Source: a virus. Taken from it: 64,000 nucleotides of DNA. Both the position numbers and the translations under genes were made by a program. Positions 1 through 64,000 of this stretch are shown one piece after another; the first letter of the stretch is position 1, and the number at the start of each line of letters is the position of its first letter. Location: positions 59,836 through 123,835 of the IMG/VR virus record IMGVR_UViG_3300028920_000040, one strand, 5' to 3'. A model generated the notes under the pieces. It saw nothing but the letters and a program-made list of their open reading frames with translations. It did no database searches and was not told where the DNA came from.

Positions 1-102
1 GAATAAGTTTCTTAGTGTAGATAGAGATGTATTTTCAACTCCATTTGATGAACCTAGTAAAAACGCATTTAGAAAATTTTTAAATACAGTAGGAATATTT
101 GA

Positions 103-693
103 ATGAAATTTCAAAAGTTTTATGAATCAAAAAAGAAAACTCCTGTAGTAGTATTTGCAGGACGTTTTCAGCCTTTTCATGTCGGTCATAAAGAAACTTA
201 TGATAATTTAGTTGAAAAGTTTGGAAAGGATAATGTTTATATAGCAACTTCTAATAAAGTAGAATTGCCAAAATCTCCTTTTAGATTTGCTGAAAAAAGA
301 AAAATTATAAGGAAGATGTTTAAGATTCCTTCTGATAAAATAGTTCAGGTTAAAAATCCATATGCTCCTTTAGAAGTATTAGAAAAATATCCTAAAAATT
401 CTGCATATGTTGCTGTTGTTGGAAAGAAAGATGCTGATCGATTGATGAAGGGCAAATATTTTGATATGTATAAGGACGATATTCCCCTTGATAAATACGA
501 AGATAAAGGTTATATTTACGTGGCTCCACAAAATACAAAGTTCTTTAATGGAAAGCGTATCACAGGAACTCTTGTAAGAGAGGTATTGAAGGATGGTTCA
601 GCCGAAGATAAGATGGATTTATTTAATGAACTATATCCAAAATTTAATCAGGAAATATTTGATTTAGTAATAAATAAAATTAGAGGAGAATAG
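103..693 (+). CDS. HxGH-family nucleotidyltransferase (cytidyltransferase/NMN adenylyltransferase-like) with capsid-targeting-like leader
   Basis: FAGRFQPFHVGH motif; N-terminus MKFQKFYE. Confidence 0.8.
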   Translation: MKFQKFYESKKKTPVVVFAGRFQPFHVGHKETYDNLVEKFGKDNVYIATSNKVELPKSPFRFAEKRKIIRKMFKIPSDKIVQVKNPYAPLEVLEKYPKNSAYVAVVGKKDADRLMKGKYFDMYKDDIPLDKYEDKGYIYVAPQNTKFFNGKRITGTLVREVLKDGSAEDKMDLFNELYPKFNQEIFDLVINKIRGE

Positions 694-694
694 A

Positions 695-1183
695 ATGAGT
701 TTCAAGGATTATTTCAGAAAGAAAATAGACGAAGTTAAATTAGGAAATATGTTTCCTGTTAGAAAAATTCCTGTTGACTTTAAGCAGTGGCAATACCCAA
801 AGGAACACAAAACTCTTCCTTTTAATGACCATGAAATTTCTGTTATAAGGGAAATAATCAATCGAAGCGAAGATACTGTATATCCTGTTAATATAATGGT
901 TTCAAAAGATAAGACGACTATTTTACTTCAATGGGAAGAGTATATGGACCCAGCTTCAGGAAATTCTGGAGCTTTATATAAAATTGATGGTGGAGATAAA
1001 AAATATTATTGGGCATCATTTCAAAGACCTGAAGAAATGGGTTGGGGACAAGAAACCGATCCTGAAAGGTCTACTTCAAAAGACGATATAAAAAATTATA
1101 GCTTCTCTCCTGAAAAGGAAGACGATATTCTTAAACTTCGTAAGCTTATAGTCATTCATGCAAGGCCTGGAAGAAATATATAA
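695..1183 (+). CDS. hypothetical protein with capsid-targeting-like leader
   Basis: ORF with GGAG RBS; N-terminus MSFKDYFRKKIDE. Confidence 0.65.
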   Translation: MSFKDYFRKKIDEVKLGNMFPVRKIPVDFKQWQYPKEHKTLPFNDHEISVIREIINRSEDTVYPVNIMVSKDKTTILLQWEEYMDPASGNSGALYKIDGGDKKYYWASFQRPEEMGWGQETDPERSTSKDDIKNYSFSPEKEDDILKLRKLIVIHARPGRNI

Positions 1184-1452
1184 TTCATTGACAAATATGA
1201 TAAAAAATATTATTTTTAATGTAAAGAAGTGTTTTCATTTAACATTTTTAATGTTAATATTTTCTGCATTTTTAAAATGCGGACCTGTTATGACTTATTA
1301 TACTTCTAACGAAAAAGAAATAGGAAATATACAGTACTTTCCAGAATTTGACAAAGTATTAGATACAACGATATATAATAGTGGTGAAAATAAAATATAC
1401 GGAGTTAGATACAGAATTAAAAAATAATAATTGAAATATTGAAGGAAAGTAT

Positions 1453-2241
1453 ATGATCAGAATAATTTCTGGTTGGTCAAATCCCGGCGGATCGACCACC
1501 GCATTTATTAACCTCACAAACGCACTTAATGAAGTAGGATACGAAACTATATTTTGCGGTCCTCATAATTGGCATTTAAACAAATGTCGTGCTGAACAAA
1601 CTGTTCCCGGTACTAAACTTAAAATACACAAAGACGATTCCTTAATTATTCATTTCATGAATAAATTTCAAGTCAGACCTCCTGTTAAAAAATTTATATT
1701 AAGTTCTCATGAACAAGATATACTTCCTATTAAAAATCTCAATTATAAAATATTTGATAAAATTCATTTTGTAAGTACTCATCAAAAAGAATATCATGAT
1801 GTAGACCATCCTCATTTTATATTACCAAATATATTGGACGATCTTAAACCAGGTAATAAACCAAATAGCAAGGTCGGCGGCATCATAGGATCAATAGATG
1901 GAAATAAAAGAGTACATCAATCGATTAGAAATGCATTAAAAGATGGTTGTGAGAAGGTACTTATCTTTGGTAATATATCCGATCCTTGGTATTGGCAGAA
2001 TAAAGTAAAGTGTTTAATTGATGGAAGCAAAGTTGTTTATTGTGGATATGTAGATGATAAACAAAAAATATATAATATGATAACAGATGTATATCATTCT
2101 TCTAAACTTGAAACATGGGGATATATTAAGGGAGAATGCAAACTTACAAATACAAATTATCATGGAAATAATTCGACTAATGGATATTGGGAAATGGATA
2201 AAGAAAAAATAATTGATTCTTGGACAAAGGAGCTGGCATGA
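1453..2241 (+). CDS. glycosyltransferase, GT-B/GT4-like
   Basis: N-terminal GWSNPGGS; C-terminal SSKLETWG resembling the GT-B E-x7-E region; glycan cluster context. Confidence 0.6.
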   Translation: MIRIISGWSNPGGSTTAFINLTNALNEVGYETIFCGPHNWHLNKCRAEQTVPGTKLKIHKDDSLIIHFMNKFQVRPPVKKFILSSHEQDILPIKNLNYKIFDKIHFVSTHQKEYHDVDHPHFILPNILDDLKPGNKPNSKVGGIIGSIDGNKRVHQSIRNALKDGCEKVLIFGNISDPWYWQNKVKCLIDGSKVVYCGYVDDKQKIYNMITDVYHSSKLETWGYIKGECKLTNTNYHGNNSTNGYWEMDKEKIIDSWTKELA

Positions 2242-2969
2242 TAAGAATTCTTACCACTTTTTATAATTCAGAATTATATTTTCCAAAAACGGTTATTAGT
2301 TTAAGAAATCAAACTATTAAAGATTGGAAATGTTATGTTACAGACGATATGTCTTCAAGAAGAGCCAGAACATTTTTAGAATCTACTGTTGGATGGGATG
2401 ATAAATTTGAAATTATTTATAATGATAAAAAAATGTGGCAGTCTGGAAATTATTGGCAAGTTTTACAGAAAGAAGAAATAGATGATAATGATATTTGTAT
2501 AACACTTGATGGCGACGATTGGTTTCCGGACAATAAAGTTCTTGAAAGAGTGTTGAAGTATTATGAAGATAATAATACTTGGATGACATTTGGACAGTTT
2601 CTTTATTATGATAAGGGCGGAAAAACAAGAATGGGATTTTCTAGAAAACCAAATCTGTTTTCAGAAGCACGTAGACTTCCTTGGACATCTACTCATCTTA
2701 GAACATTTAAAGCTTTTCTATATAGAAAAGTTGATAAAAAAGATTTGATTGATCCATCGACAGGATGTTTTTGGCAAATGGCAGGAGATGTTGTAACATT
2801 TAGTCCGATGCTAGAAATGGCTGGTGAAGACAGAGTTAAATATTATAACGATATTAATTATGTATATAATGTTGAGACAGATATGAATGAGTTTAAAACT
2901 GATCTTGGACTGTCTACTAGAATAACTAGAGACATTGCAAATATGAAAAAATATGAAAGGATTGAATAA
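2238..2969 (+). CDS. glycosyltransferase family 2
   Basis: TTFYNSE, SLRNQT, VTDDMS and LDGDDW (DxD) motifs; ATG at 2238 after AGGAG. Confidence 0.85.
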   Translation: MIRILTTFYNSELYFPKTVISLRNQTIKDWKCYVTDDMSSRRARTFLESTVGWDDKFEIIYNDKKMWQSGNYWQVLQKEEIDDNDICITLDGDDWFPDNKVLERVLKYYEDNNTWMTFGQFLYYDKGGKTRMGFSRKPNLFSEARRLPWTSTHLRTFKAFLYRKVDKKDLIDPSTGCFWQMAGDVVTFSPMLEMAGEDRVKYYNDINYVYNVETDMNEFKTDLGLSTRITRDIANMKKYERIE

Positions 2970-3011
2970 TGATTGATAGTTTAATTTTTTCAAAGAAGGA
3001 AAGAAAATAAT

Positions 3012-3815
3012 ATGATTAGGGATGAAATATTTGATATAAGAATTTCAGATAACAATTGTGAAGTTGTTTATGTCAATAGAATTATTGATAATATAATTAG
3101 TTTGAGTGATTTAAATAAGTTAAAAGAATATAAATTCATTGTTACAGATTGTTTAACGGAGATTGATAAAAATTCAGAAAAAATAATTGTTATATTGACT
3201 GGAGATGAACATTATAGAAATCCTAATTATTTAAATCGTGTCCATTCTGTGTTTAAAAATTATGTATATAACGAACAAGATAATTTATTTGCTATTCCAT
3301 TAGGATATAATAAATATCAATTAGATATACCACACAAACCAATTTCTGAAAGAAAAATAGATGTGTTTTTTTCTGGACAAGTTAAAATATTTAATAGATA
3401 CGATTTAATGAATACATTTAGTAATCCATCTACATTACAATGCTATAATAATTTTATCAATAGGACAAATGGTTTTCGTCAAGGATTATCTCCTAAAGAT
3501 TATTCAAATACAATGATGAACTCAAAAATAGCATTATGTCCAGATGGTAATATAAGTTCAGAAACTTTTAGATTTTTTGAAGCAATGAGATATGGTTGTG
3601 TGGTAGTGACAACTAAAAAGCCAAAAAATTATATTTACGAAAATATGCCAGCTATAGTAATTGATAATTGGGAAAGTAGTGTTGAAATAATAAAAGATTT
3701 GCTTCAAGATGAAGATAGAATGTTAAATTTAAGTAATAAGTCTTTACGATATTGGAATGATATTTGTTCTGAGAAATCTGTAGCTAAATTTATACTATCA
3801 AAAATTAAATTTTGA
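3012..3815 (+). CDS. exostosin/GT47-like glycosyltransferase
   Basis: DVFFSGQ...SKIALCPDG...ETFRFFEAMRYGCVVV motif. Confidence 0.7.
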   Translation: MIRDEIFDIRISDNNCEVVYVNRIIDNIISLSDLNKLKEYKFIVTDCLTEIDKNSEKIIVILTGDEHYRNPNYLNRVHSVFKNYVYNEQDNLFAIPLGYNKYQLDIPHKPISERKIDVFFSGQVKIFNRYDLMNTFSNPSTLQCYNNFINRTNGFRQGLSPKDYSNTMMNSKIALCPDGNISSETFRFFEAMRYGCVVVTTKKPKNYIYENMPAIVIDNWESSVEIIKDLLQDEDRMLNLSNKSLRYWNDICSEKSVAKFILSKIKF

Positions 3816-3824
3816 GGAGCTTCT

Positions 3825-4640
3825 ATGAAAATCGATTGTTTAATTTTTTCCAAAGACAGAGCTTGTCAATTAGATTTATTATTAAGAAGCATTAAGGATA
3901 ATTTTGAAGAAATACATCCTATCATTTTGTTTAAACAAACGAATGAAAATTACAAGCTTGGATATGAGAAAGTCAATTCTTATCATTCTGGTTATGAATG
4001 GATTGAAGAAGAATCTTTTGTTCCTGATTTAAGAAAAATTGTTTCTACATTTAGAAATCAATTTTTTTTGGTCTTAGTTGATGATGAAATTGTAATAAGA
4101 GATTATCCTATTAAGAATGCTATGTATGCATTAGAATTAAATAACGATCTTCATTGTGTTTCATTAAGAATGAATCCGTCGATTCATTATACATATACTG
4201 CAGACCTTGCTTCTCCACCACCAACATTTTTCGATGATTATAGATTTGATGATCTTTTATTTTGGAACTGGGAAAATTACGATGGAAGGACAGACTGGGG
4301 ATATCCATCGTGTATAAATTCTCACATATACAGAAAAGAATTTATTATTCCTATGATACAAAATCTTCCTTTTAATAATGTTAATAGACTTGAAGGATTA
4401 TTAAATCTTCAAAGAAGCAGTTTTAAAAAACAAATGGCTTGTTTCAATAAATCAAAAACTATTAATATAGCAAATAATCTTATACAAACGGGAACAAATC
4501 GACACAGTAATAATCCAGAATATTCAGTAGAAAATCTTAATCGAAAATTTTTAGAAGGAAATAGAATATCGACAGAAAATTTTTATAATTATGATAATAA
4601 TTTAGCAACACTAGAAAGGGATTATATATGGTTGAAATAG
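3825..4640 (+). CDS. putative GT-A glycosyltransferase
   Basis: IFSKDRACQLDLLLRS start and LVDD motif; cluster context. Confidence 0.55.
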   Translation: MKIDCLIFSKDRACQLDLLLRSIKDNFEEIHPIILFKQTNENYKLGYEKVNSYHSGYEWIEEESFVPDLRKIVSTFRNQFFLVLVDDEIVIRDYPIKNAMYALELNNDLHCVSLRMNPSIHYTYTADLASPPPTFFDDYRFDDLLFWNWENYDGRTDWGYPSCINSHIYRKEFIIPMIQNLPFNNVNRLEGLLNLQRSSFKKQMACFNKSKTINIANNLIQTGTNRHSNNPEYSVENLNRKFLEGNRISTENFYNYDNNLATLERDYIWLK

Positions 4641-5461
4641 GTTTGATTGATAAAACTTTTATAATGTGTGGTCCTTCTTGTGGAACTGGCCAGACAGGAA
4701 TGGCTCCAAAACATATTAAATGGTATACTGGTGAAGACTATAGAAATATTACTGTATTAACTGATATGTGTCTTAATCAAGCTGATACTTGTTATAGTCG
4801 AATTAAAATCGCGTGGATAATAGAACCAAGAGCAATTGCTCCTTATGTATATAATGCAATTGAAAATCCTGCACTATATAATAAATTTGATTTTGTAATG
4901 ACACATGATAAGGAACTTCTTAATATTGATAATAATAAATTTCATTTTTGTCCTCTTGTTGGTCATTGGATAATAGATGATGATAATAAAATTCATAAGA
5001 AGACAAAAAATATTTCTATGATTGCTTCAGGAAAGAAACAAACAATAGGACAAAAATTAAGGCATTCTATAGTCGAATCTTGTAGAGACAATATAGATGG
5101 ATTGTATGGTAAAGGATATCAGGCCGTTGATAATAAAATAGAAGGATTAAAAGATTATAGATTCCATATAGTTGCTGAAAACGACAAGAAAGATTTTTGG
5201 TTTACTGAAAAAATTATAGATTGTTTTGCAACTGGTACAGTTCCTATATATTGGGGATGTCCGAGTATTGGTGCATTTTTTAATCCTGATGGAATATTAT
5301 CATTTGATACGATAGACGAACTTAAAGAAATTTTAAAAACAACTGGAGAAGAACTTTATAGTAATATGCTTCCTGCTATAAAACAAAACTTCGAATTATC
5401 TAAAAAGTATTTTTATCCAGAAGATTTTATGTATAATGCATTAATCAAGGATTTTGTATAA
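4628..5461 (+). CDS. GT10 alpha-1,3-fucosyltransferase-like protein
   Basis: YRFHIVAEN...FTEKIIDCFATGTVPIYWG matches the GT10 motif. Confidence 0.75.
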   Translation: MVEIGLIDKTFIMCGPSCGTGQTGMAPKHIKWYTGEDYRNITVLTDMCLNQADTCYSRIKIAWIIEPRAIAPYVYNAIENPALYNKFDFVMTHDKELLNIDNNKFHFCPLVGHWIIDDDNKIHKKTKNISMIASGKKQTIGQKLRHSIVESCRDNIDGLYGKGYQAVDNKIEGLKDYRFHIVAENDKKDFWFTEKIIDCFATGTVPIYWGCPSIGAFFNPDGILSFDTIDELKEILKTTGEELYSNMLPAIKQNFELSKKYFYPEDFMYNALIKDFV

Positions 5462-6498
5462 TGATGGAAGTTGTAATTAATCGTTCTGGTTCTGAGTTAC
5501 GCATACCGGAAATACAGAAAGTAATTCCGTGGGATGGAAAAAAATACATGCTTCATTCTGAATTTGTCAGAAGATATAGAGGATATTTAGAAGTAGTCGA
5601 TGTTAAAGTAAAAGAAAAAGAAGAATTATTAAAACAAGCAGAAAAAGAATTGAAGATTGAGATTAATAACTTTAATGCTGAAAAAACGAAGCTCGCCGAC
5701 CGTGATTTTCTTCATGAATTGGTTGAACAACATTCTCCAAATAGAAGATGTTGTTTTTTATATTCTTTTGATTTTAAAGAAAAAGAAATAGACAATGCTA
5801 TAAAAAGACTCAATATATCTATAAAATCAATAATCGATCAGAATGTTGATGTTTGTATTTGCAATACATCTAAGATTGATATTAAAAAATCTATAACTAA
5901 TATTAATAAAATAAGGTATTTGTATTATCCTTTAAAACAAGAAAATTATTGTAAACCAAAAACGATTAATATAGGCGTTAGAAAATTAGTAAATTCTGAA
6001 TATTTCTTTTTATCAGATATCGACTTAATATATCCACCATCATTTGTTAAAAATATGTTATCATATACGTTATATAAAGAACCAGTTAGAATTATATTTT
6101 TTAATTATAATCTTGGCAAATGTATAGATTATAAAAATTTTAAAACATATAAGAAACTTTTAGAAAGAGTTAAAGATTCACAAAGAACTACTATTGGTAT
6201 AGCTCCTGGCAATGGTCTTGTTCATTTAAAATCGTTTCATAAAATAGGTGGATTTGATGAAAGATATATAGGATATGGTCCTGAAGATGCAGATTTTAAT
6301 TTAAGAATATCAATTATCAATAAATATGTAGAAGTTAATTATGATAAAGTTAATACATATCATTTGTATCATCCTATTAATATAAACCAAGAATATAATA
6401 ATAAAAATATAGAATTATATAATAAAGTATGTTCTAAAATAAAAAAATATAATAAAAAAGTTCCATTAAAATGGACGGTTTCTGGAAATATTAAATAG
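5461..6498 (+). CDS. glycosyltransferase, GT2 with GT7-C-like tail
   Basis: FLSDIDL (DxD) and IGGFDERYIGYGPEDADF motifs. Confidence 0.8.
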   Translation: MMEVVINRSGSELRIPEIQKVIPWDGKKYMLHSEFVRRYRGYLEVVDVKVKEKEELLKQAEKELKIEINNFNAEKTKLADRDFLHELVEQHSPNRRCCFLYSFDFKEKEIDNAIKRLNISIKSIIDQNVDVCICNTSKIDIKKSITNINKIRYLYYPLKQENYCKPKTINIGVRKLVNSEYFFLSDIDLIYPPSFVKNMLSYTLYKEPVRIIFFNYNLGKCIDYKNFKTYKKLLERVKDSQRTTIGIAPGNGLVHLKSFHKIGGFDERYIGYGPEDADFNLRISIINKYVEVNYDKVNTYHLYHPININQEYNNKNIELYNKVCSKIKKYNKKVPLKWTVSGNIK

Positions 6499-6508
6499 GA
6501 GACAAATA

Positions 6509-7075
6509 ATGAATTTAGAAATGGAAAAGAAACGCTTATCATATTCTTTGTCAGAAGATAGTATTGTTATGGATGTTGGTGGATATGAAGGAAAATGGAC
6601 ATCTGATATATTTTCAAAATATAAATGTTTTGTGTATGTATTTGAACCGGTTCAATCTTTTTATAATAATATAGTTAAAAAATTTAATGGAAAAGATAAA
6701 ATAAAATTATTTAATTACGCTCTTTCTAATAAAAACGGCAACACTAAAATGTGTGTGAATAAAGATCGTTCAAGTATGTTTGTTGGAAAACTTAATAGTG
6801 AAATTAATATGAGGGATATATCAGAAGTAATCGAAGAATTGAATTTAAATACGATAGACCTTATTAAAATAAACATTGAAGGAGCAGAATATGATTTGTT
6901 AGATCATATCATAGAGAAGAATATATTAACAAAATTTAAAAATATACAAGTTCAATTTCATAATTTTTATCCAAATGCTAAAGAAAGACGAGACACAATA
7001 AGAAAATTTCTTAATGAAACTCATGAGATATCTTTTGATTATCCATTTATTTGGGAAAGCTGGAAATTAAAATAA
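6509..7075 (+). CDS. FkbM-family methyltransferase
   Basis: MDVGGYEG, VFEPV and LIKINIEGAEY motifs. Confidence 0.85.
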   Translation: MNLEMEKKRLSYSLSEDSIVMDVGGYEGKWTSDIFSKYKCFVYVFEPVQSFYNNIVKKFNGKDKIKLFNYALSNKNGNTKMCVNKDRSSMFVGKLNSEINMRDISEVIEELNLNTIDLIKINIEGAEYDLLDHIIEKNILTKFKNIQVQFHNFYPNAKERRDTIRKFLNETHEISFDYPFIWESWKLK

Positions 7076-7725
7076 TGAAAAAATTATATCTTTTATCTTA
7101 TCCGAAAAGTGGTAGTAACTGGTTGACATATTGTATTGAAAATATTTTTAAAACAAATGTTGTAGGTGCTACAAAAGAGTATACTGTATTTGGACATTCT
7201 CATAATATTAATTTTATAGATGATCTTGTTGTATGTAAAGGCCATGGTCATATGAAGAATGAGTGGATAGAATACGATGGATTAATTTTTTTGATTAGGG
7301 ATTATAAAAATAGTGTAGTTCCATTTAGTAATTTCAATATGAGTCTCGTCTTGAGCTGTTTATCGGGAGTAAGAAAAAATATTCCTGATTATATACACGG
7401 ATTAAAATATTTTGATTCGTTTAATAAACCAAAAGTAATGATAATATACGAGCAATTAATAAAATCTCCTGAAACAGAATTAAATAAAATATCAACATTT
7501 TTTTCAAATTTTAATATAGACACAAGTAATATTCAGAATTTTATTGATAATATTGAAAACCATAAAATAAATTCTATGAAAAAATATCGACCTGGTAAAC
7601 GTAAGAATAATAAATCGTGTTCAGAAAATCAATTAGAAAAAATTAGAACATATCTTAAAAAGAATTTTTTATCGATATATGAAAAGTATTTGTTAGTGTA
7701 TGATGATAAAAATACAGATAGATAG
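7075..7725 (+). CDS. sulfotransferase-like protein
   Basis: 5'-PSB-like SYPKSGSNW, LIRD and YEQL; start reassigned to ATG 7075 overlapping the upstream stop. Confidence 0.7.
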   Translation: MKKLYLLSYPKSGSNWLTYCIENIFKTNVVGATKEYTVFGHSHNINFIDDLVVCKGHGHMKNEWIEYDGLIFLIRDYKNSVVPFSNFNMSLVLSCLSGVRKNIPDYIHGLKYFDSFNKPKVMIIYEQLIKSPETELNKISTFFSNFNIDTSNIQNFIDNIENHKINSMKKYRPGKRKNNKSCSENQLEKIRTYLKKNFLSIYEKYLLVYDDKNTDR

Positions 7726-7727
7726 TA

Positions 7728-8399
7728 ATGAAAAATTTAAATCAAAAATGTAGACTGGTAGCACATCCTCGGTGTGGCGGCCATTGGGTAAATTGCCTTA
7801 TTAATCTCTATATACACAAAATTGATTTTAAAGATTATATCCATAATGGAAAAAATAATGTGTGTATTCATACGCACGATGCAAAACTTTTGGAGAAGTA
7901 TAAGAATATAATTTATTTATATAGAAACCCTGTGGATAAGATTTATTCTACATGTTGTTTCTATGTTAAGAATCCAGAATATACTTATGGATTTCAAAAG
8001 AGGTATTATGTTGATGATATCTTTGATAAAGGAACCATTATCAAACACATTAATTTTTATATTGATAATATAAATAAATGGATTTTTCAAGATAATTTTA
8101 CTGATAAAAAGACTGTAATATCATATGATTTATTGGTAAATAATTTTGATTCAGAATTTTTAAAGATATTAAATCATTTTGAGAAACAATTTGATGCAGA
8201 TAATATTGTAAGAATAAAAGAAATATCAAAATTAGATATTAAGAAAAAAGATAATCAAAAAAGAATTATTAATACATCTAGTAATTATAATGATAATAAA
8301 AAAATTTTTAGAAATAAAATGACATCATTTATTTGGGAAAATATAAAAAATAAGAACGAGAACGTTTTTAAATTTTTGCAGGGAGAAATTTTATTATGA
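7728..8399 (+). CDS. sulfotransferase-like protein
   Basis: HPRCGGHW, HTH, YLYRNPVD and ISYDLL motifs. Confidence 0.7.
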   Translation: MKNLNQKCRLVAHPRCGGHWVNCLINLYIHKIDFKDYIHNGKNNVCIHTHDAKLLEKYKNIIYLYRNPVDKIYSTCCFYVKNPEYTYGFQKRYYVDDIFDKGTIIKHINFYIDNINKWIFQDNFTDKKTVISYDLLVNNFDSEFLKILNHFEKQFDADNIVRIKEISKLDIKKKDNQKRIINTSSNYNDNKKIFRNKMTSFIWENIKNKNENVFKFLQGEILL

Positions 8400-8427
8400 A
8401 TTGTTTAATTTATTTTGTTAAGAAGGA

Positions 8428-9246
8428 GTGTATATGAAAAATTGCATAATGTATACTGTTAAGAATACACCAACATATTTTTCAATGTTGCAGAGAAGTT
8501 TATCATTGTTTAAAAATAACTTGAATCCTTGGATTGATAATCCTGATTTGATTATGATTCCTGACCCAGGCGCTGAACAAACTATTGAAAATATTGTTAG
8601 AAGTCTTGGACTAACTAATAAACTTATATTTAGAAAATTTCCAAATGTTATTCCTGAATATCCTGAAGAAATTAGAAACAAAATTGAGAGTGTTTTGAAT
8701 GACCCTACGATTCATGGTTCTGAAAAGCCAGGTTATAAACATATGTGTAGATACTGGGCCGGTTTAGTATTTAAAGAAGATATCATTCAAGAATATGATT
8801 ATTTCCTAAGATTAGACCCAGACTCATATATTATGTCGCCTGTTGAATATAATATATTTGAAGCAGTTAAGAATGAAAATAAAACATGTGCATACATAAA
8901 AGGAAGTAAGAAAATGGATAATCCTAAGATGGCATTGGGATTAAACGCAGAATTATTGAGGTTTGAAAATTCGTATGAAGGGAAAATAGTGGAATCAATA
9001 AATACAATCCCTGAAGGTTTATATTTTAATACTAATTTTGAAATTTGTAATATTAAAACTTTTGTCAATTCAGATTACTTGAAAGTGTTTGACCATGTTG
9101 ACAAAAGTGGGGGGATATACATACATAGATGGGGAGATCATATCATACGAACTGCAATAGTGACGATGCTTTTTGGTCAATCTGCAAGGAAAGAATTTGA
9201 AAATATTCATTATATGCATAATATTGAACATGTGGGGGCAAAATGA
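8428..9246 (+). CDS. GT15 (Kre2/Mnt1-like alpha-mannosyltransferase) family protein
   Basis: GYKHMCRYW, YFLRLDPDS, NFEI and GGIYIHRWGD motifs. Confidence 0.8.
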   Translation: MYMKNCIMYTVKNTPTYFSMLQRSLSLFKNNLNPWIDNPDLIMIPDPGAEQTIENIVRSLGLTNKLIFRKFPNVIPEYPEEIRNKIESVLNDPTIHGSEKPGYKHMCRYWAGLVFKEDIIQEYDYFLRLDPDSYIMSPVEYNIFEAVKNENKTCAYIKGSKKMDNPKMALGLNAELLRFENSYEGKIVESINTIPEGLYFNTNFEICNIKTFVNSDYLKVFDHVDKSGGIYIHRWGDHIIRTAIVTMLFGQSARKEFENIHYMHNIEHVGAK

Positions 9247-10160
9247 AAGTTTATGTAACAGGCCATGACGGTTTTGTAGGTACTCATCTTTGCAGAAAAT
9301 TAAAAGAATTAAATTATGATATTATAACTGCTTCAATCGACGAATTAGATTTGAAGAATCAACCAGCAACATCAGAATTTTTTAATCTACATAAGCCAGA
9401 TATGGTTTTCCATTGCGCTGCAATTGTTGGTGGTATTGGAGCTAATATAAAATACCCATATAAATTCCTTTATGATAATCTTCAAATTCAAAATAATGTT
9501 ATTAATTCTTGTTTAAATCATAACGTGAAAAAAGTTTTATTTTTAGGTTCGTCATGTATATATCCAAAAGATTATCGCCAGCCTTTGGTTGAAGAAGATT
9601 TATTACAGGCCGATCTTGAACCAACAAACGAAGGATATGCTTTAGCGAAGATAGCAGGATTAAAACTATGTGAATATGCCAATAGAACTCAAGACACAAC
9701 TAAATTTATTTGTCTTATGCCTTCTAATCTTTATGGGCCTGGTGATAATTTTAATTTAGAAACTGCTCATGTAATTCCAAGTCTAATTAAAAAAATATCT
9801 GATGCTAAAAAAATAGGAAATGAAACTGTTGGTATTTGGGGAAGTGGTAATACACTAAGAGAATTTTTATTCGTCAAAGATGTTGTTGATGGAATGGTAT
9901 GGGCTATTACCAACTTAGAAAAGACAGAAACATTTTTGAACATTGGAACTGGTATAGATACAAGTATTAAAGAAATAATATATATGATTGCTGATGCTGT
10001 TGGATACGAAGGAGAATTTATTTTTGATACAACTAAGCCTGATGGCATGATGCGAAGATGCCTAGATGTTAGTAAGATAAATAAATTGGGATGGAAATAT
10101 AAAACGTCATTGAAAGAAGGAATTAAAAAAACAATCGAATGGTATTATGAAAATTATTGA
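9243..10160 (+). CDS. fcl: GDP-L-fucose/GDP-L-colitose synthase (Fcl/ColC family epimerase-reductase)
   Basis: TGHDGFVG, AAIVGGI, GSSCIYP, LEPTNEGYALAK, NLYGPGDNF, HVIP, KPDG. Confidence 0.9.
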   Translation: MKVYVTGHDGFVGTHLCRKLKELNYDIITASIDELDLKNQPATSEFFNLHKPDMVFHCAAIVGGIGANIKYPYKFLYDNLQIQNNVINSCLNHNVKKVLFLGSSCIYPKDYRQPLVEEDLLQADLEPTNEGYALAKIAGLKLCEYANRTQDTTKFICLMPSNLYGPGDNFNLETAHVIPSLIKKISDAKKIGNETVGIWGSGNTLREFLFVKDVVDGMVWAITNLEKTETFLNIGTGIDTSIKEIIYMIADAVGYEGEFIFDTTKPDGMMRRCLDVSKINKLGWKYKTSLKEGIKKTIEWYYENY

Positions 10161-10785
10161 AAGTATTATAGGATATCCTAGAAGTGGAAATCATTGGTTA
10201 TGTTATTGTATTAGTTGTATATCTAATTGTAAAATAGGCCAAGAAAGTTATGCTCATGGAAATACAATACAATATTGGAATAAATTTAATGATCAAAATA
10301 ATTTTGTTTTTATTTTTAGAAACTATAAGGAATCCATTGTTAGACACTTAAGAGAAAATATTAGTATTGATAATATTATCGAACAATTATCAGGAATATC
10401 AGCAAAAGAAATTAATAAAGATAAAACGGACTATATTGCATTGCTTAAAATGTATGATGAATATCCGCCTGATAAAAAATTTTTAATTTTTTATGAAGAC
10501 TTAATTAAAAATCCTGAAAAAGAACTTAAAAGATTTTTAGAATTTACAGGAGAAGATTTATCAAGAGCCGATGAGTTTATTAAAAAAATAGATTATCATA
10601 AACGACAATCATTAATGTATTATAAAAATAATGTTCAATCGCCAATTACTAATGGAAATAAAAATAATCTTATTTTTCATTCTTTAAAATTAAATAAACA
10701 AGACAGAATATGTATAGATAATTATTTGAAAGAAAAATTTCCAATTTTATTTGAAAAATATTTAACCAGATATAGTGAGAATTAA
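10147..10785 (+). CDS. sulfotransferase-like protein (paralogue of 7075)
   Basis: GYPRSGNHWL, FRNYKES and FYEDLIKNP; aligns by eye with the 7075 ORF. Confidence 0.7.
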   Translation: MKIIESIIGYPRSGNHWLCYCISCISNCKIGQESYAHGNTIQYWNKFNDQNNFVFIFRNYKESIVRHLRENISIDNIIEQLSGISAKEINKDKTDYIALLKMYDEYPPDKKFLIFYEDLIKNPEKELKRFLEFTGEDLSRADEFIKKIDYHKRQSLMYYKNNVQSPITNGNKNNLIFHSLKLNKQDRICIDNYLKEKFPILFEKYLTRYSEN

Positions 10786-10786
10786 C

Positions 10787-11944
10787 ATGATACCTCTAGT
10801 TCGCGACACAATCAATAATGAAGACATTGACAAACTTATTGAATGGTTGAAGACATATCCTAAACTTACCAAAGGAAAATTGACAACTGATTTTGAAGAT
10901 ATGTGGAGCCGTTTCCAAAAACGAAAATATTCTACATATGTTAATTCAGGATCATCAGCAAACCTTGCTATGGTCTATGCCTTCAAATTAAGCAAAAGAA
11001 ACATTAATAAGAATAAAAGAATTGTTGTTCCTACTTTGTCGTGGGTAACTACAGTATCTCCTGTAATTCAACTTGGATATGATCCCATCCTATGTGAAGT
11101 AGACAAACAGACTCTTGGTCTTGATCCAGACTATTTTGAAATGTTGTGTGAAAAGTATAAACCTGAAGCGGCCATAGTTACACACATACTTGGTATTCCT
11201 TGCAACATGAAAAGAATTATGGAAACTGCTGAAAAGTATGATGTAGTAGTTCTTGAAGATTCTTGTGAGGCAGTCGGTTCGACAAGTAACGGTACCATGA
11301 CAGGAAACTTTGGTTTGATGAGTACTTTCTCATATTACTTCGGTCACCATATGTCAACAATAGAAGGCGGAATGGTTTGTACTGATGATAAAGAAATGGA
11401 CGATCTTTTAAAGATGATCAGAAGTCATGGATGGTCCCGTGATCTTGACGATGAGAAAAAAGAAGAGTTAAGTTTGAAATATAAGATATCAGAATTTAAT
11501 GATATGTTTACTTTTTATGTTCCGTCTTTTAATTTAAGAGCCACCGATCTTCAGGCATTTATTGGAATAAAACAGATTCCAAGACTCTATGAAAACTGCG
11601 AAAAAAGATATCAAAATTTTAAACAGTATCAATTACAAATTGAAAATGATTATTGGAAACTTCCTTATCAATATGATATGGTTTCTAATTTTGCATATCC
11701 AATCATTCATCCAAAAAGAAATGATATAGTTAAAAGACTAAAAGAAAATGATATTGAAGTTCGTCCTTTGGTTTGTGGATCGATTGCGAGACAACCATTT
11801 TATAGAGACCTGTACGGACTGGCAGACCTTAAGTTTGGAGACGAGGTTCATTTACATGGATGCTATGTACCAAATAATCCTGAATTGACCAAAGAAGAAA
11901 TAAATAAAATTTGTTCGATCATAAATATGGAGATTAAAAAATGA
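10787..11944 (+). CDS. colD: GDP-4-keto-6-deoxy-D-mannose 3-dehydratase (ColD-like, DegT/DnrJ PLP family)
   Basis: VNSGSSANL, EDSCEA and SYYFGHHMSTIEGG with His at the usual PLP-Lys position, as in ColD/E1 dehydratases. Confidence 0.8.
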   Translation: MIPLVRDTINNEDIDKLIEWLKTYPKLTKGKLTTDFEDMWSRFQKRKYSTYVNSGSSANLAMVYAFKLSKRNINKNKRIVVPTLSWVTTVSPVIQLGYDPILCEVDKQTLGLDPDYFEMLCEKYKPEAAIVTHILGIPCNMKRIMETAEKYDVVVLEDSCEAVGSTSNGTMTGNFGLMSTFSYYFGHHMSTIEGGMVCTDDKEMDDLLKMIRSHGWSRDLDDEKKEELSLKYKISEFNDMFTFYVPSFNLRATDLQAFIGIKQIPRLYENCEKRYQNFKQYQLQIENDYWKLPYQYDMVSNFAYPIIHPKRNDIVKRLKENDIEVRPLVCGSIARQPFYRDLYGLADLKFGDEVHLHGCYVPNNPELTKEEINKICSIINMEIKK

Positions 11945-12429
11945 TTCCACAAGACTTATATAATAAATTTCTTGATAATATGGTTCTTGCTTGTGTTGAT
12001 TGTTGTGTAGTGCATGATGATAAAATGTTGCTTGTTAAAAGAAAATCAGAACCAGCGAGTGGATTATGGTGGTTTCCAGGCGGTAGAATAATAAAAGGAG
12101 AACCTATTAAAGAAGCTTCATTAAGAAAAGTTAAGGAAGAAACTGGAATAGATTCTGAGTTTGTTAAAATATTAGGTGTAGAAGAAACTATGTTTGAAAA
12201 AGGACCTCACGGAGGAGATATTCATAGTATTAATGTTGTAAGCATTTTAAATGCAAAAAATACTGAAGTTATTCTTGATAATTATAGTTCTGAATATCAA
12301 TGGGTAAAAGGAATTTATGAATACGATCATATTCATTCTTATGTATCTAAATTCATGGAACTAGCTGGATTTCAACACAAAAGAAAATTTGGACAGATTA
12401 CAGACCCCACTGATCATGTATATCTATAA
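11941..12429 (+). CDS. Nudix hydrolase, GDP-mannose mannosyl hydrolase-like
   Basis: PASGLWWFPGGRIIKGE...RKVKEETG Nudix box; adjacent to colD. Confidence 0.75.
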   Translation: MIPQDLYNKFLDNMVLACVDCCVVHDDKMLLVKRKSEPASGLWWFPGGRIIKGEPIKEASLRKVKEETGIDSEFVKILGVEETMFEKGPHGGDIHSINVVSILNAKNTEVILDNYSSEYQWVKGIYEYDHIHSYVSKFMELAGFQHKRKFGQITDPTDHVYL

Positions 12430-12432
12430 ATA
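12425..12432 (+). promoter_or_regulatory. T4-type late promoter TATAAATA
   Basis: exact TATAAATA upstream of the AGGAGG RBS and the fibre-like unit. Confidence 0.7.
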
Positions 12433-12455
12433 CTCCTAGAAACCCATTCTAGGAG
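12433..12455 (+). promoter_or_regulatory. RBS-occluding hairpin
   Basis: ctcctagaa-accca-ttctaggag perfect 9-bp stem covering AGGAG. Confidence 0.75.
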
Positions 12456-12464
12456 GAAAATTAC

Positions 12465-12632
12465 ATGAACGTAACTGCTACTTTAGACGGCGAATCCGTA
12501 ACTATTGTTGATATCGACGTTAACGGATCACAAATTTACATCACATATGTAGACGCAAGCTCAAATCTTAAAACCAAAATTAAGTACTTTGAGGAAAACG
12601 AAACTATAGCTTCATCCGCAGTCGTCAACTAA
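12465..12632 (+). CDS. 55-aa protein (not in ORF track), stand-alone copy of the C-terminal module of the next gene
   Basis: MNVTATLDGESVTIVDIDVNGSQIYITYVDASSNL...; AGGAGG RBS. Confidence 0.8.
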   Translation: MNVTATLDGESVTIVDIDVNGSQIYITYVDASSNLKTKIKYFEENETIASSAVVN

Positions 12633-12665
12633 GATTAAATAAAATTAGAAATATAGGAGATAAGT

Positions 12666-15600
12666 ATGTCCAATAATTTCCATTGGGTAGGTACAGATAC
12701 TAGTTTTAATACATCGGCAAACTGGTCTTCAGCTACAAGTGGTGCAGGAGGATATGGTGTTCCTACATCTGCCGATAATATAATATTTGATTATGGTTCT
12801 CAGGATTGTAATTTGAGCAGTGCAATTATTTGTCATTCTATTTCATCCACACCAACCTATTCTGGTGATTTAAATCTAAGTGGAAATAACATTACATGTG
12901 TTAGTGGTGGTGGAATATCACTAGATCATAATGGAACAATTAATACTGGAGGTTCTGTTGACTTAACTACAGATTCAGATGTTTATGTATCAACATTATT
13001 AACAGGATTACTTTTTGGATCGGCTAGATTTATATTTACTTCTGATGGAACATTTGATGTTCGTGGTAATAGATATTTAGACGGAATAAAATTAGACGGA
13101 GATAATCTTACTGTTACATATGCATCTACTAATGGTGTTCATGAAAATGGTTTTGGCAACTATCCATTAGAAGCCGGTAATAATTGTACTTTTATACCAA
13201 ACCAAAGATTTATTATGCGTCGTAGTAGTGAGCCTGTAGAAACTACGCTTGCTTTTTTCTCTGCTGGTTCTAATTTTACTGTTGGTGGTACTGGTATATT
13301 TGAATTTTATGCTTTATTTGCAATTAATGAAACCAGACAAATTCCAGCTTTTACTTATACAGGATCAAATCAAGTTAGATATATTTGTACGTCTGAAAAC
13401 ACCACACTTGAAATTACTGGAGATTTAGATTTAGGAACAGCTACAATCAATCTTGGTGCTGATAGTAGAATGTATGATCATACTTTAGATTTAAATGGTC
13501 ATACTATTAATTGTGGTACATTTGCTGGCCCTATGATTCGTTATCTTAATGGCCCTACACCAAGTTGTGATTTTACTAGTGCTACAATAAACTGTAATAA
13601 TTTTGTATTAGGAACTCAGTATGCAGTAACATCGGCCCATGCTGGTAATTGGAATCTTGAAGGATTTACACTCAATACAAGTGGTGATATAACATATCCA
13701 GCATATCAAAATATTTCTGGTGATTATAATATTAATATTTTTGATGATTGTGATATTACAAGTAATAGTGCAACATTAGGAAATATTAATGTTAATACAT
13801 CAGGTACTGTTAATCTTCAAGATGCATTAACTTGTAGTACTGTAACAATTACAGATGGTAATTGGTATTATAACAGTAATACTTTAGATTGTGTTTCTGG
13901 TGGATTTTCTATGGACGGTGGTGTTAGAACGCTTTCCGCAGATGGAGAAACTTTTATTGCTGGAGATTTTCATGTGGGAGGAAGTGTAGATGTTAATATT
14001 GATAAACGTATAACATTTACCGATAATGGAAATCTTGATATTGATCGTTCAGCATATGATATAAACGGAATAACAATAAACGCAGGTGTTACCGTGACCC
14101 GTATTTGTGGGGCAACTGGTCAATCTCATATAAATGACGGTGATGGCGTACCGCTTATCATGGGTGATAATAGCACCTTCACAGTCAACGGTTCCGGCGA
14201 TCTTGGATTATGGCTTGGGAGTGCTGGAGCGTCAATGACATTCGGAAGCGGTGCAGTAATAAACGGGAGCAGAAATATTGTTGCCTGTCTCACAAATGCG
14301 GCGGTTACGGGTACTTGTCCGGCCTTTACCTATTCGGGTACGGGCGGCGTATACTTCCAAACCTTGAGCAATAGTAGCTCAATACAGCTCACGGGTGCGC
14401 TAAATGTTACAAGTGGAACCGGGATTAATTTCAATCTCATTGGATCAAGCACATCAATTGACCTGAACGAGCAGACAATAACTGCCCCTGCGTTTTCTTA
14501 TACTGGTACAGGCACCTTTGATTTCGACAACACAACGCAGAATACAGACGGGAATTATTCTATTGCCGCCACGTCAACTATCAGCAACCCGTCAACGTCA
14601 ACTATCAACATCACTGGAACCTGTGACTTAACTTCCAATGGAAAAACTTTAGGAGCCATAGTGTTTCCGTCTGGTAGTTCTGGTACAACAACCCTCCAAG
14701 ATGATTTAACTTGTGCATCTATTGCCATGAACTCTGGTAATACAAATTCATTCGTTGCTAACGGAAACGACATTACCTGTATTTCTGGTGGAATGAATTT
14801 GGTTGACGGTAGAATTACTATTACTAATCCTAGCAATGTATCACTTGCTGGTGATTTAACATATAAAGCTACAATGTTAAATCAGGGTAGCCGTATAAAT
14901 GTATTCACTTTTACTGCGAACGCAACAATTACATGGAATGATACGGGGAGTAATTGGGATATTGATGGTGGCCTTGTAATAGCTGATGGTGTAACTCTAA
15001 TAAAAGCAGGTAGTGTTGGTACAGCTTTTCAGCCGCACGGCAACGGATCGAACGCGGCTATTACAATGACAAATGCTACTTTAACATTAAATTCTGGTAT
15101 TCAGGTAAAGATGGATGCTACTGGAAGTGTCTTTAATCTTACTGGTAGTAATACCTTTAATGGTAGTGATACGATGGAGTTAAGAATAAATGGAGGTAAT
15201 AATAAAATTGCAACAATAGATGCGTTTACATTGGGCGGTACTGTAAATCTATATCTTAATACTACTGCTGGTACAGGACATTCGTTCCTTTTTGATGGTG
15301 ATGTTGCGGTTTCTGGTGGAACATTTACGCATAATATTCTTGACGGAAATAAAATAGACTTTAATGGAAATATATTAACAGTAGGCGATTATACTGAACA
15401 GCTTAATGGAACTGAAAGAATAGAACTTAATGGTGGTTCATTTGTTTGTGATTCTTTTGATCTTACAGGAACCGGGGGAACATTTGATGTTTCTGCTGGT
15501 AATATTGTTTGTACTAGTGCTTTCACAGCAGGTTCTAATTTAACATTTGGAAATGCTAATACTGGAAATTTATTAAACCCAACTGGAGTAACTTTTAATA

Positions 15601-17264
15601 CTAATGGTGTTGAAATTCCTGTATTATACTTTAGTGGAACCTCTGCTGACTTTACTTTAAATGAATCCATTAAGTGTGCTGGTGTTACTACTATTGCTGA
15701 TTATAGTGGAGATTTTTCATACGGTGGTTATGAATTAAGTTCTAATGGAGATATGAATTTCGATCATACTGGAGCGTTAGCCGCTAATGCTACAACACAT
15801 GTAAATGGTAATCTTCATGCTGGTAATACTATAGCAGGATATGATATTTTCTCTAGAATACATTTTACTGGTTCTGGTAATTTAGATATTGATGATGTTG
15901 TAATTGGTACTGGTATAACCAATGGACTTGAATTAGACGATGATGTAACCGTACCTGTAATAGGCGCATCACAAACAAGTATAACAGATGGTACTCCTAT
16001 AATCATATTAGGTGATAATGCTACTCTTACGGTCAATAATACTGTTAAATTGCGTAATACTGTTAATGCTAACTCGGCGTTTTCTCTTGGTGCTGGTGCT
16101 CAGATTAATGGAAGTGGAACAGTTATTATAGAAATGGCATCAACAAGTATTAAAACATGTAAGGTTGGAAATCTTAATTATACAGGAACTGGAAGTGTTC
16201 AATGTGGAGCTTCTATTGTTGTTGGTATAGTTGAATTAGATAATGATACAAATATTGATGGAGAGTTGAGAGTATTAGATAATGCTCAATTTAATATGAA
16301 TTCTCAAACATTAGATTGTGGAAGTTTCAGATTTGGTAATGGAATACTTGATATGACAAGTGGAACCATAAATTGTGATGGCGATTTTTACATGGATGAT
16401 CCAACAGCTACAATTCAAAATATTTCTGATTCTATTATAAACATTTTGGGAACTTGCACATTTACTTCCAATGGAATTACTTTCCAAGATATTAATGCAA
16501 ATACAGCCGCACAAATTTTAACATTTGTGGATGGATTAACTTGTGATAATCTTAAAGCAAATCCAGCCGCAAGATTAAGATTTAAGGGTGGAGAAACTTA
16601 TACTTGGTCAACATTCAATGAACTTGATTGGGCAGGAGAAACGATAAACAAAATTACTATTGATACTGATGGTGGAGTTGCTTTCTGGGATAATCCATCA
16701 AGTATGAAGTTATTTAACTGTAATGTTTCTGGTATTTCTGCTCTTGAAGAAGTCGATGCGTTTGTTACAGACGGAAATACAGATAATGGTAGTAATACAA
16801 ACTTCGACTTTACAGAAACATATCCTGCTATTTTTAATGTAACATGGAATAATAGTACAAGTACTATTGGTGTCGAGTGTAGTGGAGCAGAACCAGTACA
16901 GCTCGATGGTAAAGTTGAAGTGTCTGAAACAGGCGAAGCGAACTGGGTAGAACTAGATGTATATCTTGGTTGGAGTGATAATTTAGTTTCGGGCACAATA
17001 GGAAATCTATCGGCAGATTCTTACGATGTTAAACTAACTAATGATGATGGACAATCTACTATTAGTATTGGCGGACTTTCTCTTGGAGGAGAAACTGTTG
17101 TTCAAGCAACATATAATGGAGAATCTGTAAGTATAGTTGGATATAGTAAGTCGGGAGATTCGACATATCCAATATATGTTGACGGATCATATAATCTAAT
17201 AATATCAAAGGACTATACTATTTCTGCAGGAACCATTGTTGCGACAGGAGCATCTATAGCTTAA
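12666..17264 (+). CDS. large repetitive beta-rich virion fibre/adhesin-like protein
   Basis: G/T/S/N-rich; N-terminal WVG...ANWS...VPTSADNIIFD; recurring QD-x-LTC, TC(V/I)SGG and PAFTY motifs; late promoter upstream. Confidence 0.65.
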   Translation: MSNNFHWVGTDTSFNTSANWSSATSGAGGYGVPTSADNIIFDYGSQDCNLSSAIICHSISSTPTYSGDLNLSGNNITCVSGGGISLDHNGTINTGGSVDLTTDSDVYVSTLLTGLLFGSARFIFTSDGTFDVRGNRYLDGIKLDGDNLTVTYASTNGVHENGFGNYPLEAGNNCTFIPNQRFIMRRSSEPVETTLAFFSAGSNFTVGGTGIFEFYALFAINETRQIPAFTYTGSNQVRYICTSENTTLEITGDLDLGTATINLGADSRMYDHTLDLNGHTINCGTFAGPMIRYLNGPTPSCDFTSATINCNNFVLGTQYAVTSAHAGNWNLEGFTLNTSGDITYPAYQNISGDYNINIFDDCDITSNSATLGNINVNTSGTVNLQDALTCSTVTITDGNWYYNSNTLDCVSGGFSMDGGVRTLSADGETFIAGDFHVGGSVDVNIDKRITFTDNGNLDIDRSAYDINGITINAGVTVTRICGATGQSHINDGDGVPLIMGDNSTFTVNGSGDLGLWLGSAGASMTFGSGAVINGSRNIVACLTNAAVTGTCPAFTYSGTGGVYFQTLSNSSSIQLTGALNVTSGTGINFNLIGSSTSIDLNEQTITAPAFSYTGTGTFDFDNTTQNTDGNYSIAATSTISNPSTSTINITGTCDLTSNGKTLGAIVFPSGSSGTTTLQDDLTCASIAMNSGNTNSFVANGNDITCISGGMNLVDGRITITNPSNVSLAGDLTYKATMLNQGSRINVFTFTANATITWNDTGSNWDIDGGLVIADGVTLIKAGSVGTAFQPHGNGSNAAITMTNATLTLNSGIQVKMDATGSVFNLTGSNTFNGSDTMELRINGGNNKIATIDAFTLGGTVNLYLNTTAGTGHSFLFDGDVAVSGGTFTHNILDGNKIDFNGNILTVGDYTEQLNGTERIELNGGSFVCDSFDLTGTGGTFDVSAGNIVCTSAFTAGSNLTFGNANTGNLLNPTGVTFNTNGVEIPVLYFSGTSADFTLNESIKCAGVTTIADYSGDFSYGGYELSSNGDMNFDHTGALAANATTHVNGNLHAGNTIAGYDIFSRIHFTGSGNLDIDDVVIGTGITNGLELDDDVTVPVIGASQTSITDGTPIIILGDNATLTVNNTVKLRNTVNANSAFSLGAGAQINGSGTVIIEMASTSIKTCKVGNLNYTGTGSVQCGASIVVGIVELDNDTNIDGELRVLDNAQFNMNSQTLDCGSFRFGNGILDMTSGTINCDGDFYMDDPTATIQNISDSIINILGTCTFTSNGITFQDINANTAAQILTFVDGLTCDNLKANPAARLRFKGGETYTWSTFNELDWAGETINKITIDTDGGVAFWDNPSSMKLFNCNVSGISALEEVDAFVTDGNTDNGSNTNFDFTETYPAIFNVTWNNSTSTIGVECSGAEPVQLDGKVEVSETGEANWVELDVYLGWSDNLVSGTIGNLSADSYDVKLTNDDGQSTISIGGLSLGGETVVQATYNGESVSIVGYSKSGDSTYPIYVDGSYNLIISKDYTISAGTIVATGASIA

Positions 17265-17408
17265 TATGATTACTGAAATGAAACATACTGAAAGATTTGG
17301 CATCAAGTGGCCAAGAAGAAAATTAGAAGTTAAGAAACTTTCTGAAGTATATAAATCAGGAAACAATAATCGTCGCAAGGACGATACGAATAAGGTGGAT
17401 ATACTTAT

Positions 17409-17681
17409 ATGACTAATCTTATTTTAATAGGAGCAGCCATTTTAATTTTGGTTGTTTGGAAAGGATATAATCCTCCAAACGAATATGATGTTAAATATTA
17501 TGATGGAAGTCATCTCATTTGGAATGTCGTATCAACTAAAAAGCCAAAAAGAACAAAAAAATATATAAAGGTATATAATCCCGAAACAGAAACTTGGATG
17601 GAGATTAATATTAAAGATTCGGCTAGTGTTAAAATAGAAAAGATAGATTATATATTAAGAAAGGAAAAAGTACCGAAATAA
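17409..17681 (+). CDS. hypothetical protein with N-terminal membrane anchor
   Basis: hydrophobic N-terminus LILIGAAILILVVW. Confidence 0.55.
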   Translation: MTNLILIGAAILILVVWKGYNPPNEYDVKYYDGSHLIWNVVSTKKPKRTKKYIKVYNPETETWMEINIKDSASVKIEKIDYILRKEKVPK

Positions 17682-18028
17682 GGGCCTGACTTGGATTTCG
17701 ACTTAATGATCTTTGACAGGTAGTTGCATGTAGGAGTTGATCGATGGCTCCTTAAAAATCGATCAAAATATAAATGCAGAAGAATACTCTTATGCAATGG
17801 CTGCTTAATTAAAAAGCGGCGATCCAATGATCTGATGCTTCTAGGATCATTGGTTAATCAGAAGCTGGATGGTATGTAATCCCTGACATATCATTAAGAT
17901 ATTGGGATGCTTTTGTAATAAGTTTGTATAGTTTTTTATTACAAAATAAGATATTAAATTATACTAAACATGTGAACGAAACTATTTGGCGGATATTAAG
18001 GACTCGGGTTCGATCCCCGACAGGTCCA
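17682..18028 (+). ncRNA. ssrA: tmRNA
   Basis: 5' GGGCCTGA..GGATTTCGAC; 3' T-arm TCGGGTTCGATCCCCGA then CAGGTCC-A; acceptor stem with G3:U wobble; tag ORF 17776-17808 encodes AEEYSYAMAA*. Confidence 0.95.
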
Positions 18029-18053
18029 TTATTTTTGTTATAAAGGATTTAAA

Positions 18054-18061
18054 TATAAATA
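18054..18061 (+). promoter_or_regulatory. T4-type late promoter TATAAATA heading the leader-tagged array
   Basis: exact TATAAATA 38 nt upstream of ATG 18099. Confidence 0.65.
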
Positions 18062-18098
18062 ATTATGATATATTCAATTATTTATCGAGGACTGCCAA

Positions 18099-19124
18099 AT
18101 GAATTTTAGAGATTATTATTTTACAGAATCTAAAAAATACGATCATATAGATTTTAAACCCCCGAATGGAGTCGCATCTGAAGCAAAAAAAGGATTAGAG
18201 TTTCGTCAAAAAGCGGGAGATAAAGGCGGATTATCTGTTAAACAAGCCAAAAAAGAGGGTGTTGGATCAGGAGTTCAAAGAGCAGTCAATCTTAAAAATA
18301 GAGATACAATGTCTCCAAAGACTGTTAAAAGAATGAAAGCATTTTTTGATAGACATGAAAAAAATGCAAAAATAGATTCGAAATATAAAGGAACTCCTTG
18401 GAAAGATAAAGGCTATGTCGCATGGCTACTTTGGGGAGGAGATGCAGGAAGATCGTGGGCAAATAAGATAGTTCGTCAAATGGAATCTGCTGATAAAAAA
18501 ATTAATGAAGGATTTGAAGATGTTGAAAAAGCATTAGAAAGAGGCAGAAATAGCGATCCGGCCGATCCCGATCTTTGGGAAAAAATTAAAAAAGAAGCAG
18601 ACAAAAAATATGGAAAAAAGTCTTCTGCATATAAAAGTGGAAAATATATCATCAAAGAAAATGATTTACCGGAGTTAGTTCTCCCAATAGGAATTTCGGG
18701 CTCGGGTAAAAGTACATGGATTAAGGAATTTAACAAAGATAACAAATACAGAGTTGTCGAGCCGGATGGAATTCGCAGAGAAGTAACTGGTGATGTATCT
18801 GATGCAAGTCAGGATAAACAAGTTTGGAAGATTGCAAAACAGAGGACTATAAATTCGTTAAGAGGCGACCAGAGTGTTATTTTGGATGCCACCAACATTG
18901 ATCCTGACCACCGAGCAGAATTTATAGAAGGTCTTCCTGAATGTGAATTAAAAGCAAAAATATTTAGACTTGATCCTGAAGAAGCAAAGAAAAGAATTAA
19001 ATCTGATATAGAATCTGGAAAAGATAGATCGAATGTACCTGAAGAAATTGTCGATAAGATGTTTGATAGATTTCAGGATAGTATTTCAAAATTAGAAGAT
19101 CAAGGATTTCAAATTATTAAATAA
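18099..19124 (+). CDS. leader-tagged multidomain protein with C-terminal AAA_33/PNK-like P-loop kinase
   Basis: leader MNFRDYYFTE; VAWLLWGGDAGRSWA domain; GISGSGKST Walker A and ILDATN. Confidence 0.75.
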   Translation: MNFRDYYFTESKKYDHIDFKPPNGVASEAKKGLEFRQKAGDKGGLSVKQAKKEGVGSGVQRAVNLKNRDTMSPKTVKRMKAFFDRHEKNAKIDSKYKGTPWKDKGYVAWLLWGGDAGRSWANKIVRQMESADKKINEGFEDVEKALERGRNSDPADPDLWEKIKKEADKKYGKKSSAYKSGKYIIKENDLPELVLPIGISGSGKSTWIKEFNKDNKYRVVEPDGIRREVTGDVSDASQDKQVWKIAKQRTINSLRGDQSVILDATNIDPDHRAEFIEGLPECELKAKIFRLDPEEAKKRIKSDIESGKDRSNVPEEIVDKMFDRFQDSISKLEDQGFQIIK

Positions 19125-19485
19125 GGAGAGTAAAATGAATTTTAAAGATTATTTAGATGAAGTTATAATGAGGCAGTTGAATGAATCTGGTGGCAAAACT
19201 AAAACAATAGTTACATATAAAGTAAAAGCTAAGAAAAAGATTGAAGACCCGAAATACAAAGAACCAGGTGCGTTTGTTAAAAAGGGATTAACTAAGGAAA
19301 TCAAAAAAAATGAAATAGATTTTATTAAGAAGAATGGTTATACTTTTGATATTCCAATGAGAGATTATTCCGCCAAGATTAAAGTGAGTCCAGAAGATTT
19401 GGATATTTTAGAAGTAACACAAACAATTACAACAAGTACATCTTCTAAAAAAATATAATCTAAATTAGAAGATCAAGGATTTCAA
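19089..19485 (+). repeat. 24-bp direct repeat flanking the 19135 gene
   Basis: aaattagaagatcaaggatttcaa at 19089-19112 and 19462-19485. Confidence 0.9.
19135..19458 (+). CDS. leader-tagged hypothetical protein
   Basis: MNFKDYLDE...LNE; AGGAG RBS. Confidence 0.7.
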   Translation: MNFKDYLDEVIMRQLNESGGKTKTIVTYKVKAKKKIEDPKYKEPGAFVKKGLTKEIKKNEIDFIKKNGYTFDIPMRDYSAKIKVSPEDLDILEVTQTITTSTSSKKI

Positions 19486-19505
19486 GTAATCGATTAGGAG
19501 AAAAA

Positions 19506-20903
19506 ATGAATTTTAGAGAACATTATTTTACTCTTATAGAAAGATTTGGTCTTGACGCAATGTACGTTCCTCCAAAGGATAAGCAGTATCAATTATATGA
19601 CTTCTATGCATTGTCTTTAATTAATCCAAATGCTTTTATGGATGAAGAAGCACAAGACTATTTTAAGCAGGCTAAAGAAACTATCGTTAATCATATCTAT
19701 AATGACTTTATGTATGCTGTATATTTTGCATTAGCGTCTGAACTATATCATACAAATGATGCGTCTGATTTTGAAAGTTTTAATTATAAAAATGAAAAAG
19801 ATAGAGCAGATTTAAAAAAAGAAGTTGGTCTTACCGATAAAGAAATTGATATTCTAGGAAAATTAGGGTCTAATATTCCAAGTAGAAAAGTAAGATATAA
19901 TAAGCTCAAAAAATTACTTTCTCCTGATGAGATGGCTAATATAGCAATAAAAGTTTTTGGAAAACATAAATGGTGGAATTCTGCATATGGCGGCGAAGCA
20001 TGGGCAAATATTGCTAAGGGATATAAAAGATTAATTAATGCAAAAACTATTGGAGATAAAATGGTTGCTATCGATCACGTTTACGATCTTCAACATAATT
20101 CAGATACTGTATTCGATAAGGTACAAGAATATTATAAAGGAGGCGACCTTTATTGGTTAAAGAATGCTCTTGATGATAAGGCACAAATCAAAGAACCTCA
20201 TGTTTATCTAGATAAAACATCTCCTCAATTATTCAGACCCCTTGCATATGCTTTTAAACAGCTATATGGAAAAACTCTTGAATCTTTTAAAACAGAAAAA
20301 GAAGAAAAAATTAAACAAATATTAGGAAAGTATAATGTTGATATTAATGATCCTCTCGTACAAGAATTTTTAAATGCTATTCAACCATTATTAGCCGTTT
20401 ATGAAAAATTAGATAATTATACTAAAACTGAAATTATTAGTATTATTAAAATTATAAAACAGAAAGATTATAATCAATTGAGTGACGATGATACATATGA
20501 TGATTTAAGAGACGCTATAGACACCGAAGAAACATATGATGTTATTGATTATAAAACCGAAGTTAATATTAGAAAAGCAATATCAAAGTTTATTAATAGA
20601 ATAGAAAATTATAAAACAAAACAATTTTCTAATTATCTTATAAAAGCTGGTTCTGAATTATTTGATTATATTATTAAAAATAGTTATAATGCAGATAAAA
20701 TAATGAAGACATATGATAAATTTCTTAAATTGGCCGAAAAAATTTCTACAGCATATAATATAGATTTAATACAAGATATATTTCAGAATATAGTAGAAAA
20801 CATTGAAAACGATAAGATTAAATTTAAAAACGAACAGCAAAAAGAAAAAGCAAAAAAGTTAGTAACAACATTATTAATGGATATCGAAGATTGGGGATTA
20901 TAA
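19506..20903 (+). CDS. tandem paralogue 1 (subtype A) of uncharacterised DHxYDLQHN family
   Basis: MNFREHYFTLIE-RFGLDAMYVPP; YGGEAWANIA; IDHVYDLQHN. Confidence 0.85.
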   Translation: MNFREHYFTLIERFGLDAMYVPPKDKQYQLYDFYALSLINPNAFMDEEAQDYFKQAKETIVNHIYNDFMYAVYFALASELYHTNDASDFESFNYKNEKDRADLKKEVGLTDKEIDILGKLGSNIPSRKVRYNKLKKLLSPDEMANIAIKVFGKHKWWNSAYGGEAWANIAKGYKRLINAKTIGDKMVAIDHVYDLQHNSDTVFDKVQEYYKGGDLYWLKNALDDKAQIKEPHVYLDKTSPQLFRPLAYAFKQLYGKTLESFKTEKEEKIKQILGKYNVDINDPLVQEFLNAIQPLLAVYEKLDNYTKTEIISIIKIIKQKDYNQLSDDDTYDDLRDAIDTEETYDVIDYKTEVNIRKAISKFINRIENYKTKQFSNYLIKAGSELFDYIIKNSYNADKIMKTYDKFLKLAEKISTAYNIDLIQDIFQNIVENIENDKIKFKNEQQKEKAKKLVTTLLMDIEDWGL

Positions 20904-22231
20904 TGAATTTTAGAGAACATTACTTTATAGAAAAGTTTGGTATGGAATCAATTTACACCATACCAAAAGACAAAGAACAACAGCTCTTTGACTTTTATGC
21001 TTTAACAATGTTCAATCCTAATGCATTAATGGATGAAGAAGCCCAGATGTTTTTTTCAGAAGCTAAAGAAAAAATTATTGACAGCCTTCAAAAATCTTTT
21101 ATAGATGCTTTATATACGGCCATTGCTGCTGAACTTACTCATACATTAATGCAGGCTTATCCTTTCTATTATGCATATCGTAATGATCATGACATTAAAT
21201 CAAAAAAATCTAAAGCAGAAGTTGAAGAAAAATTTACTCCTGAAGAAATAAAGGTACTTAAAAACTCTCATAATATTAGATCATATAATTATGATCAAAG
21301 AGCAAATTTCTTTAAAGAAAAAGGATACACTCCTGAAAAATTATATATTCTAGCTAAAAAAGTTTTTGATTTAAATTGGAGTTCTTCATTTGGTGGAAAG
21401 AAATGGAAAGAAATAGCGGTGGGATTAGAAAGATTAATTAATGCAAAATCTATGGGTGATAAAATGGTCGCTATAGATCATGCTTATGATCTTCAACACA
21501 ACAACGATACAGTCTTCAATAAAGTAAAAGAATTCGCTAAGCACGGAAGTTACGAGTGGCTCAAAAGAGCATTGGATTTAAAAGCACAAATTAAAGAGCC
21601 TCATGTTTATCTTGATAATATTTCTTCACAATTATATAGACCAATGGCTTACGCATTAAAACAAATATATGGAAAAACATTGGAAAGTTTTCTAAAACAA
21701 AAAGAAGAAGAAAAACAAAAATTTAAAGAAGAAATTTTAGAAAAGTGGCCAAACATTTTTAATGGAATTCGTCTTGAACACCAGGCAAAGAGATCATCAA
21801 TACAATATAATGTTCCAGTTAGTATATTTATACAATATGATTTTGATAAAAATAAATTAATAGATTCTTTTTATGTTCGACATAGTAACAAATCAATGTT
21901 AAATGATTATAGAAATAGTCCAGATACTATAGAAGTTAAAGTAATAAAACCAGAAGAAGCAAAACAGTTTATAATAAAAAAAGCAACAGACGCAAAAAAA
22001 TACAATTCAAGTGATTATAATAAATTTTTAAAAGGAGCAATTCAAGCAGCTAGGTCAAGAAATTCTTTTATGGCTCTTTATTATAATACATCATATAATA
22101 ATTTTGGATTTTCTAGTATAGGCGATTTTGGATATAATAATGAAAAAGATATAAAACCAGGATTTATAGCACTTGGTAATTATGTAATAATAGCCATTGT
22201 TAATCCAGACGGGAGTATAGATGAAATTTAG
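20903..22231 (+). CDS. tandem paralogue 2 (subtype B)
   Basis: MNFREHYFIE-KFGMESIY; IDHAYDLQHN; start at ATG 20903. Confidence 0.85.
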   Translation: MNFREHYFIEKFGMESIYTIPKDKEQQLFDFYALTMFNPNALMDEEAQMFFSEAKEKIIDSLQKSFIDALYTAIAAELTHTLMQAYPFYYAYRNDHDIKSKKSKAEVEEKFTPEEIKVLKNSHNIRSYNYDQRANFFKEKGYTPEKLYILAKKVFDLNWSSSFGGKKWKEIAVGLERLINAKSMGDKMVAIDHAYDLQHNNDTVFNKVKEFAKHGSYEWLKRALDLKAQIKEPHVYLDNISSQLYRPMAYALKQIYGKTLESFLKQKEEEKQKFKEEILEKWPNIFNGIRLEHQAKRSSIQYNVPVSIFIQYDFDKNKLIDSFYVRHSNKSMLNDYRNSPDTIEVKVIKPEEAKQFIIKKATDAKKYNSSDYNKFLKGAIQAARSRNSFMALYYNTSYNNFGFSSIGDFGYNNEKDIKPGFIALGNYVIIAIVNPDGSIDEI

Positions 22232-23537
22232 AGAACATTATTTTACAGAGAAGTTTGGTATGGAATCTATATATTCTCTGCCAAAAGACAAAGAACAACA
22301 GCTCTTTGACTTTTATGCTTTAACAATGTTCAATCCTAGTGCTTTGATGGACGAAGAAGCCGAAATGTTTTTTAATGAAGCAAAAGAAACAGTAATAAAT
22401 GGTCTTCAAAAATCTTTTATAGATGCTTTATATACAGCCATTGCTGCTGAACTTTTTCATACAAAAGATCAAGCAAAACCATTTCATGAATATGAACATT
22501 CTTTTTCTATAAAAAATAGAAAAAATGCAAAAAGTATTATCGAGTCTCAATTTACTCCAGAAGAAATAGCTTTAATAGATGATATTTCTAATGAATATGA
22601 CTATTCTAGAGGCGAATTGGATTATGATCAAAGAGCAAAAATTTTTAAAGAAGGTGGATATTCTCCTGAAAAATTATATAAATTTGCTAAAAAAGTTTTT
22701 AATCTTGATTGGTATGGTGGATATGGCGGCAAGAAATGGAAACAAATTGCAGATGGATTAGAAAGATTAATAGATTCAAAATCTCTTGGTGATAAAATGG
22801 TCGCTATAGATCATGCTTATGATCTTCAACATAACAACGATACAGTCTTTAATAAAGTAAAAAAATTCGCTAAGCACGGAAGTTATAGTTGGCTTAAGAG
22901 AGCTTTAGATTTAAAAGCCAAAATTAAAGAGCCTCATGTTTATCTTAATAATATTTCTTCACAATTATATAGGCCTCTTGCTTATGCATTTAAAAAACTT
23001 TATAATAAAACTCTTGAAGACTTTACTAGACAACAAGCAGAAAATAGAGAAACAAATAAAAAAAGAGTTTTAGAATTGTGGGCAAAATCAGATGATTTAG
23101 ATTATATTAAAAGACGTATGATTTATTCTTCACTGAGGGATAACTCTAACGTATCATCTTTTGCAAGATATGATAGTGAAAACGATGAGATAATAAATAC
23201 TTTTTATATATCACACGATAATAATGGAATACAAAGATATAGAAACGATCCAGAATATTTTGAATTGGAAACGATAACACCAGAAAAAGCAAAAGAAGAA
23301 GCAGTAAAAATAGCAAATGATGCAAAAAAATTGAAACCACAAAAATATAAAAATGAATTAAAAGATGTACAATATTATGCAAATGTGTTTAATAAAAATG
23401 GTGCAATATACTATGATATAGAAGATGATACTTTTGAAAATACTTTTTATTCTAATGCTTTTATTAATAAAAACCCTGGAGATATATTTAGTTCGACGTT
23501 TGTATTGATGAAAATAGTTACTCCAAAAAAAGATTAA
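22221..23537 (+). CDS. tandem paralogue 3 (subtype B)
   Basis: MKFREHYFTE-KFGMESIY; IDHAYDLQHN. Confidence 0.85.
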   Translation: MKFREHYFTEKFGMESIYSLPKDKEQQLFDFYALTMFNPSALMDEEAEMFFNEAKETVINGLQKSFIDALYTAIAAELFHTKDQAKPFHEYEHSFSIKNRKNAKSIIESQFTPEEIALIDDISNEYDYSRGELDYDQRAKIFKEGGYSPEKLYKFAKKVFNLDWYGGYGGKKWKQIADGLERLIDSKSLGDKMVAIDHAYDLQHNNDTVFNKVKKFAKHGSYSWLKRALDLKAKIKEPHVYLNNISSQLYRPLAYAFKKLYNKTLEDFTRQQAENRETNKKRVLELWAKSDDLDYIKRRMIYSSLRDNSNVSSFARYDSENDEIINTFYISHDNNGIQRYRNDPEYFELETITPEKAKEEAVKIANDAKKLKPQKYKNELKDVQYYANVFNKNGAIYYDIEDDTFENTFYSNAFINKNPGDIFSSTFVLMKIVTPKKD

Positions 23538-23559
23538 ATATAAAATATGGAGAATAATT

Positions 23560-23715
23560 GTGAAAAAAATTAAATCTTATTTAGACGAAAAACTTTTTGG
23601 TGGAAAAAAGTCAGATGTTGAAGTTATTGCTAAGGCAATATCTAAAATAATTAAAGATAAAGCTAAGGATGCGGGAATTGATCCTAAGGAAATACTTCAT
23701 TATATCAAGGTATAA
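23560..23715 (+). CDS. 51-aa leader-like small protein (not in ORF track)
   Basis: GTG start after GGAG; MKKIKSYLDE-KLFGG... Confidence 0.55.
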   Translation: MKKIKSYLDEKLFGGKKSDVEVIAKAISKIIKDKAKDAGIDPKEILHYIKV

Positions 23716-23719
23716 TTAT

Positions 23720-25045
23720 ATGAATTTTAGAGAATATTACTTTGTAGAAAAATTTGGTATGGAATCAATTTATTCTTTACCGGAAGACAAAGAACAACAG
23801 CTCTTTGACTTTTATGCATTGTCATTAATTAATCCTAATGCATTAATGGATGAAGAAGCTCAAATGTTTTTTAATGAAGCAAAAGAAACAGTAATAAATG
23901 GTCTTCAAAAATCTTTTATAGGTGCTTTATATACAGCCGTTGCCGCAGAACTTTTCCATACACAAGCACAAGCAATTCCTTTCTATAAGGCTAAATGGGG
24001 AAGTTCTAAACAAAGAATAAACGCAATAAATAAAATTGAAAAAATTTTTACTCCTGAAGAAATAAAATTAGTAGAAGACATGCGTAATTTTGGTTTAAAG
24101 AGTTATGATAAAAGAGCAAACTTTTTAAAAGAAAAAGGATATACTCCTGAAAAATTATATAAACTAGGACAAAAAATATTTGGTTTATCTTGGTCTTCAG
24201 GATATGGCGGTAAGAAATGGAAGCAGATAGCCGATGCATTAGAAAGACTGATTAATGCAACTTCTCCCGGTGAGAAAATGGTTGCTATAGATCATGCTTA
24301 TGATCTTCAACATAACAACGATACAGTCTTTAATAAAGTAAAAGAGTTTGCAAAACACGGTAGTTATAGTTGGCTTAAGAGAGCTTTAGATTTAAAAGCC
24401 AAAATTAAAGAACCTCATATTTATCTTCAAAATATATCTGCTCAGCTTTATAGACCTCTTGCTTACGCATTAAAACAAATATATGGAAAAACATTAGAAG
24501 ATTTTATAAGACAAAAAGAAGAACAAAAACAAAAAATTATAGATGATATTTTAAAGAATTGGCCAGAAAATGAAAGTCAAAAAGGCGTAGATCAATCTGC
24601 AAAATTTCGTTCGGTTCAAGATAATGCTCCGGTTAGTATATTTATAAAATATGATTTTGATGAACACAAAATAATCGATGATTCTTTTGTTTCACATCTT
24701 CGCGACAATCTTTTAAAATCTTATAAAAATAGCGATGATTATATCGAAATCAAAATAATAAATCCTAAAGATGCAAAGAAAGAAATACTTGAAAAAGCAA
24801 AATTAGCAAGAGAAAAATCTGATGATTATAATGAGCAGATAGAAGTGACACAACAAGACGCAGAACAAACAAAAATGGAATATATAATTTATTATGATCC
24901 ATTGGAAAAATATGAAAATTTTGGTCATACTGGAAGAAAAAATTTAAGATCGGAGTATCAAAGAAGTAAACCAGGCGATATGATATATGATAGATATGTA
25001 TTAATGGCAATTATTAAATCGGATGGAAGTGTAGATGAACTTTAA
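23720..25045 (+). CDS. tandem paralogue 4 (subtype B)
   Basis: MNFREYYFVE-KFGMESIY; start reassigned to ATG 23720. Confidence 0.85.
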   Translation: MNFREYYFVEKFGMESIYSLPEDKEQQLFDFYALSLINPNALMDEEAQMFFNEAKETVINGLQKSFIGALYTAVAAELFHTQAQAIPFYKAKWGSSKQRINAINKIEKIFTPEEIKLVEDMRNFGLKSYDKRANFLKEKGYTPEKLYKLGQKIFGLSWSSGYGGKKWKQIADALERLINATSPGEKMVAIDHAYDLQHNNDTVFNKVKEFAKHGSYSWLKRALDLKAKIKEPHIYLQNISAQLYRPLAYALKQIYGKTLEDFIRQKEEQKQKIIDDILKNWPENESQKGVDQSAKFRSVQDNAPVSIFIKYDFDEHKIIDDSFVSHLRDNLLKSYKNSDDYIEIKIINPKDAKKEILEKAKLAREKSDDYNEQIEVTQQDAEQTKMEYIIYYDPLEKYENFGHTGRKNLRSEYQRSKPGDMIYDRYVLMAIIKSDGSVDEL

Positions 25046-26186
25046 AGAATACTATAATTTAAACGAAAGATTTGGTCTTGATGCGATGTACGTTCCTCCA
25101 AAGGATAAGCAGTATCAATTATATGACTTCTATGCATTATCATTAATTAATCCAAATGCTTTTATGGATGAAGAAGCTAAGGATTATTTTAAACAAGCCA
25201 AAGAATCAATCATAGATGCAACATATAAAGACTTTGTTAATGCTTTATTCTTTTCTATTGCATCAGAGATTTTTCATATGGAAGACTCTGCATACTTTTC
25301 TCGATTGAATCGAAAAGATATAAAAGATTTTTATAATCTTACTGATAAAGAAATGAAATTTGTAGAAAAAATGTTTGAAGACAACAGTGCAAAATCTAGA
25401 GAAGAAAGAAATAAAATAGTAAGACATGAATTTTCCCCACAAGAACTTGCTAACTTTGCAACGAAAATATTTGCTGGTAATCCAAAAGCATCTCACGAAG
25501 TTGGAGAAAATGATATGTGGGAAGAAGGGTATGGTGGAAAAGCATGGTGGAATATTGCTAAAGGATATAATAGACTGCTTAATGCAAAATCCATACCAGA
25601 TAAAATGGTTGCTATAGATCATGTATATGATTTACAACACAACTCTAATACTGTATTTGATAAGGTACGAGATTATTATAAGAGCGGGTATTCTTGGCTA
25701 AAAGATTCATTAGACGATAAAGCACAAATTAAAGACCCACACGTTTATATTGATAAAACATCTCCTCAATTGTTTAGACCTTTAGCTTACGCTTTTAAAC
25801 AGTTATATGGAAAGACTATTGAATCTTTTAAAAAAGAACAATCAGAAAAATATGAAAAAGATATTATAGAGTTTATGGATAAAAACGGAATTGATCATTC
25901 GCTTTCGTTTTTAGTTGATGGTTTTTTTGACGCACTAGAATTTTTAAATAAATATAAAACAGAAATGGGACTTTCAAAAGAATGGATTGAAAATCGAAAA
26001 TTTAGGTTTAAATATAGTTTAATAGATCAAAATCAAAACAATATAGAAGGTGGTATAAACTTTATAATAGATTTAATTGAACAACATGTTAATATGGCTA
26101 ATATACCATCGTCAGAATCAAAGATAATTATTGATAAATTAGAAGATATTATTAATAAGTTATCAAATTTAAATTATTTTAAATAA
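25035..26186 (+). CDS. tandem paralogue 5 (subtype A)
   Basis: MNFKEYYNLNE-RFGLDAMY; IDHVYDLQHN. Confidence 0.85.
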   Translation: MNFKEYYNLNERFGLDAMYVPPKDKQYQLYDFYALSLINPNAFMDEEAKDYFKQAKESIIDATYKDFVNALFFSIASEIFHMEDSAYFSRLNRKDIKDFYNLTDKEMKFVEKMFEDNSAKSREERNKIVRHEFSPQELANFATKIFAGNPKASHEVGENDMWEEGYGGKAWWNIAKGYNRLLNAKSIPDKMVAIDHVYDLQHNSNTVFDKVRDYYKSGYSWLKDSLDDKAQIKDPHVYIDKTSPQLFRPLAYAFKQLYGKTIESFKKEQSEKYEKDIIEFMDKNGIDHSLSFLVDGFFDALEFLNKYKTEMGLSKEWIENRKFRFKYSLIDQNQNNIEGGINFIIDLIEQHVNMANIPSSESKIIIDKLEDIINKLSNLNYFK

Positions 26187-26207
26187 TAAAATTAAAGGTA
26201 TAATTAT

Positions 26208-27371
26208 ATGAATTTTAGAGAACATTACTTTACTCTTTTGGAAAGATTTGGTCTTGATGCCATGTATGTTCCTCCAAAGGATAAGCAGTATCAATTATAT
26301 GACTTCTATGCATTATCATTAATAAATCCATATGCTTTTTTGGATGAAGAAGCACAAGACTATTTTAAGCAGGCTAAAGAAGCAATTATAAATGAGACAT
26401 ATAAAGATTTTATTGACGCAGTATACTTTTCTCTTGCTTCTGAATTATATCATATAGGTGATGCCAGTACATTTCCTGATATGACAGACTCAGAAATAAA
26501 AGATGCAGGAATTAATCTTACTCCTAAAGAAAAAAATACTCTAATTAAATTAAAATATATTGATGACTTCATTGATGATATTCCAGATAGAGTAACAAGA
26601 AATGATGAAATGAGAAATATATTTTCTCCAATAGAAATGGCTAATTTTGCAATAAAAATTTTTCAAGAGAATATATGGGAAGACGGTTTCGGCGGTAAAG
26701 CTTGGCAGGATATTGCTAAGGGATATAAAAGATTAGTTAATGCAAAATCCATGCCAGATAAAATGGTTGCAATTGATCATGTTTACGATCTTCAACATAA
26801 TAATGATACTGTATTTGATAAGGTACAAGAATATTATAACGCCGATAAGGGCGGATATAGATGGTTAAAGAATGCTCTTGATGATAAAGCACGAATTAAA
26901 GAACCTCATGTTTATCTAGATAAAACATCTCCTCAATTATATAGACCTCTTGCATATGCTTTTAAAGAACTTTATGGAAAAACTCTTGAGGGGTTTAAAT
27001 ATGAGCAAGAGCAAGAGCATAAAAAAAGAACATCTGATTATATGAAAAAATGGAATGTCGAACCAGAATATAAAAATATCATTGAAAAATATTTAAATGC
27101 TTTAGATATACTTAAAAAATATAATGTTGTTAATGATTCTTGGGCAAAAGATAGATTAGATATACTTGGTATTAATTTAAAAAATCTAAACATTTTTAAA
27201 GATAAATTAACTACATTAGAGAAAGATCGCACTATTAGAAATATTAATGGTATTATTGAAAGTACAATATCTATGTTTATTATGGAACAAAATGACTCTA
27301 TACCAGATAGAGTAGCACAAGAACAAATTAATATATTAAAATCTTTAGTCTTAGAAATACCAGACGAATAA
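26208..27371 (+). CDS. tandem paralogue 6 (subtype A)
   Basis: MNFREHYFTLLE-RFGLDAMY; IDHVYDLQHN. Confidence 0.85.
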   Translation: MNFREHYFTLLERFGLDAMYVPPKDKQYQLYDFYALSLINPYAFLDEEAQDYFKQAKEAIINETYKDFIDAVYFSLASELYHIGDASTFPDMTDSEIKDAGINLTPKEKNTLIKLKYIDDFIDDIPDRVTRNDEMRNIFSPIEMANFAIKIFQENIWEDGFGGKAWQDIAKGYKRLVNAKSMPDKMVAIDHVYDLQHNNDTVFDKVQEYYNADKGGYRWLKNALDDKARIKEPHVYLDKTSPQLYRPLAYAFKELYGKTLEGFKYEQEQEHKKRTSDYMKKWNVEPEYKNIIEKYLNALDILKKYNVVNDSWAKDRLDILGINLKNLNIFKDKLTTLEKDRTIRNINGIIESTISMFIMEQNDSIPDRVAQEQINILKSLVLEIPDE

Positions 27372-27385
27372 ATTGGAGATGTAAT

Positions 27386-28918
27386 ATGAATTTTAGAGAA
27401 CACTACTATAAAGACGGTAGATTTATGATGCCGATCTGGTATGACATTGCAACTATTAATGAAGATGGTTGTATTGAGATGTCTATACCTCATCATTTCT
27501 TTCCTGTACTTGTTGAGAATAAAGTTATTAGACTTCGTATAAAAGATCAAGAATTTAATAACATGGACGAGGCTATTCAATATCACGATAGTCTTATGGA
27601 AAAGAAAGGATCAAAAACAAAGAGTGGTGTAGTGTGGGTAGACTCTAAAGGTAATAAAAGAAGCTTTGAAGTAGTTGCTGACAATATTAAAATAGGTGCT
27701 GACACGATTATTCTTAATATGTCTACTGCTCATAAGTGTATGTCTGCTATGCTTGGTATGTGTCCTTTGGGCGGGAAGTGTTATGCAATTTCTAAAGAAA
27801 AAAGATTTGACGCCGCTTTAGCTGGAGATAAAAGACAGGAAGAACAATGGTCCTGTATGACTCCCGAAGCTATTGCACAAGGTATTAAAGACCTTGCCGC
27901 GGCCGATCCCGGTATTAAATATGTAAGATTAAATGAAGCTGGCGAATTTAGAAATTTACCAAAAGGAAAAGAACTTCTTTCCAAGATGGATAAACAGGCA
28001 CAAGGACAAGTTGCTAAGGCCGCTTGGGCAGATGTTGATGATATTTCCAAGTTAAAAAAGATTGCTTCATTAGTTCCCGAATTAAAATTTTATACATATA
28101 CGCATAGAAAAGATTTACAGGAAGAACTAAAAGGACTTGGAAAAAATATTGTTATTAATGGATCGGGATTCATGGTAGATAATGCGTTCATGCCTATTGA
28201 ACTTAATGAATATCTTCCTATTATTGATGGTATTCTTGCTAACAGATATAAAGTTGTTAATGGAGAAAAAGTTTCTCCTAACAAGGCAACAGAGTGTATT
28301 GGAGACTGTAGAGTATGTGATAAATGCAAAGTTGCAAGAGAAATGAATATCTATCTTCCTATTCATGGTGCTGGTACAGAAAAACAAAAAGCATTGGATA
28401 AAATTAAGAAAAAAGTTATTGGAAATCCTGCTTTTAATAAAATATTAATGGCTGATATTACAGACGATGAAAAGGTTGAACAATTGCTTGATATAGTTGG
28501 AATAGAAGATAAAGAAATGATTAATAAACTTAAACCTCTTGTAAGACAAAGGAAAGGATTCTTTAAGAAACTTCTCAATTCAGAAAAATCAAAAGTAGAT
28601 TTTATTAGTGCAATTGCTTCATATATAGAATCAGACGACGAACCAACAGCCGCCGAAGTTGCAAAAGAACCTTCTCAATTAGAAAAACAAAAAGCATTAG
28701 CCGCTTCTGTTGACGCTCTTATGGGAAGACTAAGATCAAATCTTGAGGCAGCGAGATCAAAAGGACAGACAACCGGTGCAAAGAAATGGCAGAATTTTAT
28801 AAAGACAATAGATAATATTATAGACAAAGCCAGGTCTGGCGAAGATATTAAACCTACTGGTGCAATTGCAAAAGAACTTGGAAAAGATATCAAAAGAACT
28901 TTTAAGGGAGTTTCATAA
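27386..28918 (+). CDS. leader-tagged Cys-rich Gp88-like protein
   Basis: C-x6-CP-x4-CYA, VRLNEAGEF, FYTYT and CIGDCRVCDKC motifs. Confidence 0.55.
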   Translation: MNFREHYYKDGRFMMPIWYDIATINEDGCIEMSIPHHFFPVLVENKVIRLRIKDQEFNNMDEAIQYHDSLMEKKGSKTKSGVVWVDSKGNKRSFEVVADNIKIGADTIILNMSTAHKCMSAMLGMCPLGGKCYAISKEKRFDAALAGDKRQEEQWSCMTPEAIAQGIKDLAAADPGIKYVRLNEAGEFRNLPKGKELLSKMDKQAQGQVAKAAWADVDDISKLKKIASLVPELKFYTYTHRKDLQEELKGLGKNIVINGSGFMVDNAFMPIELNEYLPIIDGILANRYKVVNGEKVSPNKATECIGDCRVCDKCKVAREMNIYLPIHGAGTEKQKALDKIKKKVIGNPAFNKILMADITDDEKVEQLLDIVGIEDKEMINKLKPLVRQRKGFFKKLLNSEKSKVDFISAIASYIESDDEPTAAEVAKEPSQLEKQKALAASVDALMGRLRSNLEAARSKGQTTGAKKWQNFIKTIDNIIDKARSGEDIKPTGAIAKELGKDIKRTFKGVS

Positions 28919-29340
28919 TGTCATTTAAAGATTATTTAAAGAAAAAATTAAATGAAGGCAAATATGATAATACTAATTTAGCCGATCCAAATAGTTATTA
29001 TAAAGTAATAGACTCCTTTGATGTATTTGTAAAAACCGGGTCAAGTCATGCTAATACTTATTATGGAAGTGGAGAAATTCTTAAGTCTGTTTGGAAGAAA
29101 ATGTCAGCAGAACCCGGATATGAAATTCATAATCTCATGGGAGGTACATATATAATTCCAACAGATACGGACGACTTGGTTGCATGGAAAGTTTTAATAA
29201 AAGAACCAGAGTTTGCTCCTTTTGTAAAAAAGTATTATCCAGACCAACAGGTATTTCCTCTTGATAAATTAGAACAAATATCTAAAGAAGAAGCATTATC
29301 AGGAGTTGATTATATTGATAAAATGGAGATTACAAAATGA
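28918..29340 (+). CDS. leader-tagged hypothetical protein
   Basis: MSFKDYLKKKLNE. Confidence 0.7.
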   Translation: MSFKDYLKKKLNEGKYDNTNLADPNSYYKVIDSFDVFVKTGSSHANTYYGSGEILKSVWKKMSAEPGYEIHNLMGGTYIIPTDTDDLVAWKVLIKEPEFAPFVKKYYPDQQVFPLDKLEQISKEEALSGVDYIDKMEITK

Positions 29341-29915
29341 AATTTGCTATGTTCTACGAACAGGAAATTGACGACTGGCGTGAGAGAAAAGTGTGGCACA
29401 TCACACCAACAGGCCAAAGAAATCATGTTAAGATAAAAAGTCTTTCTCCAGAAGAACAAGAAAAATATAAGCCGGCTTTACTCGATCTTCATGTTAAAAA
29501 GAAAAAGAAAAGTGCTGAAAATAAAAATCCTGAGAAAAAGGAAAAGGAGAAAAAAGCTTCAGCCGGAGAAATTTTAGACCCGGACCTTCTAGATTTTTAT
29601 TATATTATAAATAGTCCTGAAGATATCGATAAGATAGAAAAAGGAAAATTAATTAAGGCTACTGATCTTTCAAGTAAAGCAATAGAATGGTCTGGCGACG
29701 ATAAATACATAGTTAGTGTATCAAATGTTCCTATTAAGGCTGTTGTGCTTTATAAGAATGATGAAGGAGAAATGGTACATTTTCCTGAGAATATGAAGAC
29801 GCACGACAAATATGAATTTATTAAGTTTCAAGAAAACGACGAGTTTCTTTTAAACTTATTTCCATTTTTAGAACAAATAACAATTAAACTTTCAGATAAG
29901 GAAGAAAAAAAATGA
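29337..29915 (+). CDS. leader-tagged hypothetical protein
   Basis: MKFAMFYEQE. Confidence 0.65.
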   Translation: MKFAMFYEQEIDDWRERKVWHITPTGQRNHVKIKSLSPEEQEKYKPALLDLHVKKKKKSAENKNPEKKEKEKKASAGEILDPDLLDFYYIINSPEDIDKIEKGKLIKATDLSSKAIEWSGDDKYIVSVSNVPIKAVVLYKNDEGEMVHFPENMKTHDKYEFIKFQENDEFLLNLFPFLEQITIKLSDKEEKK

Positions 29916-30121
29916 GCTTAAAAAATTTTCTTATTCAAAAATTAAATGAAGATGATGGCATACCAAGACCACCAACAGAAAGTGAAAAAGGTTCTATGCA
30001 AGCATTATTTAATACTTGGCGTAATATAGGAAGAGGTCTAGCAGATGATCACATGCCTCTTGATATTGTAGAAACAGTTGTAAGATATTTAGAAGATTGT
30101 GGTTATATTAAAGGAGAATAA
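29912..30121 (+). CDS. leader-tagged small protein
   Basis: MSLKNFLIQKLNE. Confidence 0.65.
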   Translation: MSLKNFLIQKLNEDDGIPRPPTESEKGSMQALFNTWRNIGRGLADDHMPLDIVETVVRYLEDCGYIKGE

Positions 30122-30122
30122 A

Positions 30123-30398
30123 ATGAATAGCAAATCTTTTCAGCAGTATTTAAACGAAGACATTTATGCAAATGCACTTAGAAAAAAATTAACCCCAGAA
30201 GAAATTAAAAGGATTGACAGTTTTGTTGATAGTGAAGGAGAAGAGTGGGACGATCTTGAAGGCGATCTTTATGATAAACTCATGGATTTCTTTGCTGATG
30301 AAATGCCATATGGTGTTATGAAAGCAAGAACTGGTGATCCTATGGAATGGATGTACGATAAATTCATATCAATGGGATTTGGAACAAGAGTAAAATAA
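30123..30398 (+). CDS. leader-tagged small acidic protein
   Basis: MNSKSFQQYLNE; EMPYGVMKARTGDP; AGGAG RBS before ATG 30123. Confidence 0.7.
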   Translation: MNSKSFQQYLNEDIYANALRKKLTPEEIKRIDSFVDSEGEEWDDLEGDLYDKLMDFFADEMPYGVMKARTGDPMEWMYDKFISMGFGTRVK

Positions 30399-30399
30399 T

Positions 30400-30963
30400 A
30401 TGACTTTCAAAGATTTTTATCTTGACGAAAAGATGGCGAGGTGGAACCTACCTAAAAAGAAATGGGTATCTTTACCATTGGAAGAACTTAATGATGATAT
30501 GAAACAACTTCTTTGGAGAATGTATTCGGATTCATATAGTCGTCAAGGACTTGCTTTGAATACAAAAAATATTAATGAATTGGTTGATAAATATAAAGTT
30601 TCCTGGTTCATTGATGTTGATACAGATACTACACCAGAAGCATTTATAATTTATAGAGAATCACCAGTAGGCAATAAAATTGCTCTTTTAGGAACAGACG
30701 ATAACCGTCTTTCAAAAAGACTTCTTGTAAGAAAGTTAATTTCTCTTTTAAGAAAGCCAGGTTGGTATATAGAAGCCTCCCATAAGATTGCAGACATTAT
30801 TGAGAATAAGGGTGGCAAATGGATTGACGACGAAGAAAAGGTTAAAAAGATTCTTGCTCCTGCGGAAATAGATGAATGGCTTGGTGATGGAAGATATAAA
30901 AGAACACTTAAAGGAACAAATATAGAAGTTACAAAAAGACTCTATGGTAATCCAAGAGGATAA
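30400..30963 (+). CDS. leader-tagged hypothetical protein
   Basis: MTFKDFYLDE. Confidence 0.7.
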   Translation: MTFKDFYLDEKMARWNLPKKKWVSLPLEELNDDMKQLLWRMYSDSYSRQGLALNTKNINELVDKYKVSWFIDVDTDTTPEAFIIYRESPVGNKIALLGTDDNRLSKRLLVRKLISLLRKPGWYIEASHKIADIIENKGGKWIDDEEKVKKILAPAEIDEWLGDGRYKRTLKGTNIEVTKRLYGNPRG

Positions 30964-30972
30964 GGAGTAGAT

Positions 30973-31239
30973 ATGAAATATCAAGATTATTTGACAAAAC
31001 TATTAAAAGAACAATCAAAAGAAGAAACTAAAATTAATGAGCTTGAAGAAGAAATTTCTGATTTGATTTGGAGATATGATCCTGAAGGAGAGGATAATTT
31101 TTTTGATGACGACTTAGATAAAATCAAAAAGATTAAAAATCCAAAATCAAAAATTAAAGCACTTGAAAGATTAATTTCAGATATCAAATGGCGATATGAT
31201 CCTGAAGGGGAAGACGAAAATAATTTTTTTGATGATTAA
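30973..31239 (+). CDS. leader-tagged protein with internal duplication
   Basis: MKYQDYLTKLLKE; ISD-x-x-WRYDPEGED...NFFDD twice. Confidence 0.7.
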   Translation: MKYQDYLTKLLKEQSKEETKINELEEEISDLIWRYDPEGEDNFFDDDLDKIKKIKNPKSKIKALERLISDIKWRYDPEGEDENNFFDD

Positions 31240-31259
31240 ATATAGTAAAGAAAAATATA

Positions 31260-31388
31260 ATGTCATTTAAAAAATATTATAATACAGATATAAATTATAA
31301 AATAAATTTAGAAAATGCTCAACGATTATATGGAAATTTAGTTCCTTGGGAGTTAGATAAAAAAGTTGCTAATAAATTAAGAGGATGA
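31260..31388 (+). CDS. 42-aa leader-like ORF (not in ORF track)
   Basis: MSFKKYYNTD... Confidence 0.45.
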   Translation: MSFKKYYNTDINYKINLENAQRLYGNLVPWELDKKVANKLRG

Positions 31389-31404
31389 TGAAAGGAGAAT
31401 TGTT

Positions 31405-31614
31405 ATGAATTTTGTTAAAAAGTTTTTTAAGAAATTGGCTAAAAAAATTCTTATTAAAAAGATTGAAGACGAGAAATTTCAAGAAGAAATTACTAAGAAG
31501 ATTAGAGAAAAGATTGAAATTCCTAATGTAGATGAGAAAGAAGAAGAAAAATTTGTCAATCAGATTTATGATGCATTACAGGAATTGCTTGTAGGTATTG
31601 TAGAGGATATTTAA
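31405..31614 (+). CDS. hypothetical protein
   Basis: AGGAG RBS; 69 aa. Confidence 0.6.
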   Translation: MNFVKKFFKKLAKKILIKKIEDEKFQEEITKKIREKIEIPNVDEKEEEKFVNQIYDALQELLVGIVEDI

Positions 31615-31616
31615 TA

Positions 31617-32018
31617 ATGTCATTTAAAGCTTATTTAAAAGAAAGAGTATTACTTGAAGGTATTAAACCTATAAAGAATGCTGTTATGAAAAGAACTCAT
31701 AAGATTGTTAATGCTTTAAATGATTCTGATGAAGAACAGAAACTTAGATGGAATGTCGGTAAGATAGATTTTGGTGGAGTTCCTACAGAATTTCTTTTTA
31801 CTACTGCAGATATAAATGGTAAAGACTATACTTTCTTTTCATATAATGCAGGCGGTGGATCAAGCATTGTTGCATGGAATTATATAACTCCAAGTTCTTC
31901 TCCCTCTTTTGATGGAACTGAAGGACAGTTACCAGCAACAGATAAATATCAAGACGATCTTTCGGATGATGATTTAGAAGAAATTAAAAAAGTGTTTGAA
32001 AAAATAAAGAGCAAATAA
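31617..32018 (+). CDS. leader-tagged hypothetical protein
   Basis: MSFKAYLKERVLLE. Confidence 0.7.
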   Translation: MSFKAYLKERVLLEGIKPIKNAVMKRTHKIVNALNDSDEEQKLRWNVGKIDFGGVPTEFLFTTADINGKDYTFFSYNAGGGSSIVAWNYITPSSSPSFDGTEGQLPATDKYQDDLSDDDLEEIKKVFEKIKSK

Positions 32019-32069
32019 AATGAAGTTTGAGGAATTTTACATGAAAGAAAATAAAAAGGAGAATCAAAA

Positions 32070-32441
32070 ATGAGCTTTAAAAAGTATTTAAATGAAAAAA
32101 ATCATTTAAAAGAATCCAGATTTTATAAGAGTCAAAAAGTTATATATAAAGACGAGCCATATATTATAACTAAAACTATTGCGCCGCCCGAGGGACATGG
32201 TTGGTATCATAGTGAACTATATGTCATAATTCAACCAGAAGCTGGCGGTGAAGAAATTAAAGTAGATACTGATGAGCTAACTCCTATTGAATCAGATGAT
32301 AAAGATTTATTATCTAAAAAGGAATTAGTCAAAAAAATATCTTCATTGGCTGCCAAATCAAGATATGAGTTAGAAAAAAAATCATTAGGTATTGATATAG
32401 ACATGATTAATTTTAATGAACTTATGAGTATGATGAAATAA
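32070..32441 (+). CDS. leader-tagged hypothetical protein
   Basis: MSFKKYLNE...LKE. Confidence 0.7.
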   Translation: MSFKKYLNEKNHLKESRFYKSQKVIYKDEPYIITKTIAPPEGHGWYHSELYVIIQPEAGGEEIKVDTDELTPIESDDKDLLSKKELVKKISSLAAKSRYELEKKSLGIDIDMINFNELMSMMK

Positions 32442-32445
32442 TATT

Positions 32446-32598
32446 ATGAACTTTAAAGACCATTATTTAAAAGAAGCTGGTGAGAAAAATGATATATTAT
32501 ATCATACCACCCTTGCTGCGACCGTCCCAAAGATATTAGAAGACGGAATAATTTATCCAACACCAGAAACATTTAAGGCATTAGCACAAAGACATTAA
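32446..32598 (+). pseudogene. 50-aa leader-tagged ORF, possibly a truncated ADP-ribosyltransferase-like fragment
   Basis: MNFKDHYLKE then LYHTT...VPKILEDGIIYP; TAA overlaps the next ATG. Confidence 0.4.
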
Positions 32599-34037
32599 TG
32601 AGATTCTCAACATTTTATACAACACACTTCTTACTTGAAGCTGGTACCTTCTCCGATTGGAAAGGCTACGTGGAGAGAACTCCCGAGCTTAAAAATGCGG
32701 TAGAAGTAATGCAGAAGATAGATGCGAAAGGAAAAGACATTCGCAGCTATGTTGTGGGTGGTGCTGTTCGTGATATCGTTATGGGTAGAGATTTTAATGA
32801 TGTTGATATCGCAACCAATCTTCCTATATCAGAAATCGAAAAGATGTTCAAGACTCATGATATTGGAAAGAATAAAGACTTTGGTATTGTTGTTGTTGAT
32901 TACAAAGGCGATGTATTTGAAATTGCAAACTTCCGTCAGGATGGTGCATACCTTGATGGTCGCAGACCAGAAGATGTAAAGATCGTTATGAGTTTCGAAG
33001 ACGATGCCGGCCGCAGAGACTTTACTGTCAATGCAATGGGTATCGACAAAGACGGAAATGTTATAGACTTCTTTGACGGAAAGAAAGATATCAAAGACAA
33101 AGTAATTAAAACTGTTGGTGATCCTAATAAAAGATTCGCAGAAGATTATTTAAGAATGTTAAGAGCCATTCGTTTTGGTTCTAAACTTGGTTTCCGTATT
33201 GACGATGATACCATGAAGGCTATCAAATCCAAATCGCATAAGATAAAAGATATTGCTGTCGAAAGAGTTATGAAAGAAGTCATTAAGATGGCAGAACAGG
33301 AAGGATCAAAGTTTGCAGATGCAATCATAACATTGAAAGATGCAGGACTTCTTCAATATATCTTTCCTGAAATTATAGAAATGGATTCTTTCGAACATTC
33401 AGTAGAACATCATCCAGAAGGAAATGTTCTTCAACATACATTGGCCGCACTTAAATCAAGCAATAGTAAAGACCCATTGGTTAATCTTTCTATTCTGTTT
33501 CATGATGTGGGCAAACTAAAGACACATGAAGTAGATGAAAAAGGTCTGCATAGATATTTTGGTCATGCTGAAGAGGCTAGAGAAATCATTGAGAATCTTG
33601 CAAAGAGACTTAAGCTCGACAATGAAACCAAGAATGCAATGCTATATTCAGCAATCAATCATATGAAGTTCCACGACTTCCTGAAGATGAGCAACTCCAA
33701 GATAATGAGTTTGATGGGAGATGATAACTGGGATTTACTTTATCAAGTTGCATTGGCCGATGCTAAGGCTCGTGGAGAGGCATTTGATGAGGAAGAATGG
33801 AAAAAGATTACTGATAAGATAGATGATCTTACCGCCAAATATAAATCCAAAAAGGCTATAGATAATATAAGAAAGATAGTTAATGGCAGAATGGTCATGG
33901 ACTTATTGAATATGAAAGGTGGTCCTGAGCTTGGTAGAATTATAAATACTACTATTGAATGGATATTGGACAACAATATAGACCTTAATGATATAGACAA
34001 AATAAAGGAATTTATAATATCGCAAAGGGGCGAATGA
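32598..34037 (+). CDS. cca: CCA-adding tRNA nucleotidyltransferase with HD domain, carrying a leader
   Basis: VGGAVRD, DVDIAT, RRDFTVNAM, EDYLRMLRAIRF, HHPEG and FHDVGK; leader MRFSTFYTTHFLLE. Confidence 0.9.
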   Translation: MRFSTFYTTHFLLEAGTFSDWKGYVERTPELKNAVEVMQKIDAKGKDIRSYVVGGAVRDIVMGRDFNDVDIATNLPISEIEKMFKTHDIGKNKDFGIVVVDYKGDVFEIANFRQDGAYLDGRRPEDVKIVMSFEDDAGRRDFTVNAMGIDKDGNVIDFFDGKKDIKDKVIKTVGDPNKRFAEDYLRMLRAIRFGSKLGFRIDDDTMKAIKSKSHKIKDIAVERVMKEVIKMAEQEGSKFADAIITLKDAGLLQYIFPEIIEMDSFEHSVEHHPEGNVLQHTLAALKSSNSKDPLVNLSILFHDVGKLKTHEVDEKGLHRYFGHAEEAREIIENLAKRLKLDNETKNAMLYSAINHMKFHDFLKMSNSKIMSLMGDDNWDLLYQVALADAKARGEAFDEEEWKKITDKIDDLTAKYKSKKAIDNIRKIVNGRMVMDLLNMKGGPELGRIINTTIEWILDNNIDLNDIDKIKEFIISQRGE

Positions 34038-34294
34038 TGGATAAATTTAAAAAATATCTTGACAAGAAGATCAACGAGGCTTCAAAATATTCTAAGAAAT
34101 CAGATGCATATAAAACAGTTGGTAACATTACAGAAACAATTGAAAATATGGTTAGATGTGTTGAATATGGCGATGGTACTACTGATATGGACGGACAAGT
34201 CCAGTGTGCTAAAGAAATATACGAAAAATTTATAGAACCTCTTGAACAAGAAATAAAACTATTACGTAGTCCATCATCTCCCTCACATGGATGA
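34034..34294 (+). CDS. leader-tagged small protein
   Basis: MDKFKKYLDKKINE. Confidence 0.7.
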   Translation: MMDKFKKYLDKKINEASKYSKKSDAYKTVGNITETIENMVRCVEYGDGTTDMDGQVQCAKEIYEKFIEPLEQEIKLLRSPSSPSHG

Positions 34295-34307
34295 TAAGGA
34301 GTAAACA

Positions 34308-34628
34308 ATGAACAAATTTAAAGACTATCTTGATAATAAACTTAATGAAGATTACGCACAAGACAAATTTAATCTTGCTCTACAAAAAGGCGTAAGTGCA
34401 TTTTGGCAGGCAATGTGGGAAGTTTTTGGTAAGGAAGTCAGTACCGATCCTGTAACAGAAAAAGAATTAAGAGATGCAATGGCCCGTACAATTGCAAGAA
34501 TTCAAAATCCTTTAGACGATGATCCAGAAAAGGATGATGAAGACGATACTAATAAAATTATTAATACTATTTATAAGTCCGATGACGACGATGATGACGA
34601 AGTTATTAGAATAGTCCCTGATAAATAA
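34308..34628 (+). CDS. leader-tagged acidic protein (paralogue of 34652)
   Basis: MNKFKDYLDNKLNE; AFWQAM...LRDAM. Confidence 0.7.
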   Translation: MNKFKDYLDNKLNEDYAQDKFNLALQKGVSAFWQAMWEVFGKEVSTDPVTEKELRDAMARTIARIQNPLDDDPEKDDEDDTNKIINTIYKSDDDDDDEVIRIVPDK

Positions 34629-34651
34629 GAATAAATAATTAGGAGCGAACA

Positions 34652-34978
34652 ATGAACAAATTTAAAGACTATCTTGATAAGAAGATTAATGAAGAATCTT
34701 TACAAGACATAATTGAAAATACTACTGAAAAAGCAGAAATGGCTTTTTGGGCTTCTGTTGAAGAATCTCTTGCCATGGCGAAGGTTCCAGCTAGTATAAT
34801 TCCAACAAAAAAACTTAGAATGGCAATGAAGGATGCTGTTAATTCTTCTGTCTACAGCGACGGTTCCGAAGAATCCCGTGCATTCGAAAAAGAATTTCGT
34901 CCTGAGCCACGCAGACCAAGAGAACCATCACCAGAAGAAAAAGCTTTTGAAAAGGAATTTGGTCCGGAGGAAGTATGA
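34652..34978 (+). CDS. leader-tagged acidic protein (paralogue of 34308)
   Basis: MNKFKDYLDKKINE; AFWASV...LRMAM; AFEKEF twice. Confidence 0.7.
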   Translation: MNKFKDYLDKKINEESLQDIIENTTEKAEMAFWASVEESLAMAKVPASIIPTKKLRMAMKDAVNSSVYSDGSEESRAFEKEFRPEPRRPREPSPEEKAFEKEFGPEEV

Positions 34979-35412
34979 GCATTATAGATCATCTAGATAA
35001 ACATATCAAAGGCCAATTTAATGAAGAGGCAACTCTTACTGAGTTGTTTAAAATTAAAAAGTTTGTCGAATTTATAAAAGATAAAGGCGTTCAAGAATTG
35101 GACGACGAACATCTTGAAGAATTGATTGCAGACTTTCATATTAATTCTGATCTTGTTTATCAAAATATAGAAGACTTCAAAGAAATGTTACGCAATGCCG
35201 GTGTTAGTTATGACGACGATGAAGGATCAACTGGGCCCATAAGAGCATTTGTAATGTTCCTTCAGGACAAGGGAGTAACAGAAGTCAACAATGAAAACTG
35301 GAATGCTTTACTAGATGAATTTGGTATGCTTGACTCTGATGTATTAGATGCCAACTGGGAATTCCTTATGTCTTTATTAGATGAAGTTGGTATAACAAAC
35401 AATTTAAAATAA
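34975..35412 (+). CDS. acidic protein with internal duplication and divergent leader
   Basis: FVEFIKDKGV / FVMFLQDKGV repeat. Confidence 0.65.
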   Translation: MSIIDHLDKHIKGQFNEEATLTELFKIKKFVEFIKDKGVQELDDEHLEELIADFHINSDLVYQNIEDFKEMLRNAGVSYDDDEGSTGPIRAFVMFLQDKGVTEVNNENWNALLDEFGMLDSDVLDANWEFLMSLLDEVGITNNLK

Positions 35413-35430
35413 ATTGAACAAGGAGGCAAT

Positions 35431-35556
35431 ATGTCTTTTTTTGACTATCTATCACAAAATCTTGGAATTGAAATTCATAATGATCAACCAGAAAATATTG
35501 ATACACAAGAAACTGTAACTGAAGAAGAAATCTCTGAGGAAACTAAGGAGGATTAA
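35431..35556 (+). CDS. 41-aa acidic leader-like peptide (not in ORF track)
   Basis: AGGAGG RBS; MSFFDYLSQNLGIE... Confidence 0.6.
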   Translation: MSFFDYLSQNLGIEIHNDQPENIDTQETVTEEEISEETKED

Positions 35557-35879
35557 TGTCTATTTTAGAACATATTCAAAAATCTATTGATAAGACCATT
35601 GTAGAAAAGAAGTCTTCTGAAGAAGAAGAAAAAGGCGTATCTTGGTACATTAACAAATTTAAAGATAAAATGTCAGGATCAACATTTGCTACATCAATTG
35701 GTTGGGTAGATGGTATCGGTAAGGCGATTACGGATAAAGAAAAAGCAAAGGTTCTCAAAGGTATTATGAAGTATATAGATATACCTAAGAGTTCGGATGC
35801 TAAAAAGTACGAAAAATACAAAGAAGAAGTACAAAGAAAAATAAAAGAATATCCTTGGTGTAAATCAGTATTGAAATAA
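35556..35879 (+). CDS. hypothetical protein with divergent leader
   Basis: MSILEHIQ...IVE; AGGAGG RBS. Confidence 0.65.
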   Translation: MSILEHIQKSIDKTIVEKKSSEEEEKGVSWYINKFKDKMSGSTFATSIGWVDGIGKAITDKEKAKVLKGIMKYIDIPKSSDAKKYEKYKEEVQRKIKEYPWCKSVLK

Positions 35880-35891
35880 TAGGAGGAACAG

Positions 35892-36215
35892 ATGACATTT
35901 TTAGAAGGCATTCAAGAAATTCTTGATAAGAGTCAAAAAATAATAATTGAAAAGAAATTATCGACTAAAGAGAAGAAGGCTCTTCCTAAGAAATCATTTG
36001 CTCTTCCAAAGGAACATGCAAAGGTTGCTGATAATAAAAATCACTTTCCAATTAATGACGAATCACACGCACGAAACGCACTTGCTCGTGCCAATCAGTA
36101 TAAGAAATCTCCACGATGGTTTAAAGGAAATTTAGATCAGCTCAAGAAGATTGTTGCTGATTCTGTAAAAAAGAAATTTTCTGATATTGATGTGACAGAA
36201 AAATCTTACAAATAA
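35892..36215 (+). CDS. basic small protein, DUF6582-like motif, with leader
   Basis: MTFLEGIQE...IIE; LPKKSFALP...FPINDESHARNALARANQ. Confidence 0.55.
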   Translation: MTFLEGIQEILDKSQKIIIEKKLSTKEKKALPKKSFALPKEHAKVADNKNHFPINDESHARNALARANQYKKSPRWFKGNLDQLKKIVADSVKKKFSDIDVTEKSYK

Positions 36216-36233
36216 TTTAATAAGGAGTTTATA

Positions 36234-36918
36234 ATGAACTTGGTGTTTAATGTTTCCCGTGGTGCTAATAATAATTATTACGAAATCAAAGACCGTTTTA
36301 ATGACGAAGATGCTGAAATTAAATATGCTTCAGCAGACGATGATGAATTTGCTTTAAGGTTTAATGTCAAGAACGGCGCCGAGGCCGACGAACTACAACA
36401 GAATCTAGCAAGTGGATTACTTGCTGGTGCGGGTGGTAGTTTCGATATCGAAGGCGATGAATAAGAAAAAGAAAAAGAAATCAGATAAAAAAAGAGGATG
36501 GGGACTTCGGTTCGGTGAATTTTATTACGGAGCCGAGTTTCCACATAAAGATTTTTTCGACTCAAAAAGATATGACGTTGATATGAAAGGAATTCAAGGC
36601 GACGTAGAAGTTTCTTAAATAATGAATAAAAAAATTGAAAATCAGAATATTGAAATATTTAAAGAAATGCTTACTGAAATAATGACCTTCATTTCTAAGC
36701 TACCTAAATCCTCAGAACATTACCATATTAAAAATATGATAAAATCCTTACTTAATGGAAGGATGAAACCTGATGCCATTATTAGATCAGTTGACAAAAA
36801 CAAAAAGATGGCCAGAATGCAAACCAGTAGAAATCCCACCGAAAGAGAAAGAACCATTCAAATTTGGGAGCATATTGAAGAAGTATTACGAAAATACATA
36901 ACTTCATTAAAAACTTGA
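36234..36918 (+). CDS. three small hypothetical ORFs (36234-36464, 36457-36618, 36622-36918)
   Basis: co-oriented, closely spaced ORFs. Confidence 0.55.
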
Positions 36919-36943
36919 CTTCCATACACCCATAATATATATT
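36915..36943 (+). promoter_or_regulatory. sigma70-type promoter
   Basis: TTGACT-N17-TATTCT. Confidence 0.5.
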
Positions 36944-37045
36944 CTATTATATATGGTACTTTTTTGCCGTTTCTGGTCTATTTTAGACACCTATTCCACA
37001 TAACTCATTGATATTAAAGAAGTTAGAAAAAAGTGAAAAAAAAGC

Positions 37046-37074
37046 TTGACTTTTTGCCGAAATGGCTGTATAAT
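37046..37074 (+). promoter_or_regulatory. strong sigma70-type early promoter
   Basis: TTGACT-N17-TATAAT with an A-tract upstream. Confidence 0.8.
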
Positions 37075-37122
37075 ATAGATGAAGATAAGAGAGAAACGAT
37101 TCAACCAGAAAGACACGATTTT

Positions 37123-37512
37123 ATGATCGATCCCATTTTAATTAATGTTGACGAACGAAATGCTGAATTTCAGAGAACCGGAATTAGCATTGACATTGGC
37201 AAATTTGCTGAAATTTGTCGAAATAATAAATTGTCAATCGATCTTGACAATTCGTACATTGATATTGAAGACAATATCGAATCCGAAAAATCTGTCGTGT
37301 TCAATCGCAACGGATTTTCTTCTTTCGGTAAAATCTGTAAAATAATTTCGGATGCATCAAAAATTAACGGATTGAATGTTATATTTACCGGATCAGCAGA
37401 ATCGGACGAGAGCCCATATTATTTCTCTTTTCGGTTTGTGGATTCTATCAATCCGAATTTTGAATGTGGAATTGTTTGGAAAGATCAATCTAATTATTTG
37501 AATTCTATTTAA
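37123..37512 (+). CDS. hypothetical early protein
   Basis: start moved to ATG 37123, downstream of the promoter. Confidence 0.55.
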   Translation: MIDPILINVDERNAEFQRTGISIDIGKFAEICRNNKLSIDLDNSYIDIEDNIESEKSVVFNRNGFSSFGKICKIISDASKINGLNVIFTGSAESDESPYYFSFRFVDSINPNFECGIVWKDQSNYLNSI

Positions 37513-37539
37513 TTTTAAATTAGAAAGACAATTTTTTTC

Positions 37540-37761
37540 ATGAACGACGAACACAAATCAAACGATATTGTATCATTCTTTGAAATTGCACGGGATGAAA
37601 TTAACGACAATCTCATCCCATCAATTCTCAATAGTGCGAATCGAGAAGACGATTCAGAAGAATATTTCATCTGGGCAAAATATAACGAAGACGAATTTAA
37701 ACAGATCATTAACAAATATGTAAATGATCTGGTCGAATACATTCAAGATAAACATATCTAA
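37540..37761 (+). CDS. small acidic early protein
   Basis: 73-aa D/E-rich ORF. Confidence 0.55.
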   Translation: MNDEHKSNDIVSFFEIARDEINDNLIPSILNSANREDDSEEYFIWAKYNEDEFKQIINKYVNDLVEYIQDKHI

Positions 37762-37781
37762 AAATTTATAAGGAGTTTGTT

Positions 37782-38624
37782 GTGCCGAAGTCAATGATCA
37801 CTAATGAGAATGTGAAGAAAGAAATTAACGGATTGATTGAATCCTTTAAGAATCCTGATTCTCTTGAAATGGTTGCGAAAACAATGTTCAACCGTGGCAA
37901 AGAAATTCCTTCTGATAAGTGGAGTACATTGAATCGCCTTATTATGATGGCTCATGGTACGGCGGATGCTCGTGGATCGAAAGCATGGTGGAAGGCCGGC
38001 CGTAAGGTTATGAAGGCTTCTCACTTCTGTATTATCGCTCCGAAGATCATTTATGTTAAAACTGATGAAAAAGACGAAGACGGAAATTATATAAAAATTT
38101 CCAAGTGTATTGGATTCTATCCGATTGCTGTCTGGCCTGTTGAAAAGACCGAAGGCAAAGAAATTGATTACAAACCGGATCGTGAAATGCCAGAATTTTT
38201 TGGCAAAGAGATTGCCGAGAAGTGGGGAATCAAAGTAAGTCAGGGTTTTAATAATCCTTCTTATTATGCCTACTTCAGCCCTGACAAAGACGAAATTAAG
38301 ATGGCAACTGATAATCAGCAGACGTTTTTCCATGAGCTTGCTCACGCCGCTGAAAAGAAGTTGAATGGATCGGTTAAGGCCGGTCAGGATGCTATGCAGG
38401 AAATTGTTGCAGAATTTTCTGCTTCTGTTCTCATGCGTATGTTCGGCCTGAAAGCTGGTACAAAGAATACATATGACTATATCAAGAGGTATGCATACGA
38501 GAAAGATAAGGAAGTTATCGAGTCTGTTATTCCTCTGATTAGTCGAATCTCAAAGGTTGTTAATTTGATTCTTGAGGAAAGCGCAAATCTTTCCGATAAG
38601 AAGAAGTATAAGAAAGCCGCTTAA
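37782..38624 (+). CDS. ArdC-like antirestriction/ssDNA-binding protein with zincin-like domain
   Basis: WS-x-x-N, W-x-x-x-GRKV, I-x-AP and FFHELAH...EIVAE motifs; AGGAG RBS before GTG. Confidence 0.7.
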   Translation: MPKSMITNENVKKEINGLIESFKNPDSLEMVAKTMFNRGKEIPSDKWSTLNRLIMMAHGTADARGSKAWWKAGRKVMKASHFCIIAPKIIYVKTDEKDEDGNYIKISKCIGFYPIAVWPVEKTEGKEIDYKPDREMPEFFGKEIAEKWGIKVSQGFNNPSYYAYFSPDKDEIKMATDNQQTFFHELAHAAEKKLNGSVKAGQDAMQEIVAEFSASVLMRMFGLKAGTKNTYDYIKRYAYEKDKEVIESVIPLISRISKVVNLILEESANLSDKKKYKKAA

Positions 38625-40512
38625 TGTTTGAAAATGAATGCTTGCCGACTCCTTCCGCACCAAATATTAATCCTAGGCCGAAGGTCAATTACAAACTCAA
38701 GTACGCCGGTATCAAGCTAATGAGAAAAACCACTTTGGTTTATCATTGTTGTAAGTGTGGCAAAAAGATTACAACATACTGGAACGGTCCTGGAATTGAT
38801 GTCGAAGGAGATTTTATTAGTTTAGAAAATGATTGGAGCGAATTGTTCGAACAATGGATTCCAATTGCTAATATGGTTCAATGTAAAATGTGTACAGTTT
38901 TTCCTAATAGGGTTGCATAATGTCTTTAACTGAATGTCCATGCGGTAGTAAAAAATTTCCGTGGATCATGTATGATGCTCGTGGAATTTCTTGTGGGTAT
39001 GTATGCGAAGATTGTGAATCTGAAAAGAAGTTGAAGTATCGATCAGAAATTTTTGTTAATCCGAATTATAATACATACGAACCAATTGATGAGGAATATT
39101 GAAAATGCAGAAGCTTAAAAAGACATATCGTAAAAACGGTTTTAATTATGTTCAAGTCAAACGGAACGAGAAAGCCGCAATTTACAAACAGATTGATCCG
39201 ACGACAGGTCATGAATCTTATGAAGTTTTTATGATCAAGGTTACAAAGCCTTTTACTCTTAAATCAAAAGGAAAAAATCCAAAGGTCTATAATTATCCTG
39301 CTATGGAAAAATTTCCTGGCAATGAAGATTTTGGCAAGATTGCGTGGGCATACATGACAATCGAAACTACAACGGAGAAGTATAAGGAACTATCAAAATG
39401 ATGGAGAGGACAAATGAAAGTAAAACAGTTTAATTACGATTGTATTAGTGATTACATGTATGACGGGCGGAGAACCTTTCTGTTTAATGCATCAATGATA
39501 TCAACCTGTGCTCCGTTGTTTGATGATTGTGATTCAAACAATGAAGTCGAGGAAAAATTGAAGAAGGCAAATGTTATTTTGTCTACTGATAAAGCGGATA
39601 GTGAAAGCTGTGCAATGTATATTAATTTCAGTTCGCGTAAGTTTGCTGAAAATTTTATAGACCGTTTGAATGCTTATCTTCTTAAAAAGGTCGAACTTTT
39701 AAAAGAAGCATATAATTTTTAAAGTTGTAAAATAAAAATGAATACTATTTACGAATGTTGTAAGGCTGGCAAAGATGTGAACAAAACATTAAAAGTTGTT
39801 CACAATGCAAATACCGAACTTAATGCAATTGACTGGTTGGAAAAAAATGGGGGCGGTGTTTATAGAAACGCTTTACACAAATTTCAGTTTACAGTAAAAG
39901 GAAAAACAAAATGAAAAACAATCATAATCAATTAAACGTTAAAACAATTATAAGGAATTACCTAAAAGAGAATGATTATAAGGGTTTAATGTTTGAGAAT
40001 GCAATGGGCGATGCTTGTGCTTGTGATCTTAATGATCTTGCCCCTTGTGAAGATTGTCTTGAAGTATTTCCCGAATGCTTGCCCTGCACATTCAAGAAGT
40101 ATCGTGAACTTATTGAATCTCAAGAAAAAGGAACAAAATGAAAAACAATCATAAGCAATTCCTTCATGACATTTTCGTTACTGCCCTTGAAGGCGGAATC
40201 GGATACTGGTCATTCGCAACGAAGTATCATTGGGGAGAAGGCATTGGCAAAGAAGACCTCGATGGTTTTTATGCAACGATTATAGACGTTGAAACTGATA
40301 ATCCTTATTGGGAAGGCGAGAAGTTAATTAATGCTGATGTCATTAAAAAAGGCATTGATAGAATTATTAACAAAGAAGGTTTTAGAATCAATTCAGAAAT
40401 AAGGAAAGCAATCGGCCATGCGACTATAGATCAGGATACTAGCTGGCTTGATGCCGAACATGCTGATTGTATTGTTCAGGCAGGATTGTTTAATGAAATA
40501 GTGTTCGGATAA
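38624..40512 (+). CDS. run of small early hypothetical ORFs (38624, 38920, 39099, 39414, 39911, 40138), several Cys-rich
   Basis: ORF track; coupled start/stop codons. Confidence 0.55.
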
Positions 40513-40516
40513 TATT

Positions 40517-40700
40517 AGGTGTTGTGTTTGGTGGAACTAGACACTGCTCTTGTGAGGCGTGACCCTTAACTGGGAATGTCGAGTCGGAAGGCGAAACAAC
40601 ACAAGCTAAGATATTAGATATGGCGAATCCATGCACCTTCTTGCGTAAATTATAGTTTTGATCCAAATGCGTAAGTAAATGCGGGAACACAACACTTTTT
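40517..40700 (+). ncRNA. candidate structured non-coding RNA of unknown class
   Basis: intergenic, GC-richer; gtgttgtgtt (40519-28) pairs with aacacaacac (40686-95), followed by a T-run; internal helices. Confidence 0.5.
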
Positions 40701-40718
40701 AAATTGACAAAAACATTA

Positions 40719-40747
40719 TTGACTTAATACCAACCATTTATTATATT
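40719..40747 (+). promoter_or_regulatory. sigma70-type promoter
   Basis: TTGACT-N17-TATATT. Confidence 0.65.
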
Positions 40748-40780
40748 ATATTTGGTTGAGAATTTATATTCGGAGAAACC

Positions 40781-41746
40781 ATGAACTATACTGAAAAATT
40801 TTGTACCGAAAGATTTGGCCAGAACCACCAGTGGTTCAAGGACGGTGTTGTTCTTGAAACCCTTATGGGCAGCCATGCTTATGGTACAAACAATCAGGAT
40901 TCCGACTACGACGTTGTTGCAGTTGTTATGGACAAACACGACTTCTTGTTCCCTCAGCGTTATGGATATACAGTTGGATATAACAATCTTCCTACAATGA
41001 AGAATGGTGTGTTGGAATCGAAAGGTCCTAACAAGAAACTTGTTCTTGATAGTGGTAAGGAAGTTGAAGGCGAATGGAGATTGCTTACTAATTTCTGTCG
41101 CCTTGCTGTAAAGGGATCGCCAAATCTTGTTGAAGTTCTTTTTGCTCAGAGAAACCTTGTTACTGTTGGGCATGAAGTTGGATGGATGCTTAGAGACAAT
41201 CGAAAGCTTTTTCTTTCGATTGCTGTCTTCAATTCTTTTAAAGGATATGCATTTGGCCAGCTTGATAGACTTAGGAAAGATGTCAACAGAGGAAAGACCG
41301 AAAATCCAAAGAGACAGGAATTTCTTGACAAGTTTGGATACGATGTTAAAATGGCTTACCATACTCTTCGTCTTCTTGACCAGCTTGAGCAGTTGCTTAC
41401 AGTTGGCGATCTTGACCTTATGAAGAATAAAGAAGAATGTAAGGCAATGAGAAAAGGCGAATGGGGAACGTGGAAGGAATTTGAAAAGTTTACTCTTGAG
41501 AAGCTTCGCTATGTTGAAGACCTATCAAGAAACGGAACTCTTCCTCCTGAACCTCGGACAGTCGCAGTCGGTGAACTTTTGAAGAATTGTGTTGAGTCTT
41601 ATTACGGTTCGGAATCTGCAATGCAGAAGCAGGCAACAGAATATGTTAGTGCTGCTGAAGTAATGAAGAAACTTGACCGTCTTGAAAGACTTGTAAAACA
41701 AAGGTCGTCATCGGAACAGAATCGTTCCCGGTGCGGACCTTTCTAA
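40781..41746 (+). CDS. Pol-beta superfamily nucleotidyltransferase (YcgL/RlaP-like)
   Basis: GSHAYGT...DSDYD; GSPN-x-x-E-x-L; GYDVKMAYH. Confidence 0.8.
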   Translation: MNYTEKFCTERFGQNHQWFKDGVVLETLMGSHAYGTNNQDSDYDVVAVVMDKHDFLFPQRYGYTVGYNNLPTMKNGVLESKGPNKKLVLDSGKEVEGEWRLLTNFCRLAVKGSPNLVEVLFAQRNLVTVGHEVGWMLRDNRKLFLSIAVFNSFKGYAFGQLDRLRKDVNRGKTENPKRQEFLDKFGYDVKMAYHTLRLLDQLEQLLTVGDLDLMKNKEECKAMRKGEWGTWKEFEKFTLEKLRYVEDLSRNGTLPPEPRTVAVGELLKNCVESYYGSESAMQKQATEYVSAAEVMKKLDRLERLVKQRSSSEQNRSRCGPF

Positions 41747-41761
41747 AGAAAGGTTAATGTA

Positions 41762-42268
41762 ATGAAAAGACTTCGTGTATTTTTGAAGTTGAAATGGAAC
41801 GAAACATTCGGAAAAATATTTTCTAATATTGTTTATGCCTTTAAGGAACCAAAGAGTATAGATTCCGAATCAATTAAGAATCTTATAATTCTAGTATCTG
41901 TATATGCTCTCCTTCAAGGAATAGTTTGGGGATCGCATCTTACAGAAAAACACTTTGGTTGGACATGGCAGTATACTGTTTTAGAGTGGACAAACGACAA
42001 TCCAGAAGAACCTATGTCTTTGGTATATACAAAAACAGATTCTCCTAAAGAATATCATTGGGTAGTCTCTTTAGGTATTCTTGTTGTTCTTGCTCCTCTT
42101 GTAGGCGCAGTAATTTTAATGTCATGGCTTATATTTCCAACGGGAGCAATTATATTATTCTTAATAGGATATTTCACAGCCGCAGGAATATGTTCCTTTT
42201 GTAAATGGATAAAATCGAATTGGGAAGAAGCAGGACGAATTGTTGAAGAAGAAAAGAATCTAAAATGA
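41762..42268 (+). CDS. membrane protein
   Basis: three hydrophobic segments. Confidence 0.6.
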   Translation: MKRLRVFLKLKWNETFGKIFSNIVYAFKEPKSIDSESIKNLIILVSVYALLQGIVWGSHLTEKHFGWTWQYTVLEWTNDNPEEPMSLVYTKTDSPKEYHWVVSLGILVVLAPLVGAVILMSWLIFPTGAIILFLIGYFTAAGICSFCKWIKSNWEEAGRIVEEEKNLK

Positions 42269-43146
42269 ATTATAATACTGTAACAAAAAACATTCGAAAG
42301 AAACTAAAAGAGTACATTGAAGAAAATGATATCAAGGCTCTTGTCATTGGTGTATCGGGCGGAATCGATTCGGCTGTTTGTTGTGCATTGGCCAAACCAG
42401 TATGCGACGAACTGGGCATACCTTTGATTGGTAGAAGCATTCCTATTGAATCGAATAAGCAGGATGAAATTAATCGAGCAGATATGGTCGGAGGATCGTT
42501 CTGCACGAATTATTATTCGTTCAATCTTAATGAAGAATATAAATTTATTCTGAAAGATATGATCGTAGATAAGAATGACATTGATACAAAGATTCGTAAA
42601 GGTAATGTCAAGGCAAGACTTCGTATGATATATCTGTATGACATTGCACAAGAGAACAGAGGCATGGTTCTTTCGACAGATAACTATACTGAATACTTGC
42701 TTGGCTTCTGGACATTGCACGGCGACGTTGGTGACTATGGAATGATACAGAATCTTTGGAAAACTGAAGTCTACGAACTAGCAGAAGATTTGTGGTATAC
42801 CAGTCCGACACTTAATCAGCAACACGCTCTCCATGCATGTATTAAAGCAGTACCTACTGATGGTCTTGGAATAACAGATAGTGATCTTGATCAGCTTGGT
42901 GCAAAGGATTATGGAGAAGCGGATCGTATTTTGAAGATTGCTTTGACAAATGATATGGATAGTTTTATTTGGGACGATCATCTAAAGTATGATGGTAGAC
43001 CAGAAGATTATAATGAGTTTGCCCGTGAAAGAAGTATGTTAATAAACATAGATAAAAATCCTGTTATTCTTCGAATGAAAAATAGCGCATACAAAAGAAA
43101 CAATCCGTTTAACCTATCGAGGTCGGTATTGTTTGGAGAGGAATAA
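42265..43146 (+). CDS. nadE: NH3-dependent NAD+ synthetase
   Basis: GVSGGIDSAV, GNVKARLRM, GFWTLHGD, KTEVY and PTDGL motifs. Confidence 0.92.
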   Translation: MNYNTVTKNIRKKLKEYIEENDIKALVIGVSGGIDSAVCCALAKPVCDELGIPLIGRSIPIESNKQDEINRADMVGGSFCTNYYSFNLNEEYKFILKDMIVDKNDIDTKIRKGNVKARLRMIYLYDIAQENRGMVLSTDNYTEYLLGFWTLHGDVGDYGMIQNLWKTEVYELAEDLWYTSPTLNQQHALHACIKAVPTDGLGITDSDLDQLGAKDYGEADRILKIALTNDMDSFIWDDHLKYDGRPEDYNEFARERSMLINIDKNPVILRMKNSAYKRNNPFNLSRSVLFGEE

Positions 43147-43150
43147 AATA

Positions 43151-43924
43151 ATGGATAAGTCAAGTCTCGGAGATCGTATGAAGAGGTATGAAGCAGTGTC
43201 TTCACATATTTTGACAAACAGAACTCCTGTAATTATTCGAATCGACGGCAAAGCATTCCACACATTCACAAGGGGAATGGATCGACCTTTCGATGATAGA
43301 TTGTCCATGTGTATGCAGGAAACAATGAAGGCACTAGTCAGTAAGATTAGTGGCTGTTTCTTTGCGTATACTCAATCAGATGAAATCAGTCTTCTGCTTA
43401 TTGATTATCGTTCATTGGAAACACAACCATGGTTTGATAATAAGCTTCAGAAGATTGCTTCTGTTTCTTCAAGTATGGCAACAGCATATTTTAATAAATG
43501 GTACGATTGCTTATTCAATGACGATGAAATTAATAATAAGTTAGCAATGTTTGATGCCAGGGTTTTTAACTTGCCTCGTGAAGAGGTCACGAATTATTTT
43601 ATATGGAGGCAACAGGACTGTACAAGAAATAGTGTGCAGATGGTTGGAAGAGCTAACTTCTCACACAAACAGCTTGAAAAAAAGAACTGTAGTGATATTC
43701 AGGAAATGTTGTTCAATGAAAAAGGAATCAACTGGAACGATACTCCTGTTAAGTATAAGAGAGGATCGTGTGCATATAGGAATTATGACAATGGCAATGG
43801 AGTTACAAGGTCGTCTGTTATAATTGATGATGAAATTCCTGTCTTTACTAAGGACAGAGAATTTATTGAAAAATGGGTTTCGATTGATCAAACTTCTGAT
43901 AAATACTTTACGGAAGCCAATTGA
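43151..43924 (+). CDS. thg1: tRNA(His) guanylyltransferase Thg1-like 3'-5' polymerase
   Basis: RIDGKAFH, YTQSDEISL, FDAR, YFIWRQQDCTRNS and GINWN motifs. Confidence 0.92.
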   Translation: MDKSSLGDRMKRYEAVSSHILTNRTPVIIRIDGKAFHTFTRGMDRPFDDRLSMCMQETMKALVSKISGCFFAYTQSDEISLLLIDYRSLETQPWFDNKLQKIASVSSSMATAYFNKWYDCLFNDDEINNKLAMFDARVFNLPREEVTNYFIWRQQDCTRNSVQMVGRANFSHKQLEKKNCSDIQEMLFNEKGINWNDTPVKYKRGSCAYRNYDNGNGVTRSSVIIDDEIPVFTKDREFIEKWVSIDQTSDKYFTEAN

Positions 43925-44557
43925 AGAATACTAAATTTAACAAAGGAGATTTTACCTGTGGGCAAGACATTTAAAGAGAATTATAGTGATGAAAGATCGC
44001 CCAAAAAACTAAAAAATATCTCAAAAGAAAAGAGACATAATACTAAACAAATTCTAAGACGATACAGCTTAGGTGATGTTTTTGACGAAGACGAAGATTT
44101 ATTTGATGACGAATACTAAGTATGTCGTCAAGGATAAGGAGCGGATATGGAAAAGAAAAATCCGTTCAAGACATTCCTTGATTGTCAAAAAGAAAAAATT
44201 GAGCTTGATAAAATAAAAGATGAAATTGAATTAAATAAATCATTTAATTTGCAAGAGTTCTTTATAGATTGGATACAAAGAAATTCCGAATGGTTTAGAA
44301 GAGCCTGGGATATTTCTAAGTGTAAAGACTGTAGCAAAACAGAATATTGCGGTTGGAAAGCAATTAGTGCTTGTGATAAGTTTAAAGGAGATTGCGATGA
44401 GCAAGAAAAAGAAATTTGAAGAAGTTGAAATTGAAATGAATGACGATCAGTTTATGAAGCTGGCTCTCATGGCACACGAACAAGATATTACTATTAATCA
44501 GCTTTGTAATAACATTCTGAAAGAACAGATTGACAGAATGGAAAAGGATTTGAAGAA

Positions 44558-45454
44558 ATGAAAAATATTGCTATAATGTCAGGTGGAGGAGCCAAGGGTT
44601 ATATAACTGCACAGGCTCTTGAAATGATGGAGAATAAAGTTGGTCCTCTTCATGAACACTATGATCTTATGGCAGGAAGTTCTGTTGGAGCAATTAACGC
44701 GGCTTTCCTTGCGAGTGGATTACTAACAGCAAAACAGATTAATGATTTTTATCCTGAAATGGTTAAAAAGATTTTTGCAAAAAAATGGTATCCGACTATT
44801 CCAAAGTATGATAGACGAAACTTCATTGAGATATGGAATGATACTATTGGTTTTAATTTTAAGATGAAGGATTGTAAGACTAAGCTTCAGATTACTTCTG
44901 TTGACATGACGACTGGTAAAAACCATTTTTTCAAATCGTGGGAAGATAAAGACGGAGAGGAAAGGCTTTTAATTGTTGTATTACGATCATTTGCCGCTCC
45001 TCTTTATTTTGGTCCTCTTGCAGATTCTAAGACTAAAAAAGTTTGGATGGACGGGGGAATGGGAACTTCAAACATGCCGATTGATCAAGCACGAATTGAA
45101 GCGAGAGATATTTTAAATTGGAAGAGTAATCTTCAGTTTGATGCGTTTGGTTGTGGATATGTAAATGAAAAGATTCCTTTTGAAAAAGCAAAGAAATATA
45201 AACTGATTAGACAACTTGGAAGATTTGTACAGCCTGTTGATGGCGGACTTGCAAGAATGCAGTCAAGAGGAGAACAGGTTAGAAGAATGAAGGTCATTGC
45301 CGAGCATGAGAATAATATTGGTTTTCGTTGCTGGGATATTGAAATTCCTAAAAAGATTGATGGATTAGATAAAGTAAAATGTTTAAGTCAGTATAAAAAG
45401 TACGGAATTGAAATGAGCAAAAAGCCCGTTGATGATATTCCTATTGTTATTTAA
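44558..45454 (+). CDS. patatin-like phospholipase
   Basis: SGGGAKG, GSSVG (GxSxG), SFAAPLYF and DGG. Confidence 0.85.
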   Translation: MKNIAIMSGGGAKGYITAQALEMMENKVGPLHEHYDLMAGSSVGAINAAFLASGLLTAKQINDFYPEMVKKIFAKKWYPTIPKYDRRNFIEIWNDTIGFNFKMKDCKTKLQITSVDMTTGKNHFFKSWEDKDGEERLLIVVLRSFAAPLYFGPLADSKTKKVWMDGGMGTSNMPIDQARIEARDILNWKSNLQFDAFGCGYVNEKIPFEKAKKYKLIRQLGRFVQPVDGGLARMQSRGEQVRRMKVIAEHENNIGFRCWDIEIPKKIDGLDKVKCLSQYKKYGIEMSKKPVDDIPIVI

Positions 45455-45477
45455 CCCTTTGAAGAAAGGCCTTTCTT

Positions 45478-46154
45478 GTGGTTATTCCAAAAAGAAAGAA
45501 GAAAGAAAAGCTTGTTGAAAAGACCTGCGCTTTCCCAAAGTGCGATAAAATTTTTTATGGTACTGGTGCCAGCCGTTATTGTAAAGAGCATCGTTCTCGC
45601 AAGTACCGTAAGATCATCGACAAGACAGTTGTAAAAAAGAGAAAGATTATTAATAATCTTGACACAAATCAAACCATTGAACATTCATATAATGAAGTTC
45701 AAAAGGTTCTTTTTACGTGTGCTCTTGAAGGATGTAACAATACTTTTGAGGTAAAAATCTTTCCCAAAATTTTTGTATATCCTAAGTATTGTGCAGAACA
45801 TCGTAATCACTATAAAAGAGAAAGGTTTCTAAAATGTACTATGTAAGACGTTATACTGCAGGTGGAATGGATTATGATCCGAGGCAGAAGCATTGGGCAG
45901 TTTATCATTGCGATAATTGTGGTGAAGATGTCGATATTGATATCACAAGACATTTTGAAACTTATGATCTATCGACTCCTAAGAAATGTCCTCATTGTAA
46001 ATGTCTTGATCCTGAAGATCATGAAAAGAATCTTAAGTCTAAGATTAAAGACCTTACCTTAAAAAAGAATCGTATTCAAATTGAAATTGACCAAATCATA
46101 AGGGAACTTGATGAACTCGCCAGCAAACAAAAATCAGTCAAGACTTCGAAGTAA
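45478..46154 (+). CDS. two Zn-binding Cys-rich proteins (45478-45846, 45834-46154)
   Basis: repeated C-x4-C...YC-x-EHR; CxxC pairs. Confidence 0.55.
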
Positions 46155-46551
46155 TAGCAAAAATACAAAAAAAGTTTTTCTTCCTTGGAATAAATATATT
46201 ATATTAATAGAGGAATTAGTTCAGAAGATTAAGGATTCTAAGGAAGAATTTGATTGTATTTACGGTGTTCCTCGTGGTGGAATGATTCCCGCAGTAATAA
46301 TTTCTCACGCATTAAATATTCCAATAATGGGAAACCCTCTGGATGGATATAAGAAAAGAATGCTTATTGTTGATGATTTAGTTGATACTGGAAAAACCGT
46401 TGTTGATTTAACTAAGTTTCTTAAGGAGCATACTGCTGTTTCACATTTTAAAATTGCCTCAATATACAGGCACGAAAAATGTGAAGTGGCTCCTGACTAT
46501 TATGTAGAAACTAATAATATGTGGATAGAATTTCCATATGAAGGAGATTAA
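46108..46551 (+). CDS. type I phosphoribosyltransferase (purine PRT-like)
   Basis: GVPRGG, IVDDLVDTGKT and WIEFPYE; start uncertain. Confidence 0.85.
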   Translation: MMNSPANKNQSRLRSNSKNTKKVFLPWNKYIILIEELVQKIKDSKEEFDCIYGVPRGGMIPAVIISHALNIPIMGNPLDGYKKRMLIVDDLVDTGKTVVDLTKFLKEHTAVSHFKIASIYRHEKCEVAPDYYVETNNMWIEFPYEGD

Positions 46552-46553
46552 AA

Positions 46554-47099
46554 ATGAATGCAGAAAAACAAAATCTAATTATTGATAATCACAAATATTT
46601 GTTTGAACTGATGAATAATCATACCAGACCTTTTACTTTTAAGGAAAAATTCTCTTGGTATTTTTATTTGGTCAAATCAAAAATTAAATATTACTTGGAT
46701 GTTAAGCGTTGGATTAGAGACTATAAGTTTGTAAAGAAATGTAAAAAAGAAGGCAAAAGATATATGCTTTCAAAACCAAGAAGATGGTGTAAACCATATC
46801 GTTCTATATATCCAATCTCTTTTGGATTTGAGTGTGGTGATGGATGGTTTGATCTTATCAACAATCTTATAACAAAGATTGATGAGCTTGATGTCAATAA
46901 TGAAGTAAGAATCTTTCAAATCAAAGAAAAGTTTGGTGGACTAAGAGTTTACATTGATGGACCCGGTACAGACGAAATATATGATCTTATTGAGAAAGCC
47001 GAGAACGAATCTTATAAGATTTGTGAAAAATGTGGTAATCCAGGCAAGCCTAATAAGAAAGGTTGGATTTCTACTTTGTGTGATGAATGTAGAGGTTAA
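46554..47099 (+). CDS. conserved phage hypothetical protein
   Basis: GFECGDGW...QIKEKFGGLR...CEKCG...TLC motif. Confidence 0.6.
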   Translation: MNAEKQNLIIDNHKYLFELMNNHTRPFTFKEKFSWYFYLVKSKIKYYLDVKRWIRDYKFVKKCKKEGKRYMLSKPRRWCKPYRSIYPISFGFECGDGWFDLINNLITKIDELDVNNEVRIFQIKEKFGGLRVYIDGPGTDEIYDLIEKAENESYKICEKCGNPGKPNKKGWISTLCDECRG

Positions 47100-47381
47100 G
47101 AATGAAATGGGAAACAAAACCTCGATATCGTGAAGGAGATACAAGAATTGTTAAACGATTCTTGATTTTTCCAGTTTCCATTCATGGAGAAACGAGATGG
47201 TGTGAAACTGTTTATGTTAAGCAACGGTACGAGGAAGGCTATGACTGCAACTATTGGAAATGGTTAGAATGGATTGATCCAGTATCAGTAGTTACAATTA
47301 AGTCAACTTTAAAAAACAATATAAAAAAATTAACTAATAACCTAATTAATACAATTCGTATTGAAGCAGAGAGTAAAATTA

Positions 47382-48470
47382 ATGAATGATGTTCGAAAAG
47401 TTCTAAGTTACAATGACGTTCTTCTTTGTCCTCGCAATTCTATGTTGGAGCATATCAGTGATGCAAAAATAGAAATAGATTATAATTCATCTATTCCTTT
47501 TACTTCTGTTCCTCTTATCAATGCTCCAATGGATACTGTATGCTCTCCGAAGCTTCTACATTGTCTACATGAAACATTCGGGCTTCCTGTAACAATTCAT
47601 CGTTGGTTCAAATGTGTAGAAGATCAAATTAAATATTATAAGGAATGTAATATTAATTATGATAAAGATATTTTTATTGCAATTGGTAATGTTACCAAAT
47701 GGAAAGAATGGATCGATAAGCTTTTAGAATTTAGATACGGCAACACTTGTTCGTTTGGTCTTCTTGTTGATGTAGCAAACGGGGATACTAAGGCAACATG
47801 TGATTCTGTTAAGTATATCCGTGACCAAATGAGAACTCTTTATAGCTCTAGTGTCGATAAGGAAGGCTTGAATATCATGGCCGGGAATATTGCAACTCGA
47901 TCTGGATTTGCAAGACTTCAAGATGCTGGTGCGGATTTTATTAGGGTTGGTATCGGCGGTGGAAGCATCTGTTCGACAAGATTAAATATTGGTTTTGGTA
48001 TTCCAACATTGACTTCTGTATTCGATTGTGCAAAGATTAAAGATACTGCTTATCTTGTTGCTGATGGTGGAATCGAATACTCTGGTGATATAATGAAAGC
48101 AATCGCTGCCGGTGCAGATATGGTTATGGCAGGAAAGATGTTTGCCGCGACTGATTTGTCTGGTGGAGAAAAGATTACACAAGGAATAGAAGAAAAACCT
48201 GTCGCTGTTAGATATCGTGGAATGGCATCGAAAGAATCTATTGAGAAACTTAATAGTAAGAAGTCAACCGTATCTGTCGAAGGAGTATCGGGATATATTC
48301 CTTATAAAGGAACAACTAACGAAGTTGTTGCTGAAGTAATTGGAAATATGAGAACAGCAATTTCTTATTACGCCGGTTGTACAAATTGGAATCAGTTCAG
48401 AAAGAAAGTAAAGTTTCTTGAGATTACAACTCAAGGATGGAACGAAAGCCTAACGAGAGTGGGGCAATGA
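47382..48470 (+). CDS. IMP dehydrogenase/GMP reductase family protein
   Basis: APMDTV, DVANG, GIGGGSICSTR, ADGGI, YRGMAS and EGVS. Confidence 0.9.
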   Translation: MNDVRKVLSYNDVLLCPRNSMLEHISDAKIEIDYNSSIPFTSVPLINAPMDTVCSPKLLHCLHETFGLPVTIHRWFKCVEDQIKYYKECNINYDKDIFIAIGNVTKWKEWIDKLLEFRYGNTCSFGLLVDVANGDTKATCDSVKYIRDQMRTLYSSSVDKEGLNIMAGNIATRSGFARLQDAGADFIRVGIGGGSICSTRLNIGFGIPTLTSVFDCAKIKDTAYLVADGGIEYSGDIMKAIAAGADMVMAGKMFAATDLSGGEKITQGIEEKPVAVRYRGMASKESIEKLNSKKSTVSVEGVSGYIPYKGTTNEVVAEVIGNMRTAISYYAGCTNWNQFRKKVKFLEITTQGWNESLTRVGQ

Positions 48471-48898
48471 ACACAACAGCCGATTCGTGGAATAGAATAA
48501 GAGATAAACAAGTATTAGAATATAGAACTGGTCTTACAGAAGAAGGAAATGAAACAAGAAAGTTCTATTCGAAAAAAGGAACACTGCTTGCTAAAGGATA
48601 TATAAGAATTGTTTATGGCGATCATGGTCCTTACATCGAATTTGATGATAGACATTTGATACATGAGAACTGGAAGATCAGAAAGATAAAAGGAGCTAGA
48701 GCGTGGTACGATGAGTGCGAACCTATTGATGGGTCAAGAGTAACTCTTTATGTTCAAAAGAAACCAGTTACTATGTTACCTAATCCTCCAAAAGGAAAGT
48801 ATTCAGCAAGAAACAACCGTAAAGAAGGATATGCAGATTACAAAGTTGGAATGCTTTATATATCACCAGACGATTTAATATGCGAAGTAAGAAAATAA
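48467..48898 (+). CDS. conserved phage hypothetical protein
   Basis: GYIRIVYGDHGPYIEF...YADYKVG..YISP. Confidence 0.55.
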   Translation: MNTTADSWNRIRDKQVLEYRTGLTEEGNETRKFYSKKGTLLAKGYIRIVYGDHGPYIEFDDRHLIHENWKIRKIKGARAWYDECEPIDGSRVTLYVQKKPVTMLPNPPKGKYSARNNRKEGYADYKVGMLYISPDDLICEVRK

Positions 48899-49093
48899 AA
48901 AAGATAGAATATAAATTTGGCGATGTTGTTAAATGTAAGATGAAGGAGTGTCTCAACTATGAGAAAGGAAAATGCTCAATCATCATACCAAATATATTAA
49001 AAAAGTTAGAACCTAATTCTACTTATTGTAATTACTATGATGATAACTTTGAAAAGAGTTATGATGAATTAAAAAAATCAGGAGGCGTTATTA

Positions 49094-49864
49094 ATGATAT
49101 TCTCCGAAAGCTCAGAAAAAGAACAGCTCAGGATATTAAAGAAACTAAGAAACAAGTTAGAAAAGCAAGAAGAAACGCAAATAAAAAAACAAAATCCTAT
49201 ATTAAAAAACGATGAAGAAGTCATTTGTGAAATAGATATTGCTTCTCCTCCTCAGGAAATTACTGTCTTCATGATTCTCTTAAAGAGAATGAAGAAGAAA
49301 AACAATCTAGATTTTTGTTTAAAGATAATGATAGATTACTCAATGCCAGGCATGGGAGTTTACTTTAGAAGTAAAAAAGGAATGATTTTTATTAATCCTG
49401 AAAACTGTATTAATATTGAAGATATTAGTAACATCAACGATAAAGTAGATTTTTGGAATGGATATGTAAAAGACTTAACATTATTTGGTGTGACTATTCA
49501 TGAGTTTTGTCATTATGCGTCGGAAGAAGTTTTTTCTGGAATGATTAATGATTATAGAAAAACATTTCCAACAAAAAGACTTCGACTTAATGATTACTCA
49601 AATAATTCTATTGACGATGAAATTGCGGAAACAATGACATTGTATATTACAAATCCACTATTCCTTAAACTTATTTCGAAAGAACACTGGGATTTTTTCA
49701 AGAAGTATTTTACTTCGCCTGTACCGACGAGTCATAAACAGTCATATGATATCTATGAAAAGTTTCCTCCGATTATTAAGGAAAGATTAAAAAACGATTG
49801 GAATATTGATTATAATATTTTAACAAATAAATTTTTTAAATTGGAGAATATAAAAGATGGATAA
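49094..49864 (+). CDS. HExxH putative metallopeptidase
   Basis: IHEFCH...DEIAE; start uncertain. Confidence 0.5.
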   Translation: MIFSESSEKEQLRILKKLRNKLEKQEETQIKKQNPILKNDEEVICEIDIASPPQEITVFMILLKRMKKKNNLDFCLKIMIDYSMPGMGVYFRSKKGMIFINPENCINIEDISNINDKVDFWNGYVKDLTLFGVTIHEFCHYASEEVFSGMINDYRKTFPTKRLRLNDYSNNSIDDEIAETMTLYITNPLFLKLISKEHWDFFKKYFTSPVPTSHKQSYDIYEKFPPIIKERLKNDWNIDYNILTNKFFKLENIKDG

Positions 49865-51167
49865 GTTTTTTCGGCCGGATTATACTAATGTTCCTATATG
49901 TCCTGAGTGTAATTCATTAGATGTGTCTACTGATATAAGCACAAACAAAATTGTTTGTAAAAAATGTGGATATGGTGGAGAAAAGAAAGTAATAGACTTT
50001 GAAGAAAAGGCTAAGGATATTTTAGAAAAAGAAAAAGAAAAAATTGCTATGGCGGCTAAGCTCGGAGAAAAAATTTCACTTGCAGATAAACAAAATAATA
50101 ACGATCCTATTATACCAAGAATTCCTTTATGAATAAAACATTTAAAAGTGTTGATGATTATCGGGAAGAAATATTTAAAGGGCACGATACTTTTAAATAT
50201 AAAATTACATCTTTTATGTATAAGTATTTTATAAATCCTTTATCTGTTTTCTCTCCGTCTAATATTTTATATAGAATTAAAGTATTATTATTCTATATTA
50301 AAAACGGATGGGATTATAGAGATACGTGGTCTTTAGATAGTGCTTTTTCAGATTGGATACTTAAAAAAACAAACTGTCTTGATAAAATAGAAGCTAGTGA
50401 ATTTGAAAAGGAATTAATAAAACTTTCTCTCTATGCTATTAAAAATGACTGGATTCATACTTCAAAAGATATTTCTTTAACTGAAACAAAATCTTTAGAA
50501 ATATTATTTTATTATATTAGACTACTAAAAGAAAAAGACGATCCTTTTGCAAACGAATTTGCTACCTGGTGGATATTAAGACTTGAAAGATTTATTGAAT
50601 ATGTTCATGGATATCCCTCTACTATGACAGAAGAAGAATGGCCAAAGATTTTAAATAAAATACTCTTAGGTATGAAATACTTTGGAGATTGGAATTTAGG
50701 TTTAGGAATTACAGTTGACGAAAAAGAAAAGATTATTGATGAATCATTTAATCTTCTTAAAACACACATGAGGAGTTTATGGGACTAAAAAAGAAAATTA
50801 GTTTTGTTGGAAGGTCAATAGTATGGCTTTCAGGAGTATGTGCATATTTCGGAAGTATTATTAAAGCAATTACTACATTTAACTTTTGGTATATATTTAC
50901 GGCTGTAGTTTGTTTGATTTGTCTTTCTATATTATCTATACATAATGAATGGAGGCGCTATGCGAAGTAAAGAAGAAAAAAGAGCTGAAGCTAAAGAACG
51001 GCAGAAGAAGTGGGAATCTCTCACTTTGGAACAACAGCTCAAGGCCATCGATGAAAGACTTGGAAAAGGAGTTGGAGCAACTAAACAACGACTTAAAATT
51101 AAAATGTTGATGGAAAAGGCCAAAGATGTTTCTAGAAAGAAAAAAACAAGCAAGGAGAAACACGAAG

Positions 51168-51815
51168 ATGCAAAAGAACGTAAAGGCGTTCATAAAGTAC
51201 GCAGTGGGAGAACTAATTGAATCTGGTTGTCAAATAGTACTTGAAAAAAAGGAAGACGTAAAGAATCCTTTTGATGGAATGGAATACTCTGGCTTCTTTG
51301 AACGCAGACCTTACTTATGTTTTCATTGTGCAATAGGTCTTTCTCAAAAAGATTGGTTCCCTGTATTTGTACATGAGTTTGCACACTTTTTACAATATAA
51401 AGATGAAAGTAAAAAAACTCCTTATTGGATACAACAAAGGTATGCAGAAAAGATATTACCAGAACCACCGGGAAACGATCCTATCTATCTTTGGTTGGAA
51501 AAGAAGCTTGAGCTTAATCCTAAAGTTATAAAAAAATTAGCAAGAGTTACTCAAAGAATGGAACTCGATGCTGATAAAAGAGCAATTGGAATTATTAAAA
51601 GATTTGATCTTCCAATTGATATTGACTGGTATATTAAAACAACAAATGCATATATTTTATTTTTTAATATAATTACAGAAACAAGAATGTGGTTTGATAA
51701 AGAACCCGGAGTAGTTCCTGAAATTTATAAAATAATGCCAAACACATGGAAGAAAGGATATAGTAAAACTCCTAAAAAATATAGAGAACTAGTAATGAAA
51801 CATTGTTTTAAATAA
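51168..51815 (+). CDS. HExxH putative metallopeptidase
   Basis: VHEFAHFLQ...MELDADKRA. Confidence 0.55.
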   Translation: MQKNVKAFIKYAVGELIESGCQIVLEKKEDVKNPFDGMEYSGFFERRPYLCFHCAIGLSQKDWFPVFVHEFAHFLQYKDESKKTPYWIQQRYAEKILPEPPGNDPIYLWLEKKLELNPKVIKKLARVTQRMELDADKRAIGIIKRFDLPIDIDWYIKTTNAYILFFNIITETRMWFDKEPGVVPEIYKIMPNTWKKGYSKTPKKYRELVMKHCFK

Positions 51816-52394
51816 TTATGAACAAACTTAAAAAACCCGATTTACCAATAGGATATCTACTTAGAGGAAGATATTCATTAATTATATTCAAAAAATTAGA
51901 TTCGACTTTAAATCATTCTTATTATGGTATTAAAGATATACACACACAATCGGATCAAAAATCTTCTTATGTTTATCAACATATATTGAATGGACTTATT
52001 GATTATGAGGAAAATAGGAATTCGACAAAAGCTTAATAATATAAAAAATAATCTGATTAATTATGCTTATGAATCAGAAAAACAAATATTTTTATCCAAT
52101 AATCATCGACTTAATATTGACTTTATTACAGGTAAATATTATTTTAATAATACATCTCAATTTTTTAATAATACAATGAATCATTATAATGTAAATCTTA
52201 TTAAGGATATTATTACAAAAAGTGTAATTGAATACTGGCACAAACTTTTTTATGAAGATATTAATAATTATTCATATAACATACACCACTATTCATATTC
52301 TATGGAAACTATTCCTTGGAAAAATCATTATCCTAATCAAAAGATTTATCGATATCCTGACTACAAAAAATATCTTTTATAGAAAGATTATATA

Positions 52395-52724
52395 ATGTCT
52401 CATTACTTTTATTGGATTCCTCCCTTTATAATATATGTTTTTATATATGCTTGGACATCTAAGCAAACAAACATTCACGGTGGAAAATGGATGTTGTGGT
52501 TATATCTATGCGGAGCACTCAGTCCTTTCTGGGTTATTGTAAGCAGACTATCGACAAATCTTCTTTTCGATGGTGCTTTGTATGATATACTAATGTGTAT
52601 AACATTTATTATTGGTATGATTATTTTTGGAACGGGTAAAGGATTTACAGCAATGCAATGGGCTGGTCTTACGATTTCTATGTTAGGATTAGTTCTAATG
52701 AAAGTTGAGGATTTTATAAAATGA
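52395..52724 (+). CDS. small four-helix membrane protein (DMT/SMR-like)
   Basis: four hydrophobic segments; QWAGL..SMLGL. Confidence 0.5.
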   Translation: MSHYFYWIPPFIIYVFIYAWTSKQTNIHGGKWMLWLYLCGALSPFWVIVSRLSTNLLFDGALYDILMCITFIIGMIIFGTGKGFTAMQWAGLTISMLGLVLMKVEDFIK

Positions 52725-53344
52725 ATGATGTATGTCCTGATGTAGTTTATTACGATCCTTGGGAATGTAATATAAGTACAAAGATAGAAAGTATAATGTA
52801 TATTGCAAGTATACCTCTGGCAATTTTTACTTTTGGTCTGTTCGCTATACTTTTTCTTGATATATGTTTGTGGCCGAAAGACGCTTTAAGAATGATAAAA
52901 ATGTACAAATATTTAAAGAACTTAGATTTAAACGAAATAAGTTTTTCTTCTGGTTCTGAAATATATAGAATATTAACACCAAAATTTAGAGTTTGTTTAT
53001 GGGTAAAAAAATCAAAAAATAAATCTCTTGAAAAAATTATTGCCCGAAGAAAATGGTCAATTCATCCTGCTAATATATGGACAACAAGTATGAATTGTAT
53101 CATCCCTATCGGCCCAGGTATCATAACAACAATAACGAAACATTTAATAGAAAAGGAAATGAAAAAAATTGTGTACCACGCTGCTATCAATTCAAAATCA
53201 GTAAGTTATTATGGATTCATAAATGATATAACAGATTATCTAAAGAGTGAGATGAAAAGTAATATTCCGTTTGATATAGACAAAAACACAATTAAACATA
53301 TCATATTTCGTAGATTTCAATCAGTAATTTGAAAGGATTAACCA

Positions 53345-54661
53345 ATGTTAGATTATTACATTGTACCAAAGTGTAAAAGGGAACAATTGTTTGACTTCTA
53401 TGCATTAACTATGTTTAGTCCTCGTTGTTTAACAAACGAAGACGATATAGATTATTTTACAAGAGCAAAACAAGATATTATAAATCATAATAGAAATACA
53501 TTTATTAATGCATTAAAGGATTCAGTATCTTGTGAGCTATGGCACGTTCCAAGAAGGGCTAAAGAATATTATAATACAAAATATAATCCAAATTATGATA
53601 TGAATGAAGAAAAATTTAATGATTGGTTAAATGTAATAAAAAATACTTTTACTAATAAAGAAATTGATTTTTTTGATAATGTTGTTATGCCTAAAAGAAA
53701 AGAACATGGAGATATTAAATACGACAGACGAATTGTTTTATTCAATAAATATTTTTCTGATCCTTCAAAAATTGCTTCTCTTGGTATAAGATCATTTGGT
53801 AAACTTCGTTGGTCTGACGACTTCGGAGGAAAAAATTGGTATAATATATCGAAAGCATTATCTTTTCTAATTGAATCCCGTACTATTAATGATAGAATGG
53901 TTGCAGTCGATCACGCATATGATCTTCAGCATAATACTAATACCGCATTTAATAAAACTCCTGAGTTTGCAATTGATGGTGATTATGAATGGCTTAAGAT
54001 CGCATTAGATAAAAAATATAATCTTGTAGAGCCTCACGAAATTCTTTCTCATGTATCTCATCAATTACGCAGACCTCTCGCAAGAGTATTTAAATATCTT
54101 TATAATAAAACTTATGAGTCTTATATAGAAGAAGATCGTATAAGAAAAGAAAAAAGAATTGATTCTTATATTTCAAAATTAAAAGAAAGTTATGATTATA
54201 ATTATTATATGAACGAATTAATATATACAATATATAAACTTCAGGAACCATATTGTATTTTTATTCATAAAGAAAATTGTAATGTTAAAATTAGGAGATT
54301 GTGCAGAAAAGAATTTCATGAAAGTAATGGATGGATTGCTATCGAAACAAAAACAGTTGAACAGGCTGAAGAAGATATCTTTAATAATATAGTCAATCTT
54401 ATATCATCAGAAAACTATAAAAATCGTATTACTAAAGCACAAGAATATGTTATGCAATATAAAAACTCTTCTAAATATTTTTACTATGATATTTTCAGCG
54501 GAGTCATAATAGATACATATAAACCTATATCAAATTCTAATTACAGTCATATATTACTTACAAAGATTGCTTTTAATGATATACAGACAGAACAAACAGA
54601 ATTGAATTTAGAAAAACAAACTGAAAAAATAAAATGCGATCTTGAAGAACTTCCTTTTTAA
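53345..54661 (+). CDS. seventh, leader-less member of the DHxYDLQHN family
   Basis: QLFDFYALTMF, FGGKNWYNIS, VDHAYDLQHN and EPH; B-like C-terminus. Confidence 0.85.
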   Translation: MLDYYIVPKCKREQLFDFYALTMFSPRCLTNEDDIDYFTRAKQDIINHNRNTFINALKDSVSCELWHVPRRAKEYYNTKYNPNYDMNEEKFNDWLNVIKNTFTNKEIDFFDNVVMPKRKEHGDIKYDRRIVLFNKYFSDPSKIASLGIRSFGKLRWSDDFGGKNWYNISKALSFLIESRTINDRMVAVDHAYDLQHNTNTAFNKTPEFAIDGDYEWLKIALDKKYNLVEPHEILSHVSHQLRRPLARVFKYLYNKTYESYIEEDRIRKEKRIDSYISKLKESYDYNYYMNELIYTIYKLQEPYCIFIHKENCNVKIRRLCRKEFHESNGWIAIETKTVEQAEEDIFNNIVNLISSENYKNRITKAQEYVMQYKNSSKYFYYDIFSGVIIDTYKPISNSNYSHILLTKIAFNDIQTEQTELNLEKQTEKIKCDLEELPF

Positions 54662-54839
54662 ATTATGATAAATCAAGTAAAATGGACTCAGATAGCTGTA
54701 AGAAAAAAGATATCGATATTTCTTAGTGATGATATTGACTATAATCTTATAACCGATATAATTAATAAAATTTCTGATAAACCTGACTTAATCAACCAAC
54801 TTATTGTGTCGGATATTACAAATAAAATGAAAAAATGTC

Positions 54840-54868
54840 TTGACACGTGAGATTAACAATATTATATT
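54840..54868 (+). promoter_or_regulatory. sigma70-type promoter
   Basis: TTGACA-N17-TATATT. Confidence 0.7.
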
Positions 54869-54917
54869 AATATTGTGTAATTATATGTTTGTTTCACTTA
54901 ATTGAAGGAGGCTGTCA

Positions 54918-55082
54918 ATGTCAGCTAAGCTCACTCCGTCTGAAAAGGCCGCTCGTGCTCGCGAAAGGCGCAATGCTCGTATTTACAAGATGTATTTCGA
55001 TCGTGGTCTTTCTACTCGCACTATTGCCGAGAAGATTGGTCTTTCTAAGACTCGCGTACATGAGATTGTCGCATACGAATAA
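54918..55082 (+). CDS. 54-aa helix-turn-helix DNA-binding protein (not in ORF track)
   Basis: AAGGAGG RBS; RNARIYKMYFDRGLSTRTIAEKIGLSKTRVHEIV. Confidence 0.8.
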   Translation: MSAKLTPSEKAARARERRNARIYKMYFDRGLSTRTIAEKIGLSKTRVHEIVAYE

Positions 55083-55099
55083 GCCGACCGTTTCATAAT

Positions 55100-55126
55100 G
55101 GAAGGGGCGGTGATCCTGCCCCTTCC
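55100..55126 (+). terminator. GC-rich hairpin downstream of the HTH gene (no clear U-tract)
   Basis: ggaaggggc...gccccttcc stem. Confidence 0.5.
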
Positions 55127-55146
55127 TACTCCCGAAAGAAAATAAT

Positions 55147-55461
55147 ATGATAAAAAGAAACAAAGTATCGCCAGAAACTATTGAGCGTGTAATGATGCAC
55201 GTTGTTGATTGCCTTAATCTAGAAATAGAAAATAAGGGCGATGGTGCATTTGTAACTGATCATGAAGCTTACGGAGTCATTGCCGAAGAAATAGATGAGT
55301 TAACTGATGCTCTTCGTTCGAATGACTATGGAAGCTTTGAATCTGAATTAATTGATGTGGTTGTTTCCTGTCTCTGGGCTTTAATGAGTCGAGAAACAAA
55401 CACACTTGAAAATGATAAACCCGTTGATGAAGGAGAACAAGATGATAATTTTTTCGTCTAA
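55147..55461 (+). CDS. MazG-like NTP pyrophosphohydrolase
   Basis: HEAYGVIAEEIDEL...ELIDV (EExxE...ExxD). Confidence 0.65.
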   Translation: MIKRNKVSPETIERVMMHVVDCLNLEIENKGDGAFVTDHEAYGVIAEEIDELTDALRSNDYGSFESELIDVVVSCLWALMSRETNTLENDKPVDEGEQDDNFFV

Positions 55462-55869
55462 GAAACTACAGGAAGCCGTCAATGAAGCTATTGACAAAGC
55501 AATCTCGACTTCAAAAGAAGACAAGACAAAGATTCTCAGTTTGCAGAACCAAATTGAAATGCTAAAGAAAGAGAAGATCAAGGTCAAGGACGAGCTCGAT
55601 GAACTTCAACTTCAAAAGAAGATTGACAAGCGAGACATCGAACACATGGTAAAGATTAAGGAAGAAAAGAATGAGATTGAATTCGAAAAGAAGACGGTCG
55701 AACTTCAAAAGCAATTTTCTGAAAAGGAAATGACAATCCTTAAGGATACTCATGAGAAGTCAATGGCTCTTCTTGAACAGGGTAAGAAAGACCTCAGTGA
55801 TATCTATGGTAAGATCATTGAACGTCTTCCTAACGTCAACATGGAAATCAATAGGGACATTAGTAGGTA

Positions 55870-56584
55870 ATGGCCTTGGCTTCATTAGACGGATCAGGAA
55901 ATACTGGAAGTGTGTGTACTAGTGGTTGTTTCGTAGTCGACTCAACCACTGACAACTATTTTACTTATACCCCTCATACATTTACAGATTATAAAATTAA
56001 TTGCAATGGCAGTCTTTACGGAATGCATGTTGATGCTGAACAGGAAGATTCTAAATCTAAAAATAAAAAGAAGACCTTCAAAGAAAGATTACAAAAAGAA
56101 ATTGACGAATGGTGTAGGGATGTTTTAGAAAATGAAGATGACTGAAAAAGAATGGGAAAGAAAACATGCTAGTGAAATCCTAGAAGGATTGTCTAATAAA
56201 GTATCAGAAAATTTATGGCCTCCTACTTCTTTAGAATATAAGAACTATATGAATAGAAATGGTTTCAAAACTACTTTAGAGACTCCTCATAATGAATCAG
56301 GAGTACTTAGAAAATTTCCTCGTATTGTAGAACGATGGATTGAAAATGATTCTTACGGTTGTACGACTATACAAGCGTTCCGTCTTAGTGATGGAAGAAT
56401 CATAAAAGAAAAAGCAGATCATATGAACGCAAAGTTTGCTGGTACATACGCGGGTACTCCTTATTATCAAAGTGAAAACGAACATGTTCCTGAAGCAGGA
56501 TGGACAACAAAATTACCAAAATCATTTGAACAAGAACTTAGGGATGAAGTTGATGGTTGGTGTAGAGGAGCATTAAAATGTTAA
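55870..56584 (+). CDS. two proteins sharing a C-terminal motif (55870-56145, 56132-56584)
   Basis: TFKERLQKEIDEWCRDVL vs SFEQELRDEVDGWCRGAL. Confidence 0.6.
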
Positions 56585-58585
56585 ACTTACTTTTAATACC
56601 TGTAGTTATCTTTTTTGGATTGTTATTCATTTGTATGATGCTTTACATTGTAGCAAGAATTATCAGAATGCCTTTTCTTGATTGGATCTTTTGTAAAGTG
56701 TTTCCCTGGCACTCTGGAACATATGACGATGTTCATCATGCAGAAAATGATCCCCATAAGTTTCTAGTGTTCGCTAAATGTAAGTGGTGTGGGTATGAAG
56801 GACAAATTGATAGTCAGGGAAATTTATTCTAAGGAGTATTAAATGAAGGTTAAAATTCATCCAAATAATAAAGATCAGTTATTAATAATGCCCGAAACAG
56901 ATTTTGAAACACAATGGATTGAAGATTTTGCCGATGTTAAAAATGGAGAAGCTTCTATGTATATTAAACGCGGTGCCGAAACTTCTCGTGTAGTTGGTGT
57001 TGTTGTTAGACCAAAAAGGGATTAGGATGTCTAACAATGTGCAACTTTAGAATTAAGCAAGATAAAAAATGATGAACATATTTAAAAAAATATCTCTGTG
57101 TTTTAAAAAACCATATTACTTTCCAAGAAAAGATTTTAAAGTCTTTACAAGATATAAACTACCGGAAGCCCTCAAAGACATTCCACTTGCCAACAGTAAG
57201 CTTGGCTACGTCAATGTAAAAAAAATTGATGAAGGACATCATAATCTGAACTTCGAAACATGGCATTTTTTTGGTGGAGATAGAGTTCGCCGTGGAGATG
57301 TATGGGTTACAACAAGTGCTTCAACAGGCGAGTTGATGGCAGTTGTGTTCACAAAGGTTGATTGCTATTTCTCTAGTATGGAAACGTGCTCCTGTGACTA
57401 TGGAGGCGAAGGACAGAACTTTGGATTCGCCGGTGACTTATTACAGATTGAAAGAATGAAAGAACTTGTAATTAAAGGTAAAAAAATGAAACCTGTAGTA
57501 TTATCATAAGGATATAATTATGAAAGTTAATTGTCCAAACATTTATTGTTATCATCACGGAATTGAGTACATGTGTAACTGTAAGATTACAGATAGACAG
57601 AATATTACTAAGACATATATTTCAAATGATGATAGAGTAAACTATTCTAATCGTTGTGAGAAACGCAGGCTTTACGAAGAAAACCATTCATGAAAAATTA
57701 TTACGATTACTTCCGCCCTTGCTTCTGTTTTACAGAACCTACAAACAAATGTGTGCATAGGTTTAATTGTGATATAAGAACAGCAACTGCTTGTCCGAAG
57801 GATTGTGAACATGAACATTATGTTGAGGAAGAAAGGAATCCCGACAATGACTAAACAGCTTAAAATAAGCGATGTAATAAAACGGCTTAAAGAATTAAAA
57901 AAAGAACACGGGGATGCTGAATTATGGTATCATATATGTGGAAAAAAAGTTGGAGAAGATATGCCAATGCAAGTAGAAGGAATAAAAGTAATCGAAAGAG
58001 ACTGGGGAGATAAGTATATAACAATATGGTAAAGAGGTACTATCATGAAATTCTTTAAACAATTATTCTGCAAACATTGTTTTCCTTCAAGGAATATTCC
58101 TAATGAAGAATATGATAAAGAGTGTGGTCATATCTTTGTGTGTGAAAAATGTGGGAAAGAAAAAGTATTCTGGTTTCATGACTATAAAGAAATAGATAGA
58201 TATATAAAAAACGAAAGCACATCCGGAATTACTGTTTATATTCAATGGCAAGAATTAGTAAAAATATTAGAGTGTACTAAATGCGGAGACATTATAACAA
58301 GGAAGTATAACATATCATGAGAAGATTAAAAGAAGCCGCCCTTATAATTGGTGCTACTCTTATTGGATTCCTTATTGGCGCATTGATATGAACATGTCCG
58401 AGAAGATAAGAGTAAGTGCTAAACATATTACCGAAAACTTTGACATATTGTATTATAATTATCCAAAAGCATTAAGCGACAAAGTTTTTTTAGAAATATG
58501 TAGACACCTCATATTCAAATTTCCTAGCAATAGAAATAGCTGGGGATTAATTCCTTTTACTCCGCGGGACTTAGAATAATAATCC

Positions 58586-58614
58586 TTGACTTTTCAAGAT
58601 AATAGTTGTATAAT
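58586..58614 (+). promoter_or_regulatory. sigma70-type promoter, likely leaderless transcript
   Basis: TTGACT-N17-TATAAT; ATG 7 nt after the -10. Confidence 0.75.
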
Positions 58615-58620
58615 ATAACT

Positions 58621-59055
58621 ATGCAGACATTCATTACAGATACAGACTTCCATAAAATTGCCAAGACTCTTGACAACAAAAGACTAGGTAAGCAAAGAGT
58701 TGAGGCCATGCAAATCCTTAATACATTAAATCCTGACTATACTAATAAAGGATGGAAGCATCATCCTGCAGTATTAATGTGGGAAGGATATGAATCTACA
58801 TTAAGAAGTTATCTATCAGCAATGATTAAGGAATGGAAGTCAAGAGGATTTAAAAATACCATAGAAGTTAAAGGTTCTAAAAGCAATAAAAAACCTTGGT
58901 GGCTTTGTGGAAAACTTATTGTGTCTCATCGATCAAATCTCATAAGAAAGAATCCTGAATTTTATAGTCAGTACAATTGGAATCTTCCTGACGATATTCC
59001 TTACTACTGGCCCGTTCGATGGAATAATAAAAAACAAAAAATAGTGAAAAACTAA
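58621..59055 (+). CDS. pyrimidine-dimer DNA glycosylase-like protein (MSMEG_6728/DenV-related)
   Basis: MQTF...LDNKRLGKQRVEAMQI...HPAVLMW...SHRSNL..K.P..Y. Confidence 0.8.
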   Translation: MQTFITDTDFHKIAKTLDNKRLGKQRVEAMQILNTLNPDYTNKGWKHHPAVLMWEGYESTLRSYLSAMIKEWKSRGFKNTIEVKGSKSNKKPWWLCGKLIVSHRSNLIRKNPEFYSQYNWNLPDDIPYYWPVRWNNKKQKIVKN

Positions 59056-59638
59056 CAGACATAGAAACCTTATCCTTAATAAATATTTTTGAAGGGGAAC
59101 ATTATGGCAAAAACAATAATGAAAGTAAGTGCCGAACGGAAGACAACTCATATCCTTAAAAGAATGAAGAAGCAAGGATATACGCTGATCAGCAAAAAGA
59201 AAGATAAGTATGGCGATCAGACCTTTCATTTTGAAAAAACACAGGACTAGTCTATGCACAATAACATTAAGGTTAATTCATTTAGTATAAATTCTATGAA
59301 AAAGTATATCCAAAAAGAGTCGAAAAAAGAAACCCTATTAGAGATCAAGAGATTCTGCTTGGATCAATTACCGCTCGAACTTCCCTCCGCAGAATCAATC
59401 GAATTCGGTTTGTGTAATAATTTTGAATTGAAAACAACTACTATTCAAAAATCGTGTTTTAATTCTGTAATTAGAAAGATTGATGAAATGCTCAATTACT
59501 TACAATGAAAATGATACTTAAAATATTTTCAGCAGCCATCATTTCAATCGTAGCAACTTTACTGACTTTTATATTTCTATTCTCAGGTTTATTTCACGAG
59601 AAGCCTTATAAAAAAGACGAAGAAAATTAATTGAGTCC

Positions 59639-59667
59639 TTGACTTAAGGACTGGGATATATTATATT
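59639..59667 (+). promoter_or_regulatory. sigma70-type promoter with an inverted repeat over the -35
   Basis: TTGACT-N17-TATATT; agtcctt/aaggact arms. Confidence 0.6.
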
Positions 59668-60291
59668 ATTATAGATAAATTCTATATAGAAAGGATATAT
59701 TCCTTATGTCTGCATACAGACCATATTACGGACACAGTAAACCAAATTTTTCCACTCCTCCAAACAATCCCCCTAAAAATAATCTTATCTATTATATAAG
59801 CATTCCTATTATCTCGGCCATTATTATATTAAGCACTTTATTTATTGTCGAAACCTCTCACGACAATTATAATAAAATAATCAGCATTGCTCGTGGTTCT
59901 GCCAATATGAGGCCAATTATAGGTAAAGCATTGAGAAATAATAAGATATCTATCTTTGAAAGATGGATGATCAATCGTGAATATCACAAACAAAAGAAAA
60001 AAATTAATAAACGATAGTCAAAGAAAAATCAATAACATAAGAAAGAATTTGTTATGAAAACACGAATAGCATTACTTAAAGCCAACATAAGATGCAACAA
60101 CGGGTATTACTATACTCCTGAATGTCTTATGAAAATAGCAGAAAGAAAACCAGAGACAGGTAAATTCATTTACGATGAAGTAACAGAAACTTTATTATAT
60201 GAATATGATTCTTTGGATTATCTTCACCACGCAAAAAGTTATGATCCAAACCTTTTGATTCCACCAGAGTTTAGTACAGAATGAGACTAAA

Positions 60292-60738
60292 ATGATTAAG
60301 CAAGTAATAGTAATGCGAAAAGATTTGAATATGCGTAAAGGCAAGATGATTGCTCAAGGCGCACATGCTTCTATGAAAGTCTTACTTGATAGAGTTAATG
60401 GTTATACTGATCATCAAGTAGTTAGTGATTGTAAAAAGAAAGATTATCCTTGTTATTGTGTAATGACTAATAGGTATCACACAGGAACTATAACTTTGTC
60501 TCATACAATGCATGAGTGGGTTACTGGAATCTTCACAAAAATATGTGTATCAGTTAATTCAGAAGAAGAACTGCTACAAATATATAAAAGTGCTGCTGAA
60601 CAAAAGATACCTTGTGCATTGATAAAAGATAATGGTCTTACAGAATTCAAAGGAGTTCCAACAAATACTTGTTGTGCTATCGGTCCTGATGAAGCTGAGA
60701 AGATCGATGCAATTACTGGAGACTTAAAGTTACTGTGA
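60292..60738 (+). CDS. pth2: peptidyl-tRNA hydrolase type 2
   Basis: KQVIVMRKDLNMRKGKMIAQGAHA, KICV, DNGLTEF..VPTNTCCAIGP and ITGDLKLL. Confidence 0.92.
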   Translation: MIKQVIVMRKDLNMRKGKMIAQGAHASMKVLLDRVNGYTDHQVVSDCKKKDYPCYCVMTNRYHTGTITLSHTMHEWVTGIFTKICVSVNSEEELLQIYKSAAEQKIPCALIKDNGLTEFKGVPTNTCCAIGPDEAEKIDAITGDLKLL

Positions 60739-60803
60739 GGACATATAATGTATGATATGACAAATACCTGCTCAATTCATTATTAAATCAGAAATGAAAA
60801 AAT

Positions 60804-63725
60804 ATGAACATAAAAGAATTCATAACTAATAATCTTGTCGAAAACGATTGGATACTTAATGGTAAAGAAGAATGCTCAAATGCTTTTAATAATTGGGATA
60901 GATATCACATTGGTCCTCAACCCAGATATGAATTAAACTATAAGGTCAGAACAGAAACAGTAACTGGTATTCATCTTAATGTAAATAAAATATCTTTTTT
61001 AAATGAAATGAATCATCAGATTAAAGACACACTAAAATATCATTATGCACGACAACTCGGATAAATTTGTAGACTTCCTGCTTTGGGGCGGGTTCGGTAA
61101 AAAGAGCTGGATCATGAGACTCTTTAAGACGACCCGTATATTTGATTACATCGGTCGAGCAGTAATATCCTTAACACTGGGAGCAATCTATATTTTATTG
61201 TTTCCTTTGACTCTAGCACTAACAATGATGATAGCTTCAAGATTTGATAAGGACTTAACTAACGGAGAAGGATCAGACCTTCCCGAAGAAGACGATGGTG
61301 AGATATTATAATGCAAAAGATTAGAGATAATATTTTCTACTTCATGAAAAAATCAAATGACTATGATAAAGCGAGAAAACAGATAATAGATATTTTAAGT
61401 AATTCTATTCATGAACATATAAACCAAGATTTATCAGTAGATATATTTTCCGAATTTTTAATAAAGGTAATAACCAAATCAAATATAAAAAACCACGAAA
61501 TGTCAAAAGAGATTGATAACTATAATGAAACCAATTAGAGATAATATATGGGGATGGGGAAACACAAAGGTTCAACGGATGCAACCTAACATTGTTGATC
61601 CTGAAAGAAAAAATATTACCGACGGACAACCAGGTAAAGTTAATTACTATACTTTCGTACTTCATCCCAGGTGGCGGATGCCAATAATTCAACCATGCAA
61701 AAATGAATTATTCATATACGACTATAGTTCTTTCCTACAATACGGGATACTAGGAATGTTTTTCAATAAGATAAGGCACTTTCTAATTCGGATCGCGAGT
61801 GTTCTTACTTTAAAATATTAGGCTTTACGCCCCTAGGCTTTTTTATGAAAACAATTAAAACAAAATTATCATCTAACGGAAGTGCTCCCTGTCCGATACA
61901 ATCGTTACCAGAACAAATATCCAATAACTTATATAGTAAAATAAGAAGATCATTTTATGTTCAGACCCTTCATCTTTCCAGACTTCGTGATGAATACCTG
62001 ATAACGGAAATAAGGAAATACTTCTATAATGAAAAACATTAGTATATTACTTAACGAAATATTATTTTTAAATCTCCGTGATATCTTCTATGATAGAAAT
62101 GGATGGAAGAATATTAATGGCCAAGTCAATCAATCCTTATCCGATAAGATATGGTGGTTAATAATAAACGAGTTAAACAAACCTAAAAATAATTCGTGGT
62201 TCAGGTGGCCATCAGCAATTACATCAGGATTCAAATCTCAAGAGATGCTTAAGGAGATTAAAAGGAATATTTAAATGAAGACACCTAAACCGGAAATAGC
62301 TTATGTACTTAATACACATGTATTCTGGAAAAGTGAGAACATATTTTTTCAACGTGGCTGGTGGACTACAGTCAATCAACAAGTCGAACAAACCTTATTC
62401 AATAAGATATGGGAAATGGCCATAAACAGATTAAGAGAACATACTAACAATCGGTTAATGCCTTATCGAAGAATATATATCGAACATATAATAATACAGG
62501 AAATAACAAGATACAAATCTGAACATTATGAAAAACATATCACGCATACTTCATAATAGAAGATGGGAACCAATCCATAGAGAGAGAATAAAAATATATG
62601 TCGTGCTTAAGGTAAAGGTATTCGTTGAAAGAAAAACAGGTCCTGTTCCATCAGTCTTATTTTATAATCTAAGAGAATATAATTCATGCAAAACATTAAA
62701 AGCCAAATAATAAACAAATCAATTAAGATCAAAACAGCAAAGTATAGTTTAAAAGACTTTACGGAATGGTGCAGAAACTGGAATAGAATATTATGGTTCA
62801 ATGGAAGTGAAGTAGGAGCATCAGTAAAGGAATATATTATAAGACAGGCACTTGAAAATGAAACCCATTAATATAGAATCCTTCTTACCCGACACCGAAA
62901 AAGAATCCTGTATGGTCTGTGGAAAACCAACAGCAAAGAAAAGCATATTATGTTACCCATGCAGAACCTATGCCAGAATGAAACACGGAATAAGGAAATA
63001 TTCTCCTAATGCAAAACTTCCACCCGTACCATGCAGATTACAAATAGATAAGTTAATGAAAACCATAGAAGTACTGCAATCCTTAAAGGAAGAAATATAC
63101 AGAACAGGAACATACTCAGACATATTAAGGTTTAAAGAATTAAATGGAATCCATAAGAAATAAAATAAACACGTATAGTATAAAATATTCTTCTGATATA
63201 ACATCCCCAGAATTAAACAGATATCTAGGTGATTACTTATCACTAATAGTTCATCGTAAAATATTTCACATTAAAAATTCAATACGAATGATATTTCGTG
63301 AAATCCTTTTCAGAAACTAAAGGAGAACTCTATGACAGAAAAAGAATTCCTAGAATACACTTCCGACCCAAACAACGCCAATAGAATACATGGATCAATC
63401 GACATAGCCGAATGGAACCTTGGGTTCGATAAGGTATTAGAAGAATGTAAAAGATGCAATCCCAAAGACGGTGAAGCTATTCAGTACATACTGGATAATA
63501 AGATTAATTCAAACTTCCTGATGTACAGGCACTTGAATGAAATCCATTAAAACAAACATACTTACAAATAGTAAAAATGCTCAAATAGATTTATACTATA
63601 GTCCGAAAGCTTATAATTCTAATTTCTATGTTCAATATGGATTATGGCATATGGAGCTGGTAGTAGATTTACTTACAGATCATTTTAAGGATAAAATATA
63701 TAATCAACTATATTATTACAAATAG
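60804..63725 (+). CDS. chain of ~12 short coupled hypothetical ORFs, some paralogous
   Basis: similar M-(K/Q)-x-I-(K/S/R) starts; 62029 and 62275 align. Confidence 0.5.
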
Positions 63726-64000
63726 ATTCATGGGCATGATACAAAGATTCAGTCAGTACTAGAAGATTATAATGAAAAACATCAGGTATATAATAATACA
63801 GAAATATTGTCAGACAGGATATGAGGCTATGCTAACAATGCCTTCTCTCCTTCATGAAACATGGATGCAATATAGCAATACATTCTACTTAAAATATCCA
63901 AGGGGTATATCTCTACTCCTTAAAAGAAACGTAAGAAATTACTTAAATAAAAAGAAGTTTAAACTATTGAATTTACTGAACCTTAACTTTTGGAAAACTG

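Follow-up and report, generated by a model that had tools for sequence, protein, structure and literature searches.

Why, in an uncultured jumbo phage of the T4-like kind, should about 30 adjoining genes begin with one common short peptide? The genes lie in a stretch of 64,000 nucleotides, here called the window, to which all coordinates refer unless they are marked as genome coordinates, which refer to the whole 123,835-bp record. A first-pass annotation had read them as an exchangeable set of proteins tagged for packaging into the phage head; its sequence-level predictions all came out positive, and it is corrected below on paralogues, on spread across a clade and on the extent of the tagged zone. 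Judging from the sequences, the common N-terminus is probably a capsid-targeting and cleavage leader of the T4 type, carried by about 30 cargo proteins that include RNA ligase-like, kinase and CCA-adding enzymes. In the course of docking, cleavage, head retention and injection that we infer for the tagged proteins, the array genes would be transcribed late, from a promoter at 18054, and the leader of about 10-14 residues would dock each cargo protein to the prohead's scaffolding core during assembly. A gp21-type prohead protease would then cut the leader after a Glu, and the freed cargo would remain in the head beside the DNA and enter the next host together with it.

A common N-terminus

The strict form of the motif, M-x-F-[KR]-[DEK]-[YHF]-[YFL], was scanned at every ATG on both strands of the 123,835-bp record. 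It occurs at 15 of 3066 ATGs on the + strand vs 0 of 1758 on the - strand, and all 15 matches are gene starts, from window position 695 to 32446. At 20903 and 23720, the matching codon is the first well-placed ATG slightly inside a longer ORF. A looser rule, applied with start codons chosen automatically, has two parts: an aromatic motif in the first 8 residues, and [LIVMFY]-x-E ending at residue 8-15. Among the 35 genes of the leader zone, 26 match the first part, 26 the second and 21 both; genes 23720 and 34037 also match if the start is placed at the leader ATG. The first part is found in one of the 49 genes of the structural module, the head protease itself, while the rule picks none of the 20 genes of the glycan island and one of the 75 in the early region (window 60804), which matches in both parts. 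Internal-Met decoys match the first part in 4 of 678 cases and both parts in 2. The aromatic part is thereby present in 26 of 35 leader-zone genes vs 2 of 144 other genes, and [LIVMFY]-x-E at residue 8-15 in 26 of 35 vs 23 of 144; the latter is a short motif, present in those untagged genes too. The common N-terminus is confirmed as real and far above chance. The enrichment in this locus that the first-pass annotation had expected is borne out against decoys, early region and glycan island alike, and its seven example N-termini were all found where it had placed them.

In 26 of the 35 leader-zone genes the leader is marked by two aromatic residues spaced three apart, at positions 3/6 or 4/7; examples from the window are MNKFKDYLD..INE and MNFREHYFTE. 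Nine of the 35 lack the x-E at residues 8-15, nine lack the aromatic part, and two leaders (27386 and 31260) have Asp in place of the expected Glu. The upstream DNA of the tagged genes has a ribosome-binding site as its sole common element. The leader codons vary synonymously, while the amino acids are kept or conservatively swapped (K/R, D/E, Y/H/F), and codons 2-12 of 22 non-paralogous genes mirror the usage of the genome (TTT 79% vs 82%, TAT 91% vs 87%). Selection acts on the peptide and not on the DNA. The leader is disordered in each of the two AlphaFold models, with pLDDT below 50 over residues 1-17 and 1-25.

A possible late promoter before the array

The T4-type late-promoter-like motif TATAAATA stands at 18054..18061 on the + strand, 37 nt upstream of the ATG that opens the array at 18099, confirming the motif that had been placed at the head of the array. 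Ten of the 19 + strand copies of TATAAATA fall in 3,491 intergenic bases, vs 1.0 +/- 0.98 (maximum 6) in 1000 shuffles, an enrichment in intergenic DNA of about 10-fold; nine of these ten precede structural genes, and the tenth is that of the array at 18054. A search of 17300-37200 found no terminator-like site on the + strand. The motif suggests that the array is transcribed late from 18054.

With all the tagged genes in one apparently late operon, and with their first codons A/T-rich, the conserved start might be an expression signal, a feature of translation initiation or of the mRNA of late genes, with the peptide as a by-product. We consider this very unlikely, since it is the amino acids that are conserved, the codons varying synonymously in line with genome-wide usage, and since the motif is seen in only one of 49 structural genes, including those behind the nine other intergenic late-promoter motifs. 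Moreover, 9 of 13 internal copies of an array domain described below preserve the x-E at a great distance from any start codon.

Genes of the array and tagged outliers

All of the genes listed here are on the + strand, and a slash marks the end of the leader. The array opens with a polynucleotide-kinase-like P-loop kinase of 341 aa (18099..19124; leader MNFRDYYFTE/S; AAA_33 3.9e-21; phrog_505 'polynucleotide kinase' 3.9e-17), followed by a leader (MNFKDYLDE/V) in front of a 98-aa basic protein (19135..19458) with no Pfam or PHROG match. Six tandem paralogues, each with a leader, occupy 19506..27371, with starts at 19506, 20903, 22221, 23720, 25035 and 26208. A 510-aa protein (27386..28918) matches the strict motif, has a weak Pfam match to GP88 (1.7e-06), and carries Asp, not Glu, at residue 10 of its leader MNFREHYYKD. 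Thirteen genes of 42-192 aa, most of them tagged and with unrelated bodies, then fill 28918..32598, with starts at 28918, 29337, 29912, 30123, 30400, 30973, 31260, 31405, 31617, 32070, 32446 and neighbouring positions; those of them that were searched matched no Pfam or PHROG family. At 32598..34037 lies a predicted class II CCA-adding tRNA nucleotidyltransferase of 479 aa, in which the leader MRFSTFYTTHFLLE/A and a linker of about 35 aa precede the enzyme. Three small acidic proteins (34037..34978) follow with the leader M-x-K-F-K-(D/K)-Y-L-D-x-K-(I/L)-N-E, whose spacing is the same as that of T4 ipI (MKTFKEF). In a correction to the first-pass annotation, the last four genes (34975..36215) have a second, aliphatic leader (MSIIDHL.., MSFFDYL.., MSILEHIQ.., MTFLEGIQE), which the beginning of the ORF crossing the window start resembles. 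One of the genes in this last stretch, 35892, matches phrog_16160 (1e-09).

Tagged genes also lie outside the array. A cytidylyltransferase-like nucleotidyltransferase of 196 aa (103..693; leader MKFQKFYE/S; Pfam CTP_transf_like 2e-07; phrog_395 2.2e-15) is followed by a 162-aa protein (695..1183; leader MSFKDYFRKKIDE/V) that matches the strict motif and has no Pfam or PHROG match. A lone leader-like gene in the early region (60804..61064; MNIKEFITNNLVE/N), the one noted above for matching both parts of the rule, has no PHROG match. The tagged zone extends past the coordinates originally given, reaching upstream of the window start to genome 56520-59941, and one tagged gene lies inside the head module at genome 13134. 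The cargo, about 30 proteins from about 26 families, is in many cases acidic and includes enzymes of 37-57 kDa. The earlier statement that the proteins are otherwise unrelated fails for the six paralogues, which are 44-61% identical to each other, and is upheld for the other 25 ORFs, which have no significant mutual similarity after a 16-residue trim. The folds of the CCA enzyme, the P-loop kinase, the ligase-like protein and the cytidylyltransferase-like protein are likewise unrelated.

Comparison with T4 and other phages

In IPIII of T4, residues 4 (Tyr) and 7 (Phe) are described as targeting determinants, and gp21, which enters the prohead core and cleaves during head maturation, as cutting by an L/I-x-E rule (PMC9026906; for the rule, sections 2.5-2.6). 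The capsid-targeting sequence (CTS) is described on three internal proteins and Alt; the internal proteins are injected and inhibit host restriction enzymes, and across the T-even phages 'at least 10' are counted (PMC12373910). Leaders read off the T4 record are MKTYQEFIAE (ipII, ipIII) and MKTFKEF... (ipI). When the pattern derived from the window was run on 51 kb of T4, it matched 2 of 98 ORFs, ipII and ipIII, so that the comparison with T4 drawn by the first-pass annotation holds on the T4 record itself. The T4 CTS (IPI, IPII, IPIII, Alt) is likewise at the extreme N-terminus, 10-19 residues long and carried on unrelated bodies; its aromatic residues are likewise paired at a distance of three, and it likewise ends in hydrophobic-x-Glu, a likeness seen at the level of sequence. 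In T4, too, the system goes with a gp21-type protease in the same genome and with variable loci.

The two systems differ in scale, with about 30 tagged genes in one phage here vs three internal proteins in T4, and in cargo size, with enzymes of 37-57 kDa here vs the small internal proteins of T4. The T4 internal proteins are basic, whereas many of the proteins here are acidic. The tagged genes here form a single late operon-like array, whereas the ip genes of T4 are described at two distinct loci (PMC12373910). The phage that carries the array is only distantly T4-like, and the role of the tag in it is putative.

Giant phages offer a second comparison. In phiKZ, 201phi2-1 and SPN3US, many head-internal proteins are described as being ejected once a gp21-related protease has cut them behind a Glu, and the heads as containing dozens of protein species (PMC9026906, PMC5694885). 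The propeptides of these proteins are given as mostly longer than 100 residues, and the portions of PMC5694885 that treat them report no common short leader. Here, in contrast to such long propeptides, a short sequence-readable tag stands on nearly all of the cargo. Our literature search found no paper on arrays of this kind. Iyer et al. are said to have described, in 2017, polyvalent proteins of phages and conjugative elements in which many effector domains are delivered with the DNA; there the domains are strung in one polypeptide, while here they are separate genes, each tagged.

The head module and the paralogue family

The gp21-like protease that the first-pass annotation had called for is present in the same genome: a prohead protease of the gp21 type (Peptidase_S77, PF03420) is encoded at genome 16507-16953, scoring 79.2 bits against a cut-off of 27, with His77 and Ser130 invariant in a 3-sequence alignment. 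Its own N-terminus is leader-like, the sole such case among the 49 structural genes. The head module contains possible candidates for a T4-type scaffolding core (gp22, gp67, gp68), namely ORFs of suitable size and of acidic, helical character, in the T4 order of portal, small ORF, protease, 265-aa ORF and capsid protein. The capsid protein is 33% identical to that of the nearest cultured phages, and its LFLAE/ASQG aligns with SFLTE/AEIGG of T4 gp23.

In each of the six paralogues at 19506-27371, the leader precedes an all-helical domain of about 270 aa, which is conserved, and a tail, which varies. At E<=0.001 the family numbers 1157 representatives, and no known fold was found for it. In other phages the domain is also found within giant proteins of 835-2354 aa; some copies are in polyproteins of about 2000 aa, one of which, in another T4-like phage, sits between the portal and the head protease. 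[LIVMFY]-x-E is present at residues 7-18 in 118 of 148 family representatives. The x-E lies 9 or 10 residues ahead of a conserved P-x-D-K in 99 of 134 N-terminal copies, and 7-11 residues ahead of it in 9 of 13 copies buried in giant polyproteins; in this family it could merely be part of the first helix of the domain.

N-terminal tags common to unrelated phage proteins can have other uses, and 9 of the 35 leader-zone genes are without a cleavage-type x-E. The leader might dock or sort proteins to a target other than the head interior, such as another part of the virion, a chaperone, or a compartment or complex made by the phage, or it might mark them for timed degradation. We judge this unlikely. 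The leader matches the experimentally defined head-targeting leaders of T4 in length, aromatic spacing and hydrophobic-x-E; the head protease, alone among the structural genes, begins in the same way; one tagged gene is in the head module, at genome 13134; and in the other phage a homologous domain is found between portal and protease.

Improbable, too, is the proposal that the leader is a recognition site for a modifying or processing enzyme, or a propeptide that keeps enzymes inactive, with no packaging involved. One maturase acting on many substrates through a common leader is known logic, and x-E suits a protease site, but of proteases that would fit, the prohead protease alone was found, and the array genes searched against Pfam and PHROG include no modifying-enzyme family. 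Cleavage by the prohead protease would itself imply packaging, since the T4 enzyme is placed in the prohead core (PMC9026906).

Relatives and the exchange of cargo

For three cargo families (CCA, paralogue and ligase-like), homologues in hundreds of uncultured phages retain such a leader while being at most 50% identical to each other. A sample of 80 related loci, each about 20 kb in length, gave the aromatic motif together with x-E at 162 of 2094 gene starts vs 49 of 7507 decoys; 16 of the 80 loci have at least 4 tagged genes, and the cargo falls into 92 clusters. From these sequences the leader is old and widespread. Related phages have similar arrays with mostly different cargo, in agreement with the cargo having been called exchangeable; the array that had been attributed to one phage is indeed present there, but it is not unique to it and characterizes a wide clade of uncultured phages. 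Leaders are more similar within a locus than between loci (19.97 vs 16.44; 0 of 2000 permutations), in a comparison that includes paralogues and is a weak test of dialect, and a CCA-specific version of the test for a genome-specific dialect gives only 3 of 5.

This retention bears on a further alternative, that the common start has no present function and is a relic of shared ancestry or of gene conversion between neighbours. Six of the genes are true paralogues, and tandem arrays promote recombination. Such a relic is nonetheless highly improbable, given that the cargo has unrelated folds, that DNA identity is no greater than the codons require, and that the leader is retained on such divergent homologues in hundreds of phages.

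Beyond the probable role of the leader in this phage, a wider reading is possible, if short of probable. A large clade of jumbo and huge phages of the T4-like kind, none of them cultured, may use a short sequence-readable label, approximately M-x-F-K/R-x-Y/F-L/Y ... hydrophobic-x-E, to bring dozens of freely exchangeable proteins into the head of each phage, and the sequence alone would then predict the injected proteome, including a pre-packaged tRNA/RNA repair kit. If the tag acts as in T4, the proteins injected by one phage would number about 30, with many more in its relatives, and the tag would give a sequence-only listing of 'first-strike' proteins in uncultured phages, in which candidate anti-defence factors would be plentiful. 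Protein packaging of the T4 style, as a technology, would also gain new leaders. Should the tag act otherwise, a signal common to hundreds of phage lineages still needs explaining.

RNA-related cargo

The ligase-like, kinase, CCA-adding and cytidylyltransferase-like enzymes look like a ready-made tRNA/RNA repair kit. If they are packaged, whole RNA-repair enzymes would travel in the virion, and on the wider reading above the kit (RNA ligase-like, polynucleotide-kinase-like, CCA-adding/HD and second nucleotidyltransferase) would neutralise tRNA-cutting host defences before phage gene expression. The RNA-repair enzymes of T4 are early cytoplasmic proteins, and those found here might simply be late cytoplasmic enzymes.

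The product of 32598-34037 is assigned as a class II CCA-adding enzyme on the presence of the PolyA_pol head (PF01743, 9e-31) and the RNA-binding domain (PolyA_pol_RNAbd, PF12627, 7e-13), and it matches phrog_2244 at 1.4e-78. Its HD domain is under the cut-off here (20.7 vs 22 bits) and is recorded for many homologues. Among 119 homologues of the enzyme, 102 have [LIVMFY]-x-E at residues 7-18, while in the cultured phages D69 and phiM12 the CCA enzyme begins at the catalytic domain, without leader and linker.

The RNA ligase-like protein, a possible ATP-dependent RNA ligase, is encoded just upstream of the window (genome 58212-59486). It has no match in Pfam; E-K-T-D-G-Q, compatible with the K-x-D-G adenylation motif that goes with the nucleotidyltransferase fold in such ligases, is invariant in 19 sequences. 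Its predicted structure (pLDDT 83) has a best Foldseek E-value of 4.9e-04, and the best 40 VIA rows are all polynucleotide ligases, including T4 Rnl1 and fungal Trl1, with Z of 8.7-6.1 (about 8 being middling), rmsd of 3.9-5.4 and 164-216 residues aligned. [LIVMFY]-x-E is present at residues 7-22 in 86 of 120 matches to the ligase-like protein, the query counted. In relatives, a cytidylyltransferase-like domain such as that of 103..693 is fused to the ligase-like protein, with a single leader in front.

The leader is a peptide-level feature of one zone

All seven N-termini that the first-pass annotation had offered as examples of a shared leader were found where it had placed them. The leader reads approximately M-x-F-(K/R)-x-aromatic and then hydrophobic-x-E (hereafter x-E), and a strict form of this pattern occurs at 15 of 3066 ATGs on the + strand versus 0 of 1758 on the - strand; all 15 are gene starts, lying within window 695-32446. 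We also used a looser two-part rule, in which part 1 is the aromatic motif within residues 1-8 and part 2 is [LIVMFY]-x-E ending at residue 8-15. The 35 genes of the leader zone (genome 56.5-60.9 kb, in coordinates of the whole record, plus the array at window 18099-36215) included 26 with part 1, 26 with part 2, and 21 with both. The corresponding counts were 1, 12, and 0 for 49 structural genes and 1, 11, and 1 for 75 early-region genes, and all three were zero for the 20 genes of the glycan island, while internal-Met decoys had part 1 in 4 of 678 and both parts in 2 of 678. The strict-motif ATG counts and the enrichment of the zone over the decoys rule out chance. The motif had been described as absent from the glycan island and the early region, which holds throughout the former (0/20) and for all but one gene of the latter (1/75, window 60804).

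That gene, at window 60804-61064 (+), encodes an 86-aa protein that starts MNIKEFITNNLVE/N (a slash marks the putative cleavage point) and has the only full leader among the early-region genes; a PHROG search with the protein gave no match. It could be a tagged gene that stands away from the array, just as the T4 ip genes are apart from the T4 head genes. The tagged zone itself is divided in two by 20 leader-free genes at window 1158-17879, a block that holds the glycan-synthesis island as well as small ORFs and a protein of 1532 aa. In the close relative L012, an IMG/VR locus, homologous-looking starts and a 1694-aa protein come immediately before its own tagged array.

The array had been put at about 30 unrelated genes. 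The number stands, but the lack of relationship does not as stated: six of the genes (window 19506-27371) are paralogues with 44-61% identity, leaving about 26 families. The other 25 ORFs have no significant mutual similarity, even with relaxed BLASTP settings, and simple paralogy is ruled out since only those six genes are alike.

The conserved start might also be an expression signal. The upstream regions of the array genes share a ribosome-binding site, which is their only common feature. The conserved leader residues are encoded by varying synonymous codons, their replacements are conservative, and codon choice at codons 2-12 of the leader, counted in 22 non-paralogous genes, tracks genome-wide usage. 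The varied and genome-like codons speak against repeats, recombination sites, and signals at the RNA level; they rule out a DNA-level repeat or gene conversion, and we hold an expression signal to be very improbable.

Comparison with the T4 capsid targeting sequence

In the T4 record NC_000866, ipII and ipIII start MKTYQEFIAE/A, ipI starts MKTFKEF...TE/A, and Alt starts MELITELFDE/D. In the window leaders MNKFKDYLDNKLNE and MDKFKKYLDKKINE the aromatics occupy positions 4 and 7, as they do in T4, and in MNFREHYFTE and MSFKDYL... they occupy positions 3 and 6. Most window leaders also finish, as the T4 capsid targeting sequence (CTS) does, in hydrophobic-x-E at residue 8-15 (26/35 genes). The T4 CTS is 10-19 residues long, according to the relevant passages of PMC9026906; in IPIII, residues 4 and 7 serve targeting and residues 8 and 10 processing, an Asp at CTS position 10 blocks cutting and leaves targeting intact, and the prohead protease gp21 cleaves after L/I-x-E. 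Among 98 ORFs from 51 kb of T4, a loose pattern derived from the window matched exactly two, ipII and ipIII, with ipI off by one position.

From these likenesses we consider it probable that the leader is a T4-type capsid-targeting and cleavage leader, carried here by about 10 times more genes than in T4. Internal proteins number three in T4 and "at least 10" over the T-even phages in the account of PMC12373910. Against a capsid-targeting leader, x-E is a short motif and is absent at residues 8-15 in 9 of the 35 leader-zone genes. Those genes leave room for a docking tag addressed to some other destination, which we regard as unlikely beside the resemblance to the T4 leaders. The CTS concept itself is already known from T4 (described in parts of PMC9026906, PMC3012670, and PMC5694885). 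Giant phages, in contrast, load many proteins via long propeptides, and the passages of PMC5694885 that treat them describe no common short tag. For jumbo, huge, or metagenomic phages, our incomplete coverage of the literature yielded no description of gene arrays with CTS-like tags; an older one may exist, for example in T4-like genome papers.

The phage and its head module

The record is a 123,835-bp linear virus sequence with a CheckV completeness of 48%, of which the window comprises bases 59836-123835. Two of its genes encode proteins identical to ones that a protein collection places on a 226,364-bp contig, so the phage is probably of jumbo size. Every long ORF lies on the + strand, and the sequence has a G+C of about 30%. 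No cultured close relative was found in the phage collection searched: the array had no megablast match among 50,697 phage records, and tblastn with one of the paralogues matched only one uncultured 595-kb phage.

The 60 kb preceding the window form a T4-like structural module whose genes follow the order found in T4, with a head module that runs from a portal-sized ORF through a small ORF, a Peptidase_S77 (gp21-type) head protease (79 bits), and a 265-aa acidic ORF to a 439-aa major capsid protein. The capsid protein is 33% identical to its best matches, which are gp23 of T4-like cyanophages. Its LFLAE/ASQG aligns with SFLTE/AEIGG of T4 gp23, a position that we take to be the gp23 maturation site, and this match of LAE/A to LTE/A suggests that the S77 protease has kept its cleavage specificity. 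The protease (genome 16456-17124, L002:3857-4525, some 43 kb upstream of the window start) retains the invariant His and Ser. Its own start is leader-like, MKLIKEYINPGELE (MKLIKEYI...), and no other gene among the 49 structural ones matches part 1 of the rule; T4 gp21 likewise has an LIE site close to its N-terminus (PMC9026906, in part). A complex prediction of the head protease with residues 1-45 of the CCA enzyme scored 0.02 versus a mark of 0.32 and was counted neither way.

Just ahead of the portal-sized gene, at genome 12703-13529 (L002), two small ORFs have the leader-like starts MKDVKDILYE/T and MIKFSQYYLVE/G; they are candidates for proteins of the core or the head interior. A copy of the late-promoter-like motif TATAAATA lies by them, at genome 12664.

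x-E as a putative processing site

In the six-paralogue family, x-E stands 9 or 10 residues ahead of a conserved P-x-D-K in 99 of 134 N-terminal copies. Where domains of this family are internal to proteins of 835-2354 aa, x-E comes 7-11 residues before P-x-D-K in 9 of 13. One of these proteins, of 1928 aa (L006:8843-14629, record G003), joins the family domain to beta-solenoid repeats. It is encoded in a complete T4-like phage of 192 kb, with a portal-sized ORF on one side and the S77 protease, a scaffold-sized ORF, and the capsid gene on the other. The x-E spacing fits a cleavage site at the domain border, and the x-E could also belong to the first helix of the domain itself. The leader could instead be a recognition or propeptide signal that acts without packaging, which we judge distinctly improbable. 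In two AlphaFold models the leader is of low confidence, with pLDDT <50 at residues 1-17 and 1-25.

A putative late-promoter motif and timing

The motif TATAAATA has 19 copies on the + strand and its reverse complement has 1. Ten of the 19 fall within 3,491 intergenic bases, where shuffles gave 1.0 +/- 0.98 (maximum 6); nine of these ten stand ahead of structural genes, and the tenth, at window 18054, is 37 nt upstream of the first array gene. No terminator-like site was found on the + strand of window 17300-37200. Of near-consensus sigma-70-like promoters (matching at 11 or more positions out of 12), the leader and glycan zone has none, the structural module has 3, and the region after 36.9 kb has 5. 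With these placements the array resembles a single long unit of late transcription, which would end where the early region starts.

Intergenic copies of TATAAATA have further flanking sequence in common, TATAAATA-(A/C/G)-T-..-ATGA-like (among them those at genome 12664, 17153, and 24555, and window 18054), which may define the late promoter of this phage more closely. A tmRNA gene with the tag peptide AEEYSYAMAA lies just upstream of the array at window 17682-18028 (+), between the neighbours of the 1532-aa adhesin-like gene and the putative late promoter heading the array.

Tagged proteins as putative cargo

The recognizable cargo includes a cytidylyltransferase-like enzyme (window 103), a P-loop kinase (window 18099) whose best-named PHROG is polynucleotide kinase, and a class II CCA-adding enzyme (window 32598). 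Just upstream of the window, genome 58212-59486 encodes a 424-aa ligase-like protein with an invariant E-K-T-D-G-Q. The best 40 structural matches of its model (pLDDT 83) are all polynucleotide ligases, including T4 Rnl1 and fungal Trl1, at Z 8.7-6.1, which is middling on the tool's own scale; phmmer against PDB sequences gave nothing meaningful (best E 0.2). On the model it is probably an RNA ligase. These four enzymes and the tmRNA gene may amount to an RNA/tRNA repair kit.

No fold could be recognized for the six-paralogue family, with 0 matches in a PDB profile search and nothing at E<=0.001 in Foldseek; the best ESM Atlas TM, 0.30 to an HD phosphohydrolase cluster, was taken as noise. The remaining cargo consists of small proteins, many of them acidic, which matched no family. 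Upstream of the window, at genome 56520-57911 (L003:1521-2912), a 463-aa protein starts MSFGFLEYLKDYQNE and is thereafter extremely acidic, its long Glu/Asp runs interrupted by Lys runs. These recall the acidic tail of T4 gp67; the protein matched no Pfam or PHROG family.

The leader across relatives

Among 119 homologues of the CCA enzyme (48-66% identical, many on 170-430 kb contigs), [LIVMFY]-x-E falls at residues 7-18 in 102, and 50 match a strict aromatic motif, with starts such as MRFKQFYLIE, MKTFKQYLVE, and MRLTQYLIE. In two cultured phages, D69 and phiM12, the CCA enzyme opens directly on the catalytic domain. For the six-paralogue family, a library clustered at 50% identity contains 1157 representatives at E<=0.001; in the best 148 of these, excluding its own genome, x-E is present in 118 and the strict aromatic motif in 37. 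Ligase-like homologues frequently start with MNxLTKYLVE-type leaders. In many relatives (P0278-P0390), a cytidylyltransferase-like (HxGH) domain is followed by a ligase-like domain in a protein of about 625 aa with the single leader MNxLTKYLVE, whereas here the two (window 103 and genome 58212) are separate tagged genes.

Across 80 IMG/VR loci around CCA homologues, the general aromatic leader opens 197 of 2094 genes, 162 of them with x-E as well, versus 158 and 49 of 7507 internal-Met decoys. Sixteen of the 80 loci have 4-9 tagged genes, often consecutive (L012, which is syntenic with this genome, L015, L020, and L084, for example). The 162 tagged proteins fall into 92 BLASTP clusters, 61 of them singletons, and most of the window's cargo has no counterpart among them, which indicates that the tag is kept while the cargo turns over. 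By these comparisons the leader is old and widespread, and it is conserved among relatives whose cargo differs; that it is a functionless relic strikes us as extremely improbable. A genome-dialect test, paralogues included, was weakly positive, with 3/5 for the CCA-specific form. In L013, an IMG/VR locus of another relative, at least 7 neighbouring genes share a leader of a different kind, ..(L/M)LEDIFxPMSxPEQ.., and the aromatic tag is absent there.

Follow-up and report, generated by a model that had tools for sequence, protein, structure and literature searches.

The nucleotidyltransferase gene and its product

The window, that is, the whole stretch of 64,000 nucleotides of viral DNA analysed here, contains a gene for a CCA-adding-type tRNA nucleotidyltransferase whose product begins with MRFSTFYTTHFLLEAG and whose ATG overlaps by one base with the stop codon of a 50-aa ORF upstream (Table 1). 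The contig, which is ~48% complete, is from an uncultured, deep-branching phage of the T4 superfamily and encodes an S77 gp21-type protease (1.8e-23; contig positions 16456–17124), gp23 (1.1e-85), and a gp22-type scaffold (phrog_237). Of the related contigs, five reach a completeness of at least 90%, and each of them carries the S77 protease too. No megablast match among phage records was obtained for positions 28000–40000 of the window.

Table 1. Features of the nucleotidyltransferase locus and of other leader-bearing genes, in window coordinates.
Feature	Position	Strand	Size, evidence or remark
CCA-adding-type tRNA nucleotidyltransferase gene, HD-type C-terminal part	32598..34037	+	479 aa
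Leader, residues 1-14, MRFSTFYTTHFLLE	32598..32639	+	Regular expression and matrix
Residues 15-28, N-terminal addition, viral clade only	32640..32681	+	W21 nearly invariant; cellular enzymes without it
Nucleotidyltransferase head domain, residues 51-170, with GGAVRD, DVD, RRD	32748..33107	+	Pfam PF01743 PolyA_pol 9e-31
RNA-binding neck region, residues 198-259	33189..33374	+	Pfam PF12627 PolyA_pol_RNAbd 7e-13
HD-type region, residues 272-388	33411..33761	+	Sub-threshold Pfam/NCBIfam scores; invariant residues
Upstream 50-aa ORF, canonical leader MNFKDHYLKE, then AG	32446..32598	+	
Downstream 85-aa ORF with leader MDKFKKYLDKKINE	34037..34294	+	
Co-directional array, 21 of 25 leader ORFs including the CCA gene	18099..35556	+	Regular expression
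Leader-bearing P-loop kinase-domain protein, polynucleotide-kinase type, 341 aa	18099..19124	+	AAA_33 3.9e-21; phrog_505 3.9e-17
Leader-bearing cytidylyltransferase/NMNAT-like protein, 196 aa	103..693	+	CTP_transf_like 2e-7; phrog_395 2.2e-15
Leaderless 438-aa paralogue of the eight tagged paralogues	53345..54661	+	Same phrog_20946
TATAAATA, T4 late-promoter-type motif	18054..18061	+	45 nt upstream of first array gene
Second TATAAATA, in the CCA gene 3' end	33941..33948	+	93 nt upstream of next leader gene

By sequence comparison, the gene product is of the class II tRNA nucleotidyltransferase type with an HD-type C-terminal part, and CCA addition is its predicted activity. It is matched by phrog_2244 (tRNA nucleotidyltransferase) at 1.4e-78, and among NCBIfam models it scores highest with the CCA equivalog NF009814, reaching 252.3 bits against a cut-off of 290 bits; for the nine other NCBIfam models listed, the protein falls still further under the cut-offs. 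As the equivalog cut-off is missed, A-adding, CC-adding, or poly(A) activity may stand in place of CCA addition, and we therefore file the enzyme as CCA-adding-type. In an alignment of 26 sequences, G54, G55, R58, D59, D68, D70, R139, R140, and D141 of the head domain are invariant, as are E182, D183, R186, R189, R192, and F193 ahead of the neck, and a EDYLRMLRAIRF stretch precedes the neck region. GGxVRD and the DxD carboxylates are the motifs of the Pol-beta-type head of class II CCA enzymes, and RRD and EDxxR are the motifs for base selection in this class; both RRDFTVNAM and AEDYLRMLRAIRF are present in the ORF.

The C-terminal part scores just below the curated thresholds for HD domains (Pfam PF01966, 5e-4 and 20.7 bits with a cut-off of 22 bits; NCBIfam HDIG, 21.6 bits with a cut-off of 27.6). 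Residues 262–410 are matched by phrog_6931, PF01966 is already annotated on many homologues in precomputed assignments, and the HD-type residues H272, H280, H302, D303, H323, H355, and D388 are invariant in the alignment of 26 homologues. Given these invariant residues and the sub-threshold scores, describing the enzyme as having an HD domain is reasonable, short of proof by curated threshold. An AF2 model of the protein (mean pLDDT 89.5) has the predicted head-neck-body-tail fold of class II CCA-adding enzymes, which are also its best Foldseek matches (1miv_A with a TM(target) of 0.82, and 6qy6 at 2.6e-20). The first-pass annotation of this DNA had described a full class II CCA enzyme with an HD domain; family, fold, and invariant residues agree with that description, whereas the CCA and HD cut-offs are both missed.

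The leader and the array of leader-bearing genes

The enzyme starts with a leader of 14 residues in which an aromatic pair, F3 and F6, is spaced three residues apart, and which closes with L12-L13-E14 (FLLE, followed by AG). This ending is a predicted protease site; the cut would fall after E14, making A15 the start of the mature protein. Residues 1–10 have a pLDDT below 50 in the AF2 model and are thus disordered in an otherwise confident prediction. The regular expression used to find such leaders, M-x(1,2)-F-x-x-[FYH]-[YFLI], matches the starts of 23 of the 179 non-nested ORFs on the 123.8-kb contig, compared to 6 of 746 internal Met positions, and two more ORFs fit it at an alternative start, giving 25 in total. 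A hydrophobic-x-Glu motif with the Glu at residue 8–17 is present in 20/23 leader ORFs vs. 34/156 others (Fisher p = 1.8e-9). The leader of the CCA enzyme is a divergent, extended form. In a leader matrix built from 271 leaders of related loci it scores 8.0 and ranks 13th among 179 ORFs, and the Glu comes ~5 residues late, at residue 14 instead of the canonical 9–10. The regular expression match and the position of the gene between 18099 and 35556 uphold the earlier claims that the gene starts with the leader and sits inside the leader array.

The tag is found on unrelated proteins of differing families (Pfam, PHROG). Eight paralogues of 383–510 aa are among the leader ORFs of the array, and a further, leaderless paralogue begins where the leaders of the others end, indicating that the tag is a separable module. 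The first array gene encodes the kinase-domain protein that matches phrog_505 (polynucleotide kinase). Just upstream of the window, a 424-aa leader protein has no Pfam or PHROG family and no Foldseek match at E ≤ 0.001; its weak matches are all RNA ligases, and with VIA-align Z values of at most 8.0 it is best called RNA-ligase-like and not a family member. The leader is conserved at the peptide level while synonymous codons vary, with Ser encoded by AGT, AGC, TCA, or TCT, Leu by TTA, CTT, or CTA, and Phe by TTT or TTC. These differing codons, including both Ser families, and the occurrence of the tag on unrelated proteins led us to reject an origin of the leaders as DNA repeats arising from duplication or recombination.

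Regulatory sites and RNA genes were also searched for. TATAAATA, which we take to be the T4 late-promoter consensus, is found in 19 plus-strand copies on the contig vs. ~24 expected and is thus not over-represented; only its placement is non-random, with 11 of the 19 copies lying 26–52 nt upstream of ORF starts (binomial p about 1e-11). Most of these ORF-start-linked copies precede structural genes. Between positions 17200 and 37100, sigma-70-type promoters occur at chance level (100 vs. 103 expected), and the same holds for terminator-like sites (8 vs. 7.3 expected), all eight of which are on the minus strand and none on the plus strand. No tRNA genes and only one tmRNA were found in the window and the 124-kb contig (about 48% of the genome), leaving the idea that the enzyme matures phage tRNAs without support in this half of the genome; for the packaging reading, this result weighs in neither direction.

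Likeness of the leader to the T4 capsid targeting sequence

The capsid targeting sequence (CTS) of T4 is MKTYQEFIAE (excerpt of PMC8442874), in which residues 4 and 7 have been assigned to targeting and residues 8 and 10 to processing (excerpt of PMC9026906). The conserved positions of the phage leaders (aromatic-x-x-aromatic-hydrophobic-x-Glu) coincide with these mapped positions. Widened for the T4 scan to allow Tyr at the first aromatic position, the regular expression matches 6/287 T4 ORFs, of which ipII, ipIII, and gp61.1 also have the Glu site. The leader matrix places ipII at rank 2, ipIII at rank 4, and ipI at rank 11 of the 287 T4 ORFs, a result in which only the positions other than the three anchors are independent, since the anchors were set by the regular expression that chose the training set. 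An extended leader is also known from T4, as that of IPI comprises 19 residues with a late I-T-E at residue 19. In addition, residues 50–55 of the phage gp23 read FLAE then AS, where T4 gp23 has FLTE then AEIGGD. The leader thus resembles a T4 CTS in every computational test run, and its likening to a packaging leader in the first-pass annotation is backed by the T4-type head genes, the matching positions, the high ranks of the T4 internal proteins, the conservation of the peptide, and the modular gain and loss of the tag.

Viral and cellular homologues

Related loci were not found with the single protein as query, but an alignment of 26 sequences retrieved 434. At least 80 of the 115 full-length viral CCA homologues (48%–66% identity) have a leader, starting either from their first Met or from one upstream in the same frame. 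The other 35 fail the regular expression, although many of their N-termini resemble degenerate leaders, and the nearest homologues keep the extended leader with hydrophobic-hydrophobic-Glu at residues 14–20. The first-pass annotation had named an N-terminal extension in cellular orthologues as evidence against its own interpretation, and this check did not refute it, as none of the 76 cellular homologues analysed carries the leader. Their alignments start at query residues 19–53 (median 33), and residue 3 of 1miv aligns to query residue 29, placing the start of this solved cellular enzyme at query residue ~27.

In a phylogenetic tree, the viral clade is separated from the 14 closest cellular homologues with 100% local support, and at least nine changes of leader state are required. 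Several relatives whose genomes have tagged proteins encode an untagged CCA enzyme, suggesting that packaging is optional for the use of this enzyme. Tagged ORFs make up 19.6% of the neighbours at leader-bearing CCA loci (n = 34) vs. 2.3% at loci where the CCA N-terminus is short and cellular-like (n = 5; Mann-Whitney p = 0.0013). Among the tagged proteins of relatives are three ART-PolyVal ADP-ribosyltransferases and six kinases of the AAA_33/Zeta type, along with two cREC domains, an RNA ligase, and a 2H phosphoesterase.

Proposed packaging and delivery of the enzyme

Given its T4-like, cleavable-looking tag, the enzyme probably travels inside the virion and enters the cell together with the DNA. 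On the sequence evidence, we somewhat favour a reading in which the CTS-tagged enzyme is trimmed by the protease, packaged, and injected, together with tagged proteins of the kinase-, ligase-, and NMNAT-like types. That the enzyme is packaged, where it is cut, that it is ejected, what activity it has, and what it is for are all predictions here. In this scheme, a class II CCA-adding-type enzyme with an HD-type phosphoesterase part would stand behind a 14-residue T4-type CTS, and the array would be transcribed late in infection, as the late-promoter-type motif ahead of it and of structural genes would suggest. The aromatic pair of the leader would attach the protein to the prohead's scaffolding core, and the gp21-type S77 protease would cut after L-L-E14. 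The trimmed enzyme would remain in the head and leave it along with the DNA at the next infection; in the new cell it could restore the CCA at tRNA 3' ends before any phage protein is made, while the HD part may mend cyclic-phosphate or phosphate tRNA ends. Polynucleotide-kinase-like, RNA-ligase-like, and NMNAT-like proteins, among others, would travel under the same tag. Counting against packaging, the 55-kDa two-part enzyme would have to pass the tail, and T4 internal proteins are small.

Defence systems that act on tRNA have been described. CapRel and toxSAS pyrophosphorylate tRNA, and a reference title in the same source names the CCA end (excerpt of PMC9712102); Cas12a3 cleaves tRNA 3' CCA ends (excerpt of PMC13594972). 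The earlier statement that some defences attack the tRNA CCA end therefore holds in the excerpts of both sources. Disabled tRNA 3' ends would block translation of the very enzyme needed to mend them, a chicken-and-egg problem that a ready-made injected enzyme would solve.

Alternatives differ in the step of this scheme that they give up. The leader could be a shared N-terminal signal unrelated to capsid loading, for instance one that enhances translation initiation or early elongation within a single expression class, or a peptide recognised by a chaperone or protease, with the CCA enzyme acting only in the producing cell. We regard these variants as unlikely, even though the tag is present on some 25 highly diverse proteins, eight large paralogues among them, the tagged genes sit outside the head-gene module, codons 2–7 are A/T-rich, and the sequence data hold no physical link of the tagged proteins to the head. 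The conserved positions are the ones functionally mapped in the T4 CTS (excerpt of PMC9026906), the leader matrix picks out the T4 internal proteins, and the same type of site is found at the gp23 maturation position. Furthermore, an initiation enhancer would have no need of the hydrophobic-x-Glu motif found in 20/23 tagged proteins vs. 34/156 others, and the synonymous variation in the leaders argues against an RNA-level signal.

Two further readings accept a tag of T4 type and differ over its consequences. Loading of the enzyme into proheads need not make it an injected tRNA-repair tool, as it might be core or filler protein that is degraded or expelled, might be loaded as a means of late withdrawal from the cytoplasm, or might use a different substrate, for example the ends of phage RNA or DNA. 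Most T4 core proteins are in fact cut up and leave the head (excerpts of PMC8442874 and PMC5694885), further hydrophobic-x-Glu triplets are found within the CCA enzyme, and its substrate specificity is a prediction below the curated CCA cut-off. These variants nevertheless seem quite improbable, given that the tagged clade shows no variation at the catalytic and HD-type residues, that the predicted fold is that of a complete CCA enzyme including the tRNA-binding body, and that a delivered function fits the co-tagged proteins of RNA-repair types better than filler does. We give still less credence to the leader of this gene being a decaying relic, with a dead tag on an ordinary cytoplasmic CCA enzyme of the jumbo-phage kind. 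The replaced canonical Glu at residue 9–10, the moderate matrix score, and the existence of untagged versions of the enzyme would fit such decay, as would the ≥9 leader-state changes in the tree, which point to loss being common. However, the aromatic pair is retained, the extended form with two hydrophobics and a Glu at its end is conserved in the nearest homologues, the T4 IPI leader is comparably long (19 residues, late I-T-E), and the CCA gene lies amid the other array genes.

Beyond the packaged and injected CCA enzyme itself, a broader proposal, which we put forward only as a tentative and rather doubtful one, is that this 200–260-kb lineage of the T4 superfamily fills its capsids in advance with a complete set of separately tagged RNA repair proteins, which would restart translation in tRNA-damaged cells. 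This repair kit would comprise the CCA/HD end-repair enzyme and the polynucleotide-kinase-like, RNA-ligase-fold, and NMNAT-like proteins, riding with ADP-ribosyltransferases and many proteins of no known function. If so, attack on tRNA, including its CCA end, would be a first-line hazard at entry, for instance where abortive-infection systems have shut the cell down beforehand. To our knowledge, injected phage proteins are so far mostly inhibitors, transcription enzymes, and host-modifying enzymes, and a packaged CCA enzyme would thus widen the repertoire of virion-delivered counter-defence and make the CCA end an early battleground. It would also provide a sequence rule (T4-type tag plus T4-type protease) by which virion cargo could be predicted in a large group of uncultured phages, and a natural use of the CTS principle already exploited by T4 engineers.

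Comparison with known systems

The closest solved relatives of the enzyme are the cellular class II CCA-adding enzymes of Geobacillus stearothermophilus (1MIV) and Planococcus (6QY6), with a shared head-neck-body fold (TM(target) 0.76–0.82), 25%–27% identity, sequence E-values of 1e-48 to 2.5e-48, and conserved catalytic motifs. The cellular enzymes lack the leader, and the phage enzyme differs further by the HD-type residues of its C-terminal part. Among viruses, CCA-adding enzymes of jumbo phages have been placed in phage RNA repair (Iyer et al. 2021, excerpt of PMC7824862); like the enzyme described here, they are phage-encoded and read as a counter to host tRNA attack, but that excerpt makes no mention of a capsid tag or of packaging. 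Our literature search, in which few subscription journals were covered, found no paper on a CTS-tagged or virion-borne CCA enzyme. Phage RNA repair set against a tRNA-cutting defence is exemplified by the heal-and-seal pair Pnk and Rnl1 of T4, which acts against the anticodon nuclease PrrC. Our phage likewise has kinase-like and ligase-like proteins, yet here these are tagged, whereas T4 Pnk and Rnl1 carry no tag and are made after infection.

Proteins carried inside phage heads have precedents. Many head-internal proteins of the phiKZ-like giant phage SPN3US, including its ejection proteins, are trimmed after Glu by a related protease, but their propeptides are mostly longer than 100 residues, with the motif A-x-E (excerpt of PMC5694885), and the capsid lineage is a different one. 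In T4, the ADP-ribosyltransferase Alt (T4 annotation) is packaged and injected as an enzyme and not as a mere binder, although it acts on RNA polymerase and its leader, MELITELFDE, is not of the internal-protein type; gp21 trims it within the head (excerpts of PMC5694885 and PMC9026906). Relatives of the phage described here have the tag on ADP-ribosyltransferases of the ART-PolyVal type. When the T4 CTS is fused to large foreign proteins, these too are packaged and delivered (excerpt of PMC9026906), which speaks against size as an obstacle. A close parallel is provided by the T4 internal proteins, which, like the tagged proteins of this phage, have a tag of 10–19 residues with two aromatics at a spacing of three and a hydrophobic-x-Glu site for cutting, a predicted one in this phage. 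In both phages the tag is common to unrelated proteins and accompanied by gp21/gp22/gp23 machinery. The cargo differs, as T4 packages small internal proteins, including a restriction inhibitor, whereas an RNA enzyme of two parts and 55 kDa is among the predicted cargo here, and the tagged set of this phage is far larger than that of T4, with about 25 ORFs in half a genome.

A CCA-adding-type enzyme within a leader array

The enzyme gene encodes a protein of 479 aa with the Pol-beta-type head domain that tRNA nucleotidyltransferases share with poly(A) polymerases (PF01743, 9e-31), an adjoining RNA-binding region (PF12627, 7e-13), and a match to the PHROG family of tRNA nucleotidyltransferases (phrog_2244, 1.4e-78). 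An alignment of 26 homologues gave a confident AlphaFold2 model (mean pLDDT 89.5, pTM 0.85), whose top Foldseek matches are class II CCA-adding enzymes of solved structure (6qy6, 2.6e-20; 1miv_A, TM by target 0.82). No residue of the GGxVRD, DxD, RRD, and EDxxR stretches varies in the alignment, and a C-terminal H...HD...H...H...D set is likewise invariant. Because of the family matches, the CCA-enzyme fold, and the invariant catalytic and HD-type residues, we assign the protein to the CCA-adding type and its C-terminal part to the HD type; sequence alone does not separate CCA addition from other tailing specificities. The first-pass annotation had described a class II CCA enzyme with an HD domain; family, fold, and motifs agree with this, but the HD match (20.7 bits, cut-off 22) and the top NCBIfam model, the CCA equivalog NF009814 (252 bits, cut-off 290), remain below their thresholds. 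In several related phage loci (L010, L032, L041, L050, L053, and L074; matches begin at query residue 121) the gene is split into a short ORF with the leader and the first 75 head-domain positions (L010:8706-9107) and a second ORF, starting MKLGP, with the remainder. In the related locus L051, the two parts are separated by a small ORF, a putative GIY-YIG endonuclease judging from its start.

The leader pattern M-x(1,2)-F-x-x-[FYH]-[YFLI] opens 23 of the 179 non-nested ORFs of the contig vs. 6 of 746 internal Met positions, and two further ORFs match it at an alternative start. Window 18099-35556 contains 21 of these 25 as one block of uniform direction, with the CCA gene among them, confirming the previously proposed location inside a leader array. 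A hydrophobic-x-Glu site with the Glu at residue 8-17 is found in 20/23 leader ORFs vs. 34/156 others (p = 1.8e-9). The leader is conserved at the peptide and not the DNA level, because the same residues use differing codons (AGT, AGC, TCA, and TCT for Ser at position 2; TTA, CTT, and CTA for Leu; both codons for each of Phe, Tyr, Asn, and Glu). The tagged proteins are mutually unrelated, comprising a kinase-type protein, an NMNAT-like protein, a set of paralogues, and many small ORFs. One of the eight tagged paralogues has a GP88 match, and phage records gave a single match, an uncultured phage of 595 kb. The untagged ninth paralogue begins at the point where the leaders of the other eight end, and the tag is therefore a separable module. 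In the model of the CCA-type enzyme, leader residues 1-10 have pLDDT < 50 and the fold begins near residue 21, a predicted disorder as expected of a removable propeptide.

The motif TATAAATA, which we take to be the T4 late-promoter consensus, occurs 19 times on the contig's + strand, a number not above that expected from base composition. Eleven of the 19 sit 26-52 nt upstream of ORF starts, and most ORF-proximal copies are located ahead of structural genes, the scaffold gene among them. One copy precedes the first array gene, and no terminator-like sites were found on the + strand inside the array. A phage tmRNA gene lies directly upstream of this motif and the first array gene. Another late-promoter-type motif (window 12425) stands before a 55-aa ORF and ahead of a 1532-aa ORF, which is located in the highest-G+C stretch of the window (0.39 vs. 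~0.30).

Features of the leader system and its surroundings
Feature	Position	Strand	Remarks
CCA-adding-type enzyme, 479 aa	window 32598-34037	+	begins MRFSTFYTTHFLLEAG
TATAAATA copy	window 18054	+	45 nt before first array gene
Tagged protein with polynucleotide-kinase-type P-loop domain	window 18099-19124		
Tagged cytidylyltransferase/NMNAT-like protein	window 103-693		
Eight tandem tagged paralogues, 383-510 aa	window 19506-28918	+	weak phrog_20946 match
Ninth paralogue	window 53345-54661	+	no leader; 25 kb away
Tagged 424-aa protein	contig 58212-59486 (L004:3213-4487)		349 bases upstream of window start
S77 protease	contig 16456-17124 (L003:4457-5125)		starts MKLIKEYINPGELELIKEE
Leader-bearing 131-aa ORF	contig 13134-13529 (L003:1135-1530)		MIKFSQYYLVE, then G
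1532-aa ORF	window 12666-17264	+	
tmRNA gene	window 17682-18028	+	tag peptide AEEYSYAMAA
L003 and L004 are pieces of the studied contig.

Head machinery of the source phage

A contig of 123,835 bp, ~48% complete by CheckV, contains the window as its second half and encodes a gp21-type S77 prohead protease, a gp23 capsid protein, and a gp22-type scaffold. The best matches of gp23 are cyanophage T4-likes with only ~33% identity, and comparison of window 28000-40000 gave no DNA match in phage records. The source phage is uncultured and branches deeply within the T4 superfamily. The N-terminus of the protease has two hydrophobic-x-Glu sites close to the start, recalling the LIE-9 site described for T4 gp21 (PMC9026906). 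Within the head-gene module, the 131-aa leader ORF is a candidate core protein, located directly upstream of a 623-aa ORF that precedes the protease. No tRNA genes were found in the whole 124-kb contig.

Distribution of the leader among viral and cellular homologues

A protein search with the CCA enzyme gave at least 120 homologues (48-66% identity), several of which come from contigs 200-430 kb long. Among the 115 with at least 30 residues ahead of GGxVRD, 76 carry the leader at their start and four more at an in-frame upstream Met; many of the remaining 35 have N-termini that resemble degenerate leaders. The extended leader form is kept in the closest homologues of the enzyme. IMG/VR contains 434 stretches encoding relatives of the enzyme, and in the 80 loci kept from these, the strict leader occurs on 172 of 2077 ORFs. 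Neighbouring ORFs are tagged more often next to a tagged CCA enzyme (19.6%, 34 loci) than next to one with a short cellular-like start (2.3%, 5 loci; p = 0.0013). An S77 protease is encoded in 5/5 related contigs of at least 90% completeness, whether their CCA enzyme is tagged or not. A 93% complete relative (G006) has an untagged CCA enzyme, yet several clearly tagged ORFs elsewhere.

The cellular homologues (80 loci of bacterial genomes, 76 with an ORF match) share 28-41% identity and align to the query from residues 19-53 onwards (median 33); residue 3 of the Geobacillus enzyme 1MIV aligns to query residue 29. The leader, looked for at the start and at any upstream Met, was found on 0/76, and the N-terminal extension, on whose absence from cellular homologues the first-pass annotation had made its case depend, is missing from all 76. 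A FastTree tree of the core only, with this extension removed, comprised 84 rows. Of the protein hits, only the 60 odd-numbered ones were considered, and 58 of them passed the length and motif filters; the other rows are 12 viral loci and 14 cellular homologues. All 70 viral rows separate from the cellular rows with 100% local support. The leader state requires at least nine changes on well-supported branches, although such a quick tree fixes no order of gains and losses.

Tagged cargo in related phages

Related loci contain 188 non-redundant tagged ORFs with a length of 90 aa or more; we surveyed 150 of them with Pfam and found a family (E ≤ 1e-5) in 28 and none in 122. The families are AAA_33/Zeta-type P-loop kinases (6 ORFs), ART-PolyVal ADP-ribosyltransferase (3), GNAT (2 alone, 1 fused to ART), the cyclic-phosphate-processing receiver cREC_REC, RimK-type ATP-grasp, SprT-like, and NT5C (2 each), RNA_ligase and 2H phosphoesterase (1 each), and single cases of PAS, DnaJ, Peptidase_C39, amidoligase, GP88, Toprim, and a CCA N-terminal fragment.

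For the tagged 424-aa protein, the leader stands at the start of 44 of the 120 proteins among the matches listed (query included), and in stand-alone relatives it ends directly before a conserved GGAYGH, the would-be mature end. The protein has an invariant K-x-D-G, which we take to be motif I of ligases. The best structural matches of its model are all RNA ligases, albeit weak (Foldseek E 1.5e-3 at best; VIA-align Z 8.0 to 6.5 over 175-196 residues). Look-alikes in the atlas frequently carry a fused cytidylyltransferase domain. In the contig, a gene of its own encodes each of the kinase-like, ligase-like, NMNAT-like, and CCA/HD proteins, and each bears its own tag.

Proposed delivery and alternative explanations

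The analysis shows which type and fold of enzyme the gene encodes, that it bears the tag, that the contig has the head machinery, and that the tag is confined to viral homologues. By analogy with T4, the tag would dock the CCA enzyme on the scaffolding core, the S77 protease would cut it after E14, and the trimmed enzyme would remain in the head and enter the next host with the DNA. Judging from the enzyme family, it may then rebuild CCA ends, and the HD part may clear a 3' phosphate or cyclic phosphate, as known for the HD domain of E. coli Cca. A cell with disabled tRNAs cannot translate a repair enzyme, a problem that a pre-made CCA enzyme would sidestep. Defences attacking the tRNA CCA end, as invoked in the first-pass annotation, do exist: CapRel and toxSAS toxins are described as pyrophosphorylating tRNA, with the CCA end named in the title of a cited reference (PMC9712102), and Cas12a3 is reported to cleave tRNA 3' CCA ends collaterally in an anti-phage response (PMC13594972).

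We consider the whole chain, from tagged enzyme through packaging, trimming, and injection to tRNA end repair, somewhat probable. A non-capsid role of the tag appears unlikely. That the enzyme is loaded into the capsid and has no delivered repair function seems decidedly unlikely, and we regard decay of the tag on the CCA gene alone as very improbable.

Comparison with the T4 capsid targeting sequence

The chain from packaging to injection takes T4 as its model. The T4 capsid targeting sequence (CTS) is given as MKTYQEFIAE (PMC8442874), and suppressor analysis is reported to assign targeting to residues 4 and 7 and processing to residues 8 and 10 (PMC9026906). These functional positions are the conserved ones in the leaders of the contig, i.e. 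two aromatics, a hydrophobic residue, and Glu. On the CCA enzyme the leader takes an extended form (F3, F6, then L12-L13-E14) comparable to that of T4 IPI, with its 19 residues of MKTFKEF, a spacer, and I-T-E. It ends FLLE, followed by AG; residues 50-55 of the contig's gp23 read FLAE then AS, and the T4 gp23 counterpart FLTE then AEIGGD, presumably the gp23 maturation cut.

Among 287 T4 ORFs (NC_000866, called by the same method as the contig), the leader regex, with Tyr additionally allowed at the first aromatic position, matches six, and together with the Glu site ipII, ipIII, and gp61.1. A position matrix trained on 271 leaders of related phage loci (excluding T4 and the studied contig), three positions of which are fixed by the regex used to choose the training set, ranks gp61.1 1st, ipII 2nd, ipIII 4th, and ipI 11th. 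A chance placement of ipI, ipII, and ipIII together within the top 11/287 has a probability of ~4e-5 (simple draw without replacement). The top-ranked N-terminus, above ipII and ipIII, belongs to a 54-aa protein starting MKTFKEFIKE (gene 61.1, NC_000866 18966-19130 (-)) that is annotated only as hypothetical.

The CTS principle, the internal proteins, and the packaged Alt are textbook T4 biology. CCA enzymes are also described from jumbo phages, where they are counted among the components of RNA repair (PMC7824862), and no tagged or virion-borne CCA enzyme was found in the literature searched, which covers few subscription journals. The phage studied here would bear a known loading device, a CTS-type tag, on a new class of cargo.
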